Positions 1 to 49,788 of a stretch of 49,788 bases of DNA are shown here, one piece after another. The translations under genes and the position numbers were made by a program. Origin of the DNA: a virus (taxonomy: Duplodnaviria > Heunggongvirae > Uroviricota > Caudoviricetes). The notes under the pieces were generated by a model that was not told where the DNA came from, did no database searches, and saw only the letters and a program-made list of their open reading frames with translations. Every line of letters starts with the position of its first letter. Positions within the stretch are counted from its first letter, which is position 1. The DNA lies in IMG/VR virus record IMGVR_UViG_2718217868_000004, positions 1-49,788 of that record. One strand, given 5' to 3'.

Positions 1-558
1 TCAGCTAGCTGGAAACTTTTTATACAGAGTTGAGAGCCCTACTCCATACGTTTTTGATACGCTTTGTCGTGATTCACCGGTTGCCATCCGCTCCCCCATT
101 TCCCGCCATTGCTCATCCGTGAACTTAGGCCTGCGACCACCAACTCGCCATTTTGCCCTGGCTACGGCCAGCCCTGCTAAGGTACGTTCGCTATTAAGAT
201 CAGATTCATACTGCGCAGCAGAAAGAATATTACGGAAATTATAGCGACCACTTGCTGTTTTCAGGTCTACGCCATCTGTAATACTCCGAAAATTAACACC
301 TTTTTCGTGCAGATTTTGAAACATCAACAGCGCATGCAGAACGTTGCGGCCTATCCTGTCCAGCTTCCAGACCACCAGTTCATCCCCCTCATTTAATGCC
401 TTGAGAAGCTTTTTTAGTGCTGGCCGGTTTGCTACCGTTCCGCTCATTTTTTCTTCGAAAATTTGTTCACATCCTGCGCGTTCGAGCGCTTGCCGCTGAA
501 GATCCGTATTTTGGTCATTTGTTGACACCCTTACATAGCCAATTTGTATATTTTTCAC
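1..558 (-). CDS. Serine recombinase, DNA invertase of the Hin/Gin/Cin/Pin family
   Basis: 185-aa ORF with N-terminal GYVRVSTNDQ catalytic-serine motif and C-terminal HTH; close resemblance to e14 Pin / Mu Gin as remembered; lies next to an inverted-repeat-flanked tail fiber segment. Confidence 0.9.
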   Translation of the reverse strand: MKNIQIGYVRVSTNDQNTDLQRQALERAGCEQIFEEKMSGTVANRPALKKLLKALNEGDELVVWKLDRIGRNVLHALLMFQNLHEKGVNFRSITDGVDLKTASGRYNFRNILSAAQYESDLNSERTLAGLAVARAKWRVGGRRPKFTDEQWREMGERMATGESRQSVSKTYGVGLSTLYKKFPAS

Positions 559-583
559 CCAGTTATTTCTGCAAAAAAATCAG

Positions 584-1447
584 GTGAAGTTATCGGCCAG
601 GCCGGCCCGTGGCAATCTATTAAACGTCGGTTTGGGAGATACAGTTACACCCAACTTCGGCAGCCTTGAAATCGGAGCCAAAAAGCCCTCTTCAGCCAGC
701 TTCGTTGACTTCCATTTTCTTGGCTCGAATGACTATGACGCGCGCATCCTTTGCGGTGGCAATTCCAATGGAGCTAATGGCAAAGGGGACTTTACATTTT
801 ATGCAGGAAAATACGTGTTTATCGGAGACAGTTTCGAGTTCCGTAATCCAATTAACTGCCAAAACAGCATCAGCGCCGATGGCACACTAAGAGCAACCAC
901 GTCGTCAAACATATGGGCTTCCAGCGATACGCAGAATGCGCACCTGTGGTTTTACGGGGTCGGTGGGAATGCATCGCGCGGGGTAATCTATGCACCTAAG
1001 GACGGTATGATCCTACTCAGACCGGACAGCAACGATAACGGTGGCGCGAATGGCTATAATTTTTCGTTTGAATCATCTGGCCGGTTCACCTGTATTTCGG
1101 TAAACCAGACCTCTGACGAACGAGTTAAGTTTGACAAAGAGCCCGTCAGTAACGCTCTGGAGAAGATTTGTACCCTGACGGGCTACACATTCGGCATTCA
1201 GCTCACCGAATCAGCGACGGTACGAAGCGCAGGCATTATCGCCCAGGAACTGGAGCAGGTTCTGCCGGTTGCTGTGAGTTCTGACGGCACCGGCACAACA
1301 CCTGCTGGAGAAGAAATTACCGCTCTCAAAACCGTGGACTACAGTGCAATGAGTGCCCTGTATGTGGAGGCGATAAAGGAGCTTGCCGAGCGTGTCAGAA
1401 GCTTAGAAAGAGAACTGCGTGAACTTTGCAGCCCATCGGCTACCTAA
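584..1447 (+). CDS. Alternative tail fiber distal module A with C-terminal intramolecular-chaperone (peptidase S74-like) domain; probably the silent copy in this orientation
   Basis: C-terminus SDERVK...AGIIAQELEQVLP...VDYSAMSALYVEAIKEL matches the endosialidase-chaperone domain pattern; reading frame crosses the left crossover site encoding VGLG; converges tail-to-tail with module B. Confidence 0.6.
   Translation: MKLSARPARGNLLNVGLGDTVTPNFGSLEIGAKKPSSASFVDFHFLGSNDYDARILCGGNSNGANGKGDFTFYAGKYVFIGDSFEFRNPINCQNSISADGTLRATTSSNIWASSDTQNAHLWFYGVGGNASRGVIYAPKDGMILLRPDSNDNGGANGYNFSFESSGRFTCISVNQTSDERVKFDKEPVSNALEKICTLTGYTFGIQLTESATVRSAGIIAQELEQVLPVAVSSDGTGTTPAGEEITALKTVDYSAMSALYVEAIKELAERVRSLERELRELCSPSAT
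615..640. repeat. Left crossover site of invertible segment (gix/hix-like, 26 bp, core TC near 627-628)
   Basis: ATCTATTAAACG-TC-GGTTTGGGAGAT is an imperfect palindrome and matches the reverse complement of the site at 2038-2063 in its core (AAAsGTCGGTTTrGGA); 57 bp from the invertase start. Confidence 0.55.
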
Positions 1448-1998
1448 TCCACCACCCGTTTCTCTAGTCCCTTCACACGGATTGTCAGCGCTTTGATTGC
1501 CGCCAGCGCATCGAGCACAAGAGGGTTGAGGTCTAGGGTCATTTTCCCCGACTCCTCAGCCGAGTGAACATATTGCGGATCTATCTTTTCCAGTTCCTGA
1601 GCAACAACACCTCGGCGTATCGTTTTCTCTTCATCAGCAAGGTAGTAGAAGGTCTTAAAATCCATTGCCACGATGTTGGCCAGAGACACTTCTAAATTAA
1701 GTTCTCCAGTAACCTTCTTGAAATTTATGTCCGATGTACCTGCAGACTGCAGCTGCGCCCACGGCGCTGATGATTTTGGTGTTTGAGGGTCAGTGGTTGT
1801 TAGAAAACGGCTGAATACCGCACTACCGTAAGTAATCCACAGCTGCGCAATTCGCTGCCCGGTGTAGGAACTCTGAAACCCACAGCCATTCGTAGGAGCC
1901 CACAGAGTATTGCCATCAGCATCACTGATGAAGGATGAACTGGCATCTGTGGGCTTATTTTGGAGAACAGCACCAACCCCAAAAGCTCCCACCTGCAT
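1444..1998 (-). CDS. Alternative tail fiber distal module B with C-terminal intramolecular-chaperone (S74-like) domain; copy currently facing the constant fiber gene
   Basis: C-terminus RRGVVAQELEKIDPQYV...LVLDALAAIKAL resembles the S74 chaperone domain; ATG at 1998 with AGGGA RBS; frame is open upstream through the right crossover site (IKVGLG). Confidence 0.6.
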   Translation of the reverse strand: MQVGAFGVGAVLQNKPTDASSSFISDADGNTLWAPTNGCGFQSSYTGQRIAQLWITYGSAVFSRFLTTTDPQTPKSSAPWAQLQSAGTSDINFKKVTGELNLEVSLANIVAMDFKTFYYLADEEKTIRRGVVAQELEKIDPQYVHSAEESGKMTLDLNPLVLDALAAIKALTIRVKGLEKRVVD

Positions 1999-2037
1999 AA
2001 CATTCCCTGCCGCAGTTCCGACATCCTTTGTCGCACT

Positions 2038-2063
2038 ACTTCCTAAACCGACCTTTATTCACC
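2038..2063. repeat. Right crossover site of invertible segment (gix-like, core GA near 2050-2051)
   Basis: ACTTCCTAAACC-GA-CCTTTATTCACC; TTCCT..AAACCGA..TTT resembles the Mu gix site as remembered; inverted relative to the 615-640 site; contains the stop codon of the upstream fiber gene. Confidence 0.55.
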
Positions 2064-3413
2064 TTCATCGTCAGTCATGGAGAGCTCAGTAGCTCTCATT
2101 CTATGGTTGTATAAAGAATCGGCAGGCATTTCGACACGCACGGACACAAACTGGTCACGGGGGATATCGACCGGGTCGCCATCATTGATACCCTGTAGCT
2201 CGTTCCTGGCGAACGCCGGTGCTTCCGGGTGTGTACGGTGATAGGTTTTCACCAGCACAGAACCGTCCGCATTAACTTCGTAATCCAGCCAGATGAGCGG
2301 CTGCTTGTTGCGGTCGGTGGGGATATCAAAACCGCCATCGATGCCGCCCCAGGCTGCGTCTGAGTTCATTCCCTCACATCCTTCAACCAGATATTCACCG
2401 ACGGCAAGACGGGTTACAGTGCAGCCTTCTGATTCATCGTTAGTCTGGTATGTACCATCCGAAAACATCTTTAACACCGGCGATGCGGCTTTTAGAGTGC
2501 CATCGCTGGCACGAGTTGTATTGATGGTGGTATAGACTGCAAACCAATCGGAATAATTGCCAGCTGCATATTTAGTTCGCCCTGCGATTCCCTTTTGAGT
2601 GATTACGCATTGGGCATTGAACAACCCAGCCCCAACATTCAATGCCACTCCATAATAGTTAATTAGCGATTCCCCTATGCTTTTCGAAGGTGAGCCTTCC
2701 CCCGCACCATTTCCGTCATCAAACTGGCGGCCATAGATGCCAGAACCACCGTAGTTGGGAGAGGCATCAGGCATATCAGTGGTGCTATTCCAGTTTTTGT
2801 TATTGGTTGTCCCAGTAAAAACTTGCTCAACTATTTGCAGGCTATTCCTTGCATCTTTAGCTGAGTTGGCACCCGTCCCACCTAAGCTGACAGGTACCAC
2901 ACCTTTGCTATCTACCAAACCGAGGTTTGTGCGAGCGTCTGCTGCAGTCGTTGCCCCGGTCCCGCCGTCTGCAACAGCAAGCGCACCGTTGCTCCCTTTC
3001 TGCGCAAGTTTACCGATGCCTGGGATGGTTACGGCGGTGCCGTTGATGGTAACTGTGATGCTTTGGTTTGCTGAGGTGGTGGCGAACGTCTCCCACGCGC
3101 CAATATTCTCGTCATATTCTTTGATGAGCTGCGACATTGCCTGGGCCAGTCCGTCGACGGAGATAATGTCTGACACCAGAATGGCGTATTTCTGGCCGCT
3201 CAGCGCCGGAGAAGCTGCAGGCGTAATCGTCATTGACGTGGCGCTGTTCACGGATGAAATCTGGAACAGCTGCACCGGGTTAGACATCACGATAATTGTC
3301 TGCCCAGCGCGAACCTGGCTGGCCGGTGCCGTCCAGTTTGTGCCCGTCCCGGTGGCGGTATTTCCATTAATGGCGATGGTGCCGGTGTTATAAAGCATAT
3401 TTTCTCCAGGCAA
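2055..3413 (-). CDS. Side tail fiber protein (Stf-like, constant part); probable true start at ATG 3398
   Basis: Gly/Thr-rich N-terminus and repeated GGTGA..DARxNLGL phage tail fiber repeats; GGAG RBS before the ATG at 3398; stop codon sits inside the right crossover site. Confidence 0.8.
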   Translation of the reverse strand: MPGENMLYNTGTIAINGNTATGTGTNWTAPASQVRAGQTIIVMSNPVQLFQISSVNSATSMTITPAASPALSGQKYAILVSDIISVDGLAQAMSQLIKEYDENIGAWETFATTSANQSITVTINGTAVTIPGIGKLAQKGSNGALAVADGGTGATTAADARTNLGLVDSKGVVPVSLGGTGANSAKDARNSLQIVEQVFTGTTNNKNWNSTTDMPDASPNYGGSGIYGRQFDDGNGAGEGSPSKSIGESLINYYGVALNVGAGLFNAQCVITQKGIAGRTKYAAGNYSDWFAVYTTINTTRASDGTLKAASPVLKMFSDGTYQTNDESEGCTVTRLAVGEYLVEGCEGMNSDAAWGGIDGGFDIPTDRNKQPLIWLDYEVNADGSVLVKTYHRTHPEAPAFARNELQGINDGDPVDIPRDQFVSVRVEMPADSLYNHRMRATELSMTDDEGE

Positions 3414-3437
3414 TAAAAAAACCCCGCCGGAGCGAGG
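3414..3437 (-). terminator. Intrinsic terminator-like hairpin plus U-run on the minus strand, immediately upstream of the tail fiber RBS
   Basis: Minus-strand CCTCGC-tccg-GCGGGG stem followed by TTTTTTT; member of the GCCCCGC/GCGAGGC hairpin family seen four times in the window. Confidence 0.5.
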
Positions 3438-3458
3438 TTTATGTTTAAGCGTAGTGGG

Positions 3459-3692
3459 TTATTTGCAGGTTGTTTCGGTAAATGTATTCGCACTTACCCA
3501 GCGCCAGCTGAAAGGATATCCAGCCCGGTACTGCGTCTGGTTGTTTTGTTTACGCACACCGTAAATCTGAACCGTAGTTTCCTGACCGCCAACGATTGCA
3601 GTGCCGCTGCAAACTGGTTCCTGTTTCTCAATTACGCCAGCGCATCCTGTAAGCATGACAGCGCCTGCCATGCAGATAATCAGTTTTCTCAT
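3459..3692 (-). CDS. Small outer-membrane lipoprotein, possible Llp/Cor-type superinfection-exclusion factor
   Basis: 77-aa ORF with signal peptide and lipobox LTGC; mature part about 61 aa with two further Cys; located between the J-proximal genes and the side tail fiber; the function is inference from size and position. Confidence 0.6.
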   Translation of the reverse strand: MRKLIICMAGAVMLTGCAGVIEKQEPVCSGTAIVGGQETTVQIYGVRKQNNQTQYRAGYPFSWRWVSANTFTETTCK

Positions 3693-3759
3693 TTTGATAG
3701 TATCCAGAGGAATTCAGTATCTTAGACGATACCAATACAATTCTGGTGGGTATAATTGA

Positions 3760-3803
3760 TTGGATAGATCAATATTATGTTATTGATCGCTAAAAACGAT
3801 CAA
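3760..3803. promoter_or_regulatory. AT-rich promoter region with three clustered GATC sites and an 8-bp inverted repeat upstream of the lipoprotein gene
   Basis: GATC near 3767, 3785 and 3798; ATTGATCG-N7-CGATCAAT inverted repeat; minus-strand TTGATC / CATAAT promoter-like hexamers. Confidence 0.3.
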
Positions 3804-4478
3804 TCAATCATAGGCCGCTGTATTTATGGCGGTTAATGAAATGCCAGTATTCGTTCCCCCTCCAGGTGAACCTGCCCCAGTGGAGGTCCCCCCTGCGTTT
3901 ATCCTCGTATTGGCCCCGTCAAACCTGCATGAAGAATAAGCATTTATCGTGTAGATAGTCGGAGGCTGGGTTGAATTATTCACAATGATGGTCTGACCCA
4001 ACTGAGCAGGTGCAACGGCCCATGACCCGCTCAGCGTCTGGTCAATATTTATCCCGCCGTTTGCACCAGGCGTGCCAACCGTCTGCAGGTCTGATAGCAC
4101 ACGGGACTCATTAGTTAACACAAGCTTTCCGCTCGCATCCCATATTGCCAAACCCCATTTCGGTAATATCTGCGGGAATATGGCAAAAACGTACGCCGTT
4201 AAAGTGAAACTTTGGTTGTAGGGATTAACACCAGCAACATACACATTACCGCCGTTCCTGTAAGACATAACCGGAGTGGGCTGTGCTGTATTGGTGGTTT
4301 TGATAAAAACCATCACTGGGTAATCAGCGTTTAAAGCGATATTTTGAGCAACCTGCTGAGAACTGCCATTCGCGGATGAATTGAAGGTATACTTCCCGTA
4401 AAGACAGAAAGGCGTTGATTGTGGCGTTACAAAGGGATTCCCGTTATCCATTAATATCATCGCGCCAAATTCGGCCAT
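3804..4478 (-). CDS. Hypothetical tail-associated protein downstream of J
   Basis: 224-aa ORF, Gly/Thr/Asn-rich, abuts the next gene; position after J. Confidence 0.5.
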   Translation of the reverse strand: MAEFGAMILMDNGNPFVTPQSTPFCLYGKYTFNSSANGSSQQVAQNIALNADYPVMVFIKTTNTAQPTPVMSYRNGGNVYVAGVNPYNQSFTLTAYVFAIFPQILPKWGLAIWDASGKLVLTNESRVLSDLQTVGTPGANGGINIDQTLSGSWAVAPAQLGQTIIVNNSTQPPTIYTINAYSSCRFDGANTRINAGGTSTGAGSPGGGTNTGISLTAINTAAYD

Positions 4479-4780
4479 TATGCTTTCTCCATGAAAACGA
4501 CCACCTCACATTTAGAGGCCGGGTAATTACCCAGGCCCACAGAAGAGGCTGCGGTTACGGTTATTGTGTTCCCTGACGCGACAATGCTCCTCCCTACGCT
4601 GTTACCTCCTTCATCAAGTGAGAGCGCAAAACCGACCTTCATTCCTGAGGGTACAGTGAAAGACCAGCTGCCGGAGTTTTGTCCGGCGGCAAGTTGTATA
4701 CGTCCAACAACGGAAACGGGCTTGATTCCGTAGTTGTTGGGGTTTCCCGAAGCATCCCAGGTCTGTATTCCATAAGCCAT
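4478..4780 (-). CDS. Hypothetical tail-associated protein downstream of J
   Basis: 100-aa ORF immediately after the J stop; start overlaps the stop of the next gene. Confidence 0.5.
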   Translation of the reverse strand: MAYGIQTWDASGNPNNYGIKPVSVVGRIQLAAGQNSGSWSFTVPSGMKVGFALSLDEGGNSVGRSIVASGNTITVTAASSVGLGNYPASKCEVVVFMEKA

Positions 4781-4781
4781 A

Positions 4782-7700
4782 TCAGAACACCCCCGTTAAT
4801 CGGCCAACCTGCACTCTCAGAACGTTGTTGCCATCCTTGACGCTGATTGTCTGGTTGGTCTGCTTCATGGCTCCCTCCCCAGCTGTCGAACCGTAGTTCT
4901 CAAACGTCCCGGACTTATCCAGTTTCCAGCCAACAGAGCCGGCAACATAATTGTTCGACTGGATGTAATTGCCAATTTTTGCATTGCTTATGGTCCCGTC
5001 GCCAATGACTGTATCCCTGATAATGGCCTGGCCATTCTGGATAACGAACGGCAGTGTTACAGTCCCGCCGACCATAGTAGTCACGGCGAAACGGTCTGCC
5101 AGGAAGATTACCTGTGACTGCATGCCGGAGGGTGTATTTTGAACCCCAATACCCATCCCGGCAGCGTAATACTGCCCGTTACTGGACACCCCCACCTTGA
5201 TGTTATACATCGCGCTGAGGTTACCGTTTACATCTGCTATAGCCTGTGCGTTGACGTTTATCGCTGCACTGTTTTCGCCTGATTTAACAGTCAGAGTGTT
5301 GATTTTTGTTGCCGAAGCCTGGGTGAAATCAGCAAGAGTTTCTGTCAGGTCCGTTGAGTTAGAGATATTGCCACCAGCTTCTGCATCCAGTGTGACCAGC
5401 GCGCGTGCGACCGCCTGGCTGGTATCGGCAATCGTAGTATCCACTCTGTCTATACTGGCACTGTTCCCGGCGTTCGTGGCGGTCTGCGAGCGACGGCTTA
5501 CCACCTGCGCCAGCCCATTCTGAATAATCGCGATTGCCGAGTTCTTCACTCCTCCCGTCATGCCGTCCATCGACACAGAAATCTCGTCGATCTTCACTTC
5601 GGCCTGAGCCAGCCCGTCAGCGTTCTCCAGGATGTCTTTCGCCTGCTGCTCGAGTTCGTCGGCATGGTTTTTAATTTCGTCAGCCATGCCAGCAATTTTT
5701 TCGTTGCTGTCCACCGCGTTCTCGATCAGATCTTTGAACGTATCGGAGCCTTTCATGTCCTCCAGGATTGCATCGGTGATATCGGAAACATCGATGCTGG
5801 CCTGCCCGCGCACCCAGTCTGTCCAGTCGCTCTGATTCCCGATGCGGTCAACCAGCCGTGCCCGGTACCAGAATTCCTGCCCTGCCTTCAGCCCCATCTG
5901 CTGATAGAGTTTCTGAGGATACGGCACCGACGCCAAAAGCATTGGATTTGCCCCATCGACTGAAGCGCTGTATTGCAGTTCCGTGCTCAGGGTGTCGGCG
6001 GTATCTGCGGGGAAACCCCATGTAATGTTGATCCCAAATACAACATCCTCTGTTGCTGTTAGTCCGACAGGTTTGGGCACTTCACCGGTGCGGCCGGTAA
6101 GATGGGTCAACGCAGACGTGGCCCAAAGGCTGGACGCTCCCCCAGAGTTAATCGCACGGACGCGCACAAGGTAATCGCCCTCGAAAATGCCAGGCACTTC
6201 GATATTTCGTAACCCGGTTTCAGGCACGTTTACCCATTCGTTATTTCCGCGCTTCCACTGTGCCCGGTACGCTATTACGTCCGACTGCAGTTTGCCGTCT
6301 TTATCAATTGGCGCATCCCACGAGGCGGTTAGCGTGGCCACGCGTTGCCCCTGGCGAACCGCATCATAGCTCGATACCACGATGTTGGTCGGCTGGTTAA
6401 CTAGCCCGGTCGGAATCAGGCTTATCGGAGGAGTATCGAGGCGAGCGTTGTTATCAACGGCGTCGTATTTCGACGCGTTATACTCCGCACCGGTAATGGT
6501 GAAGGTGTTTTCCTCATCATCAAATTTTAGGTTCGTTACCCGGAAATACTGCAGGCGCAGCTGACCAGCATCAATGACGAATACGGCATTAGGTAATGGC
6601 GCCGCCGTGAACGGCGTGGACAGGATCAGCTGCGTGCCATTTACGGCCTGTATCACCCGGCTTTCAACGGTACCGCCCTGGGTGCGAATCATCAGCGTAT
6701 CGCCCGCCACCGCACTGGTGCCCCGGTCAATGGTCACGGCCTTAAGACCAGCGTTATACCCGGTGATACGCCCGCCGTAAACGCGCCCTGACAGGCGTTC
6801 ATCTGCAAACGCAAATACGGTGCCCGGCACGAATACAAAGCCATCAAGTCCAGTCTGAAGCGTGATAATGCGGTCAAGGGAGTTGGAATACACCGCCCAC
6901 CCGCCACGCCGCTGCGCCTCGCTCTCACGCGTACAACCGATCGCAGTGATTTGTGTCTGCTTAAACTTGAACTGCCTTACCAGTTCCGGAAACATCACTG
7001 CCGTGGTGCGGTCCTGGTAGTGGTTATCCGGATCGCTGAAGTTAATCAGCGCGCTGGAGAATCGGTTTTTCTCACTGCCACTCGAGTACACCGGCTTACC
7101 CACCACTGATGCGCGAGTGAGGATCTGCAACTTCGTAGTGTCCGCCGGCATGTCAGAGACAACATTGAACATGTTGTTGCCCCAGAAAGTCATTCCGTTG
7201 AAGCCCGCGGCAATATCTTTAATCACCTGCCAGGCATCAGCCTGGGACTGGATGTAAACGTCAAACATGAAGCGTGGCTCGGTACCGCTTCCGCCTTTCC
7301 CGTCGGGTACCTTCTGGTCGCAGCGCTGGGCGATGCGATAGAGCTCCCACTTATCGAGCATTTCTGGCGTCACGCGGCGCCCAAGGCCGAAGCGCGGCTC
7401 AGTCAGAACATCGAACCAAATCCACGCCGGGTTATTCGTCCAGCCCCATTTAAACGTCCCGTCCCATGTTCCGCTATAAGTCCGCGCTATTGGATCATAG
7501 TTCGAAGGGATTCGGATGATGCGCCCCTTCGGCATGCAGGAAATCTTAGGGATGTTGTTGAATGACTTTGCGTTAAAGGACACGTACAGCAGCGCTGTGT
7601 GTGGATATCGCAGGCGAGCATCGATCACTTCAGTAATCGCTTGCACCTGCGTTTTGTTCTGCAGCATCTGGCTGGTGCTGTCATCGGTGTCACGCACCAC

Positions 7701-8261
7701 TCGAATTTGCCAGCCAGTGCTGGCTTTGGGAAGATTAATACGGTGGGTTAGTTCATAGAGCGAGCTGAGCTTCTCTGTGACGGTTTTCGTCATGACTGTC
7801 GAGTAAGCGCCACCGTCCACCGCCAGATCAATATGGTACTGAACCGTAGTGCCGACAATATCCCCATCGTTTTCCTGCTGCTGTAACCCAGGGATGCCAA
7901 TACGAACCAGCACCGCGTCAATCTGGGTGTTACTCAGTGCGCGGGTCCATGGTGTGGCCTTTGTCAGCGATACCCCAACCGTAGTTTCATTCTCGACTGC
8001 AGGGAATCCCGGTATTGGTGTCTGGGTCTGTGTGCCAGGCCGGAAATCCCATGACACATTTTCAAAATTCATCGTTCCGTCGGGGTTTCCCAACGGCGTA
8101 CCGTCCAGGAATATCCGGGTCGCATCCAGGCCACCAGCAAACTCCCCCTCCCCGAGCGCCAGCAGCATGCGGCAGCGCGCCATTGACTGAGCCGAATCGG
8201 GCTGTTCTACAGGTGTGTGCTGCTTCTGGCTGCCACCCTTTGCACCAGTGATCGCTTCCAT
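4782..8261 (-). CDS. Central tail fiber / tip attachment protein J (host specificity protein)
   Basis: 1159 aa; N-terminus and overall organisation resemble lambda J as remembered; follows tail assembly genes I, K, L, M. Confidence 0.9.
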   Translation of the reverse strand: MEAITGAKGGSQKQHTPVEQPDSAQSMARCRMLLALGEGEFAGGLDATRIFLDGTPLGNPDGTMNFENVSWDFRPGTQTQTPIPGFPAVENETTVGVSLTKATPWTRALSNTQIDAVLVRIGIPGLQQQENDGDIVGTTVQYHIDLAVDGGAYSTVMTKTVTEKLSSLYELTHRINLPKASTGWQIRVVRDTDDSTSQMLQNKTQVQAITEVIDARLRYPHTALLYVSFNAKSFNNIPKISCMPKGRIIRIPSNYDPIARTYSGTWDGTFKWGWTNNPAWIWFDVLTEPRFGLGRRVTPEMLDKWELYRIAQRCDQKVPDGKGGSGTEPRFMFDVYIQSQADAWQVIKDIAAGFNGMTFWGNNMFNVVSDMPADTTKLQILTRASVVGKPVYSSGSEKNRFSSALINFSDPDNHYQDRTTAVMFPELVRQFKFKQTQITAIGCTRESEAQRRGGWAVYSNSLDRIITLQTGLDGFVFVPGTVFAFADERLSGRVYGGRITGYNAGLKAVTIDRGTSAVAGDTLMIRTQGGTVESRVIQAVNGTQLILSTPFTAAPLPNAVFVIDAGQLRLQYFRVTNLKFDDEENTFTITGAEYNASKYDAVDNNARLDTPPISLIPTGLVNQPTNIVVSSYDAVRQGQRVATLTASWDAPIDKDGKLQSDVIAYRAQWKRGNNEWVNVPETGLRNIEVPGIFEGDYLVRVRAINSGGASSLWATSALTHLTGRTGEVPKPVGLTATEDVVFGINITWGFPADTADTLSTELQYSASVDGANPMLLASVPYPQKLYQQMGLKAGQEFWYRARLVDRIGNQSDWTDWVRGQASIDVSDITDAILEDMKGSDTFKDLIENAVDSNEKIAGMADEIKNHADELEQQAKDILENADGLAQAEVKIDEISVSMDGMTGGVKNSAIAIIQNGLAQVVSRRSQTATNAGNSASIDRVDTTIADTSQAVARALVTLDAEAGGNISNSTDLTETLADFTQASATKINTLTVKSGENSAAINVNAQAIADVNGNLSAMYNIKVGVSSNGQYYAAGMGIGVQNTPSGMQSQVIFLADRFAVTTMVGGTVTLPFVIQNGQAIIRDTVIGDGTISNAKIGNYIQSNNYVAGSVGWKLDKSGTFENYGSTAGEGAMKQTNQTISVKDGNNVLRVQVGRLTGVF

Positions 8262-8315
8262 ATTACATCCATAAAAAAAGCACCCAATTGGGTGCTTGAT
8301 ATTCAGAAAGGAGTT

Positions 8316-8909
8316 TTAGATGTCTTCTGCGACTATGCCGGCACTGATGATGGCGCCGCCAATCTCGCGCTCACCATAAAGAAGCGCGACCGGGTTACCC
8401 ATCGCAAGGGTATTCACCGAGCCACCGAAGGCATATGATGGTTTATTGTCAGGATCGTCTCGCCCCTGTAGTCCTTTGGGCTGGGGCGAAAGCATCTGGT
8501 AAATTCCTCCAGCCATCATTCCGATACCAGCGGAGACCATTCCCGCGCCAATGACACCTGCTGAAAAGAACGTCATGCCCGTGACGACGATGCCCGCCAC
8601 AACCATGACAGCACCCAATATCGTCTGGAACAAACCAGCTTTTTTTGCCCCTTCCATCACTGGTGCTATGCGAATATCGGTGCTTCCGGCCAGGTTCTTA
8701 AAATCATCCGCGCCAATGTTGCGCCTGCCGCGAAACACCGCGAACGTCATGCCATTCTTTTTGGCGTTCAGAAGATAGCTTTCCAGCCCGTCCAGGTTGA
8801 TGCAAAGCGCCTTTACCGCCTCAGCTGATGTCTGCACCGCCAGCCTGTGAACACGGCCAAACCGGGCTCCCAGCACACCGTACAATCGAATCGTGGTTAA
8901 ACGCGCCAT
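8316..8909 (-). CDS. Tail assembly protein I
   Basis: 197 aa with Gly-rich hydrophobic C-terminal half; positioned between K and J. Confidence 0.8.
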   Translation of the reverse strand: MARLTTIRLYGVLGARFGRVHRLAVQTSAEAVKALCINLDGLESYLLNAKKNGMTFAVFRGRRNIGADDFKNLAGSTDIRIAPVMEGAKKAGLFQTILGAVMVVAGIVVTGMTFFSAGVIGAGMVSAGIGMMAGGIYQMLSPQPKGLQGRDDPDNKPSYAFGGSVNTLAMGNPVALLYGEREIGGAIISAGIVAEDI

Positions 8910-9628
8910 GGCTGAATCTCCTGCGGTAGCTCTTTGTGACGGACGCAGATCATCGTCCTGTCTTTGAAATAACCGCGCGCATACGGCGTGATGCAGGATG
9001 GCTGCCCGTACAGATGGTGAAGCAGTTCACCTTCCTCGGTAATGATCCCCGCGTGGTTCCACTTACTGGATTCAACCTGCATGATGACCATACAGCCTGG
9101 CGACGGGTCGCATTCGACAAACCCTTCCCGCTCCCAGTTGTCGAAATACAGGTTGTCCGGGTACTGGCTTTCCCACCATGGGTAATCGACGCGGAAATCG
9201 TTAAGCTTCACGCCTTGGGTGGCATGCCAATCCATTACCAGTCCCCAGCAGTCATTTGAGCCCAGGATAAACGGACGCCCGATAAGGGGTACCGCCTCCG
9301 GCATTATCTCAGCGTATTCGTCGCTATCCGGCGCGTAAATACCCCAGACCACGCCGGAGTTGTTGCATTGCTGGCGATCCAGATCGGATGGAATCGGCCT
9401 TGCTCCATCGCCAGGATGGGAATGGATGACGCGCACAATCGTCCCGATATCTTCGGCGTTCGCCCAATGCTCGCCATCGATGCGGAAATGCTCTGTTGGA
9501 TTTTCGTGAGTGTTTGGTACAGGAATATAGCGCTGGCGACGGCCAGACTGAATAACGAATCCGCAGCTCTCGCGCGGGGATTCATCCAGTGCATGCGCCC
9601 GGATAGCTGCCATTATGGTTTTATTCAT
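8897..9628 (-). CDS. Tail assembly protein K (JAB/MPN plus NlpC/P60 domains)
   Basis: HSHPGDG metalloprotease-like motif and NlpC/P60-like Cys region (SNDCWGLV); lambda K position. Confidence 0.85.
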   Translation of the reverse strand: MNKTIMAAIRAHALDESPRESCGFVIQSGRRQRYIPVPNTHENPTEHFRIDGEHWANAEDIGTIVRVIHSHPGDGARPIPSDLDRQQCNNSGVVWGIYAPDSDEYAEIMPEAVPLIGRPFILGSNDCWGLVMDWHATQGVKLNDFRVDYPWWESQYPDNLYFDNWEREGFVECDPSPGCMVIMQVESSKWNHAGIITEEGELLHHLYGQPSCITPYARGYFKDRTMICVRHKELPQEIQPWRV

Positions 9629-9640
9629 TGGTACGTCCGG

Positions 9641-10411
9641 TTATCTGGAAAAAAGCACGGTGGCTGGATAGCCCCCAAAATCAAGGGTCGCGGTATTAGG
9701 CTCTGCCAGCCCGGCACCAAACCGCTTACGGCAGTCACTCAGGCAGCCGCCGCACACATCCAGCGCCGGGTCAGCGACAGGATTACCCTTCGCATCAAAA
9801 TACGCCGTGCCGTTGTAGGTGCATCCATCGCCGCTCCGGTACTGCCCGCGTAGCGCCCATTCGCAGAGCGAGGTGATTTGTCTGGTTGGGATAACAAGCC
9901 CCTGCAAGTCTGCGGGGCTACTGAGTGACCAGGTAACTACCTCGTCGTCTTCGGAGGTTTTGGTGTCAAGCCAGAAGGTCTGAAGTGTGAACATTGACGA
10001 ATCAGCTGTAGGGTTTGCGCCACCAGGGTAATTCACAGCATCGAGATAGACCGCATAGGTATCGATAATGCTCACCCTGGCGTTAACCATGTCCTTAAAT
10101 TGGAGGCACAGCGCCGTGATATGACCGTCGAGGTTTGAGACGCTGAGAGACGGCTCCGCCGCCTGGTCTGTTGAAAGCTCCAGGCCTGCTACCTGAAACG
10201 GCCAAAAATCGTAGGTATTGCCACCGAATACGATTGGCTTTGGTCCGAGCTTTTCTTCATCACCATTGGCAGCGTCGATCTCTTCCGGTGTATGGGGGAA
10301 AGGTGCGTAGTGGAAACGGTGAATACCGCCACTGAACTCTGAGGCGTCAACTTCAACCAGGCGTACTCTGCCACCCGGTGCCAGCATCGCCGCCTGATCG
10401 ACTAATGCCAT
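9641..10411 (-). CDS. Minor tail protein L
   Basis: 256 aa, lambda L position with C-terminal Cys cluster. Confidence 0.8.
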   Translation of the reverse strand: MALVDQAAMLAPGGRVRLVEVDASEFSGGIHRFHYAPFPHTPEEIDAANGDEEKLGPKPIVFGGNTYDFWPFQVAGLELSTDQAAEPSLSVSNLDGHITALCLQFKDMVNARVSIIDTYAVYLDAVNYPGGANPTADSSMFTLQTFWLDTKTSEDDEVVTWSLSSPADLQGLVIPTRQITSLCEWALRGQYRSGDGCTYNGTAYFDAKGNPVADPALDVCGGCLSDCRKRFGAGLAEPNTATLDFGGYPATVLFSR

Positions 10412-10761
10412 TATGCATACACTCCGTAAGCCCGTTTGATGGTGAACGTCAATTCAGCAAACTTGCTGCTGATCTGATTTTTCCGTACGGAATCGGCGAC
10501 TACCCGATAAAGCCCCTTCTCTTCTCCCGGCGGCGTGATGATGAAGGCCTTCACGGTATGAGCCAGGAGGAAGTCGCGCACTGCGTTTACCTCAGACTCA
10601 CTGCCAACGTGTTTCATTGGCACCTGGATCGCCGTGGAGTTGATGCCGTTCTCGGCCACCTGCTCATAGCCATCACCGAACTGCGCAGCGCGCACCGTTT
10701 GACTATATTCAATCGCCCCAGCACCGAGCTGCGAGCGCCAGCTGTATGTTTCAACTGCCAT
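10411..10761 (-). CDS. Minor tail protein M
   Basis: 116 aa, lambda M position; preceded by hairpin, T-run, RBS, ATG arrangement. Confidence 0.75.
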   Translation of the reverse strand: MAVETYSWRSQLGAGAIEYSQTVRAAQFGDGYEQVAENGINSTAIQVPMKHVGSESEVNAVRDFLLAHTVKAFIITPPGEEKGLYRVVADSVRKNQISSKFAELTFTIKRAYGVYA

Positions 10762-10924
10762 ATTTGCTCCATAAAAAAAGCCACCCGAAGGTGGCTACTG
10801 TCTGAATATCAGGATGTTACAAATCAAAATACCTGGTTATGTTGTGGATTCAGCCCGCCAGTGGTGGGCACTGGCGCATTAATTGCCGACGGTGCGGCTG
10901 ATGGCCTCGGTATAACAGGAGTTT

Positions 10925-11155
10925 ATGATGAGCTTTAACAAAGAAGACCAGCAGGATGAAGCCTTAGCGTTTTTATTAGCTGTTGCCACTGTCGAATCAG
11001 GTGATGCTGGAGCTTTTCGCAAGCGCGTTACTGAGTATATGACGAAGGCCTACGGTGGAGATACATCAAAAATGACGATGCAAGAGCAAGGTCGTGCCGA
11101 GGCGGTATCCAAATTGTACGCCAGGGCTGATAACATCTACCATCGCATCAAATAA
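10925..11155 (+). CDS. Hypothetical small protein on the opposite strand inside the tail operon, followed by its own terminator
   Basis: 76-aa ORF; strong plus-strand hairpin CCCCGG-ttaag-CCGGGG plus TTTT right after the stop. Confidence 0.5.
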   Translation: MMSFNKEDQQDEALAFLLAVATVESGDAGAFRKRVTEYMTKAYGGDTSKMTMQEQGRAEAVSKLYARADNIYHRIK

Positions 11156-11161
11156 TGCTTT

Positions 11162-11182
11162 GCCCCGGTTAAGCCGGGGTTT
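11162..11182 (+). terminator. Rho-independent terminator for the 10925-11155 gene
   Basis: Perfect 6-bp GC stem followed by a T-run. Confidence 0.55.
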
Positions 11183-11426
11183 TCAATCCGGCAATTGCCT
11201 TACTGGCATATTCTTTGGCGCGTGCTTCGACTTCGGCAAAAGAGCTGCCTGGATTGAAATCCTCCTGATAGATAAACACCAGTTCATGAGGCGCATTGAT
11301 TTGCTCCAGCTTGCAAACTGTAATTTTGGTTCTGACAGTCTTTATCATTTTAATTTCTAAATCGGGATCGAAGCTTACAGATTCAAATCGCGAACCCATT
11401 TCAGGGAATCCTACAGTCATTTCCAT
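11169..11426 (-). CDS. Hypothetical protein (cassette between tape measure and M)
   Basis: 85-aa ORF with AGGAGAA RBS 5 nt upstream of the ATG. Confidence 0.5.
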   Translation of the reverse strand: MEMTVGFPEMGSRFESVSFDPDLEIKMIKTVRTKITVCKLEQINAPHELVFIYQEDFNPGSSFAEVEARAKEYASKAIAGLKTPA

Positions 11427-11456
11427 AACGTTCTCCTGCCTCTCGGCTACAGATAT

Positions 11457-11480
11457 AAAAAAGCCCCGCGTATGCGAGGC
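11457..11480 (-). terminator. Intrinsic terminator, GCCCCGC-N4-GCGAGGC family
   Basis: Minus-strand stem GCCUCGC/GCGGGGC with one G-U pair followed by a U-run; near-identical copies near 28887 and 30758. Confidence 0.5.
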
Positions 11481-11529
11481 TTAATATTGGTTGAAAGCAT
11501 GGGAGGGAAGGTCATCAAACCATTTTGGT

Positions 11530-11979
11530 TTAACTTCCATTCATTTCTTCAAGGCGGTAATCAGTCTTCCCATTTTTATCTTCGATGCATATAGCTCTGA
11601 ATTTCTGCTCAAGCCCAAATTTGTTCTTGGCACTAAATTCCTGAGTTGCGTAGAACTTCCCGTCATTACTCTGCCACCTTTTTGCGCCAAACACAGACAT
11701 ATCCAGAGTGCTTTTGTTGATGACCGACATTCTAACGTAGGCCTCACACGCCCCCCGAAGTTCATCCAGTTTCTTGTCAGATAACTCTTTGGCTTCCTTT
11801 TGTTTCTTTTCCGCCTCAGTTGGCTTATTAACTACAGCAGCAATGCCGACCACAACGATAAGAAGAATAAGCATCCCGATGGTTTTGAGAATCTTCTTCA
11901 ATATCTTTTTAAGCATTATCATCCCCTGATCACTATGGTTTTCCTCATAATAACCAGGGGATGTGAGAATGTAACGCAA
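11530..11979 (-). CDS. Hypothetical membrane-anchored protein; probable true start near 11922
   Basis: N-terminal TM helix (IGMLILLIVVVGIAAVV) then a Lys/Glu-rich domain; AT-rich DNA; the track start is TTG, an internal ATG with GGGGA RBS is more likely. Confidence 0.5.
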   Translation of the reverse strand: MRYILTSPGYYEENHSDQGMIMLKKILKKILKTIGMLILLIVVVGIAAVVNKPTEAEKKQKEAKELSDKKLDELRGACEAYVRMSVINKSTLDMSVFGAKRWQSNDGKFYATQEFSAKNKFGLEQKFRAICIEDKNGKTDYRLEEMNGS

Positions 11980-11989
11980 CTCTATGATA

Positions 11990-14900
11990 TTACTTTTTCA
12001 CAAAGCGGCCACCAATCGCTCCATCATCTCTGATTGCTCTGACGATGCCTTCTTGGACATACTGCTTCACACGATCAGCCAGCGCGCGAGCAGCCGCGTC
12101 ACCACCACCGCTGGTATTTGCAGTCGCGTTACCTTTGTTATCGACATAAATATCAACGTTGATTTGATGTCCGGAACCACCAGCGCCTTGGGCACGCACA
12201 CCCAACCGCCCTGCTGAATCTTTAGCTAACGGCATAATAGCTTCCGGCCCTGCCTCTCCAAAGACGCCGCCCTTGGCAAACTTAGAGGCCCCCTGGAAGG
12301 AGAAGTATTGCGGGGAATCATAGACACCGTTCACATACTGGTGAAGGCCCGCTGATTCGTAGACACCACCCTTAGCATTCCTGACTGGCCCGACGAAATC
12401 TGGACTGCCGATACCGCCACCTTGAGGATTTGAAGAGCCACTTATCCACCCCATTGCCGCCTGCACCGCATAGGCCACCATGAGGCGGTTCGTCACATCA
12501 AGGATCATCTTGAGCATGGATTTGCCAAACTCTTTAACCGACGCAGTGCCGGTTGTCATGAGTTCGGTTAGCATGTCGGACAATCCTGTCAAAGTGGAGC
12601 TGGCAACGTTCTTAACGGCGTCGTATGTATTGGTAGCAGCGTCGAGATATTCATTCCAGCCACTTACCGCACCTGCTTTCCAGTCGCCCCGTAATTTGTC
12701 CTCTTCGGCATAATATTTCCTGAGAGCCGCCAGTTCTTTTTTATAACCGGCATCGTCAAGCTTACCGCCACCGTTGAGCCAGCCCTGGCGAAGCTGCGCC
12801 TCTTCCATCATGCGCTGCGTTTGCCGACTGCTGAGACCTGCACTATCACGCAATGCATCGGTTTTTTCCGACATCTGCGTGACGTATTTATTCGCCTGCT
12901 GCGCCAGGCCGTTAATCTTCTGCTGCGCCTCTACTTCCTTGTTCTTCTGATCCACCACCTTGGCGGCGTTCAGAATGGCCTCACGGCTCGACAGTAGAGA
13001 TTTCTCCTGGGCGGTCAGCGCGCGTGTTTTGGCAGCCTCATCCAATTCAGCAAAGCGAGATTGCTGTTTGCTGAATTCGGTATATCTGACCTGAGTCTCC
13101 CCAGTCTTGCGCAACGTTTCGAGTGTTTCAGTTAACGTTCTGGCCTGGGCGCGGTAGTTCTCAAGAGTGCGATCGCCAGCATCCAGCGTGGCTTTTGCCT
13201 CTTTGGTCTTTTTGGCTGAGTCTTGTGCAAGCTTCGAGACTGCGTCTCTTGATTCTCGACTTGTTCCTCCATCACCTTTTACGTTAGACCCTCGCGCTTC
13301 AGCCTCATAGTTTGCCTGTGCGTTAGGCGCAGTGACGCGCTTCCAAAGCTCGTTATAGCGTTTTTTGTTCGCCTCAATCTCTTTGTCCGCCTCCGCTCCA
13401 GCCTTTTTCATTGCCTCAACGTCCATGCCGAGGAAATTAGCCAGCGCACCGCCACCCGGGATTTTGTCTGCCCAGCCAGCGATGGTGCTGGTGAACTTGG
13501 CGTCCAGAGAGGTGATATTGAGGAACAAGTCTTTGATCGAGGATTTAACCAGTTCGAAAATATCAATGATCTGGTTTCCCCATGCGCGCACGGTAATACC
13601 TATATCGCCAAAGGTGTCAGAAGCGCTCTTTTTAAGGTTTTCCCACGTTTGACCGATATTATCGGTCGCTTTGTTGGTCTCCTCTGCGCGCTTTGCCATG
13701 ACGCCTGCAAACAGCTCAATAGCTTCGGTAACAGCCGCCTGCTCACCCTTCTGCTTACGTAGCTGGATAATGTGCTTGATCATGGCTTCATCAACGAAAC
13801 CATATTGTTCATTGAGGCTGGCAAGCCCTTTAACCGGATCGCTGACAATCTTTCCGAAGTCGCTTATTGCCGCTTTGGTATCATTTCCGGCCTTACCCAT
13901 GAGGGTGATGGTCGTTGCGACCTGCTTCATCTGGCTTGCGGTATATTTGCCAGTATCATTCAACGTAACCAGCGTATCGACGGTGGAGCTAATCGATGTA
14001 TTCGTCTTGCCAGCCACTTCCTCAGCGGCCTGGTTGAGCTGCTGCATTGAGGAGAAGCCAGCCCCACCCATCATGATGACAGAGCGTGCCACCTGCTCAA
14101 ATTGCTCCGAGGAGTTATACGCTGCGGCAGCCAGCAGGCCGATCGTGCCAATCAGCCCACCAAGTGCGATTGTGGTAGGGTTAATCATCCCAGCCATGCT
14201 GCGGATGTATTCGCCGACGCCGGACAGCGCCCCCTGAACCGAGCCGAACTGGTCTTTAATCTGCCCGCCCTGTTGCAGCAGAATCAGGAACGGCGACTGA
14301 CCGCCAGCCAGCTGCGTGGCGATATCGGTGAATTGCGCCGGAAGCGTGCGCATTGCTGCGCTGTACTGACCAACGGAGATTCCAGCGCGCCGGGCAGCAG
14401 CTTCCTGCCGGGATAGCGCCTCTGGTAGTACGTCAGCGACACCAGAGAGGCGCTCACGCGTCTGGTTAAGGATTGTGTTGAAGTGCTCGAACTGAGCACC
14501 GTTAATGCGCCCAGCTTCGAAATGTGCCACCAGCTGTGCGTGCTGTTCATCCAACGAATTGAACGCGCGGATAGTCGGGTCGATGGATCCAAGAAGGTTC
14601 TTTAACGCTGCGGACTGCTTCTCTGCCGCCTGGGTAGCGGCTAATTCGGCCTGAGCACGCGCCGCGGCTTCTCCGGTGTCGGTCAGCTTGAGGCGGGTGT
14701 CATCCAGGATTTTGTTGTATGCCTGAAAGGTATCGGTATCCAGGAAACCTTTGGCCTGGAATTTCCGCAGCGATTCTTGCTGCTCATCCAGGCGGTTTAA
14801 GGCCTTGGTAACCGGGTCGATATTCTCCAGCAGCCCTTTGAGCGCGTTCTGCTGCTCCTTGAGTCCTTCGCTGCCTTGCTTCGCAGATTCAGCGCCAGCG

Positions 14901-15037
14901 CGAAACACGCTATTCAGATCATCTGCTTTATCTACAGCACCGGCCGCCGCCTGGCCGAGTTTATCCAGTTCGTTGCTGGCTGTTTTCAGGTCAGAAACAT
15001 CGGCCCGCAAAGTAATCGAGGCGATCTGGTCTGTCAT
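11990..15037 (-). CDS. Tail tape measure protein
   Basis: 1015 aa, Ala/Gln/Lys-rich coiled-coil-like sequence with Gly-rich C-terminus; follows the G/GT chaperones. Confidence 0.9.
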   Translation of the reverse strand: MTDQIASITLRADVSDLKTASNELDKLGQAAAGAVDKADDLNSVFRAGAESAKQGSEGLKEQQNALKGLLENIDPVTKALNRLDEQQESLRKFQAKGFLDTDTFQAYNKILDDTRLKLTDTGEAAARAQAELAATQAAEKQSAALKNLLGSIDPTIRAFNSLDEQHAQLVAHFEAGRINGAQFEHFNTILNQTRERLSGVADVLPEALSRQEAAARRAGISVGQYSAAMRTLPAQFTDIATQLAGGQSPFLILLQQGGQIKDQFGSVQGALSGVGEYIRSMAGMINPTTIALGGLIGTIGLLAAAAYNSSEQFEQVARSVIMMGGAGFSSMQQLNQAAEEVAGKTNTSISSTVDTLVTLNDTGKYTASQMKQVATTITLMGKAGNDTKAAISDFGKIVSDPVKGLASLNEQYGFVDEAMIKHIIQLRKQKGEQAAVTEAIELFAGVMAKRAEETNKATDNIGQTWENLKKSASDTFGDIGITVRAWGNQIIDIFELVKSSIKDLFLNITSLDAKFTSTIAGWADKIPGGGALANFLGMDVEAMKKAGAEADKEIEANKKRYNELWKRVTAPNAQANYEAEARGSNVKGDGGTSRESRDAVSKLAQDSAKKTKEAKATLDAGDRTLENYRAQARTLTETLETLRKTGETQVRYTEFSKQQSRFAELDEAAKTRALTAQEKSLLSSREAILNAAKVVDQKNKEVEAQQKINGLAQQANKYVTQMSEKTDALRDSAGLSSRQTQRMMEEAQLRQGWLNGGGKLDDAGYKKELAALRKYYAEEDKLRGDWKAGAVSGWNEYLDAATNTYDAVKNVASSTLTGLSDMLTELMTTGTASVKEFGKSMLKMILDVTNRLMVAYAVQAAMGWISGSSNPQGGGIGSPDFVGPVRNAKGGVYESAGLHQYVNGVYDSPQYFSFQGASKFAKGGVFGEAGPEAIMPLAKDSAGRLGVRAQGAGGSGHQINVDIYVDNKGNATANTSGGGDAAARALADRVKQYVQEGIVRAIRDDGAIGGRFVKK

Positions 15038-15324
15038 TATTTCGTCTCCTTATGCATTACCTTGAGAGCCTCGCTTTCCATAATTTGAAGGTCAGCCATG
15101 CAGGCCGCCGCATCCTCAACCCCGTGTAACTCGAACATCCAGGGGAGAACGTTGTAATCAAGGCCGGTCGCCCCGCTCGCGCCGACTCGCCACTGGGTCG
15201 CCAGGGAAGAGAAGATGGTGAAGGACCTCCACACCGAGGGCAGGATCCCCACCTCTTCCTCCACGTCCTCAGGCGTCAAACCAAAAGCGCTCAGCTCCGC
15301 GAGCGTCGGTCCCGGCGTATACAA
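15037..15324 (-). CDS. Tail assembly chaperone frameshift extension (T-like part of a G-T fusion)
   Basis: ORF is in the -1 frame relative to G and stays open across the A-AAA-AAC heptamer at the end of G. Confidence 0.65.
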   Translation of the reverse strand: MYTPGPTLAELSAFGLTPEDVEEEVGILPSVWRSFTIFSSLATQWRVGASGATGLDYNVLPWMFELHGVEDAAACMADLQIMESEALKVMHKETK

Positions 15325-15341
15325 TGCTGCGGCGACCTGCC

Positions 15342-15680
15342 TCAGTTTTTTTCGCGGATACCCATCAGCTCTTTGGTGTATGCCAGACCGATGCTGTCGA
15401 ACGCGCGCGGGTAGTTCTGAAGAAGGACAATAACGTTGTCGCGGGTGAACTCGTCAGGTAGTGCCCACCCCTCGACAATTTCCATGAGGTAGTCGGCCTG
15501 CGGCTCGATAGCAGCCTTTTTACCTTCAGCCGACTTTTGCAGCTTTTCATCCATAGAGCGCAGCTCTTCCAGCGTCTTATGGCGGAAAGTGAACGTCAGC
15601 TTGCCGTCTTCGGCACCAGCGCGTGGAATGTTCGCGGTCACAGAAAAAGTTGGGTTGGGGATCAGAGAAAATTTGGTCAT
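15342..15680 (-). CDS. Tail assembly chaperone G
   Basis: 112-aa acidic protein directly upstream of the frameshift site and tape measure gene; AAGGAA RBS. Confidence 0.75.
   Translation of the reverse strand: MTKFSLIPNPTFSVTANIPRAGAEDGKLTFTFRHKTLEELRSMDEKLQKSAEGKKAAIEPQADYLMEIVEGWALPDEFTRDNVIVLLQNYPRAFDSIGLAYTKELMGIREKN
15345..15351 (-). other. Programmed -1 ribosomal frameshift slippery heptamer A-AAA-AAC
   Basis: Heptamer is the last codons of G (GAA AAA AAC TGA); the -1 frame continues into the 15037-15324 ORF. Confidence 0.6.
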
Positions 15681-15745
15681 TTCGGTTCCTTAGAAAAGAA
15701 AAACCCGCCGTAGCGGGTTGAATATTCGAGTGCGTGATGGGGGTG

Positions 15746-16612
15746 TTATCGTTTGTACAGCAGACCGCCTGGCTTCAGCGCATTGAGGAGAGCATCGTTC
15801 ACCGCTTCGTGTATCGCCTGTTGCAAGCCAACTACTGAAGCTGTTTGCGCATCAATCTTTGCCTGGAGGGCTGCGAACAAATCGCTTTCGCGTACGGCGG
15901 AGATAATGGCTTCGCACATCTCATCATTGAGGCTGGTTTTGGTGGCATTATTGCCATCAGCGGGATTAGCTCCATCATGACTAATTGCCCCAGGGAAACC
16001 ACCAAAAGCCAGACCATCATTGAAGGCCGTCTCTTCATTATTGCTGGCTGATTGAGCGGCTTCATTCAGCTTAAAGCGGTCAGCCTCAAACACGACCTTG
16101 CGCTGGTCACCTTCAATGCAGACGGCCATGCCAGCAACGTGCAGTTTGCCGCCGTGGTTCACGTTCATCTTTACGCTATAGTTGGCAGACACTGCGGCAT
16201 CACCAATCATCGTATCGGTAATATGCACCTGACAGTGAATCGGCGTTCCGTTTATCAACTTTTCAAATGCTTTGCTGCTGCGAATCTCTTCACAAATTTC
16301 ATCGAGCGCCTTTTGAGCGCATTCAAGCTCAACCCCGAGCGGGGAGTAGTATTCCTGCTTCACCGTCTCACCAAAGCGCGTATTGACCAGGTGCTTAATA
16401 GCAAACTCCTGCCCTTCAGCAGTCAGGAACGTAAAATGATTTACCTTCCCATAGGCTGTTGCTGTGAGTCGGGTTTCAGCCAACCCCAGCTCGCGAAGCT
16501 GTGCTGCACCAGATTTAGATGGCAGCTCGCCACTTTGCAGCGCACCACGGAAAAACAGCGCATACAGAACATCAGTCGCCGCACCGGACAACGTAATAAT
16601 TTTCTGACCCAT
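15746..16612 (-). CDS. Hypothetical protein between major tail gene and G (atypical position)
   Basis: 288-aa ORF with AAGGAAA RBS; flanked by terminator-like hairpins; preceded by a structured intergenic leader of about 120 nt. Confidence 0.55.
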   Translation of the reverse strand: MGQKIITLSGAATDVLYALFFRGALQSGELPSKSGAAQLRELGLAETRLTATAYGKVNHFTFLTAEGQEFAIKHLVNTRFGETVKQEYYSPLGVELECAQKALDEICEEIRSSKAFEKLINGTPIHCQVHITDTMIGDAAVSANYSVKMNVNHGGKLHVAGMAVCIEGDQRKVVFEADRFKLNEAAQSASNNEETAFNDGLAFGGFPGAISHDGANPADGNNATKTSLNDEMCEAIISAVRESDLFAALQAKIDAQTASVVGLQQAIHEAVNDALLNALKPGGLLYKR

Positions 16613-16733
16613 GATTTATTTCCTTTTAGGCGTGAGCCTGTCGCACGGCAATGCCGCCGAAAGTTAACGGTTTGCCCAGGCTCACAGCTGAAAGACTTTC
16701 TTCGATGTGCGCGTGCGATGCGCAGATGTGTTA

Positions 16734-17069
16734 TTACCAGGAAGCTTCGTATGCGATGTTCGTCAGCTCATCTGACAGTTCGCTGATGGAGTAAGCGATA
16801 GCCATCTTCTGTTCCCTGCTGAACGACGGCCAAAGTTGACGCAAAGATTCAGTGAGTTGATGTTGCCAGTGTCCATCACCGCTTAGATCTTCCCATCCAT
16901 CAGGCAGGAGACAGAGCCCACGACCGTAAAGCTCCTCTTCCGGGGTAAGGGGCGGCCGAGCGGCTGCCGTATTTACTGGGCCATCACCCCAATTGCCGAT
17001 AACTATTTTCCCGCCACCAGCCATATTGACTGTCATCCCAACCTCACTGATCTCAATTGTTCCGCTCAT
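16734..17069 (-). CDS. Hypothetical protein between major tail gene and G
   Basis: 111-aa ORF; GGAG RBS; preceded by hairpin GCCCGG-ctta-CCGGGC plus T-run. Confidence 0.5.
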   Translation of the reverse strand: MSGTIEISEVGMTVNMAGGGKIVIGNWGDGPVNTAAARPPLTPEEELYGRGLCLLPDGWEDLSGDGHWQHQLTESLRQLWPSFSREQKMAIAYSISELSDELTNIAYEASW

Positions 17070-17111
17070 GGGTTACTCCAAAAAAAAGCCCGGCTTACCG
17101 GGCCTGATTGG

Positions 17112-18044
17112 TTAGCTGACCGTGACAGTACACGCAGCCGAGGTGATGGTTTTGCCCGCGGCGTCGGTGACTTCACAGGTGTAAACGCCAGCATCACCGG
17201 ATGCGACAGACGAAATGTTGAACGTCGATGCGGTTTTGCCCGGAATAGCGGTGCTGCCTTTCTTCCAAACGTAGGTGTAAGGTGCTGAGCCGCCCTTCAT
17301 TACCACTGCCAGATCCAGCGCTGCGCCTGTGGCAACGGACTTGGTGGCCGGCAGGTCGGTCAGGAACGCCAACGGCGTCACAGATGAATCGGCGATCGGG
17401 TAAATCTGCATGTCCGATTCGAAGTTCATACGCGCTTCGTTGCTTTCTACGGCGTTGATTTCGGTCTTTGGTACCTTCTGGAATGAGACTTTCGCAGAAT
17501 AGTAACGGTCTGCCTTACCGCGCTGGTTGTGGAACCAGATTGCCGTCGTATCGCTCGACTCATCCAGCTCGATCAGACGTTTGTAGATAGCCAGCAGCGG
17601 GTCATGTGCGAAGGTGTAGACCTGAACCACTGCGTTTTTGAATGTTGGAATAGTACGGGCCTTATCATCCTCAAGGAACTGCACGCTGATGGTCTGCTGG
17701 TCACCGCCTTCGGTGGACAAGGTCATGACCTGCGGCATGGTGATCCATGAGTCTATTTTGCGCAGCGTGCCCGCGCCGGTACCAGCAGGAAACTTCGTAG
17801 TATCTGTGGTATCGAAGGATTCCAGTACAATTTTGGTGGTGGTGACTGATTTAACGCGCAGCACCATGTTATCGAGCTTTAGCCAACCAGAATTCACCTG
17901 AACCACGTCGCCCGCCAGTAAGCCAGCAGCCGAGGCAGTGGTCAGTTCACATTCCGTTGCATTGGAGGCTGCAGTAAAGGTAATTGGGGCCTGATATGCC
18001 CTGGCCACGTTCACACGTGAACCATTAGGGATTGCGAATGCCAT
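17112..18044 (-). CDS. Major tail protein with C-terminal Ig-like domain (track start 18248 is over-extended)
   Basis: Internal ATG at 18044 with AGGAGAG RBS; C-terminal segment looks like a bacterial Ig-like domain; position before the chaperones. Confidence 0.7.
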   Translation of the reverse strand: MAFAIPNGSRVNVARAYQAPITFTAASNATECELTTASAAGLLAGDVVQVNSGWLKLDNMVLRVKSVTTTKIVLESFDTTDTTKFPAGTGAGTLRKIDSWITMPQVMTLSTEGGDQQTISVQFLEDDKARTIPTFKNAVVQVYTFAHDPLLAIYKRLIELDESSDTTAIWFHNQRGKADRYYSAKVSFQKVPKTEINAVESNEARMNFESDMQIYPIADSSVTPLAFLTDLPATKSVATGAALDLAVVMKGGSAPYTYVWKKGSTAIPGKTASTFNISSVASGDAGVYTCEVTDAAGKTITSAACTVTVS

Positions 18045-18090
18045 AGCACTCTCCTGAAAAAAGATAATAAAAAACCCACCAGGTGGCGGG

Positions 18091-18507
18091 TCAGTAATCA
18101 GATCGGTACTGCATGCTGACTGGATGCGTAATATCGATATCACTCTGTATTGGCTGGCGTACCTGCGGCGGGCCATTGATGTAAACCGCCAGGTCTCCAT
18201 CCACCAGCGGGAGCCCCTCGGGGAAAGCATCGGCAATGGATTTGGCAAGCCCTCTGGCCTGGGTTACGCCGCTACCCGCAGGTGCAATGATATTGAGCTG
18301 GAGAATGCCCTGGTATGTACACAACTGACCTTCCAGGTCCTGCCCCACGGTTTGCGCTGGTAAGACATAAACGCGCCCATAAGGGGCATCATCAGGCGGG
18401 GTAAAAGCGATGTTAGGCCAGGCGATCGGCAATCCGAGCGACTCAGCGATAATCGCCACCCGGCTCTCCAGCAATTCAGCAATTCGCATGGACTGGTCAC
18501 CGGCCAT
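18091..18507 (-). CDS. Tail terminator / tail completion protein (assignment by position)
   Basis: 138-aa ORF immediately upstream of the major tail gene. Confidence 0.45.
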   Translation of the reverse strand: MAGDQSMRIAELLESRVAIIAESLGLPIAWPNIAFTPPDDAPYGRVYVLPAQTVGQDLEGQLCTYQGILQLNIIAPAGSGVTQARGLAKSIADAFPEGLPLVDGDLAVYINGPPQVRQPIQSDIDITHPVSMQYRSDY

Positions 18508-19096
18508 TGCGCACCTCGTTCATTGCCTCGCGGAAATATTGGGCTGCATCCAATGCGGTCAACCCGACCATACCGCCGGGCGCCTGGTTTGAATGTCCGT
18601 TCTCCAGAGCCTGGGCATATGGTAGGTTGTTAGTGAAGTAAATCGTGCTCACTTGCCCTACTCTGAACACCTCAAGCACCGCCAGACCGCGGGAGTTTGA
18701 ACCCTGCCCCGAAGCGTCCGGGGTATCGTTCGTCTCTGTTGGCTGGCTATCGAACCCAACATACCAGTTGTTCTTGAACCGACCACCGACATAACCCTCA
18801 GGCTTTTTGATGTCCATCGAGTCGTTTACACGCAAACCGCGCTTTAGTCGTCCCGATTTGGTCAGGTTGGCAGGATCATCGCGAAGGGCAGCATTATGTT
18901 CACGCACTGCAGTATTATAAGCAGAGGCCGTTTGGTTCACTTGCCAGGTCTCCGGCTGCCCGACTGGTGACATCTCCACCAATCTACCCAGGATTTTGAT
19001 ACCCGTCCGGCGCACCGCCTCGTCAATCTCCTGCTTTGAGCCATCAACGAACAGCTGAATAGCAGCCAGGAACGGCTGATTAGCAGAACTTGCCAT
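18497..19096 (-). CDS. Head-tail joining (neck) protein (assignment by position)
   Basis: 199-aa ORF in the head-tail connector block. Confidence 0.45.
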   Translation of the reverse strand: MASSANQPFLAAIQLFVDGSKQEIDEAVRRTGIKILGRLVEMSPVGQPETWQVNQTASAYNTAVREHNAALRDDPANLTKSGRLKRGLRVNDSMDIKKPEGYVGGRFKNNWYVGFDSQPTETNDTPDASGQGSNSRGLAVLEVFRVGQVSTIYFTNNLPYAQALENGHSNQAPGGMVGLTALDAAQYFREAMNEVRNGR

Positions 19097-19098
19097 AG

Positions 19099-19452
19099 TT
19101 ACGCCCTCAGTTGGATGTTGTAGGAAATCAGCACATCGGCAGGCTTAACCGGATTCGGCTGCACCACGCGCCATTTTTTGCCGTCGATTTCGATGCGGTC
19201 ATCGATGCGCACTTCCGTCTCGAAAGTGGCCGCCAGCTTCTTGTCGCCGGTGGCGATCAGGGAACCGTCGATTTCGCGGGAGGAGTATTCGGTGATAACA
19301 CCGGTTACGGTCGCGGTAATGGCCGGGGTGGTGACCTCTTTGCCGAACTGGTCACGGATGGTGCCGCCGCCGCGGGTAAGCTGATATGCCTTCCCGTTCT
19401 CGGTCAGCAGTCGGGTCACGGTCGCGCGCATGCGGCGGTAGTCGATTGGCAT
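19099..19452 (-). CDS. Head closure / head-tail adaptor protein (assignment by position)
   Basis: 117-aa ORF in the connector block between capsid and tail genes. Confidence 0.4.
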   Translation of the reverse strand: MPIDYRRMRATVTRLLTENGKAYQLTRGGGTIRDQFGKEVTTPAITATVTGVITEYSSREIDGSLIATGDKKLAATFETEVRIDDRIEIDGKKWRVVQPNPVKPADVLISYNIQLRA

Positions 19453-19453
19453 G

Positions 19454-19936
19454 TCACCCCCTTTCGATGCGGATCTGATTGCCGCCCACCACTAGCCCAC
19501 GCAGCGAGGAATAGAACCAGGGGAATGACGGCGAGGCCTTATTGGTTCCCGGCTCGTACTGCACGGTCACCGCGCCCTCTACGCGCTCCATCGTCACCGC
19601 CCCGCCACCAGCAACCGAAGGCGTGAGGTCAATCTCCTGCGATTCGATAGCCAGGCGACATTGAGCATCAACCACGCGCTGTGGAATAGCATCATCCGGC
19701 AGGTTAACACCATCAAAACGAACGCCAGAGCGAGGCCAGGATAGCGGCTGTGCAGCAACGCTGCGCTGCCCGCGCCAGGCCTTCCCTTCCAGAAAGTCCA
19801 TTGCCTGCATCAGCATCTGGCCGCACTCATCATCATCTGCAGGAATGCTATATCCGCGCCCGACGGCAAATGCCCGCAGGTCTGACACGCTTGCGTAGCT
19901 GTTGAAGCCTGGAGAGTTGGGATCGGCGTCCAGCAT
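19454..19936 (-). CDS. Head-tail connector protein (assignment by position)
   Basis: 160-aa ORF downstream of the capsid gene. Confidence 0.4.
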   Translation of the reverse strand: MLDADPNSPGFNSYASVSDLRAFAVGRGYSIPADDDECGQMLMQAMDFLEGKAWRGQRSVAAQPLSWPRSGVRFDGVNLPDDAIPQRVVDAQCRLAIESQEIDLTPSVAGGGAVTMERVEGAVTVQYEPGTNKASPSFPWFYSSLRGLVVGGNQIRIERG

Positions 19937-19938
19937 GT

Positions 19939-20172
19939 TTATTCCTCCAGACGCCAGTCCAGCGCCAGCCAGTTATCCACTTCATCAGGATGAACATCTG
20001 CGCGCAGCGGGCCGCCAGGGAATTCTGGGGTGTCACGTACCATGACCACCAGCTCAATACCCTGCTGTTCCTGCTGCTGTTCCTGCTGGGCAGGAGCATG
20101 TTCAGCGCCGTTCTTCGCCGCAAGCTTTTCAGCCTCACGCTGCGCGCGCTGCTCTTTGGTCAATCCGGCCAT
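19939..20172 (-). CDS. Small Gln/Glu-rich protein after the capsid gene
   Basis: Internal ATG at 20172 with AGGAGG RBS; preceded by hairpin GGGGC-cgaa-GCCCC plus U-run after the capsid stop. Confidence 0.4.
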   Translation of the reverse strand: MAGLTKEQRAQREAEKLAAKNGAEHAPAQQEQQQEQQGIELVVMVRDTPEFPGGPLRADVHPDEVDNWLALDWRLEE

Positions 20173-20210
20173 TGGGCCTCCTGAAAAACAAAGGGGCCGA
20201 AGCCCCTGGG

Positions 20211-21350
20211 TTAACCCATGATGATGGCGGAATGACGTGGCGCCACAGCAGCCACACCCCATGCCAGACCCACTTCATAACGCACCTGGCGGTACTGGCG
20301 GTACAACGCCACCTGGAAGGTGATGCCAGATACCGGGTCGGTCACATTCATGACGTCATCAGCAGTATCGCCACCTTCAGGCATCGCCGGGGTACGGCTT
20401 GCCAGCAGGAATGCTCCACGGTCAAACGCCATGTTCGGTACGAATTCGCTCAACACGGTAACATCAGCCTGATCTGCCAGATCCTGACGGAGGCCCGGCG
20501 CGCTAATGGTGATTGTGGAAGACGTAGCCGCAACGACCAGATACTGATTGTCATCACCGGCGAACTTCACCGCAGTACCTGCAGCAATACCGCCGGTGCC
20601 AGCAGAGATAGCGATGATGATATCGCCCTCTTTCTTCGCGCCATTGACCTTATAGCCAGCAGCGGCGCTTTTCGCGGTACGCTTGATGCTGAAGGATTCG
20701 TGGAGGTTGAAGCCCATGATGCGACCGATAACACCTTCACGCAGCAGCTGGTCGGTTCCCGCTTCGTTCGCTTTGAAGAGGACAGCCTGTTTACCACGGA
20801 TGGATGCCATCGCTTCACCACCCAGCACCATACGCAAATCGGTAGTCGGTGCACCGTTATCGGTCAGGATTTGACGCGCCAACGCAGCATCAGTCAGATC
20901 GTCTTTGATGCTGAACGGAGTATTCTTCGGCGCGCCAACAGCACGGGAGGAGTTGAGGTACAGCGCAGCGAGGTCTGCATCCACTTCGTTCGCCAGTGCG
21001 CGGAAAGCCTGCTTGAACTGGTCAGCAAGGATAGTGTTGTAGGTACCAGCCGGGCCCAGAGCCAATTGCTCTTCACCATTCCATTTCACCGGGGCCATCT
21101 TGGATTTGGTGATCTTGACATCCACACCACCGATGGTCTGGTCGCCAGAATTAGGCGCTGACGGACCAGGGACAATATCTTCAGTGGTGGCTGCAGGTGC
21201 GACTGGCGCACGTACGGTCTGGTCTTTAGCAGCAGCATCCGCTTTCGCGTCACGCGCCACCGCAGGAATAAAACCAGTTTGCTCGCGGGACACTACGTCC
21301 AGCGCGGTATAGATGGTCGGGATCAGACCAGTAAGGGTATTGCCTGCCAT
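20211..21350 (-). CDS. Major capsid protein
   Basis: 379 aa, follows the scaffold gene and precedes connector genes; followed by a terminator-like hairpin. Confidence 0.85.
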   Translation of the reverse strand: MAGNTLTGLIPTIYTALDVVSREQTGFIPAVARDAKADAAAKDQTVRAPVAPAATTEDIVPGPSAPNSGDQTIGGVDVKITKSKMAPVKWNGEEQLALGPAGTYNTILADQFKQAFRALANEVDADLAALYLNSSRAVGAPKNTPFSIKDDLTDAALARQILTDNGAPTTDLRMVLGGEAMASIRGKQAVLFKANEAGTDQLLREGVIGRIMGFNLHESFSIKRTAKSAAAGYKVNGAKKEGDIIIAISAGTGGIAAGTAVKFAGDDNQYLVVAATSSTITISAPGLRQDLADQADVTVLSEFVPNMAFDRGAFLLASRTPAMPEGGDTADDVMNVTDPVSGITFQVALYRQYRQVRYEVGLAWGVAAVAPRHSAIIMG

Positions 21351-21367
21351 TTATGGCTCCTTTCGAT

Positions 21368-22159
21368 TTAATCGACGATGCTGACGCCGTCTTTCAGCGC
21401 TGCTTGCTTGCCAGCGTTATCCAGGGAATCAAACGCACCGCGTTTCATGGTTTTCTGCCCGGCCTGATGCTGCGACTGGTGAGAGCCACCGCCGCTGTTG
21501 CCGGACGCTTTGAGGATGTAGTCTTTCTGTGGATGCAACTCGACCAAAGATTCCAGCGCTTCATCGAAGCTGGCCAGTTCGCCGGGCTTGGTACGGGAGA
21601 ACACCTTATTGCCCTGCCCGTCGTAAGCCACGACCTTGCCATCTTCGATTTTGAAGTTCTGCCCGAAGTGGGAGCGCACGAACTCAGCCGGGATCGCCAT
21701 CTTCTCGGAGATGAATTTCGAACCACCGAAGCGGCCGCCGATCATCTCGTCGTAGAGCTGGGTTTCCAGCTGCTTCGTTTTGCCGTTCGCTTCATCCAGC
21801 TGCTGCTGGAACACCTTGGTGATTTCGGCCTTCACCTGGTCAACGGCACCAGCGTCGATCAGTTTCTTCTGGTCGATTTTGGTCATCATTTCCAGGGCTT
21901 CGAGGGCCTTGGTCGGGTCGCTGATGCCAGCGAATTTCGCGAGACTTGCTTCCGCCTGCTCCTTCGCCTCACGGTGAGTTTTGGCTTCGCCGTTCAGAGA
22001 GGTGATTTTGTTCATCGCTGCGACCGCATCGAACGGGATCTCTTTGCCGTCGTCATGAATGAATACCGGCATACCGTTTTCAACGACCACATTGCCGTTA
22101 GCATCGAGTTTGAGTTTCATTGTTTTGCTCCAGCCTTCCGGCCATTGGTAATAGGTCAT
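21368..22159 (-). CDS. Scaffolding protein (probable start near 22120)
   Basis: Charged, helical-looking protein directly upstream of the major capsid gene; GGAG RBS before the internal ATG. Confidence 0.6.
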   Translation of the reverse strand: MTYYQWPEGWSKTMKLKLDANGNVVVENGMPVFIHDDGKEIPFDAVAAMNKITSLNGEAKTHREAKEQAEASLAKFAGISDPTKALEALEMMTKIDQKKLIDAGAVDQVKAEITKVFQQQLDEANGKTKQLETQLYDEMIGGRFGGSKFISEKMAIPAEFVRSHFGQNFKIEDGKVVAYDGQGNKVFSRTKPGELASFDEALESLVELHPQKDYILKASGNSGGGSHQSQHQAGQKTMKRGAFDSLDNAGKQAALKDGVSIVD

Positions 22160-22226
22160 CCGACCCGGTCACCGCGTCGCATCCGCTCAGCGGCAGGCAT
22201 AAAAAAGGCCACCCGGAGGAAGCCTG

Positions 22227-22454
22227 TTAGATAAATTCGACGGTTACTACGCCGCGCAGTTTGCGGGAATAGACCTCATCCCGCTTGCGCTTGTGGACCC
22301 GGAGTGGATATGGATAGAAGCATGCGATTCCTCGCTTAACATCCGCCCATATGCAGCGTTTGACCTCGTTGCCGTTAACGAACACTCGGCGCTTACCGCG
22401 GCCATCGCCCACATGGTGAAAATCGTCATCTCGCATAGACCACCCCCCAAGCAA
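22227..22454 (-). CDS. Small basic hypothetical protein (probable start near 22436)
   Basis: About 69 aa, Arg/Lys-rich; an overlapping alternative-frame ORF looks less protein-like. Confidence 0.3.
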   Translation of the reverse strand: MLGGWSMRDDDFHHVGDGRGKRRVFVNGNEVKRCIWADVKRGIACFYPYPLRVHKRKRDEVYSRKLRGVVTVEFI

Positions 22455-22459
22455 CTGGT

Positions 22460-22924
22460 TTAGAGAATTTGCCAGTCATCAGCCAAGACGTCGGTTTGGC
22501 TTGGTGCCCAAGGCACGCGAGCGCCATTTGGGTATGGCATAGCACCATTGCCCGGCACCGGATAAATTAAACGAATGTACGGCAGGTCCACAGATGGCGA
22601 CTGCTGGACCAGCTCAAGCCACAGGCCCTTGCCGTTCCAGCCTGCGCGGGTGACACGCTTGCCTGATTTCAGGGCTTCGACAGCCAGTCCGAAGCTAAGC
22701 CCCGCCACTGGTCGGTAGGCTTTGTCGAACACATCTTTCGGACTCCAGCTCACATACCCGTTGAAGCGATCGGTATTTGGCTTTCCGCCATCCAGATACT
22801 CGACGAGATAACCTTCATCACTTCCGTTTTCGTCACTTGGTAACTCCCAACCACGAAAGTCGTTATATGCCAGACGGGTCATCGGGTAAGCATTGATGAG
22901 CTTCACGCCAATATGTTGAGTCAT
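22460..22924 (-). CDS. DUF2829-like phage protein
   Basis: C-terminal half (ALKSGKRVTRAGWNGKG...VPWAPSQTDVLADDWQIL) matches the remembered DUF2829 pattern. Confidence 0.45.
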   Translation of the reverse strand: MTQHIGVKLINAYPMTRLAYNDFRGWELPSDENGSDEGYLVEYLDGGKPNTDRFNGYVSWSPKDVFDKAYRPVAGLSFGLAVEALKSGKRVTRAGWNGKGLWLELVQQSPSVDLPYIRLIYPVPGNGAMPYPNGARVPWAPSQTDVLADDWQIL

Positions 22925-22944
22925 TGTTTTATTACCTTATTCAG

Positions 22945-24048
22945 TTATTCAAAAGCCGATGCATCCACGCGGCGCAGTTCGTCCAGGGTCAGGAACTCCC
23001 CGGCATCGTTGAACATCTCCGGCACGGTGATTTTGCCGTCCCGAAGCATCATGGCGCGGGTAACGCCCAGCACCTGCTCCTGCCGCGCGTATGGCTGCCG
23101 GGTGAGCCAATCGGCGTAGCTGGTATGCGCTGGTACTTGGCCGTCCATTGAGGCGCGTGTGGCGCTACTCAGCTCGCCTGACGCTATCTGCAATTCTTCC
23201 CACGACTTCGTGAGCAGGATTTCGCAGGACCTGCATAGAAAATGGATTTTTCCCGGCCCGCGTAGGTAGGGAATTTCATGCCCCAGCGGCTTGCCATCGA
23301 GCGTATAGAGTTTGCGGTCGCGGATGATGCACCACTGGCTGGTATGCGTATCCAGGGTTGAGGACCACTGTTTGGCCTTCACGATATCGCTATTTGCCTG
23401 GGCGAATTCCTGACGCGCCGTGGCGGCCATGTGATTCACCGCGGTGCGGGTCACCACCGCCAGGTCGCGACGGGATGTGTTGATCACCCCGTCCTCGCGA
23501 TTTCTCTGCGGCGTACCCGCTACGCGCCGGACAATCTGCTCTACCGTTTCGCCCTGGAGGAAACCGGAGCGTACAGCGTTGGTGATTTTGTCCAGCCGAT
23601 CCAATTCAAGCTTCTGACTCCACTCTTTCAGCAACCGCCCCTGAAAGGGCTGCGCCACTGCTGAGGCGTAAACCTGTTCTGCCGCAATGCTCTGGAGCGG
23701 CACATGCTTGAGGATCTGTTTAGGGATGATGCTGCTGAACAGGTCCAGCTGATACCCGGTCTCATATTCAACGTAGCGCGTCAGTTCGCGCGTCAGCGCA
23801 GCATTAACCGGTTCATAGGCCTGCTGATTCAGGTCGCGCACGCCAGCCAGCAGCGATGCCAGACGACGGGCGCTATAGGTATCAGCGCGCTTTCCGTCCA
23901 GCAGCACCAGCAGTTTTGCGGCCAGGTCAGCATCCATCCTATTCAGCAACGCGACCATGCGCCGGGCGACGCCGGTGCCGTAGCGCGTCACATAAAGGCC
24001 ATGCGCTATGGTCTCGTCCTGCAGGCGGTCATTGACGGTGCGTGCCAT
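22945..24048 (-). CDS. Head morphogenesis / minor capsid protein (SPP1 gp7, Mu F-like)
   Basis: 367 aa directly downstream of portal; characteristic position and composition. Confidence 0.75.
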   Translation of the reverse strand: MARTVNDRLQDETIAHGLYVTRYGTGVARRMVALLNRMDADLAAKLLVLLDGKRADTYSARRLASLLAGVRDLNQQAYEPVNAALTRELTRYVEYETGYQLDLFSSIIPKQILKHVPLQSIAAEQVYASAVAQPFQGRLLKEWSQKLELDRLDKITNAVRSGFLQGETVEQIVRRVAGTPQRNREDGVINTSRRDLAVVTRTAVNHMAATARQEFAQANSDIVKAKQWSSTLDTHTSQWCIIRDRKLYTLDGKPLGHEIPYLRGPGKIHFLCRSCEILLTKSWEELQIASGELSSATRASMDGQVPAHTSYADWLTRQPYARQEQVLGVTRAMMLRDGKITVPEMFNDAGEFLTLDELRRVDASAFE

Positions 24049-24049
24049 A

Positions 24050-25453
24050 TCACACCTCGCCTATCGTTCTGGTATCCAGCGAGGAGGATTCAGCCAATAA
24101 CTCGTCCAGGACCTTTTCTGGGTCTGCGTCTGCATCAATCAGGTTAAGCTTCTGCAGCGCTTTAATCGCATCTATGCGGCGAAGGTCACCGCCCTGACGT
24201 AGCGACTGAATGGCCAGTGCAGCAGGAGGATTGAACTCTTTCGACTCGACATCCAGCTCGGTGCGGACATCGACGTTACCACCTTCGGATTCACCGATGT
24301 ACTCAGCCATAATCTGCAGGATATTGTCGATCGCATCCTCTAGGCTGGTTGCCATGGTGTAGAGCGGTGACTGCTCCTGCATCTTCTCTTCTGAGGTCTG
24401 GTCAACAGACTTGGTTGAGGTGTTGTCAGTGCGCAGCAGTTTCGCGCCTGCCTGGCGCATCTGCTCCACCAGGTCGGTTAGCGACTCTTTACCGGCACTA
24501 ATTGAGGTTCCAGTATGCTCGACATATTCCAATCCCTGTTTCTGTCGATCGGAGAACTGAGTTGCAGACGAAGAGCCAATTACCAGTTCCTGCCCATCCT
24601 CTAGCCCGAATACCGTGAGCAGAGGGACGCGCGCGACGTGCAGAATGTTGTCCTGCTCGCTCTGGCTCTGCCAGTGCTTCACATTCAACAGCGCCATGTT
24701 CAACAGCGGCGGAGAACCGCACATAAACCCAGTGCGCTTGGTGTAGAGCGTAACCAGGGTAATATCCCTGCGGGATGTTTGCCATTCCTCGTGCAGCGTC
24801 CAGTTCGCCTGGCCGTCGGCACCAGTGGCCTTGCGGTAAATCTGCACCTGCCCGGGCGTCAGCAGTCGAATCTGCTCGACCTTTGTTTGCCCGAAATCAT
24901 CGCCGTCTTCGACTACCACCTCTTTGATGCGCAGTTCGGTGAGCACCACCTTGCCGCCGGTTATCTTTGACTTCCAGCCGATCACCTGACGGGGATTTAG
25001 CATGGTGACGTACGGCCGCGCGCCGATAGCCTTTTCATCCGCCTTGGTCTTCACCTTTTCGGCGTCCACCCGGGGATAATCCACCAGAGCGTGCGAAAGG
25101 CCATACTGCATTGCCAGGCTGAAGAACGCCTGCGACCAGACATCGAGGCGACTGCCTTCCAGGTCAACGTTCTTCGAGAACTCGCGCAGCGCATCCGGGA
25201 CGTTCTCGCCCAGTTGGATCGGCTCAGCGAATACGCGGCCAACGTTCTGGTTGATGGTCTCTTCGTAGGCAGGAAGAAGCGTGGCCACAGCCAGGCGCTT
25301 TTTGTAATCCTCTTTGTCCTCTTTTGGCCAGCGCGGCAGATAAGCCTCACCAAGCTGGCGCATGTACAGCGTGCCGCCCATCAGGGCGTCGTTGATGTCC
25401 CACGCCTGCACCATGTTCCCATAGTCCAGATTGGGGGTTGAAATATCAGGCAT
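24050..25453 (-). CDS. Portal protein
   Basis: 467 aa immediately downstream of the terminase large subunit. Confidence 0.85.
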   Translation of the reverse strand: MPDISTPNLDYGNMVQAWDINDALMGGTLYMRQLGEAYLPRWPKEDKEDYKKRLAVATLLPAYEETINQNVGRVFAEPIQLGENVPDALREFSKNVDLEGSRLDVWSQAFFSLAMQYGLSHALVDYPRVDAEKVKTKADEKAIGARPYVTMLNPRQVIGWKSKITGGKVVLTELRIKEVVVEDGDDFGQTKVEQIRLLTPGQVQIYRKATGADGQANWTLHEEWQTSRRDITLVTLYTKRTGFMCGSPPLLNMALLNVKHWQSQSEQDNILHVARVPLLTVFGLEDGQELVIGSSSATQFSDRQKQGLEYVEHTGTSISAGKESLTDLVEQMRQAGAKLLRTDNTSTKSVDQTSEEKMQEQSPLYTMATSLEDAIDNILQIMAEYIGESEGGNVDVRTELDVESKEFNPPAALAIQSLRQGGDLRRIDAIKALQKLNLIDADADPEKVLDELLAESSSLDTRTIGEV

Positions 25454-25457
25454 GGGT

Positions 25458-27029
25458 TTAGAGCCTCAGGCTGGTGACTTTGCCGACTTTCTTCGGCGGT
25501 GAATGTAGGACGGCATAGCGCGTGCCATCCCAATCGTGATCTTCCTGCTGTGTGTCTACATCGTCAGGGTTCTTACTGTCGCGAACGAGAACCGGAACAC
25601 GGCTAATCCAGCCCCGGCAGTAGTCAAACACGTAGAATGCTGGTTTCTCTGGCATACCTGATTCCAGCTTCTTGCCCTCAATGACGGCCTCCAGCATGTC
25701 AGCAAACAGTGCCGCGCCGTTCACGCGTGAACCCGGCTTCTTGTTGGATGGCACCCATTTAACGCCCTGGGATTCCATTTTCTGGGCAATAGATAATTCG
25801 TCATCACCGGTGTTGTAGATAGCCCCGTCAGCAGGTCCGGGAACAACCTTCTTGCAGATACCGGGCATGATGTTCAGCTGCCCCTGCGTCACCCCGTTGA
25901 GTTTTATCTCCTCAGGCTCAGCAAGCTCCTCTCCCACCAGACGCTTATCAATCCACGCCACGCCCTTAGCAACGTTGGTGGATGACATATTCAGCCCTTT
26001 GTTCAGCTCATCAGGCGGGCAGCCGTACCACTCGCCAATGAGGATCAGCGACCCGGCAGGCGGGCAGAACTGGCGACCATCAGGCAGCTCAGCGGCAGTA
26101 CCGTCAGCCCGCGCCCACCAGAGGTTGGAGAACGGCTTCGATTCTCCCCAGTCATGAGAGCGGTCAACCGTCCAGCTATCGGGAATGCGGAACGGCTTAA
26201 TCACGTGATGCGAGGCATTCCACAGATGGTCAAAGCGACCACCGCTGGTGACATCCCATGAACCCTCAACCCATGCTTTTCGCCGGTTCGGGTCTTTAAT
26301 CGCCATCAACGTTGCAATGTACTGCGGGTCGAGGTACGGGTTCTCTTTAAACGAGCCATGAATAGCCACTCGCGTCAGCGTCACGTCCTCTTCTCGCTCG
26401 GTCTGAGGGTTAAACACCTTTTGTGTTTCGCGAATGATGGTGCCGCGCGGCGCAGGTTCGATGAAACGCTTCTTCACCCAGGTATGGCCGATACCGAATG
26501 GGTTGGTCGTGCTGAATGTTTCGAGCGGGATTGGCTTCAACAGACCGCCGTTAGCCAGCGGGTAGTTCTCCGGCCGGAACGATGAGCGCCGGCAGGAGAA
26601 CATCATTTCGTAGAACTCAGCAGACTGCTGCTTTGTCAGCTCGTTAAAGCCGATGAACGGGAACTCCTGACCGTGGTAATCCCAGTAATCCCCCTCTTCC
26701 TTCCCAAAGCGGAACAGCAACTCTTCGCCAGTCGGCCATACCCAGCGCAATTCAGATGCTGACGCCAGATAGCGTGCACCGTCATTAAACAGGCGATACA
26801 TACGCTTTGACTGGGTAATGATGTCGGTGAGGTTTTTATACTCGGTATCGAAAATGACGCCACGCCAGAACGAGCCATAGCCCAGACCAACCAGGCGACG
26901 AAAGCGCGCCAGTTGCGCGGCGGTTTTACCGGGGCCTCGCGTACCTTCGTAGAGGATTTCGTTACACGGGCAACTCAGGGAGAGCGATTGCGATCCCGGC
27001 AAAGGTTTCCAGACGGCTTTGTAATTCAT
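25458..27029 (-). CDS. Terminase large subunit
   Basis: 523 aa, Walker A-like GTRGPGKT near the N-terminus; overlaps the small-subunit stop. Confidence 0.9.
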   Translation of the reverse strand: MNYKAVWKPLPGSQSLSLSCPCNEILYEGTRGPGKTAAQLARFRRLVGLGYGSFWRGVIFDTEYKNLTDIITQSKRMYRLFNDGARYLASASELRWVWPTGEELLFRFGKEEGDYWDYHGQEFPFIGFNELTKQQSAEFYEMMFSCRRSSFRPENYPLANGGLLKPIPLETFSTTNPFGIGHTWVKKRFIEPAPRGTIIRETQKVFNPQTEREEDVTLTRVAIHGSFKENPYLDPQYIATLMAIKDPNRRKAWVEGSWDVTSGGRFDHLWNASHHVIKPFRIPDSWTVDRSHDWGESKPFSNLWWARADGTAAELPDGRQFCPPAGSLILIGEWYGCPPDELNKGLNMSSTNVAKGVAWIDKRLVGEELAEPEEIKLNGVTQGQLNIMPGICKKVVPGPADGAIYNTGDDELSIAQKMESQGVKWVPSNKKPGSRVNGAALFADMLEAVIEGKKLESGMPEKPAFYVFDYCRGWISRVPVLVRDSKNPDDVDTQQEDHDWDGTRYAVLHSPPKKVGKVTSLRL

Positions 27030-27514
27030 CCACCAAGAACCTCGCTCTGCTGTTTCTGTGCTGCTGCTTCCCAGTCGTCGACGTTATCGCAGGACGGGAC
27101 CGGCATAACGTTATGGGTGGCAACAACGCTTTGCTCAACCTTCTGTTTGTTGGTGTAGACATCCCCAACTTCTTTTGCTGCCTGTTCGAGAAGCTGAGCT
27201 GTCATGCCGAGGTTTTTCATGTTCTCTGCGGTCACAGACATTCGTTGCAGTACGCGAAGCCGATAAGCCTTATTAGCGATCGGGATTTCTGCAATTTCCG
27301 TCTGGAAGCGCTCGCGGGTTTCGTTGAACATCTCGACCCATTTTTTCGCCAGACCTTTGCCGTTTGCTTTCGTCGGGTCGTGAGATTCAACCTGCTGACG
27401 GGGGATCGTGATGCCAAATTCTTTTTTGACGGCATCGACCACTTGCGACGGCGTGTCGAAGCATGCAAGCGATTGAACGATAAACGCTTTCACCTCTCCC
27501 TTTAATGCAGCCAT
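27026..27514 (-). CDS. Terminase small subunit
   Basis: 162 aa directly upstream of and overlapping the terminase large subunit. Confidence 0.7.
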   Translation of the reverse strand: MAALKGEVKAFIVQSLACFDTPSQVVDAVKKEFGITIPRQQVESHDPTKANGKGLAKKWVEMFNETRERFQTEIAEIPIANKAYRLRVLQRMSVTAENMKNLGMTAQLLEQAAKEVGDVYTNKQKVEQSVVATHNVMPVPSCDNVDDWEAAAQKQQSEVLGG

Positions 27515-27545
27515 CGCTTACCGCCTGTCATAATCAGTCAAAAAT

Positions 27546-28184
27546 TCACGCCAGTCTCAGCATGCACGTCCCGCACGCTCTGGCGATGTTAAGTTTTGCC
27601 ACCTCTGCAGGTTGATTGGCTGCGTCCACCAGTTCTTGCACTTCAGTGCTCGCCCCGTATCTACGCACAACACCGACAAATTCTTCGACGTCGTGGCCGC
27701 GCAATGTCAGTACCGGTTGCCCGGTCTCTTTGTTGAACTTAGGTGCGCCGAAATCATCGGTGGCCTGGGCAATGTGGTAAAGCTCATGCTCTACCAGGGC
27801 GCAGAATTCAAGGTCGCTGCATTGTGAGCAGTAGTCGGCTGCCAGCGTGATGATGAACTTCGGGATGCGTCCGAACCATTCATACATCTGCTGTTCCATT
27901 CTGGCCTTCTGCCAACCACCTGCGCGGAGCATTACCTGTTCGGCCTGTCCGAGAACGTAGCGCCCTTTCTTCGCGAATGAGTCAGAAGCCCACATAAAAC
28001 ACAAATCAGCTTCCATTAAATGGGCGTGGTCTGGGTTATGGATGCTTCCGCTATCGCTGAGGATTTGATGGCTTATCCAGTCAAGCACTTCATTGGCGGG
28101 AATCAATCTGGTGTAGGGCTGCCAGTTATCAGGGCCAATGAAATTAACTGGTGGAAGTGGCCTGCGCTCGTCTTCGTTCACCAT
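27546..28184 (-). CDS. Zincin-like protein with HExxH motif (putative metallopeptidase)
   Basis: ALVEHELYHI motif; adjacent paralog-like HExxH protein; upstream of terminase in the late operon. Confidence 0.5.
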   Translation of the reverse strand: MVNEDERRPLPPVNFIGPDNWQPYTRLIPANEVLDWISHQILSDSGSIHNPDHAHLMEADLCFMWASDSFAKKGRYVLGQAEQVMLRAGGWQKARMEQQMYEWFGRIPKFIITLAADYCSQCSDLEFCALVEHELYHIAQATDDFGAPKFNKETGQPVLTLRGHDVEEFVGVVRRYGASTEVQELVDAANQPAEVAKLNIARACGTCMLRLA

Positions 28185-28187
28185 GAG

Positions 28188-28574
28188 TTAATCCTGTTTT
28201 ATATACGGCAAAAATGCCGAAAACATTCTGTCGAGCAGATAGCAGTAGGTTTCGTTTGCGTCTTCCGGCTTGGTCGTTACGCCCACATCAGAGCAGACGT
28301 AAAAACATACGTGAGCGCATTCGTGAACGAGAGTTGATATCTGCTGATCGAATACTCCAATCAGGTAAACTCGCTCTCCCGTATCGGTGTTTTCATAGTT
28401 GTTTGCCAGTCCACAGTTGAATGGCCTTTCCTCTCCGCTACCACCAAGGAATTTATCAGCGTGCTGAAACTGTTCTCTGGTTGTTGCGAGGTAGACATGC
28501 GCACTTTGAAACAGCGGAATGGTGAATGCCGGAAGTCTGTGCCATTTGGCTTTTGCCATCTGTTGCTCCGTCAT
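28188..28574 (-). CDS. Zincin-like protein with HExxH motif (putative metallopeptidase)
   Basis: TLVHECAHV motif in the same hydrophobic-LV-HExxH context as the neighbour. Confidence 0.5.
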   Translation of the reverse strand: MTEQQMAKAKWHRLPAFTIPLFQSAHVYLATTREQFQHADKFLGGSGEERPFNCGLANNYENTDTGERVYLIGVFDQQISTLVHECAHVCFYVCSDVGVTTKPEDANETYCYLLDRMFSAFLPYIKQD

Positions 28575-28658
28575 TATCCGTTGCAGGGGTTATTTTTGAT
28601 TTATCCGCTCAGGGGGATATCCATTATCAAGCCCACCAGCAGGTGAGCTTTGGAATGG

Positions 28659-28859
28659 CTACTGGCGGTCATTATGCTCGTAACGAGATACCGTCTTCCC
28701 GTTCTGGTTCATCACGTAGGCGACCTCGCCAGGTTTCAGGAATACATTTTTGTCCATTCCCGATACCGCGATGCTCTGCTGCCCCGGATTGAACCCTACA
28801 CTCAACCCGCAATGAATCTCTTCGCCGCCACCAGGCGACATTACTTTTACTGTTAACAT
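28659..28859 (-). CDS. Hypothetical small protein
   Basis: 66-aa ORF with AGGAGAAG RBS, just downstream of a terminator. Confidence 0.45.
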   Translation of the reverse strand: MLTVKVMSPGGGEEIHCGLSVGFNPGQQSIAVSGMDKNVFLKPGEVAYVMNQNGKTVSRYEHNDRQ

Positions 28860-28886
28860 ACTTCTTCTCCTGCTTCTTCTGGTCGT

Positions 28887-28910
28887 AAAAAAGCCCCGCT
28901 AATGCGAGGC
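28887..28910 (-). terminator. Intrinsic terminator, GCCCCGC-N4-GCGAGGC family
   Basis: Same stem sequence as the copies near 11457 and 30758, with a U-run on the minus strand. Confidence 0.5.
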
Positions 28911-28938
28911 TAGCTTTCTTTCTGCTTCGGTAACGCCA

Positions 28939-29103
28939 TCAGGCATCGCTTGCAAGCTCAACCAAATCTTTGAAGTCCTGGCACATATCCAGTCGATGAC
29001 CATGATCATCGACAAAGTTATAACTTTTGAATAGCTCTACGATTTCCTCGGGACTCTTCCCATTCAAACGAGGAAACTGCTTTGATTCGTCAACCTGTTT
29101 CAT
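28939..29103 (-). CDS. Hypothetical small protein (track ORF extends to 29199)
   Basis: Internal ATG with GGAGA RBS; overlaps the start of the plus-strand KTSC gene only slightly. Confidence 0.35.
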   Translation of the reverse strand: MKQVDESKQFPRLNGKSPEEIVELFKSYNFVDDHGHRLDMCQDFKDLVELASDA

Positions 29104-29297
29104 CTTCAAATCTCCAATCAGTAGGTTATGACCAGGCCACTTCGACGCTGGAAATTGCATTCCATAGCAGTGGCATTTATCAATACTCTCGGGTTCCATC
29201 TACCGTGTACACGGCACTAATGAATGCGTCGTCAAAAGGCCAGTATTTTGATGCCCACATCAAAAAAGCTGGCTACCCTTATCGCAAAGTTGGCTAA
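29082..29297 (+). CDS. KTSC domain-containing protein
   Basis: 71 aa; VSSSNLQSVGYD...LEIAFHSSGIYQYSRVP matches the remembered KTSC domain pattern; opposite strand to the late operon. Confidence 0.55.
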   Translation: MIRQPVSSSNLQSVGYDQATSTLEIAFHSSGIYQYSRVPSTVYTALMNASSKGQYFDAHIKKAGYPYRKVG

Positions 29298-29300
29298 CAG

Positions 29301-29867
29301 CTAGCGGGGATTCGTCCCCGCTTTTTGCCAGATCCCGTTATTTGACTCTCTCACCGAGTCGTAAACGCGCTCACACGTCATTCCTGCCCGGTAGCGTTCG
29401 TCAGCGATTCCAGCATATCGTTTAGCTTCTGCTGCAATATCTCCGAGCATGTCGGCAAGCAATCCTGCGTTGGTGTCGGTTGTTTTGCTTCGGACGGTAG
29501 CGGCAAGATCTGCGGTGTGCTTTGCGGCATCCAGGTGGATGGCAAGTTTTGTTGCTTCGGTGCGCAGCTGGCTAACAGTGGCAGACAGACCAGCAGCATT
29601 CGCAGCTGCTTTTGCAGCCTGTTCTTGTGCATTTTTAACAGCCTCATCGCGAGCAATTACACGCCCTTGTTCAATCATACGGGCAACCGTTTGAGCGTTC
29701 TCTGCCTGAGAGGACTCCTCACTATTACGATCTGCCCATTTCTTTTCCCATGCTCGTTCCGTCCACACACTACCTGCGGCGAATGAGGCAATGAGAAGCG
29801 CTGAAACCGTGGCGGCTTTCCACCAGGTCTTAACAGACTCGCTGATCATTGGTCTAACCCCCAGCAC
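29301..29867 (-). CDS. Rz-like i-spanin
   Basis: 188 aa with N-terminal TM and Ala/Gln-rich coiled-coil; overlaps the endolysin stop; contains an embedded lipoprotein ORF. Confidence 0.75.
29378..29632 (-). CDS. Rz1-like o-spanin embedded in Rz in another frame
   Basis: Embedded ORF with signal peptide, lipobox LLASC and Pro-rich mature region. Confidence 0.6.
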
Positions 29868-30394
29868 GCCAGCGCGCTTTCCTGGTCCCGTCGCTCAACC
29901 TGACCATAGCAGCCATTCTTCTGGCCTTTGGTTAGACGGCAATCACGGCCACCGTCTTTAATCCACCAGCGGATTGCCTCGCATGCACCGATGCGGTCAC
30001 CTGCGTTGATGCGCTTATAGAAGGTCGATGGGAAGCATTTACCGGGGCCGATGTTATACGGGCAGAAGGATGCAATACCCACCTTCTGTGGTTCGGTCAG
30101 TGGTACTTTGATATTTCGGTCAACCCACGCCAGCGCCTTGTCGCGTTCAATGGCGTTTACCTGGGCGCATTTCTCAGCTGACAGCTTCATGCCCTGTACT
30201 ACTGGCTTGCCATCAACCATTGTTGCACCACGGCAAATGGTCCAGAGTCCGCCGCCGTCGCGATATGCTGTCAAGCTGTTACCCTCTTTCTCATCCAGAA
30301 ACTGATCGAGAATCACGGGTGCGGAAGCCCCGGCAAGAATCAAACCAACGACCGCTGCGCTCAATTTATTCTTCAGCTTTAGAGACATAGCCAT
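29846..30394 (-). CDS. SAR endolysin (T4 lysozyme-like, GH24)
   Basis: N-terminal signal-anchor-release helix followed by E-8aa-D-5aa-T catalytic motif ([16 protein letters not shown]). Confidence 0.85.
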
Positions 30395-30644
30395 TGCGCC
30401 GATCCTCCCGTTCTTTCCAGCGGAAATACCAGTTCACTGCACAGGTGATTACCGTGCATGCGATACCGACAATAATTGCCCAGTCGCTCAGGCTTAACCC
30501 TGCAATTCTGTCGGCCAACATCCAGGACACCTCTTTTGCTGTTTTTGCTGTTTCGGCATATGCCTTCGCTGATACACCGCAGCCGGTCAGCGTGGTGCCT
30601 GTTCCATATGAAAGTCTGCTGTAAATGGTGCTCATTCTGGTCAT
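30366..30644 (-). CDS. Holin (likely pinholin partner of the SAR endolysin)
   Basis: Small membrane protein with TM segments immediately upstream of and overlapping the endolysin. Confidence 0.65.
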   Translation of the reverse strand: MTRMSTIYSRLSYGTGTTLTGCGVSAKAYAETAKTAKEVSWMLADRIAGLSLSDWAIIVGIACTVITCAVNWYFRWKEREDRRNGYVSKAEE

Positions 30645-30757
30645 AGCCTCACCTCCGATTCTTCGGATGGCGCTGTGTGTGTATGAAAAGGGTCAGGCTT
30701 CACGGGCTGGATTTATCAACAAAGCACGTAGCGGATGATTCCCGTGAGGCCTGAAAT

Positions 30758-30781
30758 AGAAAAGCCCCGCATAAGCGAGGC
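30758..30781 (-). terminator. tR'-like terminator between Q and the lysis genes
   Basis: GCCCCGC-ataa-GCGAGGC hairpin plus U-run on the minus strand, roughly 370 nt downstream of the Q stop. Confidence 0.55.
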
Positions 30782-31148
30782 TATAAATTCTTTGCCACTT
30801 CCCGGAGTGGCCACGCTCATGCCCTTGAGGTGCTGTCGCGTCATCGCCGCTGATAACCGGTGCGTATCTGGCATTCACGCTGCTTTACCGGAGCTTATTT
30901 TGATCTATGAACCCTTACCCATCACTACACAGGCTCGCCATTACGCGACTCGGGGCAGCATCATGACTGCTGCAGTGCCTTTCGACTGCGGTCTGTCCGT
31001 TCTACCCGTGCATTTTCTTACCCTCCAGAAACGCAAAAGCCCCACGGTGTTATCCGCGGGGCTTGAAACGAAGGCATTAACCCATCGTTGGGATAAAATT
31101 AACACAGATTCGGGAAAAGTAAATAGCTGGAATTAACTTCCATAGCCG

Positions 31149-31964
31149 TTATCGTGTTATTTGTTTCAGTTGGTTTTCTGCCCATGCCTCTTCAATATCG
31201 AATTTCGTAATCAGCTGATCATAGAACGGTTTAACGGACTTCTTCCACGTATCCAGGCTGATTACATCCGTAATCTGGCAAACAGCTGCGTGGGCCTCAG
31301 TTGAAGGAATGCGTTCATATCCACGCCCGCCGCAGCGCTTGCAGTCAGTCATAACCGGCACACCCTGTTTCTTCGTTTCCTTCTGGTCTACGGCTTTCCC
31401 ACGTCCCCGGCAATCATTGCAGGCACAACTGACAACCTTCTTCCCCTTGCAGTTCGAGCACAGCACTCGAACCACCTCTCGAACCTGTCGTTTAACCTCG
31501 AAATCACTCGGTGACTGACCAAGCTCTTTCGCCCATTGAGGAATCCTCATTGAATAATGAGATTTCATTGTGAACACGTCGGCCTCAATAAATCCCTGCC
31601 CGCTGCAACAATCACACTGCTTAACGCTCGCAGCGCTGCGGGAGTAATCTTCAAAAGCGAAGGTGGCCAACTGGTGCATCACCTTAGGCTTAACCCCGGA
31701 ATCCAACTTACGCAGTGCGGCAACCTTGTCACATTTGGTCATCGCATACTCAGCCAGCAGTCCGATCGCCCGCTCCCGGTCGTTATTACTTATACCCATC
31801 TTGCCGAGGAAAGCACTGTACCCCATGGCAGCGCGTTCCTGAGTCATGCCCATTGCCGCCATGATGTCGGTGCAAGTCAGTGAATCAGAGGCGGTAGCAC
31901 GCGGAGAATCGCTAATCAGAGTGGATTTTGCAAAGTGGTATTTCACTGTGTTTTCGAGGTTCAT
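31149..31964 (-). CDS. Late-gene antiterminator Q
   Basis: 271 aa with C-terminal Cys-rich zinc-binding motifs (CxxC repeats); positioned upstream of the lysis cassette. Confidence 0.8.
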   Translation of the reverse strand: MNLENTVKYHFAKSTLISDSPRATASDSLTCTDIMAAMGMTQERAAMGYSAFLGKMGISNNDRERAIGLLAEYAMTKCDKVAALRKLDSGVKPKVMHQLATFAFEDYSRSAASVKQCDCCSGQGFIEADVFTMKSHYSMRIPQWAKELGQSPSDFEVKRQVREVVRVLCSNCKGKKVVSCACNDCRGRGKAVDQKETKKQGVPVMTDCKRCGGRGYERIPSTEAHAAVCQITDVISLDTWKKSVKPFYDQLITKFDIEEAWAENQLKQITR

Positions 31965-32097
31965 AGCGCTTCTCCAGCATAAGTTTTCACGTAATTCTTC
32001 AGTATTCGGTAGTCCGTCAGCACAGAGCCGGGAAAGTGGTATAAGCGAAGCCGCTGCCAGCGAACGCGGAGGTGATCGGAAAAACAGGATTCAAATG

Positions 32098-32523
32098 TCA
32101 TACGGCCTCCAGCCCGGTGATTGTCAGTTCCAGCTTTCCACCTTTGGTAACGGGCATCTTCACAACGCGATAATCAACGACCTGAGCATCGTCCAGCCAG
32201 AAACCTGCTTTGGTGAGTGCGTCAAAAGCGGCCTTTTGCAGATTATCCAGGTCACGGCGACGGCGATCCGGCATGTGGCACTCAATGCGGATTTTCACAG
32301 GCATAGCCAGACCGATATCCAGCATTGCGTTTTTAATGATTCGGGCGACGTTATCGCGGTATGCCTGCCCTTCTGCGCTGATGTGCGTGCGCCCGCGATT
32401 ATGGCGGTAGTAGCGGTTATTGCTCGGCGGCCAGGGCAATGTGATGTTGTAAGTATTCACGCCTTGATTACCCCCTCTTTCAGCCAGATAACCTGCGTTC
32501 TCGCCATACCTTCCAGCGCGCAT
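32098..32523 (-). CDS. rusA: Holliday junction resolvase RusA
   Basis: 141 aa, strong resemblance to RusA as remembered; nin-region position upstream of Q. Confidence 0.85.
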
Positions 32524-32774
32524 TCTTTAGCATACTCAGCATCGACAAAATGTGTACGGCGGTCGATCTCGTCGTGACAGGCAGAGCATGCAATGGTGGC
32601 AATCAGATCAGGCGGTTTGATTCCGGTGCCACATAACCCGGCCAGGCGAATGTGCGCCAGTACAGACGTTTCCGGGTTACCGTTGCAGACGCCGGGAATT
32701 CGAACCTGACAATCACGACCACGAGCCTCTTTGCGTAAATTTGCCATGCTCACCCCCACGCCTTGCTTTGCCAT
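32457..32774 (-). CDS. DUF1364-like phage protein with Cys cluster
   Basis: [20 protein letters not shown]...CSACHDEID pattern typical of small nin-region proteins next to rusA. Confidence 0.45.
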
Positions 32775-32959
32775 ACCCGGCTCGGGCGAGGCGCGTTATC
32801 GCCTTCCGGCAATTGCGCGCTGACGGTCCAGGTGATGTTGTCGCGATTCAGGCTGCGCTCTGTCTTTACACCGCGCGCCCGGTATTTCTCCACCAGCTCG
32901 TCGGCCTGATCGGTTGTGCATTCGTGATGGTGGAACCAGGAATATTTCATCGCCATCAC
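32750..32959 (-). CDS. Hypothetical small protein
   Basis: 69-aa ORF overlapping its neighbours in an operon-like arrangement. Confidence 0.35.
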   Translation of the reverse strand: MMAMKYSWFHHHECTTDQADELVEKYRARGVKTERSLNRDNITWTVSAQLPEGDNAPRPSRVWQSKAWG

Positions 32960-33555
32960 CCCGCAAAGCTCATGAGCTGCGATGCGGCGTTTTCCGCTTC
33001 ACGCTGGTCTTTGAATGCCCGGGACAATACCCAGCGCCACAGAACATCGAGCGCGGCTTTGTACAGCTGCTGGAACTCGGTTTCGTCCATGTTGGCGAAG
33101 GCAATGCTGCGGGGGTGTTTGCGAAGGGTGCCGTCGGGAAGCTGAATGGCGTCGTAGTGACCAGACTCGATGATCACCCATGCACGATAAGCATCATAGG
33201 ATTTGCAGATGCTAATGCTACCGGCTCGCTTATCAGCGATACGCTCCAGATATTGCTCAGCTGCATCCAGGAGTGCAGCTTCACTTCCCGCGAATGAGGC
33301 AAGGAATTTGGCGTAGCCGGTTACCAGTTTGCGCTCGTTGGAGGAGATCGCCCCTCCAGTAGGTTCCCAGTATTCAAACCCGAGATTCAGGAGCGCAAAA
33401 AAACGGCGATGGAATGCGGGATTCCTCACCTGACGAAATTCGGCTACCAGCACGGCGCCGAGTTTGATTTTTGATTGCAGAATATCGCTGGTCTCCGGCG
33501 TAGCGGGGATCAGGATTCCTGATGATTGCTTAATGAGTTGTAGTTCGTGCGCCAT
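32956..33555 (-). CDS. Nin-region protein (DUF1367-like)
   Basis: 199-aa ORF in the lambdoid nin-like block; family call is from memory. Confidence 0.4.
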   Translation of the reverse strand: MAHELQLIKQSSGILIPATPETSDILQSKIKLGAVLVAEFRQVRNPAFHRRFFALLNLGFEYWEPTGGAISSNERKLVTGYAKFLASFAGSEAALLDAAEQYLERIADKRAGSISICKSYDAYRAWVIIESGHYDAIQLPDGTLRKHPRSIAFANMDETEFQQLYKAALDVLWRWVLSRAFKDQREAENAASQLMSFAG

Positions 33556-33656
33556 GGTACTCTCCGTGGCGCATCAAGTTGTCAGTTGTTCAGGCTGACA
33601 CTGACATTATGTACAGCTGATAATGGAAAATCAAATGTTGCTTTTAGCTGAACTGA

Positions 33657-33911
33657 TTAATATTTGTAGCGGTTTTCCGGGAGAAACGCGTATTCGTATG
33701 TGAAGTTGAATGCCTCGTTTTCAGTGTTAAATCGGCGTTCGGTGATATCACTCCAGCGTCCTCCCCTGAAATACTTCTGAGCAACCCACTTTCCCTCAAA
33801 CGGGAATACGGCATATGCACCGACATACCGATTATCATTATGCGGATCGGGATATGAGTCACCTTCTGCCAGAACGTAAAACTTGATTCCGCTTACAATG
33901 AGGCAGCCCAT
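33657..33911 (-). CDS. Hypothetical protein in low-GC island
   Basis: 84-aa ORF; start/stop abuts the next gene; AT-rich surrounding DNA. Confidence 0.45.
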   Translation of the reverse strand: MGCLIVSGIKFYVLAEGDSYPDPHNDNRYVGAYAVFPFEGKWVAQKYFRGGRWSDITERRFNTENEAFNFTYEYAFLPENRYKY

Positions 33912-34168
33912 TACTTCTTCTCATTCTGCGCAGCCATATCCAGATAACGCGAATCGGATGCTTTCGGCAGCGTCAGGCTCTGCTCGCGGTAGTAACGAAC
34001 GCGCTCCATGAAGTATTCGCGAAGATTCTCTGGCTGCTCGCGGGCCACCTGCTCAGCGATAACTGGCATGTTTAGGCGTTCTTTGTACGCCACACCAGAA
34101 GCAGCAAGGTCAACGTTCACCTTGTCCTGTTCTTCTTTTGATTTTGCTGCGATGTTATGGCTAGACAT
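33911..34168 (-). CDS. Hypothetical protein in low-GC island
   Basis: 85-aa ORF co-oriented and contiguous with its neighbour. Confidence 0.45.
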
Positions 34169-34260
34169 GATGAATCCCCCTCAATGCTTTGAGAAGGATT
34201 ATACAAAGAAAAACCGCCGAAGCGGTTTTGTAGTTTTCAAATATTCATCTCAATATCTGG

Positions 34261-34527
34261 CTAGTTGATATCAAATGCCAGTGGATTTGGGCGAACAGCG
34301 TTTATTTGTCCAATGACCCATTGATGATTGTAGGCGGTTCCTACAGGTAGAAGATACCCGTAAGTACCATCTTTAAGCGTCACATGCATACACAAATGGT
34401 CTCCACCATCTATATCGTAAATTGAGCCTTGAGGAATAAATTCCTCAGTTTTAATCAGTGTTATGCCGTTATTGCGTGGAAATATATAGTGATGCATTTT
34501 ATAGCTCCTTTGTCGATTGGAGCCCAA
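34261..34527 (-). CDS. Hypothetical protein in low-GC island
   Basis: 88-aa ORF directly downstream of the methyltransferase. Confidence 0.45.
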   Translation of the reverse strand: MGSNRQRSYKMHHYIFPRNNGITLIKTEEFIPQGSIYDIDGGDHLCMHVTLKDGTYGYLLPVGTAYNHQWVIGQINAVRPNPLAFDIN

Positions 34528-34596
34528 TTATATCAAGTTTAAATCTACGTCATTGAAGTAGCAGGATTTGTTACGTCCTGCCCTGAAACTCAGACT

Positions 34597-36585
34597 CTAA
34601 GCCGCTATTTGTTTCGATTGGCATAGTTCCGGCAAATTAGCACGCACCAGCGCTTCAGCGAACGGCGGTGGCACCGCGTTACCGCAGCGGGCAACCTGTT
34701 TATCCTTCGCGTACTTCTTGCCCCGGTAGTCCTGGTCGATGATGTACCAGTCCGGGAAGCCCTGCGCCCGGTACAGTTCGCGCGGCTGTAACATGCGCAT
34801 ACCAATATCAACAATGCGATACGTCACGCCATCGATCACCACCAACCCGGTACAATCCTCACCACAGTATTTGCGCAGGAACGCCAGCGTTTGTTGCGCG
34901 CGTTCTTCGTCGTACTCATCTACGGCAAGATGAGTTTCAACGTTCCCTACATGCAGGCCACCAGCCGTGACAGTCGGCATTGGCGCGTCGGTGCGTTGTC
35001 CATCCCGGCAGGTTCCGCGCAATTTAACCAGGTGAGAAGCAACCACAGCATGGTGATCGACGGTGGTCACAGAATGCATCGGCTCATCCATCCCCACTCC
35101 GGCGCCCTGGTAATTCCCGCCGTAATGTTTAATGAGATGTGCAGCGGCAACCGCAAATTTATTACCGCCAGCGGTGACCGTGCCAAGCGGGCTATCAAGT
35201 TTCAGCACACGCGGCTCTTGCCCTGGACGTTCGCCATAACCCATCTGAATCAGCGTTGGCGTCACCAGCTGTGATTTACCGCCACCGCCCGCGGTGATAG
35301 TTGCGCTCGGTTCGTCTGCCCGGTGGCCGATACTGGCACCAAACTGCCGGGCAATAACCGGAGCCACCAGGCAACTGCGCGATTGCTTCAGAATAGTGTG
35401 AGCGGGTTTATTTAGTGGGCGCGGCTTCGCCTGATATTCACTGCCCCCATTGCCAGCCAGGAACGGAGTGATCGCCGCCTCAACCAACCCAAGAGCATGA
35501 CCATTGCCGCCCGGGCGCACCGACGTCCCAGCTGTGACAGTGGGCACAGGTTCGGTAACGGGCTGCCCGGTTGCGCCAGTACGGAACTTTGTCAGGTGTG
35601 GAACGGCTAACGCGTAGCCGTGGGTTTTCGTAATGGTCTGCAGAGGCTCTCTCAGCGCCTGCCCACGGAAACAGTCGTATTTCCCTTTGGTCGTCGTGTG
35701 GTTGCACTTGACGATGAACGGCGACGCGCTCTCGATCACAAACCGCTGGATGCCACGAGCGATGCGTTTGAGCGTATTTTCAGCCAGTGGCTTTTTGCGG
35801 TCGAATATCGACGGTGCCGGAATGGTCCAGTCGATACACTCCGCAGCTGTACGCCATGGCGCCAACTTTCCACTCTGCACAGCTGGAGATTTCGGGTCGC
35901 CGTGGGTCGGGTCCGGCCAGGTCACCGGCATACCATCGCAACGCATTACCATGAAGAAACGCTTCCTGATGGTCGGTGCGCCAAAGTCGCAGGCGCGCAG
36001 CTCACGATGATCAACAGCGTAACCCAGCCCGGCCACCAGTTGCTGCGCCAGTTCGCCGTCGGCAGTAATACCCAGGAACTCGCAGCACTCCGCCAGCGCC
36101 GGATGACCGGCAGGAATACCACCGGATAGCATGCCGCAGAAAGCCTCGAAGGTCTCACCAGTACGCAGGGGATTTGGACGTAACCCACCATCAGCAGATT
36201 CGATAAGCGGCCCCCAGGTGCGGAACTCTTCAACGTTCTCCAGCATCATCACACGGGGACGTACCGCCAGCGCCCAGCGAATGACAATCCACGCCAAACC
36301 ACGAATCTCTTTCTCTACCGGCTTTGAACCTTTAGCCTTTGAGAAGTGACGGCAATCAGGGGAAAACCATGCCAGCCCCACCGGGCGGCCAGCGGTCGCT
36401 ACGATGGGATCGACATCAAACACCGATTCGCAGTAGTGCAGTGTATCCGGGTGGTTCGTAGTGTGCATCGCAACAGCGTTCGGGTCGTGGTTAATCGCAA
36501 TATCCACACTACGACCGATCGCCAGCTCAATGCCCGTGCTCGCCCCGCCGCCGCCGGCAAAGTTATCAACGATGATTTCTCTCAC
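34597..36585 (-). CDS. Orphan DNA cytosine-5 methyltransferase; start at GTG overlapping the upstream stop
   Basis: Motif I FAGGGG, PC-type catalytic motif (SPDC) and ENV motif (LENV); GGAGAAA RBS before a GTG that overlaps the upstream TGA; no restriction endonuclease gene nearby. Confidence 0.8.
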   Translation of the reverse strand: MREIIVDNFAGGGGASTGIELAIGRSVDIAINHDPNAVAMHTTNHPDTLHYCESVFDVDPIVATAGRPVGLAWFSPDCRHFSKAKGSKPVEKEIRGLAWIVIRWALAVRPRVMMLENVEEFRTWGPLIESADGGLRPNPLRTGETFEAFCGMLSGGIPAGHPALAECCEFLGITADGELAQQLVAGLGYAVDHRELRACDFGAPTIRKRFFMVMRCDGMPVTWPDPTHGDPKSPAVQSGKLAPWRTAAECIDWTIPAPSIFDRKKPLAENTLKRIARGIQRFVIESASPFIVKCNHTTTKGKYDCFRGQALREPLQTITKTHGYALAVPHLTKFRTGATGQPVTEPVPTVTAGTSVRPGGNGHALGLVEAAITPFLAGNGGSEYQAKPRPLNKPAHTILKQSRSCLVAPVIARQFGASIGHRADEPSATITAGGGGKSQLVTPTLIQMGYGERPGQEPRVLKLDSPLGTVTAGGNKFAVAAAHLIKHYGGNYQGAGVGMDEPMHSVTTVDHHAVVASHLVKLRGTCRDGQRTDAPMPTVTAGGLHVGNVETHLAVDEYDEERAQQTLAFLRKYCGEDCTGLVVIDGVTYRIVDIGMRMLQPRELYRAQGFPDWYIIDQDYRGKKYAKDKQVARCGNAVPPPFAEALVRANLPELCQSKQIAA

Positions 36586-36839
36586 GCGTATTTCTCCATA
36601 GCGGTGGCCAGTGACTGGGCGGCGTTTACGATGGCTGGTACCGGCATTTTCTCCAGCCACATACGGTTGATGTGATGCTTCAGGCGGCGCTGGTGATGCG
36701 CCGGGAGATCCCCGGCACTTTCAATCTGGCTATATACCATTCCCACCTCAGCAGGCCAGACGGTTTCGGTCACATCCACCAGCAGCAGGTTTTCCAGTTC
36801 GACGATGCGTTTCGTGGCGTATTCCAGTTGAGGTTCCAT
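36582..36839 (-). CDS. Hypothetical protein translationally coupled to the methyltransferase
   Basis: 85-aa ORF whose stop TGA overlaps the methyltransferase GTG start. Confidence 0.45.
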   Translation of the reverse strand: MEPQLEYATKRIVELENLLLVDVTETVWPAEVGMVYSQIESAGDLPAHHQRRLKHHINRMWLEKMPVPAIVNAAQSLATAMEKYA

Positions 36840-37165
36840 CAGTCCTCCTTAAATCTGACGCCCGCCACTCGCAGGGCATGCTCAACGTCGAAACGCGAAA
36901 GCCATTGGCCGTTATCTTTGGGGATCATTACGCCGCGCTCTGATTCGTTAATTGGATGCCCAGGTCGGACGTTGTACCCTGCCGGCAGCTTCACGGTTTC
37001 AGCGCGCGCCGCCAGCACTTCATCAATCACCTTCACAGCATCAGCCATTGCGTAGCCGAGATTACCGCCGTCGCTTTGTGCTGCTGCGTTGCTGAGTATT
37101 TCGCTTATCTGGTGCAGGCGATCGAGTGATACAGGACCGTGCGCCGGGTGGTTGTTAGTTGTCAT
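36839..37165 (-). CDS. Hypothetical protein
   Basis: 108-aa ORF in operon-like tight spacing. Confidence 0.45.
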   Translation of the reverse strand: MTTNNHPAHGPVSLDRLHQISEILSNAAAQSDGGNLGYAMADAVKVIDEVLAARAETVKLPAGYNVRPGHPINESERGVMIPKDNGQWLSRFDVEHALRVAGVRFKED

Positions 37166-37168
37166 GGG

Positions 37169-37387
37169 TTAGTCCTCCCTGTACGGATTTAATTTGTTGT
37201 GCAGTTTGTTAAATGGCCCCCATACGATGGAGCTATACCACTCAGCTATCTTTTCTGCCTGTTCTCCTGCTAACCAGATGAGGACTATCGGTGATATTGG
37301 AATCATTAAAATAAGAAAGAGAAGGAAAAATAGAGCCTCTTTAACACGGCTTTGGCGCGGATAATTCTTCAGGAATATTTTGGTCAC
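37169..37387 (-). CDS. Small membrane protein
   Basis: 72 aa with a central hydrophobic helix (FFLLFLILMIPISPIVLIWLA). Confidence 0.4.
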   Translation of the reverse strand: MTKIFLKNYPRQSRVKEALFFLLFLILMIPISPIVLIWLAGEQAEKIAEWYSSIVWGPFNKLHNKLNPYRED

Positions 37388-37761
37388 AAGTTATCCCCCT
37401 CTTGATACCGCTCGAACCAGAACACAACTGGTGCGTTAGTCTGTTTAACCAGGCCAAATGATTCCGCTGTGCGGTAACTTCTTGACGCACGGCGAGTTAC
37501 ATCAACCTGAGTGGCTATGCGGCTGCGAAAGTCTTCTACTGTGCTGCACATTTTGAACAAGTTGCATGGAATGCATGCTGGAACCATGTTGCTGACCGTG
37601 TCATTTTCTGGCCTGTCCATTGCGTAGCCGTTGCTGATATTTCTTCGTACCGCTTCTACATGGTCTGCATGCCACTTATCGCCAAGTTCACAGCCGCAAT
37701 AAGCACAGCGACCGCCAAACTTCATGCGCAGTTCTGCACGCTGTTTTTTCGTCAGTGCCAT
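37384..37761 (-). CDS. HNH endonuclease
   Basis: CAYCGC...HADHV...N...PACIPCN zinc-binding HNH motif. Confidence 0.7.
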   Translation of the reverse strand: MALTKKQRAELRMKFGGRCAYCGCELGDKWHADHVEAVRRNISNGYAMDRPENDTVSNMVPACIPCNLFKMCSTVEDFRSRIATQVDVTRRASRSYRTAESFGLVKQTNAPVVFWFERYQEGDNL

Positions 37762-37762
37762 C

Positions 37763-38308
37763 TCATTCCCCCTTCACGCCAATGCCAGCGGCGCGGTCAA
37801 TGCGTTCAATTTCTGCCAGAATAAGAGCGCCAGCTTTTACCAAGTCGCAGCGTGCTCCTGATTGCTTCCACCAATCAGGCGACCACGGCCAATGTGCTGG
37901 AGTGGAGAAACCTTGGTTGTGCGCATGAATTGCGTAACAAGCCGCTGCATCTGCTAATTCGCTATTTTGATATGCGTTGTCATGTTCAGGAGTCCATCCT
38001 TCAACCGACTGTTGCCGCTGACGTTCGGCTACCACATCCAGAATTGCTGGATTGAATGAACGCGCCTCCAGTTCTGCTATGCGCTTCTCTGCGGCTTCCA
38101 GCTCATCAAGCAGCGCCAGCACGGTGGCGGGGTTGGCTGCGGCGATAAATGCAGCATCACGCGCTTCGTTTTCACTGAATACCATGGCTATTTGCTCATG
38201 GTTCACGCCGTCAGTGGAGTAAATCTCATCGTCGAACTCAACAGCCCACCGGCCTTTCGTCGCCTTCTCCTCTGCTTCCCGTAATCCACGTTTGTCGATG
38301 TTGCTCAT
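37763..38308 (-). CDS. Ead/Ea22-like protein with DUF550-like C-terminal domain
   Basis: N-terminal pattern ...NPATVLALLDELEAAEKRIAELE and C-terminal WTPEHDNAY...; family call from memory. Confidence 0.45.
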   Translation of the reverse strand: MSNIDKRGLREAEEKATKGRWAVEFDDEIYSTDGVNHEQIAMVFSENEARDAAFIAAANPATVLALLDELEAAEKRIAELEARSFNPAILDVVAERQRQQSVEGWTPEHDNAYQNSELADAAACYAIHAHNQGFSTPAHWPWSPDWWKQSGARCDLVKAGALILAEIERIDRAAGIGVKGE

Positions 38309-38559
38309 TGGGCGGCCTCCTCCATGGCTGGGTCTGCTGGTAAAGTCATGTGCGGCACTTCAATCAGTTCTGCCCGAGCATCAGCCGTGTTAAGCGCCAT
38401 TAATGCGACGATCCGCTTCTGCTCAGCATCCATTCGTAACGCTACTGTCTTGCCGTTCATATTGAAGAACACCGCAACGTTTTTGATATCTTCGATTTTC
38501 ATACCCCTACCCTCCCCCAAACCATCAATACCCTTCTCATCGCCGCGCTGTTGCGGCAC
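38305..38559 (-). CDS. Hypothetical small protein (probable start at 38502, overlapping the Ren-like stop)
   Basis: Internal ATG overlapping the upstream stop in an ATGA arrangement. Confidence 0.4.
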   Translation of the reverse strand: MPQQRGDEKGIDGLGEGRGMKIEDIKNVAVFFNMNGKTVALRMDAEQKRIVALMALNTADARAELIEVPHMTLPADPAMEEAAQ

Positions 38560-39026
38560 TCCTGGCAGATCACGTTTGTGTCCGTCCGCTGAATTAACTT
38601 CGACTTACCCTGCTTCATGCCAGGTATCGTGTCAGGGGCGAAGCGCATTCCGTAGCTGGTCAGGCTGTAAAGGCGCTGGCCGTATTTTCCTTCGCAGCGG
38701 ATCAGGCCGTCTGCCAGCAGCGTGCTCACCGTTCCGGATATCTTTTTGGTGTCCATGCCGATAAGCCCTGCCAGTTTGGCGTTGTTCAACCCTGGGTTGT
38801 TGCGCAGGGCTGCCAGCACCTGCTCACGGATTGTTATGTTCATGTCACACCATCCCGTTCGACTTGTTGCGGTTGTACTTGGCCAGCAGCAGCTGGATCG
38901 GCGTCGGCCCTTGCTCGGCAGCTGGTGCGGCAATAGCCCGGCGTACCGGCGGCACTGGCTTACCCTCGGTGACGCGCCTTTCCCACATGTCCAGCAGATC
39001 GCCTGCCTCGCGTGCCAGTTCACCAT
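38499..39026 (-). CDS. Ren-like protein (probable start at 38843, just after the P stop)
   Basis: C-terminus ...ECRNSAAMRRVLMVWG resembles lambda Ren as remembered; position immediately after P. Confidence 0.55.
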   Translation of the reverse strand: MVNWHARQAICWTCGKGASPRVSQCRRYAGLLPHQLPSKGRRRSSCCWPSTTATSRTGWCDMNITIREQVLAALRNNPGLNNAKLAGLIGMDTKKISGTVSTLLADGLIRCEGKYGQRLYSLTSYGMRFAPDTIPGMKQGKSKLIQRTDTNVICQECRNSAAMRRVLMVWGRVGV

Positions 39027-39534
39027 GCGTTAACTGGCGCTCGGTGCTGCGGTGGCGCAATTCTACGCAAATGTGGTACATGACCGGCTGCGACCATGGA
39101 AATTGCTCGCTGGAGATGAATTCGAACGAGCGGTTACGCCAGTCCCAGTATTCGGCGATCACCTGGTCAACGTTGACGCCCAGCGCGCCGCCGCTCTGCT
39201 TGCACCAGGCGACGAACTGGCCCGGCGACGGCAGGAATGGGCGCTCCTGGCGGCGGGCAATGCGCATGCCGGCATCGACCTGAGCCATGGTGTGGATCCC
39301 GTTCTCCTGAAACGCCAGCAGCCACTGACGGCGGAATTCGTTCAGGTCTTCCTGGGTGCGGAAGTTCGCCATGCTGGCCGGGAACGCGGCGCGCAGCTCG
39401 TTGAACAGCTTGTTGAATACCTGCGCCACCTGCTCGACCGGCGCGCACTCCTGGTACTGCTCTGGCAGGTTATGGGCCATGCGGCTCATCTGCTCGCGGT
39501 CGTGGTTACGCATCTGCTCTGCAAGAGATTTCAT
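38845..39534 (-). CDS. Replication protein P (helicase loader)
   Basis: Strong resemblance to lambda P as remembered (e.g. ...RRQERPFLPSPGQFVAWC...); follows O. Confidence 0.85.
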   Translation of the reverse strand: MKSLAEQMRNHDREQMSRMAHNLPEQYQECAPVEQVAQVFNKLFNELRAAFPASMANFRTQEDLNEFRRQWLLAFQENGIHTMAQVDAGMRIARRQERPFLPSPGQFVAWCKQSGGALGVNVDQVIAEYWDWRNRSFEFISSEQFPWSQPVMYHICVELRHRSTERQLTHGELAREAGDLLDMWERRVTEGKPVPPVRRAIAAPAAEQGPTPIQLLLAKYNRNKSNGMV

Positions 39535-40472
39535 CGGATCACCCCATAGGCCCAGTCAGTGTTGTTGAAGTCCAGATCTGGCTTGACAGCGCGCTGCTCA
39601 CCTCCGGCGTTACGCTGCATTGTCAGCTTGTCCCACTGCTTACGCAGGCTTTCGGGACTCAGGATGTTGGTCTGCCAGAAGTGGTGTTTGCTAGCCCAGT
39701 CATACAGCGCGCAGATGTCCTGGTGCGACCGGTTGTCTATCTGGCGCATCAGGCGAACAGTGTTAGACCAGGAGGTCATGTCCGGGGCTTTGCAGGTTGG
39801 GTTAATCAGCTTCACCCTGGAGGAAATCCACTTAGCTGTCTCGAGGTCTTCAGCAGAGCCCCACTTCGCACCGGATGGTGTGTAGACCGCAGCTTCAGGA
39901 TGAGTTGATAAAAATTTCTTCAGACGTGCGTCAGAGGATTCGTCAGAATTCTCGGACGAAGATCTTTTAATACTGTTCTTGTTCTTGTATTGGGTGTCTA
40001 CCGTTTTCGGGAAGGTTATTCCTGATTTCGGGAAGGATTTTCCCGTTTTCGGGAATTTTCTTCCCGTTTCCGGTTTGTCTAAAATCCATGCTGAAAGGTC
40101 AGTGTTTACACCGACGATTTTCATCATGCCCTGCTTCTGTGAAAAGATGATTTTGCGTTCTGCGAGAGACTTAAGCGCGTCCGATACATGCGTATCGCTC
40201 AGGCCCGTAAGCTCGGCAATAACCGTATTTGTCACGCGGTCCTGTTTCTTGTTCCAGCCGTAGGTAAGCCAGATCACCGCCTCAAAACATTGCCATTCCC
40301 GGCCTGACAGTCTCAGGCGAGGCTTAAGCTGTTGGATCTCGTTAGCGACCTTGGTATACCCGTTCGACAGGTCGGCCATACGACCTCCCGGTTGTTCGGT
40401 TTTATTTGGGAAATTGATTATTTCAGCGGTGTTTGACATACTGTTCTCCGCAATTACGCACTGTTTTTGCAC
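39531..40472 (-). CDS. Replication initiator O (probable start at ATG 40439)
   Basis: N-terminus MSNTAEIINF... resembles lambda O; ori iterons lie within the coding sequence. Confidence 0.85.
   Translation of the reverse strand: MQKQCVIAENSMSNTAEIINFPNKTEQPGGRMADLSNGYTKVANEIQQLKPRLRLSGREWQCFEAVIWLTYGWNKKQDRVTNTVIAELTGLSDTHVSDALKSLAERKIIFSQKQGMMKIVGVNTDLSAWILDKPETGRKFPKTGKSFPKSGITFPKTVDTQYKNKNSIKRSSSENSDESSDARLKKFLSTHPEAAVYTPSGAKWGSAEDLETAKWISSRVKLINPTCKAPDMTSWSNTVRLMRQIDNRSHQDICALYDWASKHHFWQTNILSPESLRKQWDKLTMQRNAGGEQRAVKPDLDFNNTDWAYGVIR
40001..40078. repeat. Origin of replication iterons (about four TTTCGGGAAGG-like repeats at roughly 21-bp spacing) inside O
   Basis: Directly visible tandem repeats followed by an AT-rich stretch; the same arrangement as lambda ori. 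Confidence 0.7.
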
Positions 40473-40523
40473 CTGAAAGCCGTTGGTGTTCGCGCACCGC
40501 GGCTTTCGCCATTTTTGAACCGG

Positions 40524-41063
40524 TCATATAGCCCCCAGCATCATCTGCACCATCTCCATCAGTGGACCGGTTAACCCAGGGTCAACGCGATACATCTCCA
40601 CGATCCCCTCGCTCAACTCTTTCAGCTTTTGATGGCGTGGCGCATCCATTGCGACGGCAATCTTCGCTTCGCTGGTTTCTTTCTCCAGCCGAGCCAGGCG
40701 GGCCATAACGTTGTCTTCTGGTAGCAGACGGTTGCGGTATTCAATCGGCAGGACCGCCAGGATTGCCGGAGTCAGCTGGCGAACGTTCTCACGGTACCGT
40801 TCGCTGTTGAAATGGTTATCCAGGAAGCGGAAAAGCTTCTGCCGCTTTCGGCAGAGATCGTCAGGGAAAGTGATGTCATAACCACCCTGCGCCCGGTACT
40901 CTTCGACGATCAGAGCAGAAACGACATCCTGACCATCTACACCCGCCCATGAACGAACGGCATTTCGAATATCTTCGTGACACGGCCCCTTATAGGTTTG
41001 AGCGCGATTTATCACCGCTTGTTGCGGTACTCCTGTATCCTGGTAAAACGTAAGTGATTGCAT
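40524..41063 (-). CDS. YdaT-like protein (CII-analog family of Rac-type immunity regions)
   Basis: Segments EEYRAQGGYDITF and TPAILAVLPIEYRNRL resemble E. coli Rac YdaT as remembered; located right after the Cro-like gene. Confidence 0.55.
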   Translation of the reverse strand: MQSLTFYQDTGVPQQAVINRAQTYKGPCHEDIRNAVRSWAGVDGQDVVSALIVEEYRAQGGYDITFPDDLCRKRQKLFRFLDNHFNSERYRENVRQLTPAILAVLPIEYRNRLLPEDNVMARLARLEKETSEAKIAVAMDAPRHQKLKELSEGIVEMYRVDPGLTGPLMEMVQMMLGAI

Positions 41064-41094
41064 AGTGCTTTCCCTTTCGTGGTTAAAGCGCCGG

Positions 41095-41322
41095 TCAGGC
41101 TACTTTTGGTTTGCTGATTTCAAGAATTTGGGTGGTGGTAAAGCGACCACCTGAGGCCTCAGCAATTTTCGATGCATAAGCTGTCTCACCGGTGTAATCA
41201 GTACGTGGCAAGCACCCACTATTGATCCACTTGTAAATTGCTCGCGGAGTCCGCTCGCATGCTTTGGCCACCACGGGTACGCGAATCAATTTGATGATTT
41301 CGCCAAGGCTTGTTGGTTGCAT
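41095..41322 (-). CDS. Cro/YdaS-like HTH regulator
   Basis: 75 aa with HTH (ERTPRAIYKWINSGCLP), divergent from the cI-like repressor. Confidence 0.7.
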   Translation of the reverse strand: MQPTSLGEIIKLIRVPVVAKACERTPRAIYKWINSGCLPRTDYTGETAYASKIAEASGGRFTTTQILEISKPKVA

Positions 41323-41337
41323 TTTTTAACCCTCAAT

Positions 41338-41376
41338 ATGAACTGTAAGTACATATTATGTCGGAACTGATAGTTC
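41338..41376. promoter_or_regulatory. OR-like operator region: two imperfect palindromes (ATGAACT-N3-AGTACAT and GAACT-N3-AGTTC) between cro and cI
   Basis: Directly visible palindromes; the same 17-bp motif recurs near 43331-43347. Confidence 0.5.
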
Positions 41377-42113
41377 ACGCAAGAGATATTATGATTGAAC
41401 CTATGGTTCAGGAAGAAAAAGCGCGAAAAGACTTTTCCCATAGGCTAGCGCTGGCCTGCGATAAAGCTGGTTTGCCGGTTCATGGTCGTCAGGCTGAGAT
41501 AGCCAAAAAGATGAAGTTGACACCAAAGGCCGTAAGCAAATGGTTTAACGGGGAATCAATTCCAAGACGCGGGAAGCTGCAAGAGCTTGCTGCGAGTATT
41601 GGTACAACTTCAACTTACCTGTTAGGTGACAGCGAGGTTGATGGAATATCTGAGGGACGCTTGCAGAAATCGACAGAAATATTTCGCATAGATGTGCTCA
41701 ATGTATCTGTCAGTGCAGGCCCGGGCGTGATCAATAGCGAGTTCGTGGAGGTGCTTCGCTCTGTGGAATACTCAGTTGAAGATGCGCGCCAAATGTTCAA
41801 CGGACGAAAGCAGGAACAAATCCGCATCATCAACGTCCGCGGAGACAGCATGTCTGGCACGATAGAGCCGGGTGATCTGCTTTTTGTCGATATCAGCATC
41901 CAACACTTTGATGGTGATGGAATTTACGCTTTCCTGTACGACGAAACAGCTCATGTTAAGCGACTTCAGAAGATGAAAGACAAACTACTGGTAATCTCAG
42001 ACAACCAGACCTATCGCCCGTGGGAGCCAATTGAGAAGGAAGAGATGAACAAGATTTTCGTCTTCGGAAAGGTGATCGGCAGCATGCCGCAGACCTACAG
42101 GAAGCATGGTTAG
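41358..42113 (+). CDS. CI-like repressor with HTH and S24 (LexA-like) autopeptidase domain; probable start at ATG 41391
   Basis: HTH (GRQAEIAKKMKLTPKAVSKW), S24 catalytic Ser (GDSM) and Lys (HVKRLQK); AAGAGA RBS before 41391. Confidence 0.9.
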   Translation: MSELIVHARDIMIEPMVQEEKARKDFSHRLALACDKAGLPVHGRQAEIAKKMKLTPKAVSKWFNGESIPRRGKLQELAASIGTTSTYLLGDSEVDGISEGRLQKSTEIFRIDVLNVSVSAGPGVINSEFVEVLRSVEYSVEDARQMFNGRKQEQIRIINVRGDSMSGTIEPGDLLFVDISIQHFDGDGIYAFLYDETAHVKRLQKMKDKLLVISDNQTYRPWEPIEKEEMNKIFVFGKVIGSMPQTYRKHG

Positions 42114-42181
42114 CAAACTAACAGTGGCCAGATGATACGTTTGGGTGATTATTTTTATTTTTCACAGCAATAGGATGATTT

Positions 42182-42523
42182 ATGACACAGTTTCAACTTG
42201 CGTTAATCGCCAGAGAAGTTGATGGAGAAGTCATCCATCTTCGCACCAAAGACGGATACATCAATGCCACATCAATGTGCAAGTCTGCAGGGAAGCTACT
42301 TGCCGACTATACACGACTAAAAACAACACAAGATTTTTTTGATGAATTATCACGCGATATGGGGATTCCCATATCGGAGTTAATTCAATCATTTAAAGGC
42401 GGAAGAGCAGAGAATCAAGGGACTTGGGTTCATCCAGACATCGCAATTAATTTAGCTCAGTGGCTATCTCCAAAATTTGCAGTGCAAGTATCGAGATGGG
42501 TGCGTGAGTGGATGTCAGGCTAA
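42182..42523 (+). CDS. KilA-N domain protein (standalone)
   Basis: 113 aa with KilA-N pattern (DGYINATSMCKSAGK...GTWVHPDIAINLAQWLSPKF); RBS AGGATGA; no terminator between cI and this gene. Confidence 0.75.
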   Translation: MTQFQLALIAREVDGEVIHLRTKDGYINATSMCKSAGKLLADYTRLKTTQDFFDELSRDMGIPISELIQSFKGGRAENQGTWVHPDIAINLAQWLSPKFAVQVSRWVREWMSG

Positions 42524-42562
42524 AGAGCGCCTGCCGAACTCCCTATCCACCTTAAGCGGTAT

Positions 42563-42943
42563 ATGACAAACCGAGGCAGGGCTCCTCATACGCACTTTTC
42601 TATGCTTAATGAACTGACGTTTAACTTGGTTGCGCCACTTGAACAAGCCGGATATACGCTGCCTGAAAAAATGGTTCCTGATATTTCAGAAGGTAGGGTT
42701 TTCTCGCAATGGCTCCGTGACAACCGGGGTATTGAGCCGAAGACATTCCCAACATATAACCATGAGTACCCAGATGGCCGGACATTCCCGGTACGTCTAT
42801 ACCCAAACGAATATCTTGCAGATTTCAAACAGCACTTCAACGAAGTGTGGCTGCCTCAGTACGCTCCTAAATATTTTGCTGAACGAGACCAAAGGGCATT
42901 GACGTTGATTGAGAAAATCATGCTGCCTGACCTTGATTCCTAA
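42563..42943 (+). CDS. Hypothetical protein, last gene of the cI operon
   Basis: 126-aa ORF followed within 10 bp by a strong terminator. Confidence 0.5.
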   Translation: MTNRGRAPHTHFSMLNELTFNLVAPLEQAGYTLPEKMVPDISEGRVFSQWLRDNRGIEPKTFPTYNHEYPDGRTFPVRLYPNEYLADFKQHFNEVWLPQYAPKYFAERDQRALTLIEKIMLPDLDS

Positions 42944-42952
42944 ATGCCACAG

Positions 42953-42978
42953 CCCGGCCACCGCGCCGGGTTTTTATT
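42953..42978 (+). terminator. Rho-independent terminator ending the cI - KilA-N - orf126 operon
   Basis: CCCGGC-caccgc-GCCGGG stem followed by TTTTTATT. Confidence 0.65.
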
Positions 42979-43198
42979 GCCCTTTCCTCACGAACTCCGC
43001 CGCATCCCGCAATACACCTTTGTGAATCATATTGCCCACGGTTTTTCGCTTCGCTTCCAGTCGATCGACAATAGCCTCACAGTCAATCACCACACCGTCG
43101 ATTATCAACTCAACAACCGCCCCACCAATCTCACCAGCTATGAAAGCTGCGCGATCTTCCAGCAATTCATCACGTGACATATCCATACCTAAGCCCAT
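42974..43198 (-). CDS. Hypothetical small acidic protein convergent with the cI operon
   Basis: 74-aa ORF; weak RBS; real start may be the internal ATG near 43186. Confidence 0.35.
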   Translation of the reverse strand: MGLGMDMSRDELLEDRAAFIAGEIGGAVVELIIDGVVIDCEAIVDRLEAKRKTVGNMIHKGVLRDAAEFVRKGQ

Positions 43199-43259
43199 AG
43201 CAATACCCTGTTTGGTGTTTTTTTGAGCATAGCAAGACTAGAGAAAAAAATAAATAATC

Positions 43260-43350
43260 TTAAAGTTCATATTGTTATGCGTTTATGAACTTGCCACACC
43301 ACTTAAATGTACTATTGGTACTTTACTTCAATGAACTTATAGTACATTAT
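43260..43350 (+). promoter_or_regulatory. OL/PL-like region: operator copy ATGAACT-TAT-AGTACAT plus additional AGTTCAT/ATGAACT half-sites and promoter-like hexamers
   Basis: Same 17-bp motif as at OR; TTTACT and TACATT hexamers flank it; upstream of the recE operon. Confidence 0.45.
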
Positions 43351-43525
43351 CATCCCATCGCGAAACACTAAGCGCATCAAGTTCAAACGTTCCGCCAGCC
43401 TGGCGACAAGGGCAAACACAGAAGTGAGCTTCGCGGTGGTGAATTGCAGAGTTAAAACGCTCAACCGTGAAGATCAGCGCCGCGGCACCACCAGCGAAGT
43501 TCACTCAGAAAAACTGGAGAACATC

Positions 43526-43732
43526 ATGGTTCATCAGCACTACGGTACACAGACAGTAAACCGCGGCGCAGTTCAGCCGGGGATGCTCGTCAAACACAAA
43601 GACTCAACCTGGACGGCATCAGCTAACGCTCGCGGACGTTTGTATCTGCATCGCGGCGTAGAAATGACTTACACCAAGGATTTGCTGGTTGAAGTTTATC
43701 TGAACGGTCTGGGGCATGGACTCAGCCACTAG
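43526..43732 (+). CDS. Hypothetical small protein, first gene of the early-left operon (track ORF starts at 43424)
   Basis: Internal ATG with GGAGA RBS 6 nt upstream. Confidence 0.4.
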   Translation: MVHQHYGTQTVNRGAVQPGMLVKHKDSTWTASANARGRLYLHRGVEMTYTKDLLVEVYLNGLGHGLSH

Positions 43733-43743
43733 CGGAGGATGTC

Positions 43744-43905
43744 ATGTTAGACAAGAAATGCGGATATTGCGGCAAGCCGGTTAAAACGGAGGAAGTAATC
43801 AAGAGCACCCTTCTCTATCGCAACGGCTCACAGCTGGCGCGCAAAGAAAAAGAGTATTGCTCCAAACGTTGCGCTTCGCACGACCAGATGGCTCACGAAG
43901 GCTAA
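43744..43905 (+). CDS. Small zinc-ribbon protein (not in the ORF track, below 60 aa)
   Basis: 53-aa ORF with GGAGGA RBS and CGYCG...CSKRCAS Cys pairs; similar position to the small Zn-binding protein near recE in Rac. Confidence 0.45.
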   Translation: MLDKKCGYCGKPVKTEEVIKSTLLYRNGSQLARKEKEYCSKRCASHDQMAHEG

Positions 43906-44044
43906 CGTAAAACCCGCGCAAGGCGGGATCTACGTCCGGTGGTACCGACCAAAGTTACACCGGAAACAACATTAAAACCAAAGTTAACCCAATGGGCGCT
44001 ATCAATGGTCCGGGGATTCTAACACCCAAAAAAGAGGATCTCAC

Positions 44045-46954
44045 ATGGAATTTTTCCATCTGATAAAAGCCAGTCAGAAGTCTGGCAAGAAAGATGCAGT
44101 GATTTGGTTCACTGCGAAAAGTGTAGCGCGCGCCAATCTCCAACTCGATGTGGCACTGGAAGAAGCCGGAATTGAAGAAACTGGCCGCGGTAAAGATTAT
44201 GCCAAACCAATCCGCACCGATTTCCCGGTATATGACGACCTGCCGGAAGAAGGCGCAGTGGATTACACCTGGTGCGAACGCTACGAACTGCAGAACGATG
44301 ACCGCACCTGGCTGCCAAAAGTCACAGCTGAAAACTCTGACGAGAAAACGGCTCAGACCGTTGATAGTCACATAACTACTGAGTCAACGCTGCCAGAAAC
44401 CGCTGGCATCACGCTGGACGAACACGACGACGACTCAACCCTCTACCCGGTAGTGCAGATGCCGTTTCGTAAGCAACTGCTTTCCCAGTTCACCGCCGAC
44501 GAACTGCGCCACCACGTAACCCACGAAGAGTACGAAGCTATCGGCGCGCTGGAGATGGACACTGATAACAGTTACGTCCAGAACTTGCTGTTAGCTGCTG
44601 AGAACTGCCCGGAAGTGAAGGGTTACGACACCAAAGACCTGTGGCGCTACACCGATGCCATTCGCAAAGTGTTCAGCCAGGACAAGCGTCACGAACTCGC
44701 GCTGGTACTCCGTTTCACCAGAATGTGGGCGGCGACTGATTACATTGACCGTGGCATCCTGGCGCGTGAATGGGCCGCCGGTAATCGCATCAGTAGTGTG
44801 CAGCGTACTGATTCCGGCACTAATGCCGACGGCGGTTACGTCACTGACCGTGGACCTGACGCACACCACACACTGGACACTCTCGATTTAGAGATTGCGT
44901 GTGCCCTTCTGCCTATGGACTTCAACCACTTCGAGATCCCGGGCAGCATTCTTCGTCGCGCTAAAGAAATCGTGACCAAAAAAGAAGAACCATGGAAATC
45001 ATGGAGCAACATCCTGCGCAATCAGCCAGGCGTTCTGGGTGTTAACCGCACGGCTATTTTTAACCTGGTACGTATCGCACCGGAAAATATTCATTTAACT
45101 CCTGTCGCTCACCTGGAATTTGTTAACCAGACCATGACAGCCGCGTTCAATTCCGCGGTCGAGTTATTGCCGTTGCATGAGGCTGAACCCGCAGCACAGG
45201 AAATTCCCCAACCTGAAGGTAAGGAGTCTCCGCGCAAATCCTTCTGCACTCACGAAGAGAACCTGCAACGCGTGCGTGAAGAAGGAGCACGCCGCCGCGC
45301 AGAGGAAGCGGCAGCACAACCGCAGAAAGTCGAACAAGAACTGGTTAAAAATGTCGGCAACGGAATATTCGACGTTACGGCTTTGCTGCAGAACTCAGCA
45401 ACTCATGGCACGAAAAAGGCTACGGAGACCACCAGCAATGTGCAGGTTCAAGAAACTGTCAGTGATGAAAAACAAGCTGGTGATGAAGTACAGCCAGGCG
45501 AAAGCAGTCTGGAGTCTGGTGAAGAGTCAGATACCAGCCAGAAGGACGATGTAGACCAGAATACGGATTCTGTCGCCAAAAATAGCGATTCTGTAAGCCA
45601 AACCGAACCAGTTGCAGCACAAACCGAGCCAGAAGCGCAATCTGACGAACCAGCTGTTGTTTATCCCGCTTATTTCGAGCCAGGCCGCTATGAAGGGCTG
45701 CCAAACGAGGTTTACCACGCCGCCAACGGCATCAGCTCAACCCAGGTGAAAGATGCGCGCGTTTCGCTGATGTACTTCAATGCGCGCCACGTAGAGAAAA
45801 CCATCGTCAAAGAGCGCTCAGCGGTGCTGGACATGGGCAACTTGGTGCATGCGCTGGCGTTGCAGCCAGAACAGCTCGATGAAGAATTTAGCGTTGAACC
45901 CGTAATTCCGGAAGGTGCATTTACCACCACGGCAACGATCCGCGCGTTTATTGATGAGTACAACGCCAGCCTGCCAGCGCAACTGAGCGCAGACGATATC
46001 AAAGCTTTGCTGGATGAATACAACGCCACCCTGCCAGCGCTGGTGCCGCTGGGCGCTAGCCTGGATGAAACGGCGCAGAACTATATGGCGCTGCCAGCTG
46101 AATTCCAACGTATCGATGCAGATCAGAAGAAGACAGCAACAGCAATGAAGGCGTGCATCAAAGAGTACAACGCCACCCTGCCAGCGCAGATTAAAACCAG
46201 CGGCAGCCGCGACGTACTACTCGAACAACTTGCGATTATCAATCCTGACCTGGTCGCGCAGGAAGCTCAGAAGCTGCAACCGCTGAAAGTCTCTGGCACG
46301 AAGGCCGATCTGATTCAGGCCGTGAAGGCAGTCAAACCAGATGCAGTGTTCGCCGACGAGCTGCTCGATGCTTGGCGCAACAACCCGGAAGGGAAAGTGC
46401 TGGTTACCCACCAGCAACTTGCCACCGCGCAGGCAATTCAGTCAGCACTGCTCTCGCACCCGACCGCCGGCATGCTGCTGACCCACCCTAGCCGAGCCGT
46501 TGAGGTGAGCTACTTTGGTTTTGACGAGGAGACGGGCTTGGAAGTTCGTGTGCGCCCTGACCTTGAGATCGACCTGGATGGCGTGCGTATAGGTGCAGAC
46601 CTGAAAACCATCAGCATGTGGAATGTTAAGCAGGAAAGCCTGCGCGCCAGGCTACACCGGGAAATTATTGAACGTGATTATCACCTGAGCGCGGCTATGT
46701 ACTGCGAAACCGCAGCGCTGGATCAGTTCTTCTGGATTTTCGTCAACAAAGACGAGAACTACCACTGGATCGCCATCATCGAGGCATCCGCTGAACTACT
46801 GGAGCTGGGTATGCTCGAGTACCGCAAAGCGATGCGCAATATCGCAACCGGATTCGACACAGGTGAATGGCCAGCGCCAATCACTGCTGACTACACCGAC
46901 GAACTGAACGACTTCGACCTGCGCCGCCTTGAAGCGCTGCGTACTCAGGCATAA
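44045..46954 (+). CDS. recE: Exodeoxyribonuclease VIII (RecE-like)
   Basis: 969 aa; several N-terminal blocks resemble E. coli Rac RecE as remembered (e.g. DFPVYDDLPEEGAVDYTWCERYELQ, ATDYIDRGILAREWAAGNRISS); C-terminal nuclease-like domain. Confidence 0.8.
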   Translation: MEFFHLIKASQKSGKKDAVIWFTAKSVARANLQLDVALEEAGIEETGRGKDYAKPIRTDFPVYDDLPEEGAVDYTWCERYELQNDDRTWLPKVTAENSDEKTAQTVDSHITTESTLPETAGITLDEHDDDSTLYPVVQMPFRKQLLSQFTADELRHHVTHEEYEAIGALEMDTDNSYVQNLLLAAENCPEVKGYDTKDLWRYTDAIRKVFSQDKRHELALVLRFTRMWAATDYIDRGILAREWAAGNRISSVQRTDSGTNADGGYVTDRGPDAHHTLDTLDLEIACALLPMDFNHFEIPGSILRRAKEIVTKKEEPWKSWSNILRNQPGVLGVNRTAIFNLVRIAPENIHLTPVAHLEFVNQTMTAAFNSAVELLPLHEAEPAAQEIPQPEGKESPRKSFCTHEENLQRVREEGARRRAEEAAAQPQKVEQELVKNVGNGIFDVTALLQNSATHGTKKATETTSNVQVQETVSDEKQAGDEVQPGESSLESGEESDTSQKDDVDQNTDSVAKNSDSVSQTEPVAAQTEPEAQSDEPAVVYPAYFEPGRYEGLPNEVYHAANGISSTQVKDARVSLMYFNARHVEKTIVKERSAVLDMGNLVHALALQPEQLDEEFSVEPVIPEGAFTTTATIRAFIDEYNASLPAQLSADDIKALLDEYNATLPALVPLGASLDETAQNYMALPAEFQRIDADQKKTATAMKACIKEYNATLPAQIKTSGSRDVLLEQLAIINPDLVAQEAQKLQPLKVSGTKADLIQAVKAVKPDAVFADELLDAWRNNPEGKVLVTHQQLATAQAIQSALLSHPTAGMLLTHPSRAVEVSYFGFDEETGLEVRVRPDLEIDLDGVRIGADLKTISMWNVKQESLRARLHREIIERDYHLSAAMYCETAALDQFFWIFVNKDENYHWIAIIEASAELLELGMLEYRKAMRNIATGFDTGEWPAPITADYTDELNDFDLRRLEALRTQA

Positions 46955-46959
46955 GGGGA

Positions 46960-48078
46960 ATGATGATGGAAAACACGAATATCGTAACCGCTGAACAGCA
47001 GACTCCAAACACGATCTCAGCCAGCAATGCCATTTTCAACGTGCAGGCTTTAACCCAGCTTCAGTCTGTCGCCGGGTTGATGGCACAGGCAGCCGTAACG
47101 GTGCCTGAGCACCTCCGCGGCAATCCGGCAGACTGCATGGCCATCATCATGCAGGCGATGCAGTGGGGTATGAACCCTTACGCCGTGGCGCAAAAGACGC
47201 ACCTGGTTAACGGTGTCCTGGGATACGAAGCGCAACTGGTTAATGCGGTAATCTCCAGCTCAAACGCCATCGTTGGCCGCTTTCACTATGAGTACGAGGG
47301 CGACTGGTCGAAATGTGCCAGCAGCCGCGAGATAACCGTTAAAAAGCCTGCGAAAGGTGGCGGGACGTACGACAAGAAAGAAATGGTACGCGGTTGGGAA
47401 AGTGCTGATGAACAAGGACTGTCGGTACGGGTAGGTGCCGTTATTCGCGGTGAAAGTGATATCACCTGGGGAGAGCCTGTTTTCCTCTCCAGCGTAATCA
47501 CACGTAATTCTCCACTTTGGGTATCAAACCCGAAACAGCAGATCGCTTATCTGGCACTCAAATACTGGGCGCGCCTGTATTGCCCTGCAGTTGTTCTTGG
47601 TGTGTACACCCCTGATGAGATTGAACAGCGCACAGAAAAAGAGATCAACCCAACGCCGCAACGCGTTAGCCTGGCTGATATCTCAGGTGACACCGTCACA
47701 ACCACGCAAAGCGCACAGGAATCGTCGGTAAATGTCGACTCTCTTGCCGATGATTTCCGCGAACGCATCGAATCTGCTCAGGACGTGGATAGCGCCAAAT
47801 CGCTGCGTGCCGACATTGAAACGGCGAAAGCTACGCTGGGATCCGCACTATTCACCGAGCTGAAAAACAAAGCCGTAAAGCGTTATTACCTAGTGGATGC
47901 ACGCAACAAGGTTGAGGAGGCTATTAAATCCCTGCCCCAGCCCGACGAGCCGCATGCAGCCGAACGGTTCGCTGAAGCCGAGCGCATGCTTGCATCTTCA
48001 AAGCGTCACTTAGGCGATGAACTGCACGATCAATTCAGCATCACCCTGGCGGATATGAAACCGGAATACGTGGCCTGA
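46960..48078 (+). CDS. RecT/Bet-family single-strand annealing protein (partner of RecE)
   Basis: 372 aa immediately after recE; segment AIIMQAMQWGMNPY...NGVLGYEAQ resembles the conserved core of lambda Bet and RecT; longer than Rac RecT. Confidence 0.55.
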   Translation: MMMENTNIVTAEQQTPNTISASNAIFNVQALTQLQSVAGLMAQAAVTVPEHLRGNPADCMAIIMQAMQWGMNPYAVAQKTHLVNGVLGYEAQLVNAVISSSNAIVGRFHYEYEGDWSKCASSREITVKKPAKGGGTYDKKEMVRGWESADEQGLSVRVGAVIRGESDITWGEPVFLSSVITRNSPLWVSNPKQQIAYLALKYWARLYCPAVVLGVYTPDEIEQRTEKEINPTPQRVSLADISGDTVTTTQSAQESSVNVDSLADDFRERIESAQDVDSAKSLRADIETAKATLGSALFTELKNKAVKRYYLVDARNKVEEAIKSLPQPDEPHAAERFAEAERMLASSKRHLGDELHDQFSITLADMKPEYVA

Positions 48079-48116
48079 CGAAACCGGGAGGGGTAACCCT
48101 CCCTCAAGGAGATTAT

Positions 48117-48359
48117 ATGCGACTGATCAATCGAGGAAGTAAGCAATCACCTTTAGCTCGCCAAGCATGCGACATCGCGCTGGCAGCTCACTTGCAAACA
48201 TATGGCGACTATGGGCGAAGCAAGATGAAAGAGACTTATACGGTGAAGGTTGAAGGCGTGAAAGTCTGGGTGGAGGTGGTGAACCGAAAGGCGAGCTACG
48301 TGGCCACAGCGATGACCGGCATGCGCCGTCTCCGCTCCCTGCCCGGGCAGGTTGGTTGA
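48117..48359 (+). CDS. Hypothetical small protein
   Basis: 80-aa ORF with AAGGAG RBS after a GNRA-loop hairpin. Confidence 0.4.
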   Translation: MRLINRGSKQSPLARQACDIALAAHLQTYGDYGRSKMKETYTVKVEGVKVWVEVVNRKASYVATAMTGMRRLRSLPGQVG

Positions 48360-48400
48360 AAAAGATTTTGAATGGCCCGAACGGGCAACTGGAGAGAGCT

Positions 48401-48598
48401 ATGGATGATATTTTGGTAACGTCAGACCTGACCAGTCGCTACAAAATTTCACGCAAAACCCTTTGGTCATGGCAAAGTGCAGACACAATGCCTCGGGGCT
48501 TCGTATGCCCGTTCCCACCCCCTGACTGGCCCGGCAACCCTAACCGCTGGCGCTCTGAGTCAATCAAAGAGTGGGAGGATAAAAAGAAGATAAATTAA
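48401..48598 (+). CDS. Excisionase / AlpA-family DNA-binding protein (track ORF starts at 48356)
   Basis: 65 aa from the ATG with GGAGAGAG RBS; pattern ...[10 protein letters not shown]...[10 protein letters not shown] is typical of AlpA/Xis HTH proteins. Confidence 0.6.
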
Positions 48599-49788
48599 CT
48601 GAAGGGCTCTCCGATGATCTCTTCAAGATGGCTCTGCCAAACGCGGAGCCAGTGTTTCTGATCATCGATATAGTCATGAAGGTTGTAATGCGCCATAACC
48701 CCCACCATCTGATGCCCGAGCAGCTTTTCAATTACGTGCGGCGGGCAACCTAACTCAGAGAGATTTGTGGCTATCGTCCGCCTCATATCATGAAGCGACC
48801 ACTCTGCCATACCTGTTCCATTCCAAATAGAACGGGCGTAATTGGATGCCACAGGTGAATGAACGGGCGAATCTTTGATCCCGCCATCAATTTTACGTTG
48901 TGAAGTCACCAGGTGATTGGTGTTTATTTTCTTGAGGTGATTTCTGACCAGGTTAACGGCGGCGTCTGAGAGTCCCCTTCTAATATGTACCCGAGTTTTA
49001 TAACTGCCCGCAGGCACGACCCACTCATTATCATCCAATCGAAACCATGATCTCTCACTAAGTCGAATCTCAGCCGTACGGCATCCGGTAAGCATAATAA
49101 ATTTCACCAGGAAAACGGACTCTATCGACATATGGCTTTTCAACCACTGATAGATTTTGCGCAGATCGTCATCGTCCATCCTGCGAGTTCTCTTTTTAGG
49201 CTTTTGCCCGACATCAGATGGCAGTAATCCCTCGAGTGGGTTTGAGGCGATCACACTTCTGTTAACGCAGAACCTAAACGCCCGTTTGCACAGCGAAAGC
49301 ATGTAATGAGCCATCACCCTGCTTTCTATAGAATCGAAGACGTTGATCCAGTGCATTTTCGCTGTGTTATCGACTTTGACATTCTTCATCGGTTCGGCGA
49401 TATGTTTCTCAAACACCTGGCGATAGTAATCGACTTTAACTAGCCCGTTAGCGATACAGTGCCTTTCAATCCAGTAATTGAACGCTTCGGCAACGGACAT
49501 CGCTTCCTGTCGGGTCTGCTTATCCAGCTTCACCTGCTCTCGCGGATCCAGTCCCTCAGTTAACCAGTTTCTGAATTGTTGGCGACGCTCTCTTGCCTGG
49601 GTGATACTCATTGCAGGATAATCACCAACATTGAGTTTTACCGCTTTACCGGCCCAGCGATACCGATAGAAAAATGATATTTTTCCGGCCTGGCTGATTC
49701 TGGCGTTGAGCCCGTGCGAATCAGAAATAATCTCGATATCATCTCTTTTCTTGCCGAGCGCCTTCCTGAGCTTTGTGTCGGTGATCAT
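48595..49788 (-). CDS. Tyrosine integrase (P4-like family)
   Basis: 397 aa; N-terminal arm-binding-like region and C-terminal catalytic region with HxxR...Y signature (AHYNLHDY); gene start coincides with the window end. Confidence 0.9.

Follow-up and report, generated by a model that had tools for sequence, protein, structure and literature searches.

The tail-fibre locus described here belongs to a lambdoid, phi80-like prophage of E. coli H6. Very probably it is a multiple-inversion switch with three sites and three modules that acts on the side tail fibre, i.e. a 'shufflon' in the loose sense of the term. A single constant N-terminal part (Sc) is joined to variable module A, B or C depending on the genome. 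With three crossover sites, four isomers are possible; each of them is represented in public assemblies, in which modules and flanks are nearly identical. The window, i.e. the whole stretch of 49,788 nucleotides that was analysed, contains the following features of the locus:

1-558, minus strand: phi80 PinL-type serine DNA invertase (Pfam Resolvase, 7.5e-39; HTH_7, 1.5e-9)
615-640, plus strand: invertase-side crossover site s3, core 622-635, central TC 627-628, exact pattern match
629-1447, plus strand: variable module A, Pfam PF13884, C-terminal S74 chaperone, Ser/Lys motif SDERVK at 1112-1129
1444-2049, minus strand: variable module B, Pfam PF13884, C-terminal S74 chaperone, motif SDINFK at 1717-1734
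2038-2063, minus strand: crossover site s2, core 2043-2056, central TC 2051-2050 (minus strand), pattern match
2055-2921, minus strand: variable module C, Phage_tail_C_2 (Pfam PF25670, 7e-59), with its own stop at 2055-2057
2910-2935, minus strand: crossover site s1, core 2915-2928, central TC 2923-2922 (minus strand), exact pattern match
2922-3398, minus strand: Sc, constant N-terminal part (~159 aa) of the side tail fibre, ATG at 3398 with GGAGAA upstream
3419-3440, minus strand: terminator-like intrinsic hairpin, after cor and directly upstream of the fibre gene

The sites recombined by invertases of the Din family are 26 bp long and consist of a 2-bp core flanked by two imperfectly inverted half-sites; partner sites have identical cores and lie in inverted orientation. 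A preliminary description of this DNA had recognised one such pair, at 615-640 and 2038-2063, and these are indeed inverted 26-mers with 14-nt cores (17/26 positions identical between s3 and s2), but the third site, with its core at 2915-2928, had been overlooked. Scanning the window with the pattern AAASSTCGGTTTRG gives three exact matches, that at 2915-2928 on the minus strand being the third, and with one mismatch allowed the count rises to four (chance expectation, 0.10). The additional 14-mer, at 22486-22499, carries one mismatch and lies within a DUF2829 gene; it was taken as a chance match. Sites s1 and s3 are identical at 19/26 positions, and s1 lies in an inverted repeat (I4) that is 90% complementary across 20 nt. 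The core AAA-SS-TC-GGTTT is common to all three sites and Mu gix, with the central TC and the flanks AAAsS and GGTTT present in each of the three.

The codon phase is likewise identical at 3/3 sites, which code for (N/K)-(L/V)-G-L, s1 reading T-N-L-G-L-V; the earlier observation that the frames of modules A and B both read through the site as V-G-L-G was confirmed. As the codon phase is the same at the sites and strands would be exchanged at the central TC, Sc can be joined in frame to any adjacent module. The left half of s3 is formed by the outer flank and its right half by the first codons of module A, while s2 consists of the end of module C (final codons and TAA stop) on the left and the start of module B on the right, a stop-in-half-site layout also present in L002-L004. 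Site s1 is the true constant/variable junction, and homology to invertase-less, non-invertible phi80-like and HK-type phages breaks off at 2907-2917.

The position of s1 changes the reading of the fibre gene. ORF 2055-3413, previously regarded as the constant fibre gene, is in fact Sc plus module C, and the constant part ends at s1. Its TAA at 2055-2057 does fall within a crossover site and in a phase other than that of module B, as had been noted, but the offset of one nucleotide has no significance, for this TAA is module C's own stop and module B is never read from that ORF. No frameshift, decay or indel is required, and the apparent anomaly of a frameshifted or decaying switch disappears once the overlooked third site is taken into account. 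Thus, the expressed tip in the window isomer is module C, as an Sc-C fibre, and A and B are silent. The fusions are open to their stops, yielding 431 aa for Sc-A, 360 aa for Sc-B, and 447 aa for Sc-C. In public data the predicted 431-aa Sc-A fusion is present full length at 100% and 99% identity, as are 360-aa Sc-B fusions at 97-99%.

In comparisons with the PDB, residues 2-97 of Sc match N-terminal regions of phage depolymerases, modules A and B the chaperone regions of gp37 from phage S16 (6f45) and of the L-shaped fibre from T5 (8hqz), respectively, and module C a 'putative tail fiber' (7z47_D, 231 bits). Modules A and B correspond to the two convergent modules recognised before (ORFs 584-1447, plus strand, and 1444-2055, minus strand; Peptidase_S74 with E values of 9e-11 and 3e-9), and their stop codons overlap. 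In gene-caller annotation A starts at GTG 584 and B at ATG 1998, each as an ORF of its own; these two ORFs, labelled "tail fiber domain-containing protein", are silent cassettes rather than genes. The stretch 622-2928 is filled end to end by the three module ORFs and holds no Tfa-like ORF. Since the modules neither include nor require a separate tail-fibre-assembly gene, they are packed end to end, with stops that overlap or lie inside half-sites.

The isomers were assigned to four states, and the half-site pairs of three of them illustrate the exchange of partners:

State 0: window, L004
State 1: L007-L009, L011-L013
State 2: L060, L061
State 3: L001/L053, L050, L052, L055-L057
Half-site pairs in the window: outer/A, Cend/B, Sc/C
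Half-site pairs in L001: outer/C, Cend/A, Sc/B
Half-site pairs in L061: outer/B, Cend/A, Sc/C

The halves of s3 are joined to other modules in L001, L060, and L061, and module C is inverted beside the invertase in L001 and L007-L013. Pairwise comparisons resolve the single moves. L007 has segment 622-2928 (2307 bp) in the orientation opposite to that in L004, at 99.7% identity, and between L009 and L050 a 1425-bp segment is inverted at 100%, each flank having one mismatch. L061 differs from the window by inversion of the 1437-bp A/B segment, the invertase gene being 100% identical at the nucleotide level and the fibre-side flank showing 1 mismatch in 6358 nt. Hence the proposal that the segment of about 1.4 kb inverts is correct, as it is flipped both in L061 relative to the window and in L009 relative to L050. 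Judged from such sequence identity, the inversions are recent. Exchange points between isomers are always located within the 7-nt TCGGTTT, and the rearrangements observed are inversions between oppositely oriented sites plus one class of site-to-site deletion. In L012, L013, and L060 module B is swapped for an 80%-identical variant. The state-2 genomes surfaced through an exact-protein look-up of Sc-C, and a search of complete E. coli genomes for the outer/B junction of this state gave no contiguous match. Strains H5 and H6 share state 0. Contigs that end at the Sc site were down-weighted as a sign of within-culture heterogeneity, because the presence of two prophages with the same Sc in some genomes would also break the assembly.

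Based on these findings we propose that the Gin/Pin-family invertase (1-558) would recombine the gix-like sites s3 (plus), s2 (minus), and s1 (minus). Inversion of the whole 2307 bp between s1 and s3 would convert the Sc-C state of the window into Sc-A, and the 1.4-kb A/B flip would exchange the outward-facing module between A and B; with the segment distal, as in the window, this flip would be silent, and with the segment proximal it would turn Sc-A into Sc-B. Enumeration of the moves yields four isomers and a ratio of 2:1:1; with Sc-C made by two of the four, C:A:B = 2:1:1 would be expected at equilibrium. Catalysis of these inversions by the window's own invertase, with dependence on Fis and an enhancer, is what we would expect. 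The S74 chaperones of A and B would presumably cleave themselves off at the Ser/Lys motif after trimerisation, and the three tips may recognise different receptors.

Invertases of the Din family comprise ~185-195 aa, with an N-terminal catalytic domain that harbours the nucleophile Ser9 and a C-terminal HTH, and the 5' part of their gene contains a recombinational enhancer bound by Fis. The invertase of the window (RefSeq annotation: 1-549) had rightly been assigned to the Gin/Pin type: the ORF at 1-558 on the minus strand contains Resolvase and HTH_7 domains, 101/181 residues (56%) are identical to Mu Gin, and the match to Gin in the PDB (3uj3) is full-length with 209 bits. NCBIfam, searched with the modules and the invertase, returned only general recombinase families and nothing specific. 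The motif GYVRVSTNDQ is conserved and the catalytic Ser aligns with S9 of Gin, whose role has been described (PMC3575834). We aligned the enzyme with phi80 PinL (83% identical), mEpX1, and canonical Gin-like relatives. The PinL type has the first ~65 residues and gix-like sites in common with the canonical enzymes, whereas the E-helix/dimer interface is fully rewritten: the Gin motif GRFFFHVMGALAEMERELI, which includes H106 and M114, is absent from the window invertase, and the window enzyme, phi80 PinL, and mEpX1 instead contain GRYNFRNILSAAQYESDLNS, in which R and Y replace H106 and M114. Of the 121 sequences aligned, 120 have this motif and the remaining one differs by a single substitution. 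By its sequence, the window invertase thus belongs to a distinct sub-clade of the Din family and is not a canonical member. It also carries G134W; this position is Gly in 114/121 close homologues and W in 7/121, the W134 allele being spread over several 90%-identity clusters.

Two 15-mers resembling the Fis consensus, at about 454-468 and 502-516, 48 bp apart and both lacking the C at +7, are a weak, consensus-level match in a region under coding constraint; their centres are ~119 and ~167 bp from the core of s3, and their positions correspond to those of a pair with similar spacing in Mu gin. The 5' third of the invertase gene together with s3 shows ~86% DNA conservation in loci that have no blastn match elsewhere in the gene. 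H106 of Gin is one position at which mutation leads to Fis independence. Another such mutation, M114V, maps to the E-helix/dimer-interface region (PMC3575834). One may speculate that PinL-type invertases, comprising the enzymes of the window, phi80 and mEpX1 together with over 100 cluster representatives from enterobacteria, form a functionally distinct clade, possibly Fis/enhancer-independent or otherwise regulated, that serves compact shufflons whose modules require no separate assembly chaperone, although we regard this idea as rather doubtful.

The reading put forward before, a two-site Mu-like switch whose constant gene ends in an out-of-frame stop, so that the modules are separate proteins, the switch is decaying or an indel is located at 2040-2065, is very improbable. 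The TAA inside the site, in a phase other than that of module B, and the treatment of A and B as free-standing ORFs by gene callers would fit it, but it leaves no place for the third, in-phase site at 2915-2928, at which homology to the non-invertible relatives ends. Production of separate proteins is at odds with the Sc-A and Sc-B fusion ORFs that occur naturally, full length, in other isolates; a decaying switch does not agree with three intact modules in phase with the sites; and the s2 sequence at 2038-2063 is identical in independent assemblies, which argues against a sequencing indel. Even less credible is homologous recombination of the RecA or Red type at short repeats, i.e. prophage mosaicism instead of site-specific inversion. 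Lambdoid tail-fibre regions are highly mosaic, and module B is replaced by the 80%-identical variant in three loci, which would fit this reading; however, the exchange points are confined to TCGGTTT of the gix-like site, only inversions between opposed sites and the one site-to-site deletion class are seen, a homologue of Gin is adjacent in every case, and rearrangement in the phage FRφ is abolished by Δgin (PMC13418256).

A more serious, yet still unlikely, alternative is that the locus is a genuine three-site shufflon that is frozen in this lysogen, the PinL-type allele being inactive and the isomers being old or made in trans by other Gin/Pin-type invertases. The minority status of G134W, the divergence of the E-helix from canonical Gin/Hin, the one state shared by H5 and H6, and the fact that phi80 retains pinL yet lost sites and modules are all in line with such a scenario, and a second, canonical invertase in VREC0761 could have worked in trans. 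L061, however, has the same W134 invertase and an inverted A/B segment with almost no other change, and the W allele recurs in several 90%-identity clusters; the nearly invariant E-helix motif likewise suggests a functional protein.

The arrangement resembles several known systems without being identical to any of them. The G segment of Mu with Gin, like C/Cin of P1 and P/Pin of e14, employs a homologous serine invertase to join a constant N-terminal part to alternative C-terminal parts by inversion, and Mu gix, TTATCCAAAACC-TC-GGTTTACAGGAA, has the same core, AAACC-TC-GGTTT, and the same placement of the N-L-G-L codons as the window. The likening of the locus to a Mu G-segment-like host-range switch is therefore appropriate as to the invertase-driven kind but not as to the layout: Mu, P1, and e14 have two sites and modules that are each accompanied by a U/Tfa assembly gene, whereas the window has three sites, three modules, and no such gene, its modules being single ORFs with a built-in S74 chaperone or Phage_tail_C_2. 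The phage of the window also differs in being a lambdoid siphovirus that switches its side tail fibre. Plasmid p15B reportedly harbours the Din-family invertase Min and six sites in the tail-fibre coding sequence, by which C-terminal segments are shuffled (Iida 1990, cited in PMC6906374). By this description it shares with the window the presence of more than two crossover sites within the fibre coding sequence, but it has many more isomers and is part of a P1-like fibre operon that includes assembly genes. R64-type shufflons (Rci/pilV) also diversify the C-terminus of an adhesin by multiple inversions, although with the tyrosine recombinase Rci and sfx sites instead of a serine enzyme.

The layout of three sites, four isomers, and three C-termini is already known from two systems, the P2-like prophage of EPEC E2348/69 and the Enterobacter phage FRφ. 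The former has three partly homologous inverted repeats and four coexisting, PCR-verified variants with three alternative tail-fibre C-termini, and from each variant a single inversion leads to either of two others (Goldberg et al. 2014, PMC4272514). Compared by layout, its switch logic is identical to that of the window, although the phage is a P2-like myovirus. FRφ, a prophage of Enterobacter sp. BIDMC93 (BioProject PRJNA1256936), is a lambdoid, FhuA-dependent, temperate phage with gin downstream of the fibre gene; its three tail-fibre C-terminal isoforms are present at ~50/25/25, and switching among them requires gin (Nat Microbiol 2026, PMC13418256). Likened by this published description, its proportions equal the ratio predicted by the four-isomer layout of the window. 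A link to FRφ via Enterobacter homologues of Sc-A was not obtained, the loci retrieved being mostly two-site and next to umuDC, not fliC-tldR. The locus thus adds a clean natural three-site, four-isomer tail-fibre switch in a phi80-like prophage of E. coli, every isomer of which is found in public assemblies. An assembly of such a locus shows a single, arbitrary isomer or is interrupted at a site. The self-chaperoning modules might be of use as compact, swappable receptor-binding cassettes in phage engineering.

A further known system is the pinL region of phi80, which belongs to the same prophage family, uses the same attachment site, and has the gene order of the window (J, two small ORFs, cor, fibre, invertase, att). 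Unlike that of the window, its switch is degenerate, i.e. it lacks pattern-matching sites, the second module is a pseudogene fragment and dinL is inserted. A promoter scan gave a site count no higher than in shuffled sequence, and the counterpart of the hairpin at 3419-3440 is annotated as a terminator in phi80.

The window, identical over its 49,788 bases to E. coli H6 NZ_CP010170.1:2805924-2855711, holds a whole phi80-like lambdoid prophage that adjoins yciI/tonB, with the invertase stop codon at one end and the integrase at the other. The fibre switch and its neighbours are arranged as follows (Sc, constant N-terminal part of the side tail fibre; A, B and C, alternative variable tips):

1-558, minus strand: invertase, Resolvase and HTH_7 domains
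584-1447, plus strand: ORF of module A, Peptidase_S74 domain
1444-1998/2055, minus strand: ORF of module B, Peptidase_S74 domain
2055-3398/3413, minus strand: ORF of Sc plus module C, ending with TAA 2055-2057
between the fibre ORF and cor: terminator
3459-3692, minus strand: cor
between cor and J: two small ORFs
4782-8261, minus strand: J

The preliminary description had taken this locus for a Mu-like switch with only two crossover sites, yet the pattern AAASSTCGGTTTRG has three perfect matches in the window, i.e. site A (622-635, +), site B (2043-2056, -) and a third site (2915-2928, -), and a scan allowing one mismatch yields four matches versus 0.10 expected by chance. The 26-mers described around sites A and B are indeed true inverted copies (17/26 nt identical, 14-nt core), but site A matches the third site even better (19/26), and the repeat finder places a better inverted partner of 622-641 at 2909-2928 with 90% complementarity over 20 nt. 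All three sites share the central TC and the same codon phase (AAC-GTC-GGT-TTG at site A, AAG-GTC-GGT-TTA at site B and AAC-CTC-GGT-TTG at the Sc-to-C junction), and modules A and B both read V-G-L-G through the crossover site, as had been noted. The gix site of Mu, TTATCCAAAACC-TC-GGTTTACAGGAA, uses this phase too and codes for N-L-G-L in protein S. A fourth site-like 14-mer with one mismatch, AGACGTCGGTTTGG at 22486-22499 (+), lies within a DUF2829 gene ~20 kb from the switch and is probably a chance match.

The third site is located inside the ORF 2055-3413, which had been regarded as constant. Sc, however, comprises only 2922-3398, since homology to many invertase-less phage relatives (megablast versus phages; HK140, mEp213, mEp043, HK106, mEpX2 and HK75 among them) stops at 2907-2917, and 2055-2921 is variable module C, with a Phage_tail_C_2 domain and homology to the tail fibre 7z47_D in its C-terminal half. 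TAA 2055-2057 does lie inside a site and in a phase other than that of module B, but instead of an anomalous out-of-frame stop it is module C's own stop codon, which contributes to the left half of the next site, a layout also found in the related loci L002-L004. The earlier observation was accurate as far as it went and is partly confirmed: the kind of system stands, the supposed anomaly does not.

Joined at the central TC to A, B or C, Sc yields complete ORFs of 431, 360 or 447 aa, respectively. Over its first ~97 residues Sc resembles the N-terminal parts of phage depolymerases, regions that probably serve for attachment to the virion. The Pfam search retrieves a Peptidase_S74 domain in both ORFs between the 26-mers, as described; the structure aligned to module A is the intramolecular-chaperone region of phage S16 gp37 (6f45), and for module B it is the counterpart in the T5 L-shaped fibre (8hqz); the Ser-x4-Lys motif is kept in both (SDERVK 1112-1129 and SDINFK 1717-1734). 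By analogy, the chaperone domains of A and B are probably removed autocatalytically after trimerisation. The stop codons of A and B overlap at 1444-1447, and the three modules fully occupy 622-2928, where no tail-fibre-assembly gene is found. Full-length entries 100% and 99% identical to the predicted Sc-A protein exist in the protein collection, together with hundreds of relatives at 81-96% in E. coli, Lelliottia and Enterobacter, and Sc-B fusions are also found. GTG 584 opens a 13-codon in-frame leader (584-621) into whichever module adjoins the invertase, so that gene callers list the silent cassette (A in the window, C in L001) as a protein, a putative product.

Enumeration shows that three sites, one of them oriented opposite to the other two, generate four isomers, each one inversion away from two others, with two of the four expressing Sc-C; this layout would predict isoforms at 2:1:1. 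All four isomers exist in public assemblies, with modules about 99-100% identical.

Isomers, read from Sc to the invertase, and half-site junctions (left flanks: outer, invertase side; Cend, end of module C; Sc)
State 0: Sc-C, B>, <A; window, L004
State 1: Sc-A, <B, <C; L007-L009, L011-L013
State 2: Sc-C, A>, <B; L060, L061
State 3: Sc-B, <A, <C; L001/L053, L050, L052, L055-L057
Window junctions: outer/A, Cend/B, Sc/C
L001 junctions: outer/C, Cend/A, Sc/B
L061 junctions: outer/B, Cend/A, Sc/C

As half-sites are swapped exactly as expected among the window, L001 and L061, strand exchange is placed inside TCGGTTT. The proposed inversion of the A/B segment is borne out by L061, in which 1437 bp are flipped relative to the window, with 100% nucleotide identity in the invertase region and 1 mismatch in 6358 nt of the fibre-side flank; this flip remains silent, the segment being distal to Sc. 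Likewise, exactly 2307 bp are inverted between L004 and L007 (99.7% identical), and the 1425-bp A/B segment is inverted between L009 and L050 at 100% identity, with one mismatch per flank. From these sequence comparisons, the rearrangements are recent relative to point divergence.

Five loci (L010, L049, L051, L054, L058) lack the equivalent of 2050-2921, i.e. module C, and these two-module derivatives occur in both orientations, Sc-A and Sc-B, which fits rare deletion between the sites on either side of C, which are in direct orientation in states 1 and 3. E. coli VREC0761 (NZ_LR536430.1) carries two related prophages, at yciI/tonB and aspS/yecD (L001 and L007, ~142-151 kb and 852-862 kb), with the same three fibre modules in different states (Sc-B and Sc-A) and with different invertase types. 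Among 21 draft-genome contigs encoding an Sc relative, eight end 0-420 nt after the crossover site (L022, L025-L029, L033, L039), perhaps because the sequenced culture contained a mixture of isomers or because prophages were duplicated.

The invertase is of the Gin/Pin type, as proposed: besides its Resolvase and HTH_7 domains, ORF 1-558 shows 56% identity to Mu Gin and a match of 209 bits to Gin in the PDB (3uj3). The invertases serving this module family are of two kinds, one with the canonical Gin-like E-helix (L004, L017) and a PinL type (window, phi80 PinL, mEpX1) in which GRYNFRNILSAAQYESDLNS replaces it; both kinds have the first ~65 residues in common. The genes are mosaic (window 1-558 versus L004:2131-2685 and L017:10191-10748), the 5' third (~65 codons) and the outer site sharing ~86% DNA identity and the other two thirds giving no blastn match. 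In Gin/Hin-type systems this conserved 5' block is the location of the enhancer. As GRYNFRNILSAAQYESDLNS is present in 120 of 121 aligned sequences, with one substitution in the remaining one, the PinL type is a real, constrained clade. The window's invertase (annotated as 182 aa) carries G134W at the end of helix E, directly before the DNA-binding arm (context K-G-R-V-G-G-R); 114/121 close homologues have Gly, and Trp is confined to the window and six other cluster representatives (7/121). Given L061, the W134 allele is compatible with inversion having happened, although another invertase may have acted in trans.

The classical many-site relative is p15B Min. A switch of the same logic, in which three inverted repeats give four variants and three C-termini, has been described and PCR-verified in a P2-like prophage of EPEC E2348/69 (PMC4272514), and the lambdoid, FhuA-dependent Enterobacter phage FRφ shows long-read isoforms at ~50/25/25, the ratio predicted for the window, with Δgin locking the locus (PMC13418256). 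The window's switch is therefore of a known type, and its peculiarities, self-chaperoning, Tfa-less modules and an invertase of the PinL-type clade, are modest. Relatives of Sc in Enterobacter, Citrobacter, Buttiauxella and others have one site without invertase, two sites or three. In phi80 (L005, JX871397.1, 21.3-24.5 kb) pinL is kept, but all that is left of a second module is a pseudogene fragment; dinL is inserted between fibre gene and invertase, and the fibre locus, in which no crossover sites are recognisable, represents a decayed form of the switch intact in the window. Elsewhere in the prophage, the tape-measure gene (11990-15037, -) is split in RefSeq into a 597-aa CDS and a partial pseudogene, an annotation quirk rather than a defect, as its 1015-aa ORF is unbroken.

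Follow-up and report, generated by a model that had tools for sequence, protein, structure and literature searches.

The stretch of DNA analysed here (49,788 nucleotides; hereafter the window) is 100% identical over its whole length to a prophage of E. coli H5/H6, in which RefSeq names the gene of interest cor. The locus (Table 1) is a cor moron situated in a tail region of the phi80/mEp237 type, and the prophage is lambdoid. The 521 bp around cor are 100% identical to phages mEp043, mEp213, mEp237 and HK140 and 94% identical to phi80, and the same stretch recurs at 99-100% identity in 40 complete E. coli genomes. The allele is carried by 49 complete E. coli genomes, among them H5, H6, ECONIH4 and KL53. 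All genes of the region lie on the minus strand, and the gene slot (J, gp22, gp23, cor, stf) is that of the phi80/mEp-type phages, in agreement with the original prediction that a lipoprotein gene sits between J-proximal genes and the side tail fibre gene. The moron is self-contained and shares its layout with phi80, mEp213 and N15, including, in the phi80/mEp-type phages, the combination of lipobox, promoter and terminator. In the phi80 record, too, cor is given as a moron equipped with a promoter, a lipoprotein signal peptide and a terminator of its own, and the terminator is also annotated in mEp213 and other phage records. The terminator and the predicted promoter together indicate that cor is an independent transcription unit. 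The promoter elements in Table 1 were transferred from the phi80 annotation, and the extended -10 pattern TGnTATnnT is invariant in 49 aligned cor upstream regions. We rejected a second candidate promoter (TTGATC-18-CATAAT), which lies within the regulatory block, because its -10 is not conserved among relatives, and preferred the conserved extended -10 annotated in phi80.

Table 1. Features of the cor locus (positions in the window; a point marks features without an assigned strand)
Feature	Position	Strand	Basis or remark
Side tail fibre gene, after cor	2055-3398	-	
Rho-independent terminator at the end of the moron, between cor and the tail fibre gene	3419-3440	-	Terminator scan: 9-bp stem, then T run
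cor gene, 77-aa prolipoprotein Cor (FhuA-blocking exclusion protein)	3459-3692	-	
Lipoprotein signal peptide (residues 1-16) and lipobox Cys17 (L-T-G-C)	3642-3692	-	Read from sequence
Predicted cor start site	near 3718	-	phi80 record annotation; prediction only
Predicted extended -10 of the cor promoter, TGGTATCGT	3726-3734	-	Transferred from phi80 record annotation
Predicted -35 of the cor promoter	3751-3756	-	Transferred from phi80 record annotation
Conserved regulatory block spanning the three GATC sites (3767, 3785, 3798)	3751-3805	.	Conservation
Putative OxyR half-site HS3 (alternative), ATCTATCCAATCAAT	3755-3769	.	7/10; 16 bp from HS1; abuts predicted -35
Putative OxyR half-site HS2, ATAATATTGATCTAT	3764-3778	.	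8/10; 7 bp from HS1; overlaps GATC 3767
Three GATC sites	3767-3770, 3785-3788, 3798-3801		
Putative OxyR half-site HS1, ATCGTTTTTAGCGAT (cor strand)	3786-3800	.	8/10 to ATAGnTnnnAnCTAT
phi80 gp23 homologue, upstream of cor	3804-4478	-	phrog_425, E 1e-80; phi80 gene 23
Small gene between J and the gp23 homologue	4478-4780	-	
J host-specificity gene	4782-8261	-	

The cor product begins MRKLIICMAGAVMLTGC and reads in full MRKLIICMAGAVMLTGCAGVIEKQEPVCSGTAIVGGQETTVQIYGVRKQNNQTQYRAGYPFSWRWVSANTFTETTCK. Its lipoprotein signal and lipobox cysteine (MRKLIICMAGAVMLTG followed by C) can be read directly from the sequence, and the phi80 record (FN582354) annotates the same feature as a signal peptidase II substrate. 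The mature part has 61 residues with two further cysteines, C28 and C76; the lipobox cysteine is nearly invariant among 27 Cor homologues. The open reading frame thus bears out the predicted 77-aa lipoprotein with an LTGC lipobox, a mature part of about 61 residues and extra cysteines, and its assignment as a Cor-type protein holds as well: Cor matches phrog_1119 ("Cor superinfection exclusion protein") with E 7e-37 and the NCBIfam equivalog NF047972 ("phage exclusion lipoprotein Cor") with 140.9 bits (E 9e-42, positions 1-76 of 78), exceeding the curated cut-off of 31 bits. Cor is an outer-membrane-directed lipoprotein of the same family as Cor of phi80, N15, HK022 and mEp167, with no difference at the protein level; membership of this family was already known, and the protein itself is not novel. 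Cor of HK022, N15 and phi80 inactivates FhuA, blocks FhuA-dependent phages and colicin M, and lowers ferrichrome uptake (PMC3594210); Cor function is also treated in bioRxiv 10.64898/2026.03.26.714494. The Cor of the window is the identical allele to that of the mEp phages and, by homology, would inactivate FhuA and exclude FhuA-dependent phages at a cost in ferrichrome uptake.

The prediction had also placed the protein in the position and size class of T5 Llp. The comparison stands at the level of structure, since Llp (PDB 8a60 chain B, 7qjf) has the same small beta-barrel fold, and fails at the level of sequence: identity is only 13%, neither phmmer nor a profile search of PDB sequences picked up Llp, and it was not among the Foldseek top 50 for Cor. 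Llp is the lytic conversion lipoprotein of a lytic phage, and nothing suggests that it is regulated as we propose for cor.

Upstream of cor we found the predicted cluster of three GATC sites (3767, 3785 and 3798) and the predicted 8-bp inverted repeat with a 7-bp loop, which is perfect: ATTGATCG (3782-3789) N7 CGATCAAT (3797-3804). The stop codon of the gp23 homologue (3804-3806) shares the last base of the second arm. A second perfect inverted repeat, GATCAATA-N6-TATTGATC, starts at 3767. Nowhere else in the window do three GATC sites fall within 35 bp, and the DNA on either side of the cluster is free of GATC for 2.2 kb and 1.8 kb. However, dinucleotide-shuffled windows are expected to hold 0.875 such triples, with at least one in 55% of shuffles, and the window contains 12 perfect 8-bp inverted repeats with loops of 3-10 bp against 6.7 +/- 3.2 expected. 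Both features lie within chance expectation, so neither is significant alone, and we discounted both as evidence on their own. It is the match to the OxyR consensus and the conservation across cor loci that go beyond chance, and the case for function rests there.

The regulatory block reads GATTGATCGTTTTTAGCGATCAATAACATAATATTGATCTATCCAATCAATTATACCC on the cor strand. We scanned the window, with a crude scoring scheme, for the OxyR consensus ATAGnTnnnAnCTAT-N7-ATAGnTnnnAnCTAT (20 specified positions), and took as the mark of an OxyR/Dam switch two half-sites that each match ATAGnTnnnAnCTAT at 7 or more of 10 positions and stand N7 or N16-17 apart. The block contains two such arrangements, HS1 (8/10)-N7-HS2 (8/10) and HS1-N16-HS3 (7/10). 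The first, a 37-bp stretch, scores 16/20 and is the only site of at least 15 in the 49.8-kb window; the maximum in 200 shuffles was 15, so that 16/20 was reached by none. The second register scores 15/20, which one unrelated site in the window equals. HS1 lies inside the inverted repeat at 3782-3804 and holds the GATC sites at 3785 and 3798, and all three GATC sites overlap core elements of the candidate half-sites. The ATAG-side element of HS2 varies among relatives. The candidate partners of HS1 score only 7-8/10.

We examined conservation of the block in IMG/VR Cor loci picked by protein similarity alone (77-100% identity; 52 unique upstream regions). All three GATC sites are found at the same distances from the ATG in 45 of the 52. 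Over 55 unique loci, pairwise identity averages 0.90 across the 55-bp block and 0.98 in its GATC columns, compared with 0.62 for third codon positions of cor and 0.74 for the promoter and 5'UTR. Within the block, conservation is concentrated at the positions that the OxyR consensus specifies: pairwise identity is 0.97 at specified positions of HS1 against 0.81 at its n positions, 0.96 against 0.84 in HS3, and 0.64 in the central spacer of HS1+N16+HS3 (permutation test on specified positions over HS1+HS3, P = 0.002). The pattern extends to distant relatives. Three GATC sites at 13/18 spacing, at about -106/-93/-75, are present both in a Rahnella prophage whose Cor is 62% identical and in a metagenomic locus whose Cor is 57% identical, in each case with diverged spacers, and an Enterobacter phage also retains the three sites of the block.

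Other lineages have reduced or lost the block. The HK022/HK75 group retains the middle GATC alone; the N15 and Klebsiella cor loci keep an 8/10 ATCG-N7-CGAT half-site (ATCGTTATTATCGAT and ATCGTTTTAAACGAT) that has lost one or both of its GATC sites, N15 being left with one GATC; and the cor genes of ES18-type phages and Atlantibacter have no block. In some lineages, therefore, Cor can function without Dam control. In ECP1 and one IMG/VR locus, a deletion puts the two-GATC half-site directly upstream of the promoter region. Among loci encoding a 100% identical Cor, the 125-bp stretch upstream shows four single-base variants, of which two turn GATC into GATA and one falls in the extended -10.

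Close counterparts of the cor repeat are the OxyR sites of the P22 gtr switch, which is likewise upstream of a prophage lysogenic-conversion gene affecting phage susceptibility. OxyR(A) of gtr (ATTGATCG-GTAACAA-CGATCAAT) has arms identical to those of the cor repeat, OxyR(C) (ATTGATCG-CTTGTAT-CGATCAAA) differs from them by one base, and both contain two GATC sites 13 bp apart, as the cor repeat does. The gtr sites bind OxyR in EMSA, Dam methylation abolishes the binding, and gtr undergoes OxyR/Dam-dependent phase variation (PMC2909390). The two systems differ in their overall arrangement. The gtr region has three half-sites (A, B and C) at 32-bp spacing, with four GATC sites in two pairs and two alternative OxyR positions, whereas cor has one GATC pair and a single third GATC, with partner half-sites at N7 or N16.

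A similar arrangement of GATC sites is found in agn43 (flu) of the E. coli prophage CP4-44, where three of them fall in one OxyR site at 19/13 spacing, compared with 18/13 for cor. The cor block aligns locally to the E. coli K-12 agn43 switch (GATCAATATCTATTTTATCGATCGTTTATATCGATCGAT) with a score of 36 over 39 columns and a single 1-bp gap; shuffles gave a mean of 15 (sd 2.5, maximum 29), and 36 was reached in 0 of 2000. For comparison, the genuine agn43 site scores 14/20 when read with N7 spacing and 16/20 with N17. In agn43, OxyR acts as a repressor and its site follows the start site (PMC2909390), whereas the cor site is upstream of the predicted promoter. The HS1-N16-HS3 layout is that of Mu mom (N16) and agn43 (N17). 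Mom is a phage gene controlled by Dam and OxyR that has three GATC sites upstream of its promoter at 18/13 spacing (13/18 in cor), and its half-sites score only about 7/10 in the simple consensus scan. Mom needs the phage activator C, and OxyR represses it. This OxyR/Dam control is not known to involve phase variation of mom (PMC2909390).

A further comparison, of position, is with opvAB of Salmonella: its half-sites OBSC and OBSD are at -75 and -43, next to the -35 (PMC4856963), and the cor half-sites, counted from the predicted start site, have their centres near -75 and -44. Expression of opvAB requires OxyR (PMC4856963), and its product alters phage susceptibility with a fitness trade-off (PMC4856963, PMC4652898). 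Unlike cor, opvAB has four half-sites and four GATC sites with alternating methylation patterns. Pap-type control by Lrp and Dam was considered and rejected: such a switch is defined by Lrp sites, a PapI-like gene and a pair of GATC boxes separated by 102 bp (PMC2909390), whereas the intervals between the cor sites are 13 and 18 bp and the DNA for 1.8 kb around them contains no further GATC.

The analysis shows that the protein is Cor, how the element is built, that it coincides in sequence with OxyR/Dam sites defined by experiment, and that it is selectively conserved; from this we infer, by analogy, OxyR binding, methylation sensitivity and bistability at cor. We consider it fairly likely that OxyR binding and Dam methylation compete upstream of cor and set its expression, probably in a bistable manner, in line with the original suggestion that expression could be sensitive to Dam methylation. 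The host LysR-type regulator OxyR would bind two half-sites just upstream of the predicted extended -10 promoter, one bearing two GATC sites 13 bp apart and its partner bearing the third, 18 bp further. OxyR on the unmethylated block would shield the three sites from Dam, and sites already methylated by Dam would prevent OxyR from binding. The two would compete after replication and either state could be inherited, so that cor would be on in one of two epigenetic states, or at least depend on Dam and OxyR. We found no sign of a phage-encoded Dam that would override such a switch, as the RefSeq annotation has only a cytosine methyltransferase.

Counted from the start site predicted in the phi80 annotation, the candidate OxyR site extends from about -82 to -37. 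This placement, which resembles that of OBSC and OBSD in opvAB, weakly suggests that OxyR activates cor and that the unmethylated state would be ON. At the same time, the site is no more than 5-6 bp from the OxyR(BC) position of gtr, at which OxyR represses. The start site is an annotation in the phi80 record only, which leaves the position of the site relative to the promoter, and hence the polarity, uncertain. Phi80 and N15 are described as making their lysogens robustly resistant to T1 and phi80 by lysogenic conversion, and this argues against a strongly OFF-biased switch.

The main rival to the proposed switch is plain OxyR regulation; another protein, RNA structure and chance are each less likely. 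OxyR could simply activate or repress cor, perhaps in connection with oxidative stress and iron uptake, without heritable states, and the GATC sites would then be a by-product of the ATCG...CGAT version of the consensus. This simpler control, which we regard as unlikely though credible, would account for the N15 and Klebsiella loci that keep the half-site and lose GATC sites from it, and mom is a precedent for OxyR/Dam control of a phage gene with no phase variation shown. Against it, the GATC columns are the best conserved of the block, and methylation of the gtr half-site with identical arms blocks OxyR binding (PMC2909390). The third GATC, moreover, keeps its distance far beyond cor. Among the IMG/VR matches listed, the exact ATTGATCG-N7-CGATCAAT is present in more than 120 contigs, and in 92 of 102 unique contexts the third GATC stands exactly 18-19 bp away from it; 40 of these contexts lie beside unrelated, non-cor genes. 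Such regular spacing would hardly be expected without selection on the GATC sites themselves.

It is improbable that the block serves another binder, such as a different LysR-type protein (for example HdfR), SeqA, a nucleoid or phage protein, or that it is an AT-rich UP-like element, with OxyR uninvolved. The block is indeed AT-rich with repeated ATTGAT/ATCAAT motifs, our consensus scoring is crude, and HdfR is a LysR-type regulator whose binding is hindered by GATC methylation (PMC6735912). The arms of the repeat are nevertheless identical to a site experimentally shown to bind OxyR, and conservation follows the positions that OxyR specifies. Phages of different immunity types share the block, which disfavours a phage repressor. 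Judged by eye, FNR, Fur, IHF and DnaA motifs misfit the ATTGAT repeats in spacing or core.

More improbable still is conservation at the level of RNA or recombination, with the block acting as a hairpin in the late tail transcript or as a linker for mosaic exchange of gp23 and cor. Minus-strand RNA from 3693-3830 folds at -32.8 kcal/mol and is more stable than its shuffles (z = -3.45), and the block lies at a gene boundary in mosaic phages. Yet the stable fold lacks covariation support, on which account we rejected a conserved RNA structure: helices within the block hardly vary, and the only pair that does vary fails to form in 27 of 48 sequences. The folding potential is explained by the palindromic DNA motifs, and a gp23-cor linker does not fit the presence of the same cassette beside unrelated genes in P2-like prophages. 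Chance clustering without function, to which we give almost no credence, is in keeping with a GATC triple and an 8-bp repeat that are each within window expectation and is effectively refuted by the conservation data, the cluster having been kept across genera while neutral neighbouring positions diverged and the OxyR match having been reached in none of the 200 shuffles.

A full-text literature search found no report linking cor to OxyR, Dam or phase variation, and the OxyR/GATC block is unannotated in the phi80 and mEp phage records, though it is present there. On these grounds we rate an OxyR/Dam switch upstream of cor as a new, predicted addition to a known kind of switch.

At 25 of the loci listed, the non-cor gene next to the cassette codes for a small membrane or Cys-rich protein and adjoins the P2-like tail sheath gene FI. 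Other such neighbours among the matches listed include genes for an O-acetyltransferase and for an 89-aa secreted protein that takes the place of cor ahead of the same tail fibre gene. We also considered fun(Z) of P2, which blocks T5 and sits in the P2-like cassette slot, and set it aside, as P2 has no GATC in that intergenic region. We tentatively suggest, as a possibility that we hold with less confidence than the switch at cor itself, that a portable OxyR/Dam cassette with three GATC sites, consisting of the inverted repeat and a third GATC 18 bp on, drives many prophage morons in Enterobacterales, so that lysogens would hedge epigenetically between receptor or surface function (for cor, ferrichrome uptake through FhuA) and resistance to phage and colicin M. 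The cassettes would form a wider class, not described before, of which cor is one example. Besides Cor, the putative targets may include O-acetyltransferases, the small membrane proteins encoded next to the P2-like tail sheath gene, and further products.

Among prophage genes that defend the host by closing a phage receptor, cor is a textbook case, and the cost is ferrichrome uptake through FhuA. If the proposed switch is real, a clonal population of lysogens would comprise both protected and iron-competent cells, which would change how exclusion strength, escape from phage therapy and the fitness effects of prophages are measured. A receptor-blocking lipoprotein would also join the short list of genes under Dam/OxyR control (agn43, gtr, opvAB and mom). 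The occurrence of the cassette elsewhere suggests that it is reused before many uncharacterised prophage cargo genes, which a simple sequence signature could locate.

GATC is rarer than expected across the whole window, with 154 sites against 206 ± 14 in dinucleotide shuffles, in agreement with the GATC depletion reported for E. coli prophages (PMC4659465). The cor cluster, the three GATC sites upstream of cor, is bordered by 2.2 kb and 1.8 kb of GATC-free sequence. The RefSeq annotation of the prophage contains no adenine (Dam-like) methylase, and GATC methylation would therefore rely on the host Dam.

Two tail-fibre C-terminal ORFs in opposite orientation adjoin the Pin/Gin-type invertase, and one arm (2909–2928) of a 20-nt inverted repeat, whose AAACCGAGGTTT core we take to be gix-like, falls within the tail fibre gene. 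The invertase, the paired ORFs and the inverted repeat together point to an invertible host-range segment, as with phi80 pinL and mEp237, which likewise have a segment of this kind. The candidate segment directly adjoins the putative epigenetic switch of cor. Elsewhere, the tape measure gene (11990–14419) is split in the RefSeq annotation, and an unannotated gap follows its partial pseudogene up to 15037; the prophage may for this reason be defective, yet have retained cor.

Features of the prophage apart from the cor locus
Feature	Window position	Strand	Source
DNA cytosine methyltransferase, large, 662 aa	34597–36585	-	RefSeq annotation
Pin/Gin-type serine invertase (Resolvase + HTH_7)	1–558	-	
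Region with tail-fibre C-terminal ORFs	584–1998		
20-nt inverted repeat, 90% complementary, core AAACCGAGGTTT	622–641 and 2909–2928		
Tape measure partial pseudogene	13781–14419		RefSeq annotation

The block upstream of cor varies naturally among related loci. Single-base variants in two IMG/VR loci (L006:1376–1500 and L008:1376–1500) convert one GATC of the two-GATC half-site to GATA while Cor remains 100% identical, and a third (L009) changes the TGG of the predicted extended -10 element to TGT. These three could be naturally locked or retuned forms of the putative switch. In phage ECP1 (L087) and in L067, a deletion between repeated ATCAAT motifs, spanning 45 alignment columns in L067, has removed the partner half-site and placed the two-GATC half-site directly upstream of the promoter region. 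By our reading of the ECP1 sequence, that half-site would lie within about 1 bp of the usual proximal half-site position.

The exact repeat ATTGATCG-N7-CGATCAAT also adjoins genes other than cor among the IMG/VR matches listed (L091–L210; for example L158, L121, L166, L109, L112, L116 and L148), where the third GATC usually lies 18 bp from it. Its neighbours include proteins of 40–100 aa, membrane or Cys-rich, that are encoded next to FI, the P2-like tail sheath gene (at least 25 loci). Among these matches it also adjoins the gene for an 89-aa secreted protein, which takes the slot of cor ahead of the same tail fibre gene, and that for an O-acetyltransferase (phrog_3333). Most non-cor cargo in the matches listed has no PHROG match. 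Judged from this arrangement, the repeat and the third GATC look like a portable OxyR/Dam cassette serving prophage morons.

Follow-up and report, generated by a model that had tools for sequence, protein, structure and literature searches.

The late operon of an Escherichia coli prophage carries twelve hairpins, A to L, on its sense (minus) strand, all located in gaps between genes and after stop codons (Table 1). Taken together, these hairpins are very probably ordinary Rho-independent terminators that punctuate the late operon and bound add-on ('moron') genes, and the antiterminator Q would be expected to drive read-through. Hairpin terminators of this kind are already known, with eight of the twelve sites carrying curated terminator annotation in phages HK639, HK97, and HK225. 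By its sequence, the window (the whole stretch of 49,788 nucleotides that was analysed) is an HK639-like lambdoid prophage of E. coli H6; it is 100% identical to the E. coli H6 chromosome, and its late region is 82-90% identical to phage HK639. The late operon is encoded on the minus strand, with Q at its start and the tail fibres at its end.

Table 1. Late-region features of the prophage, listed with their positions in the window.
Feature	Position	Scan or pattern match	Strand	Sequence and context
Late antiterminator gene Q (271 aa)	31149..31964		-	Pfam PF03589 'Antitermination protein Q', E 2.8e-48; RefSeq 'antitermination protein'
PR'-like late promoter and initially transcribed region	31075..31123		-	Alignment to lambda PR'
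Hairpin K, tR'-equivalent first late terminator	31029..31064	31064-31037	-	11-bp stem, -24.8 kcal/mol
Hairpin J, family-1	30755..30782	30764-30781	-	GCCUCGC-UUAU-GCGGGGC + U-run; second terminator between Q and holin
Plus-strand terminator	29304..29329	29304-29321	+	GCGGGGA-TTCG-TCCCCGC-TTTTT; directly after reverse-oriented KTSC-domain gene 29082-29297
Hairpin I, family-1	28884..28911	28893-28910	-	GCCUCGC-AUUA-GCGGGGC + U6; between 54-aa and 66-aa ORFs, downstream of lysis genes
Hairpin L	22201..22224	22224-22207	-	GGCUUCC-UCCG-GGUGGCC-U6; 2 nt after unannotated 69-aa ORF
Hairpin H	20183..20207	20207-20192	-	3 nt after major capsid gene stop
Hairpin G	18065..18092	18092-18073	-	Overlaps tail-terminator gene stop, immediately before tail tube gene; z -4.0
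Hairpin F	17078..17105	17105-17086	-	6 nt after tail tube gene stop
Insertion with 111-aa gene, 356 nt	16725..17080		-	Placed exactly after hairpin F U-run
Hairpin E	15694..15719	15719-15702	-	After 288-aa tail-tip-fibre-like accessory gene, 21 nt before tail chaperone gene G
Hairpin D, family-1	11453..11482	11463-11480	-	GCCUCGC-AUAC-GCGGGGC + U6; after AT-rich 128-aa gene
Moron cassette	10783..11456		-	gp22-like gene, reverse gp23-like gene with plus-strand terminator 11163-11179, and hairpin C; ~90% identical to HK97 14452-15145
Hairpin C	10771..10796	10796-10779	-	GCCACC-UUCG-GGUGGC-U7; 3' end of HK97-type cassette, 17 nt before gene M start
Hairpin B	8270..8297	8297-8278	-	GCACCC-AAUU-GGGUGC-U7-AUGGA-N4-AUAUG; between genes I and J
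Hairpin A, family-1 variant	3411..3440	3421-3438	-	ACCUCGC-UCCG-GCGGGGU-U7; terminator after cor exclusion gene 3459-3692

Detection and Conservation of the Hairpins

The sequence, structure, strand, position, conservation, and insertion junctions of the hairpins can be read directly from the DNA. A strict scan, which required a U-run and a minimum of 7 contiguous pairs and 5 G-C pairs, returned 9 sense-strand terminators in positions 2055-31148, against a mean of 0.08 and a maximum of 2 in 300 dinucleotide shuffles. Intergenic DNA makes up 7% of the region, yet it holds every hairpin, and 11 of the 17 gaps of at least 20 nt contain at least one (hairpin L included). That the hairpins are chance inverted repeats without function is next to impossible. 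Permissive criteria, which come closest to favouring it, gave counts of only 33 against 21.5 expected and 28 against 20.4 expected, but the strict count, the confinement of all hairpins to the sense strand and to intergenic DNA, and their conservation through pair-preserving changes speak against it, and it was rejected on the strict count relative to the shuffles and the conservation in relatives. Strong plus-strand terminators were found only behind the two reverse-oriented genes, the gp23-like gene and the KTSC-domain gene.

In sequence, the hairpins show all the hallmarks of intrinsic terminators. The stems comprise 6-11 pairs, 5-8 of them G-C, with loops of 4-6 nt and energies of -13 to -25 kcal/mol, and in all twelve at least 4 consecutive U follow directly on the stem end or overlap it, the run being short or interrupted in hairpins H (UUUGUUUUU), J (UUUUCUAUUU), and K (UUUUGCGUUU). 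Four hairpins belong to a recurrent family (family-1) defined by GCCCCGC-N4-GCGAGGC in the plus-strand reading, which corresponds to GCCUCGC-N4-GCGGGGC in the minus-strand RNA; the pattern is exact in D, I, and J, and A is a variant with 2 mismatches. Five hairpins outside this family (B, C, E, F, H) form clean stem-loops of -13 to -18 kcal/mol, with z-scores of -2.6 to -4.0 except for the weak post-capsid hairpin H (-1.4). The stems are kept in relatives through wobble or compensatory changes. For instance, hairpin G pairs as CCCGCC/GGUGGG here, CCCGCC/GGCGGG in HK639 and VREC, and CCUGCC/GGCGGG in EC09 and CX15, while the stem of H is preserved in four relatives with changes in loop and length, and hairpin B is identical in three prophages and in HK639.

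A preliminary description of this DNA had listed nine hairpins, and all of them are present on the sense strand within about 6 nt of where it placed them. The positions it gave for the family-1 members (11457, 28887, 30758, and 3414) are low-coordinate ends including the U-run, and the five others (B, C, E, F, H) were recovered by the terminator scan. The arrangement of hairpin, ribosome-binding site, and ATG that it reported was also borne out, with 16-34 nt from the stem end to the next start codon in nine of the twelve. It had passed over hairpins K (the strongest), G, and L and the two plus-strand terminators.

In HK639 (NC_016158), 'terminator' features are annotated at the equivalents of hairpins B (19137-19160), E (identical in sequence; 10850-10873), F (10003-10029), G (9019-9040), and L (4901-4922) and at the site of C; hairpin C is also curated in HK97 and hairpin K in HK225. 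Between Q and holin, HK639 has four annotated terminators; downstream of its lysis genes it carries a family-1 stem (GCCUCGC-AAUA-GCGGGGC), and it also has the post-capsid hairpin sequence, there without annotation. However, it differs in the stem ahead of gene M, and its slots hold other accessory genes (lipoprotein, YafO toxin, Rha-like).

The Late Promoter Region and Expected Read-Through

The Q gene ends 25 nt before the -35 element of the PR'-like promoter. Alignment to lambda places the -35 element (UUUACU) at 31123-31118 and the -10 element (UAAUUU) at 31101-31096, followed by AACGAUGGGUUAAU, and CAACGATGGGTTAAT in this region is identical in lambda and HK225. The promoter-proximal -10-like element, we infer, may act as the pause/qut element. 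Hairpin K lies about 25-60 nt after the putative PR' start, has the same sequence as an HK225 feature annotated 'rho-independent terminator', and is accompanied by homology breakpoints at 31022 and 31067. Hairpin J forms the 5' edge of the lysis module, with homology to HK225, Gifsy-2, and Klebsiella phages starting or ending at 30760-30777. Given a Q gene (PF03589) with a lambda-like PR', the AACGAUGGGUUAAU region, and an immediate strong terminator behind it, Q-dependent read-through would be the expected mechanism. Two unannotated conserved non-coding islands were also observed adjoining hairpins, one at F and one at K/J.

The organization resembles that of lambda PR'-tR'-Q in its Q gene, followed by the aligned -35 and -10 elements with AACGAUGGGUUAAU and then a strong intrinsic terminator, and in having one long late operon with lysis, head, and tail genes. 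It differs in the distance to the first terminator, as in the lambda sequence some 190 nt separate tR' from the aligned start upstream of it, in having J as a second terminator and, also ahead of the holin gene, a conserved non-coding island of 200 nt, and in its Q, which here belongs to Pfam PF03589. The operon described here has many more internal terminators than the lambda late operon is known to carry.

Lambda biology and the curated annotation in relatives are the grounds on which we infer that the hairpins terminate transcription and that Q drives read-through. In a lysogen without Q, RNA polymerase starting at PR' would halt at hairpin K after about 55 nt, with hairpin J as a back-up, and the internal terminators would end the transcripts of independently expressed morons and would also block stray transcription entering the late genes. 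After induction, Q would load onto polymerase that has paused at the pause site of the lambda-like PR'; the loaded polymerase would become terminator-resistant, so that a single transcript would pass through all twelve sites.

Hairpins at Core Genes and at Accessory Inserts

The hairpins can be divided by position into two putative classes. Hairpins B (between genes I and J), F and G (around the tail tube gene), and H (after the capsid gene) form a conserved 'core' class, which probably also tunes transcript abundance or stability. In the module-edge class, five hairpins would end accessory genes, A closing cor, C the HK97 gp22/23 cassette, D the 128-aa gene, E the 288-aa gene, and L the DUF2829 and 69-aa block; I and J lie at variable junctions around the lysis module. 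The proposal that the family-1 copies mark the edges of accessory genes thus stands in part: several hairpins do bound genes present or absent between relatives, but edge-marking is not confined to the family, with C, E, and L doing likewise, and B, F, G, and H sit at core genes.

Hairpins F, G, H, and L begin within 6 nt of a stop codon and may be poor terminators on translated mRNA because the terminating ribosome may hinder their folding. It is conceivable, although rather unlikely, that the hairpins, especially H, G, and F, serve mainly as 3'-end stabilisers or processing barriers that keep the mRNA of abundant virion proteins at a different level from that of rare ones and are not true stops, a role compatible with the terminator explanation. 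The two genes flanked by H, G, and F are exactly those with the highest-copy products; the three hairpins are conserved in four of four relatives without any linked gene insertion, and they stand so close to the upstream stop that termination on translated mRNA is disfavoured while 3'-end protection is not. However, the full U-runs of the three (that of H interrupted, as noted above) would be needless for a pure stability hairpin, and the HK639 curators call such hairpins terminators.

Four blocks of DNA are present or absent between relatives with intact flanks: the gp22/23 cassette, the 111-aa gene, the cor block upstream of 3398, and the DUF2829 and 69-aa block. The cassette is absent from CX15, EC09, and IMG/VR locus L087, and six loci have breakpoints at 10782-10794, at hairpin C. 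The 111-aa insert is absent from HK639, CX15, and EC09, where the U-run of hairpin F abuts a 106-nt leader, and breakpoints fall within this U-run at 17079-17081. Neither cor nor hairpin A is found in CX15, EC09, or HK639, in which homology resumes at the fibre gene ATG (3398), and the block closed by hairpin L (22214-22948) is missing from HK639, with a breakpoint at 22213. Accessory genes have a GC content of 0.49 against 0.55 in core genes (Mann-Whitney P=1e-5), with clear inserts at 0.42-0.49 and the gp22/23 cassette at 0.43-0.46; the 111-aa gene (0.53) and DUF2829 (0.54) are no different from the core.

These features recall the morons of HK97 and HK022 (Juhala et al. 2000, as summarised in PMC3594210), AT-rich extra genes between conserved late genes that only some relatives carry and that close with a terminator. 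In that summary, which cites Juhala 2000, morons bear their own promoter and terminator. The cor gene is a textbook moron gene, and the HK97 counterpart of the gp22/gp23 cassette is annotated 'moron product', 'reverse moron product', and 'terminator'; however, the cassette lies between the tape measure gene and M here and between I and J in HK97. Inserts ending in hairpins A, C, D, E, and L and in both plus-strand terminators have a terminator of their own, the exception being the 111-aa insert, in which none was found. Promoter-like (sigma-70-like) sites precede only two accessory genes, the 128-aa gene (11975-11947) and cor (3803-3774), and such sites are not enriched (14 against 15.8 in shuffles). 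The 111-aa insert lacks a terminator, and the 34 nt available to the gp22-like gene are too short for a promoter, so that some inserts, unlike the morons of HK97 and HK022, do not fit the textbook picture.

Family-1 Stems, Possible Recombination Joints, and Speculative Portable Units

Even with 2 mismatches allowed, fewer than 0.8 family-1 matches are expected by chance, and the observed count was reached in 0 of 100 shuffles. The preliminary description attributed this recurrence to duplication of a small terminator cassette. That the four hairpins are paralogous copies of one cassette duplicated or transposed in this phage, or a REP/MITE-like mobile hairpin, is very unlikely, although some observations point that way. 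The 14-nt stem, down to its U.G wobble, is identical in three copies, and its 12-nt core recurs in the fourth; CCUCGC/GCGGGG is the commonest core among 255 terminator-like hairpins of the fetched phage DNA (20 times, about 12 distinct), ahead of CCCCGC/GCGGGG (6) and CCUCGC/GCGAGG (3), and three or four copies among twelve hairpins exceed the background of about 5% (an estimate; P ~0.002-0.02). However, similarity is confined to the stem and U-run, a functionally constrained core; beyond the 7 bp of the stem and the U-run, the exact copies have nothing in common, with unrelated loops (AUAC in D, AUUA in I, UUAU in J) and unrelated sequence on both flanks. Each also has its own positional counterparts. 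Hairpin D recurs with the same loop before gene M in CX15 and EC09 and behind a different upstream gene in VREC, related copies of hairpin I stand ahead of this same 66-aa gene in IMG/VR loci, and hairpin J recurs in L045 and L037.

A search for the same element elsewhere also weighed against a duplicated cassette. Among viruses, at least 120 contigs carry the stem and U-run, with 37 loop variants between them. Among bacteria, these 18 specified bases were found in at least 120 contigs, with 59 loop variants, in Bacilli, Bacteroidota, Fibrobacter, Actinomycetes, Vibrio, Rhizobium, and others, so the stem is not limited to one lineage or gene pool and arises convergently. Like REP/BIME and MITE-like elements, family-1 is a short GC-rich hairpin recurring in intergenic DNA; unlike them, its copies are single hairpins with a U-run, have nothing in common beyond the stem, lack terminal repeats and target-site duplications, and are spread across phyla. 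By this distribution, family-1 reflects a stem that terminators very commonly use, in bacteria at large as well as in this phage gene pool, and not a duplicated cassette; its members are terminators that do not form a family by descent.

The hairpin and U-run sequences might also be recombination joints, at which phage recombinases exchange cassettes through short stretches of common sequence (GCGGGGCUUUUUU, or U7-AUGGAG), so that terminators act as 'linkers' of lambdoid mosaicism. This is compatible with the terminator explanation, but we consider it somewhat improbable. Junctions fall inside U-runs or 3' arms at hairpins C, D, F, I, and L; at I, three related prophages carry a different stem (GCCUGAC-UUCG-GUCGGGC) and homology resumes at 28896, inside the 3' arm. 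An identical U7-AUGGAG-N5-AUG start of gene M follows three different stems, one each in the window, CX15, and HK639. RecE and RecT are among the proteins of the prophage, and hairpins coincide with 11 of the 82 breakpoint clusters, where 2% would be expected (P=7e-7). However, this enrichment weakens under an intergenic-only null (11 of 27 against 24% expected, P=0.04), and selection keeping only between-gene junctions largely explains the pattern. In addition, many IMG/VR loci were sampled for carrying the family-1 stem, which biases the counts at D, I, and J, and junctions also occur at start codons (3398) and within genes.

Beyond ordinary termination, we raise as a speculative and rather unlikely idea that enterobacterial phages capture accessory genes into Q-antiterminated operons as portable units docking at a terminator U-run, one such unit being a structured RNA leader that forms a 'socket' with the terminator. 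A previously undescribed leader of about 106-125 nt (window 16724-16613) would be one of these units. It would always adjoin a terminator U-run and always end at the Shine-Dalgarno sequence of a different accessory gene, and it would contain a covarying helix and a helix sequestering the Shine-Dalgarno sequence. If true, the terminator and leader would constitute a reusable 'socket' that insulates captured genes and controls their translation, with the U-run as the crossover point.

Terminator hairpins and the late promoter

The preliminary description had interpreted a series of minus-strand hairpins with U-runs as terminators of the late operon, and this reading is right, with 8 of the 12 sites (hairpins A to L) carrying annotated terminators in the close relatives HK639, HK97, and HK225. 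These include the HK639 features listed in the table, hairpin C, recorded in HK97 as the putative terminator of the gp22 moron, and hairpin K, the first late terminator after PR′, recorded in HK225 as a rho-independent terminator. HK639 also carries four annotated terminators between Q and the holin gene, and an annotated terminator after its lysis genes has the recurrent family-1 stem (GCCUCGC-AAUA-GCGGGGC). A search of the accessible literature combining HK639 and terminators found nothing relevant, and none of these terminators is annotated in the RefSeq record of the H6 prophage.

Over its first 25 kb, the window has 100% identity to this prophage, which lies in the chromosome of E. coli strain H6; the gene map was taken from the 49,788-bp locus at the corresponding H6 coordinates. 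The head, tail, and terminase region is 82–90% identical to that of the lambdoid phage HK639, and the sister prophages VREC0761, CX15, and EC09 are integrated at the same trp-tonB-yciI site. The hairpin stems are kept in these four relatives though nearby sequence diverges. The stem of hairpin G reads CCCGCC/GGUGGG in the window, CCCGCC/GGCGGG in HK639 and VREC0761, and CCUGCC/GGCGGG in EC09 and CX15, and in hairpins H and F the changes affect only the loop or the stem length.

Under strict criteria, the 29-kb late region has nine sense-strand sites, whereas 300 dinucleotide shuffles gave 0.08 on average and never more than 2. The five non-family hairpins already described were all recovered on the minus strand by the terminator scan, with clean folds of −13 to −18 kcal/mol; fold z-scores of the listed hairpins ranged from −2.6 to −4.0, except for the post-capsid hairpin H (−1.4). 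The sense-strand hairpins K, G, and L and two plus-strand terminators were missing from the preliminary description. All hairpins are intergenic, in a late region of which only 7% is intergenic DNA, and one or more of them occur in 11 of the 17 gaps that measure 20 nt or longer. The described order of hairpin, U-run, RBS, and ATG is borne out by a distance of 16–34 nt from stem end to next start codon in nine of the 12 hairpins, and is simply what results when a terminator has to fit the narrow gaps of a compact operon. No Rfam family was matched anywhere in the window at the gathering threshold, and permissive scans around K and J (the second late terminator, before the holin gene) and around F gave only chance-level matches (E of at least 0.3).

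Coordinates of late-operon features in the window and of annotated terminators in phage HK639
Feature	Sequence	Coordinates	Strand	Remark
Q	Window	31964-31149	minus	271 aa
Holin, lysozyme, Rz	Window	30644-29301	minus	
Terminase	Window	27514-25458	minus	Portal next in late-gene order
Capsid gene	Window	21350-20211	minus	
Tail tube gene	Window	18044-17112	minus	
Tape measure gene	Window	15037-11990	minus	
M/L/K/I/J genes	Window	10761-4782	minus	
cor	Window	3692-3459	minus	
Tail fibre gene	Window	3398-2055	minus	
Hairpin K	Window	31064-31037	minus	Strongest, −24.8 kcal/mol
Hairpin L	Window	22224-22207	minus	
Hairpin G	Window	18092-18073	minus	Just before tail tube gene
Two terminators	Window	11163-11179, 29304-29321	plus	Directly 3′ of two reverse-oriented genes
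Terminator	HK639	4901-4922		Equivalent to L
Terminator	HK639	9019-9040		Equivalent to G
Terminator	HK639	10003-10029		Equivalent to F
Terminator	HK639	10850-10873		Equivalent to E
Terminator	HK639	16631-16655		At site of C, before M
Terminator	HK639	19137-19160		Equivalent to B

The 271-aa protein encoded upstream is a Q-family antiterminator (PF03589, E 2.8e-48), and the 85 nt from its stop codon to K align with lambda PR′, with the −35 and −10 elements in register and an initially transcribed CAACGATGGGTTAAT identical to that of lambda. This alignment places the transcription start near 31089, so that the transcript made by unmodified polymerase leaving PR′ would be about 55 nt long and end at K. 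By analogy with lambda, Q-modified polymerase would read through every downstream hairpin. With a Q gene and a lambda-like PR′ both present, the Q antitermination proposed earlier is the expected mechanism. The sequence that follows the stem of hairpin D (window 11448-11460; UUUUUUAUAUCUG) is the same as that following the stem of lambda tR′ (L133 335-347; GGGAUUUUUUAUAUCUG) and recurs behind many family-1 hairpins in IMG/VR loci; either coincidence or a shared post-terminator motif may account for this.

The recurrent stem

The family-1 pattern is exact at 11463-11480, 28893-28910, and 30764-30781 and has two mismatches at 3421-3438, with fewer than 0.8 matches expected even when two mismatches are allowed. 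On the minus strand, the stem reads GCCUCGC-N4-GCGGGGC, with a U.G wobble, and is followed by a U-run. These four copies had been proposed to derive from duplication of a small terminator cassette, which is contradicted by their having only the stem and the U-run in common. Their loops (AUAC, AUUA, UUAU, and UCCG) and flanks are unrelated, and they were rejected as paralogues; for each of them, other phages have a separate positional counterpart.

The same pattern is widespread. Viral contigs with GCCTCGC-N4-GCGGGGCTTTT number at least 120; the matches listed have 37 loop variants and lie in many gene contexts, P2-like tail genes among them. Bacterial contigs with the exact pattern also number at least 120 (Bacilli, Bacteroidota, Fibrobacter, Actinomycetes, Vibrio, Shewanella, Rhizobium, and others), and 59 loop variants occur among the matches listed. 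These figures give a lower bound on frequency and a view of context diversity only. As a background, 255 other terminator-like hairpins were taken from the fetched phage DNA, a sample biased to stem-carrying phages. The family-1 core was the commonest among them and exceeded either perfectly paired version about threefold. Considering that the copies share only stem and U-run, have their own counterparts, and belong to a pattern spread widely among viruses and bacteria, the family-1 stem is a terminator sequence that is popular and recurs by convergence. Three to four of the twelve hairpins carry it, a modest excess that is best attributed to exchange in the lambdoid gene pool, not to duplication within the genome.

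Hairpins at the edges of inserted genes

Junctions were mapped by base-level comparison with HK639, VREC0761, CX15, EC09, HK97, and IMG/VR loci. Over window 10783-11456, identity to an HK97 cassette is about 90%. This cassette comprises gp22 ('moron product') and gp23 ('reverse moron product') and lies between I and J in HK97 and between the tape-measure region and M in the window. In CX15, EC09, and one further locus (L087), hairpin D, with the same AUAC loop, is fused directly to the U7-AUGGAG-N5-AUG of M; relative to this arrangement, the window has an extra insert extending from after the U-run of D to hairpin C and its U-run. The U-run, RBS, and ATG of M are the same in the window, CX15, and HK639 but are preceded by a different stem in each (GCCACC/GGUGGC, GCCUCGC/GCGGGGC, and GCCCGCC/GGCGGGU, respectively). 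An insertion of 356 nt (16725-17080), placed exactly 3′ of the U-run of F, carries the 111-aa gene and is missing in HK639, CX15, and EC09, which also lack hairpin A and cor, with homology resuming at the fibre-gene ATG. At the site of hairpin I, VREC0761, CX15, and EC09 have another stem and homology resumes within the 3′ arm (28896), and HK639 homology begins inside hairpin L (22213), upstream of which the window carries DUF2829 and a 69-aa ORF, both missing from HK639.

AT-richness marks the clear inserts, with a GC content of 0.42–0.49 compared with 0.55 in core genes (P = 1e-5). Morons are defined in PMC3594210, which cites Juhala et al. 2000, as units that were acquired horizontally and bring a promoter and a terminator of their own, and the AT-rich inserts fit this definition. 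Promoter-like sites precede only the 128-aa gene and cor, with no overall enrichment of such sites, and Pfam identified no domains in eight small accessory proteins other than a tail-tip domain in the 288-aa protein. The earlier suggestion that the hairpins mark the edges of accessory genes holds for the hairpin-bounded inserts and does not extend to H, G, F, and B, recorded as sites without associated inserts; H, G, and F adjoin the capsid and tail tube genes, and B separates I from J. Hairpins F, G, H, and L start within 6 nt of a stop codon, and on account of this proximity terminating ribosomes may cover them in part, so that their role may be more that of attenuators or 3′-end stabilisers.

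Terminators might also be preferred crossover sites or recombination linkers, as homology-breakpoint clusters lie within 10 nt of a hairpin in 11 of 82 cases in the late region, against 2% expected (P = 7e-7). However, breakpoints are generally intergenic (27/82, against 8% expected), and hairpins occupy 24% of intergenic positions, leaving a weak excess against an intergenic-only null (11/27, P = 0.04), in a sample partly chosen for the family-1 stem. A linker role is therefore not established and is treated as a rival reading.

Conserved non-coding islands and annotation

A 106-nt non-coding block (16724-16613, minus strand) separates the 111-aa gene from the 288-aa tail-tip-fibre-like gene and is 97% identical in HK639 (10029-10135), CX15, EC09, and several IMG/VR loci, compared with 75–90% in the flanking genes. 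Its 27 copies in fetched loci almost always directly follow a terminator U-run; in the window, the 111-aa gene is inserted between the U-run and the block. The 3′ end of the block is UAAAAGGAAA joined to the AUG of many different accessory genes. A structure is supported by an alignment of 14 distinct copies, in which 95.6% of cells were paired, compared with 34–52% in slid controls, and eight pairs showed compensatory changes; a predicted helix pairs a conserved CUUUC with the Shine-Dalgarno sequence, sequestering it. Rfam gave no match to the block, and a sigma-70 promoter was sought within it and not found. Of 5,426 E. coli genomes, 125 carry the block without annotation (DH10B/DH5alpha and Nissle 1917 are among them), and it is absent from the diverse bacterial loci examined. 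The block may be an undescribed cis-regulatory RNA leader.

Another conserved non-coding island of about 200 nt (31020-30800, minus strand), between K and J, is 78–87% identical in mEp213, Stx2c phages, Hafnia and Providencia phages, and Klebsiella RothC, being located just downstream of Q in RothC and just upstream of gene N in mEp213. It starts at its 5′ side with a Shine-Dalgarno sequence and a mini-ORF of one to three codons, and its copies differ by single-base indels, which argue against coding. A 133-aa plus-strand ORF in this segment (30735-31136) was rejected, since its homologues show single-base indels and it would span both terminators; this ORF and the antisense CDSs annotated here in HK225 and RothC are probably spurious.

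Other observations concern individual genes. The 69-aa ORF (MRDDDFHHVGDG...; 22227-22436, minus strand), whose stop codon lies 2 nt before hairpin L, is unannotated in the H6 RefSeq record and annotated at the equivalent position of VREC0761 (WP_071839685.1). The tape-measure gene is a single intact ORF of 1015 aa in the window, and its division in RefSeq into a 597-aa CDS and a 'partial, pseudogene' fragment is probably an annotation artefact. In window 1-2051, a recombinase-family (invertase-like) gene adjoins convergent tail-fibre-domain genes, and the adjacent segments 621-2051 and 2041-2928 occur in swapped order at more than 99% identity in VREC0761, an arrangement that suggests an invertible host-range segment. 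VREC0761 also carries ISSen4 (IS3-family) at the 5′ end of the J gene (L125 18320-19440, about window 8251), just downstream of hairpin B, truncating J.

The organization described here, with Q, PR′, tR′, internal terminators, and morons, is that of a textbook lambdoid late operon and is already known. Its practical value lies in annotation, namely the terminators absent from RefSeq, the missed 69-aa gene, and the two conserved non-coding islands left blank. In addition, the base-resolution junctions clearly illustrate cassette docking in late operons, with the same HK97 moron cassette at a different slot and inserts that start and end in U-runs.

Follow-up and report, generated by a model that had tools for sequence, protein, structure and literature searches.

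What are three small genes doing inside a phage tail operon, between the tape measure gene (H) and the M-type minor tail gene, and do they belong to the virion? The stretch of DNA that we analysed (the window, 49,788 nucleotides) is a complete lambdoid prophage of E. coli H5/H6, and the tail operon with this junction is HK639-like lambdoid. The H-M interval, 10762-11990, holds the open reading frames 11530-11979(-), 11169-11426(-) and 10925-11155(+), which an earlier note had described as a single AT-rich cassette of three genes, expressed independently and accessory, not made of virion components. The accessory character is upheld by our analysis and the single cassette is not: on sequence comparison the region is made up of two independently assorting modules (morons), whose histories differ and which meet at a common terminator (Table 1). 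That these are two morons in a hot spot, and not virion parts, we consider highly probable; the best overall explanation, including the mechanism proposed below, receives a probability of roughly 0.55.

Table 1. Positions and strands of the features in and around the H-M interval (coordinates of the window)
Feature	Position	Strand	Description
Tape measure gene (H)	11990..15037	-	1015 aa; upstream edge of the slot
Module 1	11457-11989	-	Promoter-like leader, 128-aa gene (ORF-A), terminator T1
Predicted sigma-70-like promoter	11947..11975	-	-35 GTTACA 11975-11970, 17-nt spacer, -10 TATTAT 11952-11947
Leader hairpin	11920..11963	-	18 bp; 5' arm 11963-11946 pairs with 3' arm 11937-11920
ORF-A	11530..11916	-	128 aa; bitopic membrane protein with periplasmic domain (predicted)
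Terminator T1	11457..11482	-	Hairpin 11482-11461, U6 tract to 11457; closes module 1 at its 3' end
Module 2	~10774-11456	both	~683 bp; homologue of the HK97 22/23 moron
gp22-like gene	11169..11426	-	85 aa, acidic, soluble; RBS AGGAG 6 nt upstream
gp23-like terminator	11162..11183	+	8-bp GC hairpin and UUUU; fold -16.2 kcal/mol
gp23-like reverse gene	10925..11155	+	76 aa as an open reading frame; soluble, helical
gp23 leader	10797..10924	+	Weak sigma-70-like site, -35 10816-10821, -10 10838-10843
Terminator T3	10773..10796	-	Hairpin 10796-10779 and U7 tract; directly 5' of the M RBS
Minor tail protein M	10411..10761	-	PF05939 1.8e-19, phrog_14; downstream edge of the slot

Modules and their boundaries at the H-M junction

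In profile searches H is matched by Pfam TMP_2 (1e-52), Tape_meas_lam_C (1.6e-19) and phrog_24 (6e-227); its ORF is unbroken and the same as in strain H6, so that the split annotation in RefSeq is an artefact. The roughly 1.2 kb between H and M is AT-rich, as the earlier note had seen, with a GC content of 0.443 where the window averages 0.532 (sd 0.034), the lowest among all 1229-bp windows of the 49.8 kb. Elsewhere H and M can indeed be contiguous: H runs directly into M in HK97, L017 and L021, and abuts it in 39 of 48 distant M homologues. The insertion is real, but it is not peculiar to this prophage, as none of the 99 prophages with a close M homologue has an empty junction (median length ~1.2-1.3 kb). 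In this lineage the H-M junction is a hot spot with changing accessory genes, among which ORF-A is met most often (26 of 89 loci). Related prophages fill it with a wide range of envelope, toxin and anti-phage genes; their cargo includes several lipoproteins, some in first position, PD-Lambda-1 (6.5e-201), Fic/Doc, DUF4236 and YafO.

The single cassette falls on comparison with ABWA45, L007 and VREC0761. In ABWA45 module 2 is missing, T1 leads directly into the RBS of M, and the ~683-bp block is seen to fall exactly between two terminator T-tracts; these flank the module at either end with the common sequence GGCTTTTTTAT. Module 2 itself is ~99.7% identical in L007 and VREC0761. On the other side, sequence identity among prophages with unrelated upstream cargo starts exactly at T1 (-15 kcal/mol, z -4.45), which is unchanged in them and forms the junction for upstream cargo swaps. 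T3 (-13.4 kcal/mol, z -3.55) is found again before J in HK97 and before M in HK639, and module 2 always terminates in T3 and the RBS of the next tail gene. These comparisons show that phages exchange both modules with one another where terminator and leader sequences are conserved. They also show that closely related tails need neither module: in prophages whose M protein is identical or nearly so, each module can be missing or have unrelated genes in its place, and the identical M protein WP_023277160.1 occurs together with other cargo. Outside lambda-type tail operons both modules, the first through a member of the ORF-A family, are found again in P22-like phages, at the immI accessory region.

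ORF-A and its leader

Searches with the three proteins gave phrog_35526 for ORF-A and no match for any of them among Pfam, NCBIfam, PADLOC and PDB families; gp22 and gp23 match HK97 alone among phage records (E<=1), so that functional assignments rest on architecture and neighbourhood. All three genes are under purifying selection, with dN/dS values (Nei-Gojobori, computed gene by gene) between 0.015 and 0.18: 0.05-0.16 for ORF-A, 0.14-0.18 for the gp22-like gene, and 0.015-0.047 for the gp23-like gene, the most constrained of the region, where the signal is frame-specific (wrong frames >2).

The membrane anchor reported for the first gene is confirmed, though not its start at 11979. ORF-A most likely begins at ATG 11916 (128 aa) and not at TTG 11979 (149 aa): the ATG is the RefSeq start, the phrog_35526 match begins at residue 23 of the 149-aa form, and homologues are mostly 128-130 aa long. 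The protein has a basic N-terminus, a single trans-membrane helix (residues ~12-30), a long helix and a four-stranded sheet, and its structure model is confident; the periplasmic part, with two conserved cysteines, is predicted to be a small cystatin/NTF2-like domain. Bitopic proteins of the VirB8/TraE/DotI type also join an N-terminal trans-membrane anchor to a periplasmic NTF2-like domain, at 1-16% identity to ORF-A, which is minimal beside them with one helix and four strands; this is a resemblance of fold only, because unrelated cystatin/NTF2-like proteins match equally well.

The promoter-like site before ORF-A scores 9/12 in a promoter scan, in which such sites across the region are at chance level (3 found, 2.7 expected). 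We surveyed 48 distinct leaders that precede different cargo genes. The -10 is TATCAT, TATTAT or TAATAT in every one of them, 29-31 nt before the start codon; GTTACA stands at exactly 17 nt from it in 28, and the -35 is poor in 15. The Shine-Dalgarno sequence AGGGGA (11927-11922) sits within the 3' arm of the leader hairpin. A long, read-through transcript folds at -32.6 kcal/mol (z -5.59), and one that begins after the -10 at -3.4 kcal/mol (z +0.37) with its Shine-Dalgarno free; the RBS is thus predicted to be buried by the hairpin in late transcripts that read through, and in no others. In a set of 46 distinct leaders, 88.8% of hairpin cells are paired, against 29-51% when slid. There are 18 double-change cells, and the covariation score was matched by none of 500 shuffles, the sequences being related and related sequences being able to beat shuffles without any structure. 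At columns 18-33, 21 leaders have a U-A pair and 15 a C-G pair, and an invariant G.U pair is functional on the sense strand only. Most of the covariation comes from one pair, possibly a single inherited event. The arms could also be kept simply as promoter and RBS; that the hairpin silences ORF-A in late transcripts we rate at somewhat less than even odds. The literature that we searched yielded no description of the H-M site or its leader.

In a lysogen the late operon would be silent and ORF-A transcribed from its own sigma-70 promoter; because this promoter lies inside the leader hairpin, the mRNA would be short, with a free RBS, and would stop at T1. During lytic growth a Q-modified polymerase would pass through T1 and T3 (the Q antiterminator is encoded upstream in this prophage), and the long transcript would include the 5' arm of the hairpin, so that the RBS of ORF-A would be buried and its translation reduced. 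Expression of ORF-A and gp23 in the lysogen, as predicted here, seems rather probable. ORF-A would then stand in the inner membrane with its cystatin/NTF2-like binding domain in the periplasm, where its likeliest action would be to block superinfecting phages at the envelope or the DNA-entry step, like HK97 gp15 and Cor. A cor gene is present downstream of J in this prophage. HK97 gp15 is a moron-encoded inner-membrane superinfection exclusion protein adjoining the tape measure gene (PMC3594210). ORF-A resembles it as a small membrane protein encoded in a self-contained unit adjoining H, with its own terminator; it differs in size (128 aa against 62), in lying downstream and not upstream of H, and in its folded periplasmic domain, and the two are not related in sequence. 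We offer superinfection exclusion tentatively, by analogy. A membrane-anchored periplasmic domain of binding type would also suit a lysogenic-conversion envelope factor with another benefit to the host (serum or stress resistance, adhesion, protection against colicins or toxins). Moron envelope proteins such as Bor and Lom play such roles (PMC3594210), and other first-position cargo consists of lipoproteins without assigned function. Adjacency to H, the defence genes of the slot and the gp15 and Cor precedents, none of them specific, tilt towards exclusion, and we think an envelope factor of this sort unlikely, if well worth keeping in mind.

The convergent gene pair of module 2

Module 2 is 90.4% identical in nucleotide sequence to HK97 14452-15145, the homology starting at the RBS of the gp22-like gene. 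It is the same element as HK97 genes 22/23 (AF069529 / NC_002167), with the same convergent layout, the same reverse-gene terminator, and the same end terminator ahead of the next tail gene's RBS; in HK97 it lies at I-J, here at H-M. Both proteins are 93% identical to their HK97 counterparts, annotated as 'moron product' (Gp22) and 'reverse moron product' (Gp23). The ORFs do not overlap here, unlike the annotated HK97 forms of 120 aa and 86 aa, which reflect a CAA in place of a TAA stop and a 2-bp indel; the shorter, non-overlapping forms (75 aa, 85-96 aa) are those found outside HK97. In every context examined the pair is adjacent and convergent: at H-M, at I-J (HK97, L017, L021), and after arc/ant in a P22-like phage. 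The gp22-like protein is found in 12 clusters among 5.8 billion proteins, the gp23-like protein in just 3, one of which spans 579 contigs; gp23 is nearly invariant, whereas gp22 diverges to 58% identity. The AF2 model of the gp22-like protein is unusable (pLDDT 44). For HK97 genes 22/23 we found no reported function in the literature.

Independent expression, suggested earlier for the whole unit, can be predicted for ORF-A and the reverse gene, which have promoter-like sites and terminators, and not for the 85-aa gene. The latter does have its own RBS behind an internal terminator, as was noted; in the 34 nt between T1 and its start the promoter scan found no promoter-like site, no forward terminator of its own was detected, and the simplest reading is that the late transcript carries it. 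The convergent gene with its own terminator likewise stands, with a probable length of 75 aa from the second ATG (10928) in place of 76. Its terminator, annotated as such in HK97, acts for the reverse gene only, by its U-run; in the minus-strand RNA this hairpin takes in the stop codon of gp22, and no U-run follows. In all three copies of the gp23 leader the distance from the end of the -10 to the ATG is 84-85 nt, and identity between copies is 80-84% in the leader, compared with 48-77% at third codon positions. The leader contains a candidate hairpin (GCCAGTG...CACTGGC), and the RNAalifold covariation term is unfavourable.

In the lysogen a weak promoter of its own would drive the gp23-like gene, with transcription ending at that gene's terminator. 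The gp22-like protein would come only from the late transcript, which would also cross gp23 in antisense, so that the pair would behave as a 'noncontiguous operon'; gp22, antisense transcription, or both, would turn gp23 off once its own prophage goes lytic. Two such pairs of a reverse-oriented immune gene and a late-expressed antagonist are phi80 Tai/Ati (TaiEcA/AtiEcA) (PMC11364771) and S. aureus Tha/Ith (PMC11087260); in both, one gene lies antisense in the operon beside its partner, giving mutually exclusive lysogenic and lytic expression. In JBD26, Tab is an 83-aa protein encoded within the late operon, from which anti-Tab is produced (PMC10884400), without the antisense layout. Homology of gp22/gp23 to these three systems was not detectable, and gp22/gp23 lie inside the tail operon, the tai genes mostly upstream of the packaging module. 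By this analogy gp23 and gp22 may be an effector and its antagonist, a doubtful assignment that we advance with more reserve than the role of ORF-A.

Two small soluble proteins that are always co-inherited, from convergent transcripts that would overlap, in a slot that elsewhere holds the toxins YafO and Doc, also recall an addiction module, of toxin-antitoxin or type I-like antisense kind, stabilising the prophage. We judge this improbable, as neither protein resembles a toxin or antitoxin family in the searches made, type II pairs are normally co-directional operons, and an invariant gp23 with a divergent gp22 fits equally well a partner that adapts to a phage-specific target. It is very improbable that the reverse gene and hairpins chiefly tune the tail operon, setting the expression of the gene downstream (M here, J in HK97) through terminators or by antisense transcription, and that the small proteins matter less: the constant T3 and RBS ending, the position before J (the host-specificity gene) in HK97, L017 and L021, and a non-coding gp23 leader conserved above the synonymous rate speak for it, but both proteins are under strong purifying selection, module 2 also follows ant in a P22-like phage, and most related tail operons work without it. 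Just as improbable are tail-assembly or virion accessory parts (chaperones, minor tip proteins) made from the late operon only: in favour are the location within the tail operon, whose orientation ORF-A and gp22 share, the terminators that a Q-antiterminated polymerase would pass, and the presence of something at H-M in each close relative. Against this, identical M proteins go with unrelated cargo or without either module, HK97-type tails have H running into M, both modules occur in immI regions, the reverse gene runs against the operon, the GC content is foreign, and HK97 is a viable phage in which 22 and 23 were annotated as morons.

A known kind of element in a tail-operon hot spot

The two-moron region is a known kind of element; its accessory nature is supported by the identity with HK97 22/23, the replacement of cargo, the immI occurrences and the variable H-M junction. 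Like the P2/P4 hot spots and the lambdoid bor/lom/cor sites, the H-M slot has a fixed position between conserved core genes and highly variable cargo, and, like P2/P4-type hot spots, its cargo includes known defence genes such as PD-Lambda-1. It differs from other hot spots in its shared leader (promoter and RBS-occluding hairpin, both predicted) and shared terminator, so that one set of signals serves a variety of ORFs.

Composition and gene content of the H-M interval

The prophage in the window is complete, of lambdoid type and 100% identical to that of E. coli strains H5 and H6, and its late operon lies entirely on the minus strand. Between the gene of the tape measure protein (H) and that of the M-type minor tail protein (M), the interval 10762-11990 has a GC content of 0.443 against a window mean of 0.532, the minimum among all 1229-bp windows in the 49.8 kb; the AT-rich DNA pointed out in the earlier note is thus the lowest in GC at that size. 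The three open reading frames (ORFs) described there are all present, and all are genuine genes: dN/dS against divergent copies stays below 1 throughout (0.015-0.18), at 0.14-0.18 for the 85-aa gene (gp22-like), 0.015-0.047 for the reverse gene (gp23-like), and 0.05-0.16 for the membrane protein (ORF-A), as against values above 2 for the reverse gene read in wrong frames. Two starts were revised: the membrane protein most likely begins at ATG 11916 (128 aa), not at TTG 11979, and the plus-strand gene, previously given 76 aa, probably begins at its second ATG (75 aa).

The proposal that the interval has terminators of its own also stood, by prediction. Strong hairpins with U tracts lie 3' of ORF-A (T1; z -4.45) and directly before the ribosome-binding site of M (T3; z -3.55), and the hairpin between the gp22 and gp23 genes is followed by UUUU on the plus strand only, so that it would terminate the reverse gene and not the forward one. 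Promoter-like sites in the region total no more than expected by chance; those of ORF-A (-35/-10) are positionally conserved, gp23 has a weak conserved site only, and none was found for gp22. An Rfam scan of 10600-12100 gave no match at gathering score. The profile searches that had been suggested as a check returned no significant family match: with ORF-A, gp22, and gp23 alike, searches of Pfam, NCBIfam, PADLOC (PADLOC-DB v2), and PDB sequences gave none.

Positions of genes, predicted signals and other features in the window
Feature	Position	Strand	Remark
Invertase-like region	1-1998		recombinase-family gene and two tail-fibre-domain genes
cor	3459-3692	-	downstream of J; annotated 'phage exclusion lipoprotein Cor'
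M-type minor tail protein gene	10411-10761	-	
Module 2	about 10774-11456		22/23 unit
T3 hairpin	10796-10779	-	predicted terminator
gp23 leader hairpin (candidate)	10857-10877	+	alignment A8 columns 95-116
gp23-like gene	10925-11155	+	
gp22-like gene	11169-11426	-	
Module 1	11457-11989		leader, ORF-A, T1
T1 hairpin	11482-11461	-	predicted terminator
ORF-A	11530-11916	-	
Leader helix	11963-11946 with 11937-11920	-	latter arm holds the Shine-Dalgarno
Promoter-like element	-35 11975-11970; -10 11952-11947	-	predicted
Tape measure gene (H)	11990-15037	-	
KTSC-domain gene	29082-29297	+	between lysis genes and terminase region
Q-type antiterminator gene	31.1-32.0 kb		
Low-GC stretches	~33350-34600; ~41250-43400		GC about 0.44-0.46
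Integrase gene	48.6-49.8 kb		

Several other features of this prophage and its relatives deserve mention. Outside the region studied here, at least one moron of the prophage, cor, is recognised as an exclusion gene. At the left end of the window, the recombinase-family gene adjoins the two tail-fibre-domain genes, which are in opposite orientation, and looks like part of an invertible host-range switch of the Gin/Cin/Pin type. The KTSC-domain gene is nested in the minus-strand late genes as another reverse gene and is a candidate 'noncontiguous operon'. Of the two other low-GC stretches, one contains a DNA polymerase III theta homologue and small hypothetical genes, the other the repressor/KilA-N region. 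In the RefSeq record of strain H6 (NZ_CP010170.1 2817913-2820342), the tape measure gene is divided into a 597-aa CDS and a fragment labelled as pseudogene; this split is rejected as an annotation artefact, since the same DNA in the window encodes a single intact 1015-aa ORF. Finally, VREC0761 (L004 6941-7690) and ABWA45 (L005 6242-6991) carry, between L and the C40 peptidase gene (K), an additional hypothetical gene (249 aa) that is present in neither the window nor HK639; the L-K position may be a second accessory slot of the same tail operon.

The 22/23 pair and the assortment of the two modules

Module 2 is the 22/23 moron that has been on record since the annotation of the HK97 genome. 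Positions 10757-11449 are 90.4% identical in nucleotide sequence to HK97 14452-15145, which bears genes 22 and 23 ('moron product' and 'reverse moron product') with the same terminators; protein identity is 93% for gp22 and 93% for gp23, and both the homology of the two proteins and their convergent adjacency place the pair in the HK97 gp22/gp23 family. HK97 carries the pair between its tail genes I and J, and its H is followed immediately by M; the homology begins at the ribosome-binding site of gene 22 and extends as far as the start codon of the next tail gene, whichever that is. ABWA45 has an M protein identical to that of the window but lacks a block of ~683 bp, an absence resolved to the single base; in the window the block sits exactly between the ribosome-binding site of M and the T-tract of the terminator upstream. 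The block terminates in a second terminator T-tract, and both junctions have GGCTTTTTTAT in common.

The two genes are adjacent and convergent in all contexts recovered: the H-M junction (ten further loci); the I-J junction (HK97, L017, and L021; beside an I-sized gene in L018 and L019); and the immI region of a P22-like phage, downstream of arc/ant, where gp23 is almost identical to that of the window and gp22 is 58% identical. Both families are extremely narrow, with 3 clusters for gp23 and 12 for gp22 among 5.8 billion proteins. In 50,697 phage records (tblastn, E<=1) they were found in HK97 only, plus one weak unrelated match; other phages, phi80 included, gave none. The products are small soluble proteins without detectable relatives, and the AlphaFold model of gp22 is unusable (pLDDT 44). 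The HK97 annotation (L001 8476-8976) shows Gp22 (120 aa) and Gp23 (86 aa) overlapping, solely because gene 22 of HK97 has CAA where other copies have their TAA stop and a 2-bp indel deletes the stop of gene 23; outside HK97 both genes are shorter (gp22 85-96 aa, gp23 75 aa), with no overlap. The 132-nt leader of gp23 retains 80-84% identity among copies with far more diverged synonymous sites, and its weak promoter-like site is conserved in position. It also holds a conserved candidate hairpin, GCCAGTG-GTGGG-CACTGGC, with a few compensatory changes and, among six copies, several G.U pairs that work on the gp23 sense strand only; the covariation term of RNAalifold on these six copies is unfavourable.

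The single three-gene cassette of the earlier note gave way to two modules. Prophages with unrelated upstream genes (a 137-aa lipoprotein in one case; a 74-aa protein and a 171-aa zinc-ribbon membrane protein in another) are ~99.7% identical to the window from T1 on and unrelated before it. Since identity starts at T1 in spite of the unrelated genes, module 1 and the 22/23 unit assort independently, with the terminators as the recombination joints at which modules are swapped. Two P22-like immI regions (mnt/arc/ant; L020 3440-5523 and L023 17-3120) carry, downstream of ant, gp22/gp23 in one and an ORF-A homologue in the other; the immI slot of P22 and the tail-operon slots of lambda-type phages thus exchange the same morons. 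Both modules are mobile accessory DNA, and the earlier accessory-unit interpretation was in this respect largely right. A role as virion proteins, in tail structure or assembly, is very unlikely: presence and position are not conserved with the tail module, unrelated genes replace the modules beside identical M proteins, and both modules also occur outside tail operons.

The H-M hot spot, its leader and ORF-A

In 157 loci with M homologues, the length of the H-M junction was measured between the stop codon of the tape measure gene and the start codon of M. Among distant homologues (<75% identity, n=48) the gap is <=20 nt in 39, with a median of -1 nt; among close homologues (>=75% identity, n=99) it is <=20 nt in 0, with a median of about 1.2-1.3 kb and a maximum of 4.3 kb. 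The tape measure end in the close loci was confirmed by homology in all 89 that could be tested. The expectation that H abuts M holds for HK97, L017, L021, and 39 of the 48 distant relatives, but the close relatives are never empty: cargo sits at the junction in 99 of 99, and the insertion is not peculiar to this prophage. The junction is a lineage-wide hot spot, and the region is two known-type elements within it.

ORF-A is the commonest occupant (26 of 89 loci); the other first-position cargo consists mostly of unrelated lipoproteins. The slot also houses PD-Lambda-1, as a 537-aa reverse-strand gene in L121 (IMG/VR) and two other loci (E 6.5e-201; DUF4041 plus T5orf172), and elsewhere a Fic/Doc protein, a DUF4236 protein, and, in HK639, the YafO toxin. 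An ORF-A domain common to other occupants was rejected, with hhalign probabilities of ~1% or less for the 171-aa zinc-ribbon protein, the 137-aa lipoprotein, and the F3 lipoprotein.

Morons are described as extra DNA of different composition that has its own promoter and terminator and is expressed while the prophage is repressed (Cumby, Davidson & Maxwell 2012, PMC3594210, citing Juhala et al. 2000). Here, the genes on either side of the DNA are neighbours in related phages, the GC content is 0.42 in module 1 and 0.46 in module 2 (flanking tail genes: 0.54-0.55), and T1, T3, and the reverse-gene hairpin are predicted terminators.

Of the 99 close loci, 63 have in front of the first cargo ORF, regardless of what that ORF encodes, a stretch of ~55 nt with the consensus CATCCCCTGGTTAT...AACCAT...ATCAGGGGATGAT, then ATG or GTG. 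All 48 distinct versions retain a good -10 (TATCAT, TATTAT, or TAATAT) at a distance of 29-31 nt upstream of the start codon, and 28 of these 48 have GTTACA exactly 17 nt upstream of it. In the window, a transcript arriving from upstream would form an 18-bp helix (-32.6 kcal/mol, z -5.59), which also forms at loci with different cargo; one begun just past the -10 would be unstructured (-3.4 kcal/mol), with a free ribosome-binding site. With 46 distinct leaders, the share of paired cells is 88.8% in register and 29-51% on sliding the register; one position is U-A in 21 sequences and C-G in 15, and an invariant G.U pair works on the sense strand only. None of 500 shuffles reached the observed double-change count or covariation score. 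A first test on a 9-bp version gave no signal and was uninformative because its pairs are nearly invariant; the signal comes from the full 18-bp helix only. As the sequences are related, the covariation is suggestive of, and does not prove, an RNA hairpin under conservation. The promoter and hairpin readings of the leader are compatible.

ORF-A has a lysine-rich N-terminus, one hydrophobic helix, and two conserved cysteines that fit a periplasmic location. Its confident model (pLDDT 84), a long helix packed against a four-stranded antiparallel sheet, would belong to the cystatin/NTF2-like fold class; scores against the periplasmic domains of VirB8, TraE, and DotI are no better than for many unrelated proteins. 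The family comprises 72 clusters, all from Enterobacteriaceae and all annotated 'hypothetical'. By a profile search of 1.8 billion representatives, its C-terminal domain is a widespread unnamed module with the motif C..SVxNPSTLD...FSAKNxFGLE..C, invariably placed after a membrane anchor that is sometimes preceded by a cytoplasmic zinc ribbon.

A proposed scheme of expression and its significance

Read-through of terminators by lambda Q-modified polymerase is established, and the prophage has a Q gene, from which we propose the same for T1 and T3. The entire scheme is inferred. In the lysogen the late operon would be off, and ORF-A would be transcribed from its own promoter as a short, hairpin-free mRNA that is translated and ends at T1, placing the protein in the inner membrane, facing the periplasm; gp23 would be made from its own promoter and end at its own terminator. 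Upon induction, polymerase would pass T1 and T3, and the hairpin in the long transcript would silence translation of ORF-A. The late transcript would express gp22 and, there being no forward terminator between gp22 and T3, run antisense across gp23. In the literature searched we found neither functional or expression data for HK97 gp22/23 nor expression data for HK97 or H5/H6 lysogens.

Arrangements of this kind have precedents. The 'noncontiguous operons' Tai/Ati of phi80 (PMC11364771) and Tha/Ith of S. aureus (PMC11087260) were shown experimentally to produce effector and antagonist in mutually exclusive states; Tab is a small late-operon protein with a late-expressed anti-Tab (PMC10884400). 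Tai/Ati and Tha/Ith share with gp23/gp22 an antisense gene in an operon with its partner adjacent (gp23 on the plus strand, gp22 on the operon strand), but none of the three systems is homologous to gp22/gp23 (tblastn E<=1 in the 50,697 phage records; no PADLOC match). The closest precedent in function for ORF-A is gp15 of HK97, an inner-membrane exclusion protein encoded by a moron next to the tape measure gene (PMC3594210); this is a resemblance, not homology, and BLASTP (E<=100) gave no alignment. We put forward a joint reading, to which we give roughly one chance in five: the slot would be a plug-and-play cassette in which the promoter-in-hairpin leader lets the cargo, usually an envelope protein, be translated in the lysogen and silences it in the Q-driven late transcript; ORF-A would found a new periplasm-facing exclusion family; and gp23 would be a new self-protected prophage effector with gp22 as its late antagonist.

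Three things are new in our analysis: a second and a third context of insertion for the 22/23 pair, together with the strict linkage of its two genes; the H-M junction defined as a hot spot with a common terminator and a common predicted promoter/hairpin leader; and, for the ORF-A family, a structural description based on a model. Prophages alter host phenotype and phage resistance mainly through morons, most of which are without an assigned function; in HK97, the phage in which they were first defined, genes 22 and 23 have been unexplained since 2000. That the pair is an obligately linked forward/reverse unit moving among at least three kinds of phage site leads to a specific effector/antagonist hypothesis. 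The H-M hot spot, which already holds PD-Lambda-1, Doc, and YafO, can be mined for envelope proteins like ORF-A as candidate exclusion factors. A promoter embedded in a hairpin that occludes the ribosome-binding site could confine moron translation to the lysogenic state and, if true, this device would be a general design principle for genes inside late operons.

Follow-up and report, generated by a model that had tools for sequence, protein, structure and literature searches.

A swappable cassette with a conserved structured RNA leader and candidate anti-Tai cargo between tail genes V and G of an HK639-like prophage

On read-through transcripts of phage T4, the genes e, soc, and I-TevI lie behind hairpins that sequester their ribosome-binding sites. 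Lambdoid phages carry morons, extra DNA located between genes that are adjacent in relatives, equipped with its own terminator and exchanged among phages; HK97 gp15 is reportedly a moron in the tail gene region. The nearest described counterpart of the locus reported here is the taiEcA/atiEcA pair of phi80, known from a study of tail assembly inhibition (Tai) defences (He et al. 2024, Nat Commun, PMC11364771). In that study, counter-defence genes were given only for TaiEcA-like systems, escape mutations fell in the C-terminal part of J, the central tail fibre, and single deletions of phi80 orf65 and orf66 had no phenotype against TaiEcA. Another experimentally tested Tai, TaiSalA, is located at 36278-36823 of FSL SP-016 (PMC11364771, supplementary Table S3). 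In phi80, a small late-operon gene lies head-to-head with Tai, directly before a gp59-like gene and its RNA leader, which is not described in the Tai paper (PMC11364771). F-type pyocin fibres, like lambda J relevant to one of the proteins considered below, have a C-terminal beta-prism 'seed' (bioRxiv 10.64898/2026.01.28.702463).

We analysed a 49,788-nt stretch of viral DNA (the window) that represents an HK639-like prophage, and focused on two genes between the tail tube gene V and the tail chaperone gene G (Table 1). V, ORF111, ORF288, and G are all encoded on the minus strand, and G is followed by T (DUF1799) and a 1015-aa tape measure gene. The initial annotation had placed a 111-aa and a 288-aa gene between V and G, with a gap of about 120 nt (16613-16733) ahead of the latter; the genes are confirmed and the gap measures 121 nt. 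It had also described each gene as bracketed by a hairpin plus T-run. This is correct for the pair as a unit and not between its members, since the gap separating ORF111 from ORF288 has no hairpin-plus-T-run on the gene strand. The HK639 counterpart of the hairpin after V carries the annotation 'terminator', and the terminator after ORF288 is 21 nt before the G start codon. Taken jointly, the account developed here, an optional cassette with a cis-acting RNA leader and anti-Tai cargo that is expressed late, has in our estimate a probability of about 0.55.

Table 1. Features at the V-G junction, and the resident J gene, by position in the window
Feature	Position	Strand	Description
V (tail tube)	17112..18047	minus	Pfam Phage_tail_3 E=3e-43, plus Ig domain
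Intrinsic terminator, upstream insertion border	17086..17105	minus	8-bp hairpin and T8, directly after V
ORF111	17069..16734	minus	111 aa, small acidic protein, phrog_17483
Structured RNA leader	16604..16731	minus	Covariance model R1, 124.5 bits; sole copy in window
P1 hairpin	16708..16724	minus	UGCGC-AUCGCAC-GCGCA, 7-nt loop
Pseudoknot 5' strand	16695..16700	minus	GAAAGU, complementary to apical loop
Anti-Shine-Dalgarno strand	16688..16695	minus	UCUUUCAG; forms basal helix P0 with ribosome-binding site
Long hairpin P2	16632..16685	minus	Outer stem GUGAGCCUG/CAGGCUCAC
Pseudoknot 3' strand	16659..16664	minus	ACUUUC, apical loop of long hairpin
ORF288 Shine-Dalgarno AAAGGA	16621..16626	minus	Partly paired in P0
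ORF288	16612..15746	minus	288 aa; start codon 16612-16610
J-like segment (ORF288 aa 137-188)	16049..16204	minus	Resembles C-terminal beta-prism region of central tail fibre
Intrinsic terminator, downstream cassette border	15702..15719	minus	Hairpin and T-run after ORF288
G (tail chaperone)	15342..15680	minus	Phage_TAC_4 E=2.6e-27
Resident J (central tail fibre)	4782-8261		

The V-G junction was compared across 78 related viral loci, retrieved via G alone and with G 93-99% identical. The slot is empty in 26 of the 78, where V and G are only 44-68 nt apart and a single hairpin is present, as expected from the earlier statement that G normally follows V directly. Leader and cargo fill the slot in 49 loci (698-1484 nt), 12 of which also have ORF111, and other inserts were found in three. 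In HK639 the same slot holds one different cargo gene, flanked by annotated terminators, and some relatives have unrelated cargo there, for example KilA-N-like proteins. Synteny thus identifies the two genes as an unusual insertion between V and G. Given 26 empty and 49 cargo-bearing junctions, ORF111 and ORF288 are dispensable cargo and not core tail genes. The region is a swappable accessory cassette at a V-G recombination hot spot, outside the core tail machinery. GC content is 0.50-0.55 both inside and outside the cassette, so composition does not set it apart.

The same comparison bears on whether ORF288 and ORF111 could be real tail components or assembly factors, for example a J-associated tip or fibre accessory and its chaperone. 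Both genes do lie within the tail operon, and the beta-prism segment of ORF288 is central-fibre-like; PGAP names the protein 'phage tail tip fiber protein'. Its poor monomer AF2 model (pLDDT 35, from a 41-sequence alignment) would suit an obligate oligomer. However, phages with almost the same G leave the slot empty or fill it with unrelated genes, and in phi80, mEp213, N15-like, and HK97-like phages the ORF288 family is found after the lysis genes near cos, outside the tail module. ORF288 also lacks any N-terminal J domain, and ORF111 travels with the leader and Tai rather than with tail genes. We consider a structural or assembly role for the pair highly improbable.

ORF288 belongs to the N15 gp59 / phi80 gp49 family (DUF1983), for which we found 1040 homologues and mosaic PHROG matches. 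Its C-terminal 161 aa share 80% identity with HK639_13, and it is 50% identical to phi80 gp49. The initial annotation saw no resemblance to a tail component in either protein, which for ORF288 is in part contradicted: Pfam PF09327 (Phage_Tail_Tip/DUF1983) matches with 33.9 bits (cut-off 22), covering profile positions 12-67 of 139 only, and residues 141-182, the only part of ORF288 that aligns, correspond to aa 1015-1060 of the resident J (37% identity over 46 aa). The J-like segment is 40% identical to J of HK106, HK544, phi80, and HK022. Like lambda J and the F-type pyocin fibres, ORF288 has the motifs NGQ.(F/Y)I..A.IGD and YSVK...AG...F.ADRF (aa 121-188). A profile search against the PDB gave only a weak match, to residues 1078-1124 of the F2 pyocin tail fibre (E=0.026); a single-sequence PDB search, PADLOC, and NCBIfam gave none. 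Unlike those fibres, ORF288 has 288 instead of ~1150 aa and no tip-complex, FN3, coiled-coil, or receptor-binding domains. ORF288 thus does not show the full architecture of J, a protein of ~1100 aa that is encoded at the end of the tail module and contains tip-complex and receptor-binding domains. The N-domain is unrelated to J and also exists as a free-standing protein, and no Tai genes were found among the neighbours of the stand-alone versions.

The J-like segment of ORF288 aligns to the J C-terminal region, where the Tai escape mutations map. ORF288 would be a trimer-forming mimic of that part of J, the genetic target of Tai; it might work as a decoy or expose its exchangeable N-domain to Tai inhibitors. 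In the HK639 allele this domain is AtiEcA-like: aa 18-53 of phi80 gp51 are 44% identical to the N-terminus of HK639_13, the V-G slot gene, over 36 aa (E=5e-5), and the allele fuses an AtiEcA-like N-domain to the J-like part. Two observations speak against such a role: the J-like segment has only 37-40% identity to real J proteins, and orf65 and orf66 of phi80, whose single deletions left TaiEcA sensitivity unchanged, probably include the gp59-like gene.

ORF111 homologues form 55 clusters that are restricted to Enterobacteriaceae. For ORF111 itself, Pfam, PADLOC, and NCBIfam gave no match, and Foldseek searches of the PDB and BFVD with its AF2 model (pLDDT 78) were negative. A RecX-like PHROG match (E=4.5e-5) was set aside, as nothing else supports a RecX reading. 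Gene neighbourhoods are more informative. In FSL SP-016, an ORF111 homologue (71% identity) is head-to-head with TaiSalA, and the leader and a gp59-like gene come next; this Tai-ORF111-leader module recurs in seven more loci, so that ORF111 homologues adjoin TaiSalA-type genes in eight. They thereby hold the position that gp51 has next to taiEcA in phi80; by this position, gp51 is atiEcA. In contrast to the phi80 pair, ORF111 has no sequence similarity to AtiEcA that BLASTP could detect (ORF111 against phi80 gp51), the cassette lies in the tail operon and not before packaging genes, and no Tai was found in the window (best tblastn E=0.35). Many other ORF111 homologues are also orphans, and with no Tai in the window the link to Tai rests on one conserved module.

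Its homologues sit beside TaiSalA, and the window itself lacks a Tai gene, which makes ORF111 a candidate for an orphan anti-Tai protein in counter-defence. By analogy, it would be a functional equivalent of phi80 AtiEcA and would neutralise TaiSalA-type proteins. We propose that the cargo of this cassette probably serves as a counter-measure against Tai defences. The ORF111 family would then be a concrete candidate for the missing anti-TaiSalA, and an orphan copy in a tail operon would exemplify the predicted 'anti-Tai against non-cognate Tai'.

The strongest result of this analysis concerns the DNA ahead of ORF288, which is a previously unannotated, mobile, and widely conserved module common to many cargo genes. 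The leader is a sharply bounded element of ~106-128 nt and occurs at >250 loci. A 106-nt block with 93-97% identity precedes different genes in HK639, phi80 (two copies), mEp213, mEp390, FSL SP-016, and others. A stem-pattern search recovered it from at least 120 viral contigs (60 distinct cores), and across three sets of loci covariance model R1 matched 105, 54, and 47 times. The leader is unannotated in RefSeq. Rfam 15 gave no match at E<=1 in the window region, and five loci carrying other variants likewise yielded no relevant match at gathering score; a literature search with the stem sequence returned only unrelated primer matches. It thus shares with the phage RNAs in Rfam 15 (C4, IsrK, put/nut-type) the character of a cis-acting structured RNA in a prophage and differs in having no family match.

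Comparative folding bears out the structured leader that had been suspected from inverted repeats, with one change of geometry. GTGAGCCTG (16632-16640) does pair with CAGGCTCAC (16677-16685), as the outer stem of the long hairpin P2, but TGCGC...GCGCA, taken earlier for a second long-range repeat, is the short hairpin P1. P2 also includes a middle stem (GGCAA/UUGCC), an inner stem (CCG/CGG), and a bulge, GUGCGA, which together with the loop GGCGGC makes up the conserved unpaired nucleotides. We rejected a K-turn reading of this bulge, as the opposite strand lacks A residues for G-A pairs, and a resemblance to rrn-type boxB-boxA-boxC, as only 6/9 boxA positions match. For single sequences, the whole leader folds no better than expected (z=-1.09, not significant), and the long hairpin alone has z=-3.3.

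The comparative evidence for the fold is decisive. In the alignment 93% of cells are paired, versus 26-49% in slid controls; 18 of 30 pairs changed on both sides, and the observed values were reached by none of 500 shuffles. P1 has compensatory variants (GCGU/ACGC). The helix between the Shine-Dalgarno (SD) sequence and its upstream partner (pairs 49-56/176-183) is 96% paired with co-variants, including a CUUU/AAAG to CCUA/UAGG class, so pairing of the ribosome-binding site with an upstream strand has been maintained in evolution. In each of the 35 representatives the two pseudoknot strands are complementary, and at least nine different helix sequences occur. Its own-loop energy sum is -97.9, versus -74.3 +/- 6.5 for permuted loops, and 13 of 20000 permutations were as low. 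A simpler control, the share of loops from other classes that match the own loop in pairing, gave 40% and was uninformative, as three classes all consist of purine/pyrimidine tracts. Divergent copies outside the pattern selection retain the pseudoknot although its strands have changed (CACAGAG/CUCUGUG and CGUCGA/UCGACG). The leader fold and its conservation are therefore well established.

Conservation at these sites could also act at the level of DNA, as a homology block or folded recombination site for cargo exchange comparable to integron attC, the RNA fold being incidental. Homology indeed ends abruptly, at the T-run of the terminator on one side and at the start codon on the other, with unrelated flanking DNA, and at least 14 different cargo families are found downstream. 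In phi80, conservation is higher in the leader (94%) than in the coding DNA beside it (85%). Yet the leader has a constant orientation relative to the downstream ORF and a ribosome-binding site built into its fold. Its many G-U pairs would become C-A mismatches on the other strand, and model R1 scores 100-138 bits on the forward strand against 20-25 bits on the reverse. A co-varying pseudoknot is hard to reconcile with duplex DNA, and no integron-type recombinase is encoded in the window; the attC analogy was rejected with this evidence. An RNA function would leave room for cargo exchange through ordinary homologous recombination, probably as its by-product. A purely DNA-level role seems very unlikely.

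As a structured RNA, the portable leader of ORF288 would act in cis. The long imperfect hairpin brings an upstream UCUUU onto the ribosome-binding site, and the hairpin's apical loop pairs with the purine tract immediately preceding this strand, which creates the pseudoknot. From their geometry, the pseudoknot and the ribosome-binding-site helix probably compete. The leader would thus set or switch the yield of cargo protein from a very abundant late mRNA, and regulation of the cargo gene is plausible from these features. P0 is present in the MFE fold, and it is weak in the window's copy (5 pairs including one G-U), where the mean unpaired probability near the SD is 0.54, no lower than at neighbouring genes. 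In two divergent copies, the SD is just outside the main helix. The arrangement recalls the hairpins of T4 e, soc, and I-TevI, in which an upstream strand also pairs with the ribosome-binding site of a gene on a long phage transcript. In contrast to these, the leader is a mobile module common to unrelated genes, has an extra hairpin and a co-varying pseudoknot, and has no identified internal promoter that would remove the masking strand.

Alternatively, the leader might serve RNA processing or stability, for instance as an RNase III/E site or self-cleaving RNA through which the cargo mRNA is excised, or it might be a signal that modifies polymerase before the next terminator. Long imperfect helices, conserved unpaired nucleotides, and pseudoknots are found in ribozymes and protein-binding RNAs, the leader lies between two terminators, and the SD helix is thermodynamically weak. 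This reading sits poorly with the 3' end of the fold, which always abuts the SD and start codon, and with the co-varying SD partner. No Rfam ribozyme, put, or nut-like family matched, and lambdoid Q-modified polymerase should already ignore terminators. This role appears unlikely. Similarly doubtful is a further reading, in which the leader represents a new, portable class of two-state RNA switch between a pseudoknot with a free ribosome-binding site and a basal helix that masks it. The switch would respond to a phage or host signal and gate interchangeable counter-defence cargo, with ORF111 as a new anti-Tai family protecting Tai-less phages. If true, late operons would contain a promoter-less, RNA-controlled 'expression socket' for anti-defence genes, with cargo including anti-Tai proteins, J mimics, Rha/KilA-N regulators, and glycosyltransferases.

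How the cassette is transcribed bears on its relation to classical morons, which in the lysogen are transcribed from a promoter of their own and alter the host (e.g., by superinfection exclusion); the leader would then be a promoter/operator and P1 a repressor site. The insertion does consist of extra DNA between genes adjacent in related phages and has its own factor-independent terminator downstream (15719-15702). Some NCBI records name the ORF288 N-domain 'Fur-regulated protein', and type-C leader variants contain a perfect TATAAT in the stretch that links P1 to the long hairpin. Symmetric changes in the palindromic P1 might also stem from a protein that binds DNA as a dimer. On the other side, a scan for consensus sigma-70 promoters found none on the gene strand between 15000 and 18400, and the TATAAT is confined to one variant class. 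Sigma-54, sigma-E, and MerR-type readings of the leader were discarded by eye, as the spacing does not match. The leader usually begins at a terminator T-run (110 of 129 pattern instances) and in all 129 has an ORF within 45 nt downstream. Inspection of both proteins showed no signal peptide or membrane segment, and PADLOC was negative. A promoter also does not explain the covariation of the pseudoknot and long helix with its many G-U pairs. We judge the lysogenic moron reading quite unlikely. Compared with lambdoid morons, the cassette differs in the lack of a detectable promoter, in the conserved structured RNA at its 5' end, and in its unremarkable GC content.

With no recognisable promoter of its own and a position behind the V terminator, the cassette would be transcribed only via read-through by Q-modified late RNA polymerase, while tails assemble; the prophage encodes a Q-type antiterminator. 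For the question of how phages dose accessory proteins when structural-gene mRNA is very abundant, the leader is a tractable model. As the 5' boundary of a whole class of exchangeable cargo genes in late operons, many of which are likely to serve counter-defence, it also provides a simple sequence handle for finding such genes. The co-varying fold had gone undescribed in well-studied coliphages and strains, including phi80 (hence DH5alpha and DH10B derivatives), HK639, mEp phages, and Nissle 1917, and the leader is present in 226 of 5426 complete E. coli genomes.

The region between the tail tube gene V and the chaperone gene G is close to certain to be an exchangeable late-operon cargo cassette. 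The two extra genes (ORF111 and ORF288, of 111 and 288 aa) and the structured leader first described here are confirmed, and the leader has a conserved fold (see the table). In a survey designed to avoid bias, 80 viral loci were fetched via the G protein alone, and V, G, and the leader were then located; junction counts come from the 78 loci holding both V and G. The V-G spacing is 44-68 nt in 26 loci, comprising a single hairpin and then the G ribosome-binding site. The leader plus a cargo gene occupy the junction in 49 loci (insert of 698-1484 nt), 12 of which also have ORF111, and other inserts occur in 3/78. Slot cargo varies, including gp59-like proteins of 163-341 aa and unrelated 176-aa proteins. 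Thus, synteny identifies V directly before G as the normal order and ORF111 plus ORF288 as an insertion. Given that 26 junctions are empty and others carry different cargo, the two genes are dispensable for building this tail, and this is the main argument against the alternative that their products have a structural role in it. HK639, the closest sequenced phage (flanks 93% identical), has in this slot a single 226-aa hypothetical gene flanked by two annotated terminators. GC content does not distinguish the insert from its surroundings.

Features of the V-G region and of the leader RNA (window coordinates)
Feature	Position	Strand	Remarks
Tail terminator protein	18507..18091	minus	Pfam Phage_tail_terminator_5
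Tail tube gene V	18047..17112	minus	Pfam Phage_tail_3, E=3e-43
ORF111	17069..16734	minus	
Gap between ORF111 and ORF288			121 nt
ORF288	16612..15746	minus	
G	15680..15342	minus	Pfam Phage_TAC_4
T	15324..15037	minus	DUF1799
Tape measure	3' of T in transcription order		1015 aa
P1 (short hairpin)	16724-16708	minus	UGCGC-AUCGCAC-GCGCA
Spacer	between P1 and P0 in element order		purine-rich tract
P0 (basal helix)	16695-16691 with 16626-16622	minus	UCUUU with AAAGG of the ribosome-binding site
P2 (long hairpin)			outer stem GUGAGCCUG/CAGGCUCAC; 6-nt bulge GUGCGA, invariant-rich; middle stem; inner stem
Start codon	9-10 nt 3' of ribosome-binding-site GG		

Every gene in the tail stretch of the window is on the minus strand, and no sigma-70-like promoter was found on the gene strand of the cassette region. 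The initial annotation had each of the two genes bracketed by a hairpin plus T-run. A gene-strand scan identified such terminator-like elements after the tail terminator gene (18092-18073), V (17105-17086), and ORF288 (15719-15702), but none between ORF111 and ORF288. At its C-terminus the V product carries an Ig-like domain (aa ~220-311, window 17112-17400; Pfam Ig_3, Ig_2, I-set; PHROG Hoc-like decoration). Surface-exposed extensions such as this occur on many siphophage tubes. The 3' end of G reads GAA AAA AAC TGA (window 15342-15353, minus; plus-strand T-run 15346-15352), and this A-run is the expected slippery site for a -1 frameshift that would yield a G-T fusion in the frame of the DUF1799 ORF. 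Across the cassette stretch the window is 100% identical to a prophage that E. coli strains H5 and H6 carry; this prophage adjoins tonB/yciI and contains cor, the central tail fibre gene J, and a Q-type antiterminator. The RefSeq tape measure of strain H6 (L011 16691-19738) is a shortened CDS plus a pseudogene fragment; the frame is intact in the window (11990-15037).

When the gap was compared by BLAST with the phage loci fetched first, a ~106-nt block of 93-97% identity emerged in HK639, mEp213, phi80, FSL SP-016, AsXd-1, Fostie, CharmingMan, LMessi, mEp390, and SaltyDalty. A second phi80 copy precedes rha and is 69% identical. The borders are razor-sharp in the alignment: the 5' DNA is unrelated, usually ending in a terminator T-run, and 3' divergence begins at the start codon. 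A search with an outer-stem pattern recovered 60 distinct cores, of length classes 51-54 and 63-67 nt, from at least 120 viral contigs. A covariance model derived from 35 diverse copies identified one copy in the window (16604-16731, 124.5 bits) and 105, 54, and 47 matches in three locus sets, including divergent copies out of reach of the pattern. Among 5426 complete E. coli genomes, BLASTN found the window-type leader in 226, including Nissle 1917 and common cloning strains (in their phi80 remnant), and it is an annotated feature in none; no family in Rfam 15 matches the leader. The leader belongs to a large and new RNA family that lacks annotation. Long antisense plus-strand ORFs cross ORF288 and the leader, both in the window (16052-16786, 244 aa) and in phi80, where gp50 is an annotated gene (L004 623-922, 99 aa); these look like spurious calls across a conserved RNA element.

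The leader fold is well supported by comparative analysis. The inverted repeats initially reported are present in the window, and RNAalifold recovered P1 and P2. In a MAFFT alignment, 89.8% of cells are paired (versus 28-49% with slid partners) and the covariation score is 0.168 (versus 0.05-0.08 in slid controls); none of 500 shuffles reached the observed values. In a model-based alignment of 88 distinct copies, which is fitted to the structure so that its counts lean toward it, 93% of cells are paired and both sides changed in 18 of 30 pairs, versus 3-6 when slid. The P2 middle stem varies among C-G, G-C, A-U, and U-G, and one variant class has CCUA/UAGG instead of CUUU/AAAG at the anti-Shine-Dalgarno (anti-SD):SD helix. 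Many G-U pairs and weak reverse-strand scores show that the sense strand is the folding strand. Of the regulated, structured element originally suggested, the structure is supported by covariation and regulation is a plausible proposal. A translational role is likely. P0 is thermodynamically weak in the window copy; this would suit a switch, but it also leaves masking a tentative proposal.

The apical loop and the purine tract that directly precedes the anti-SD strand are complementary and change together. The pseudoknot pair is GAAAGU/ACUUUC in the window and GAGAG/CUCUC, AAGAG/CUCUU, CGAGAG/CUCUCG, CGAUAA/UUAUCG, UCCUGGAG/CUCCGGGG, CCCAGAG/CUCUGGG, or CCCGAG/CUCGGG elsewhere; CACAGAG/CUCUGUG and CGUCGA/UCGACG were read by eye in divergent copies. 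Summed over twelve spacer classes, duplex energy is -97.9 kcal/mol with the own loop versus -74.3 +/- 6.5 with permuted loops, 13 of 20000 of which were as low. The 5' strand abuts the base of a ~30-bp helix and its partner is at the tip. Because of this separation, we infer that the pseudoknot and P0 are mutually exclusive. This geometry suggests a two-state leader, with either the pseudoknot or P0; in the pseudoknot state the anti-SD strand would serve as a linker.

An ORF starts within 45 nt downstream of the leader in all 129 pattern instances, and a T-run lies just upstream in 110. Clustering sorted the cargo into 14 groups, of which gp59-like/DUF1983 (53), Rha-like (37), KilA-N-like (12), and 485-aa glycosyltransferases (12) are the largest. 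The leader or gp59-like gene is often followed by this conserved glycosyltransferase and a ~196-aa glucosyltransferase (e.g., fetched loci L006, L007, L008, L009, L221, L229); in mEp390 and LMessi the 485-aa gene is immediately 3' of the leader. A longer variant with an extra mini-hairpin, AGGU-GGCG-ACCU, co-varying to UGGU/ACCA (phi80, L004 2369-2512; L229 1853-1998; FSL SP-016, L002 4967-5110), lies 5' of Rha-like and KilA-N-like genes, right after the lysis cassette. In type-C copies (L026, L062, L066, L102), the stretch from P1 to the long hairpin contains a perfect TATAAT, which the window copy lacks. This TATAAT may belong to a lineage-specific promoter; the transcript start would fall at the hairpin base.

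We identified 1040 ORF288 homologues, most of them from prophages of Enterobacter and E. coli. The homologues carry the names 'DUF1983 domain-containing' or 'phage tail tip fiber protein'. By its PHROG matches the protein is a three-part mosaic, with an N-domain at aa 1-80 followed by middle and C-terminal parts. Identity to HK639_13 is 80% across the last 161 aa, and identity to phi80 gp49 is 50% across the first 200 aa. The N-domain also occurs free-standing, in proteins of 84-167 aa; these copies, found independently of the leader, are also preceded by it. Residues 137-188 match Pfam Phage_Tail_Tip, the resident J (1015-1060), and the F2 pyocin fibre (1078-1124), with 40% identity to J of HK106, HK544, phi80, and HK022; this is the short beta-prism region after the fold-switching coiled coil of central fibres. 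The initial interpretation, right about the insertion and the leader, falls short here as it did for the hairpin between the genes: it recognised no canonical tail component in either protein, but ORF288 in part resembles one.

Overall, ORF111 and ORF288 are plausibly best explained as counter-defence against tail-assembly inhibitors, judging from gene content and position. Tai (tail assembly inhibition) proteins occur in prophages, PICIs, and P4-like satellites and block tail assembly, with escape mutations in the C-terminal region of J (He et al. 2024, PMC11364771). In phi80, taiEcA (orf63) is antisense inside the Q-dependent late operon, and the small downstream gene atiEcA (orf64) neutralises TaiEcA (PMC11364771). 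Based on the J-like segment, the mosaic and free-standing N-domains, and the resemblance of the HK639_13 N-terminus to phi80 gp51/AtiEcA, we suggest that the ORF288 family may present, beside exchangeable N-domains, a J-like module for trimerisation or mimicry, as part of the Tai/anti-Tai conflict. A decoy or anti-Tai role for ORF288 is possible, at odds well below even. Counting against such a role, deletions of phi80 orf65 and orf66 had no phenotype versus TaiEcA (PMC11364771), and the J-like match to genuine J proteins is of low identity.

The ORF111 family is small (55 clusters, Enterobacteriaceae only), and ORF111 has no match in Pfam, NCBIfam, or PADLOC. Its AF2 model, of fair quality, has three strands and a helical domain, with no fold match in two structure libraries. 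Close homologues, found independently of the leader, also occur with it, and in all those examined (at least 22 loci) the leader begins a few nt past the stop. The TaiSalA gene (FSL SP-016 36278-36823; Table S3, PMC11364771) is head-to-head with the ORF111 homologue SP016_00210, and this TaiSalA-ORF111-leader module recurs in loci from Salmonella, Enterobacter, and Kluyvera, seven in all besides FSL SP-016. In phi80, gp51 holds the position of ORF111 homologues beside TaiSalA, and after it come the same leader and then a gp59-like gene. No Tai homologue was found in the window, and ORF111 would therefore be an orphan anti-Tai, a role that guilt by position makes possible at somewhat below even odds. 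Ati genes were found solely for TaiEcA-like systems, and other, non-homologous counter-defences, including against non-cognate Tai, were explicitly left possible (PMC11364771).

The tai/ati pair is flanked by both leader variants in phi80 and SP-016. An Rx4H motif is present in both TaiEcA (MRNDLAH; L004 1172-1786) and TaiSalA (IRNARSH; L002 3533-4078), and TaiSalA weakly matches the HEPN family PF18736 (E=0.03), a hint that Tai proteins may be HEPN-type.

A second cargo slot is likely at window 10761-11990, which separates the tape measure gene from the next minor tail gene. GC content drops here to 0.41-0.44, and three small ORFs lack Pfam matches: one of 149 aa that includes a hydrophobic stretch, one of 85 aa, and one of 76 aa on the opposite strand. 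At the equivalent site, HK639 has genes for a lipoprotein and a YafO-family toxin as well as a hypothetical gene.
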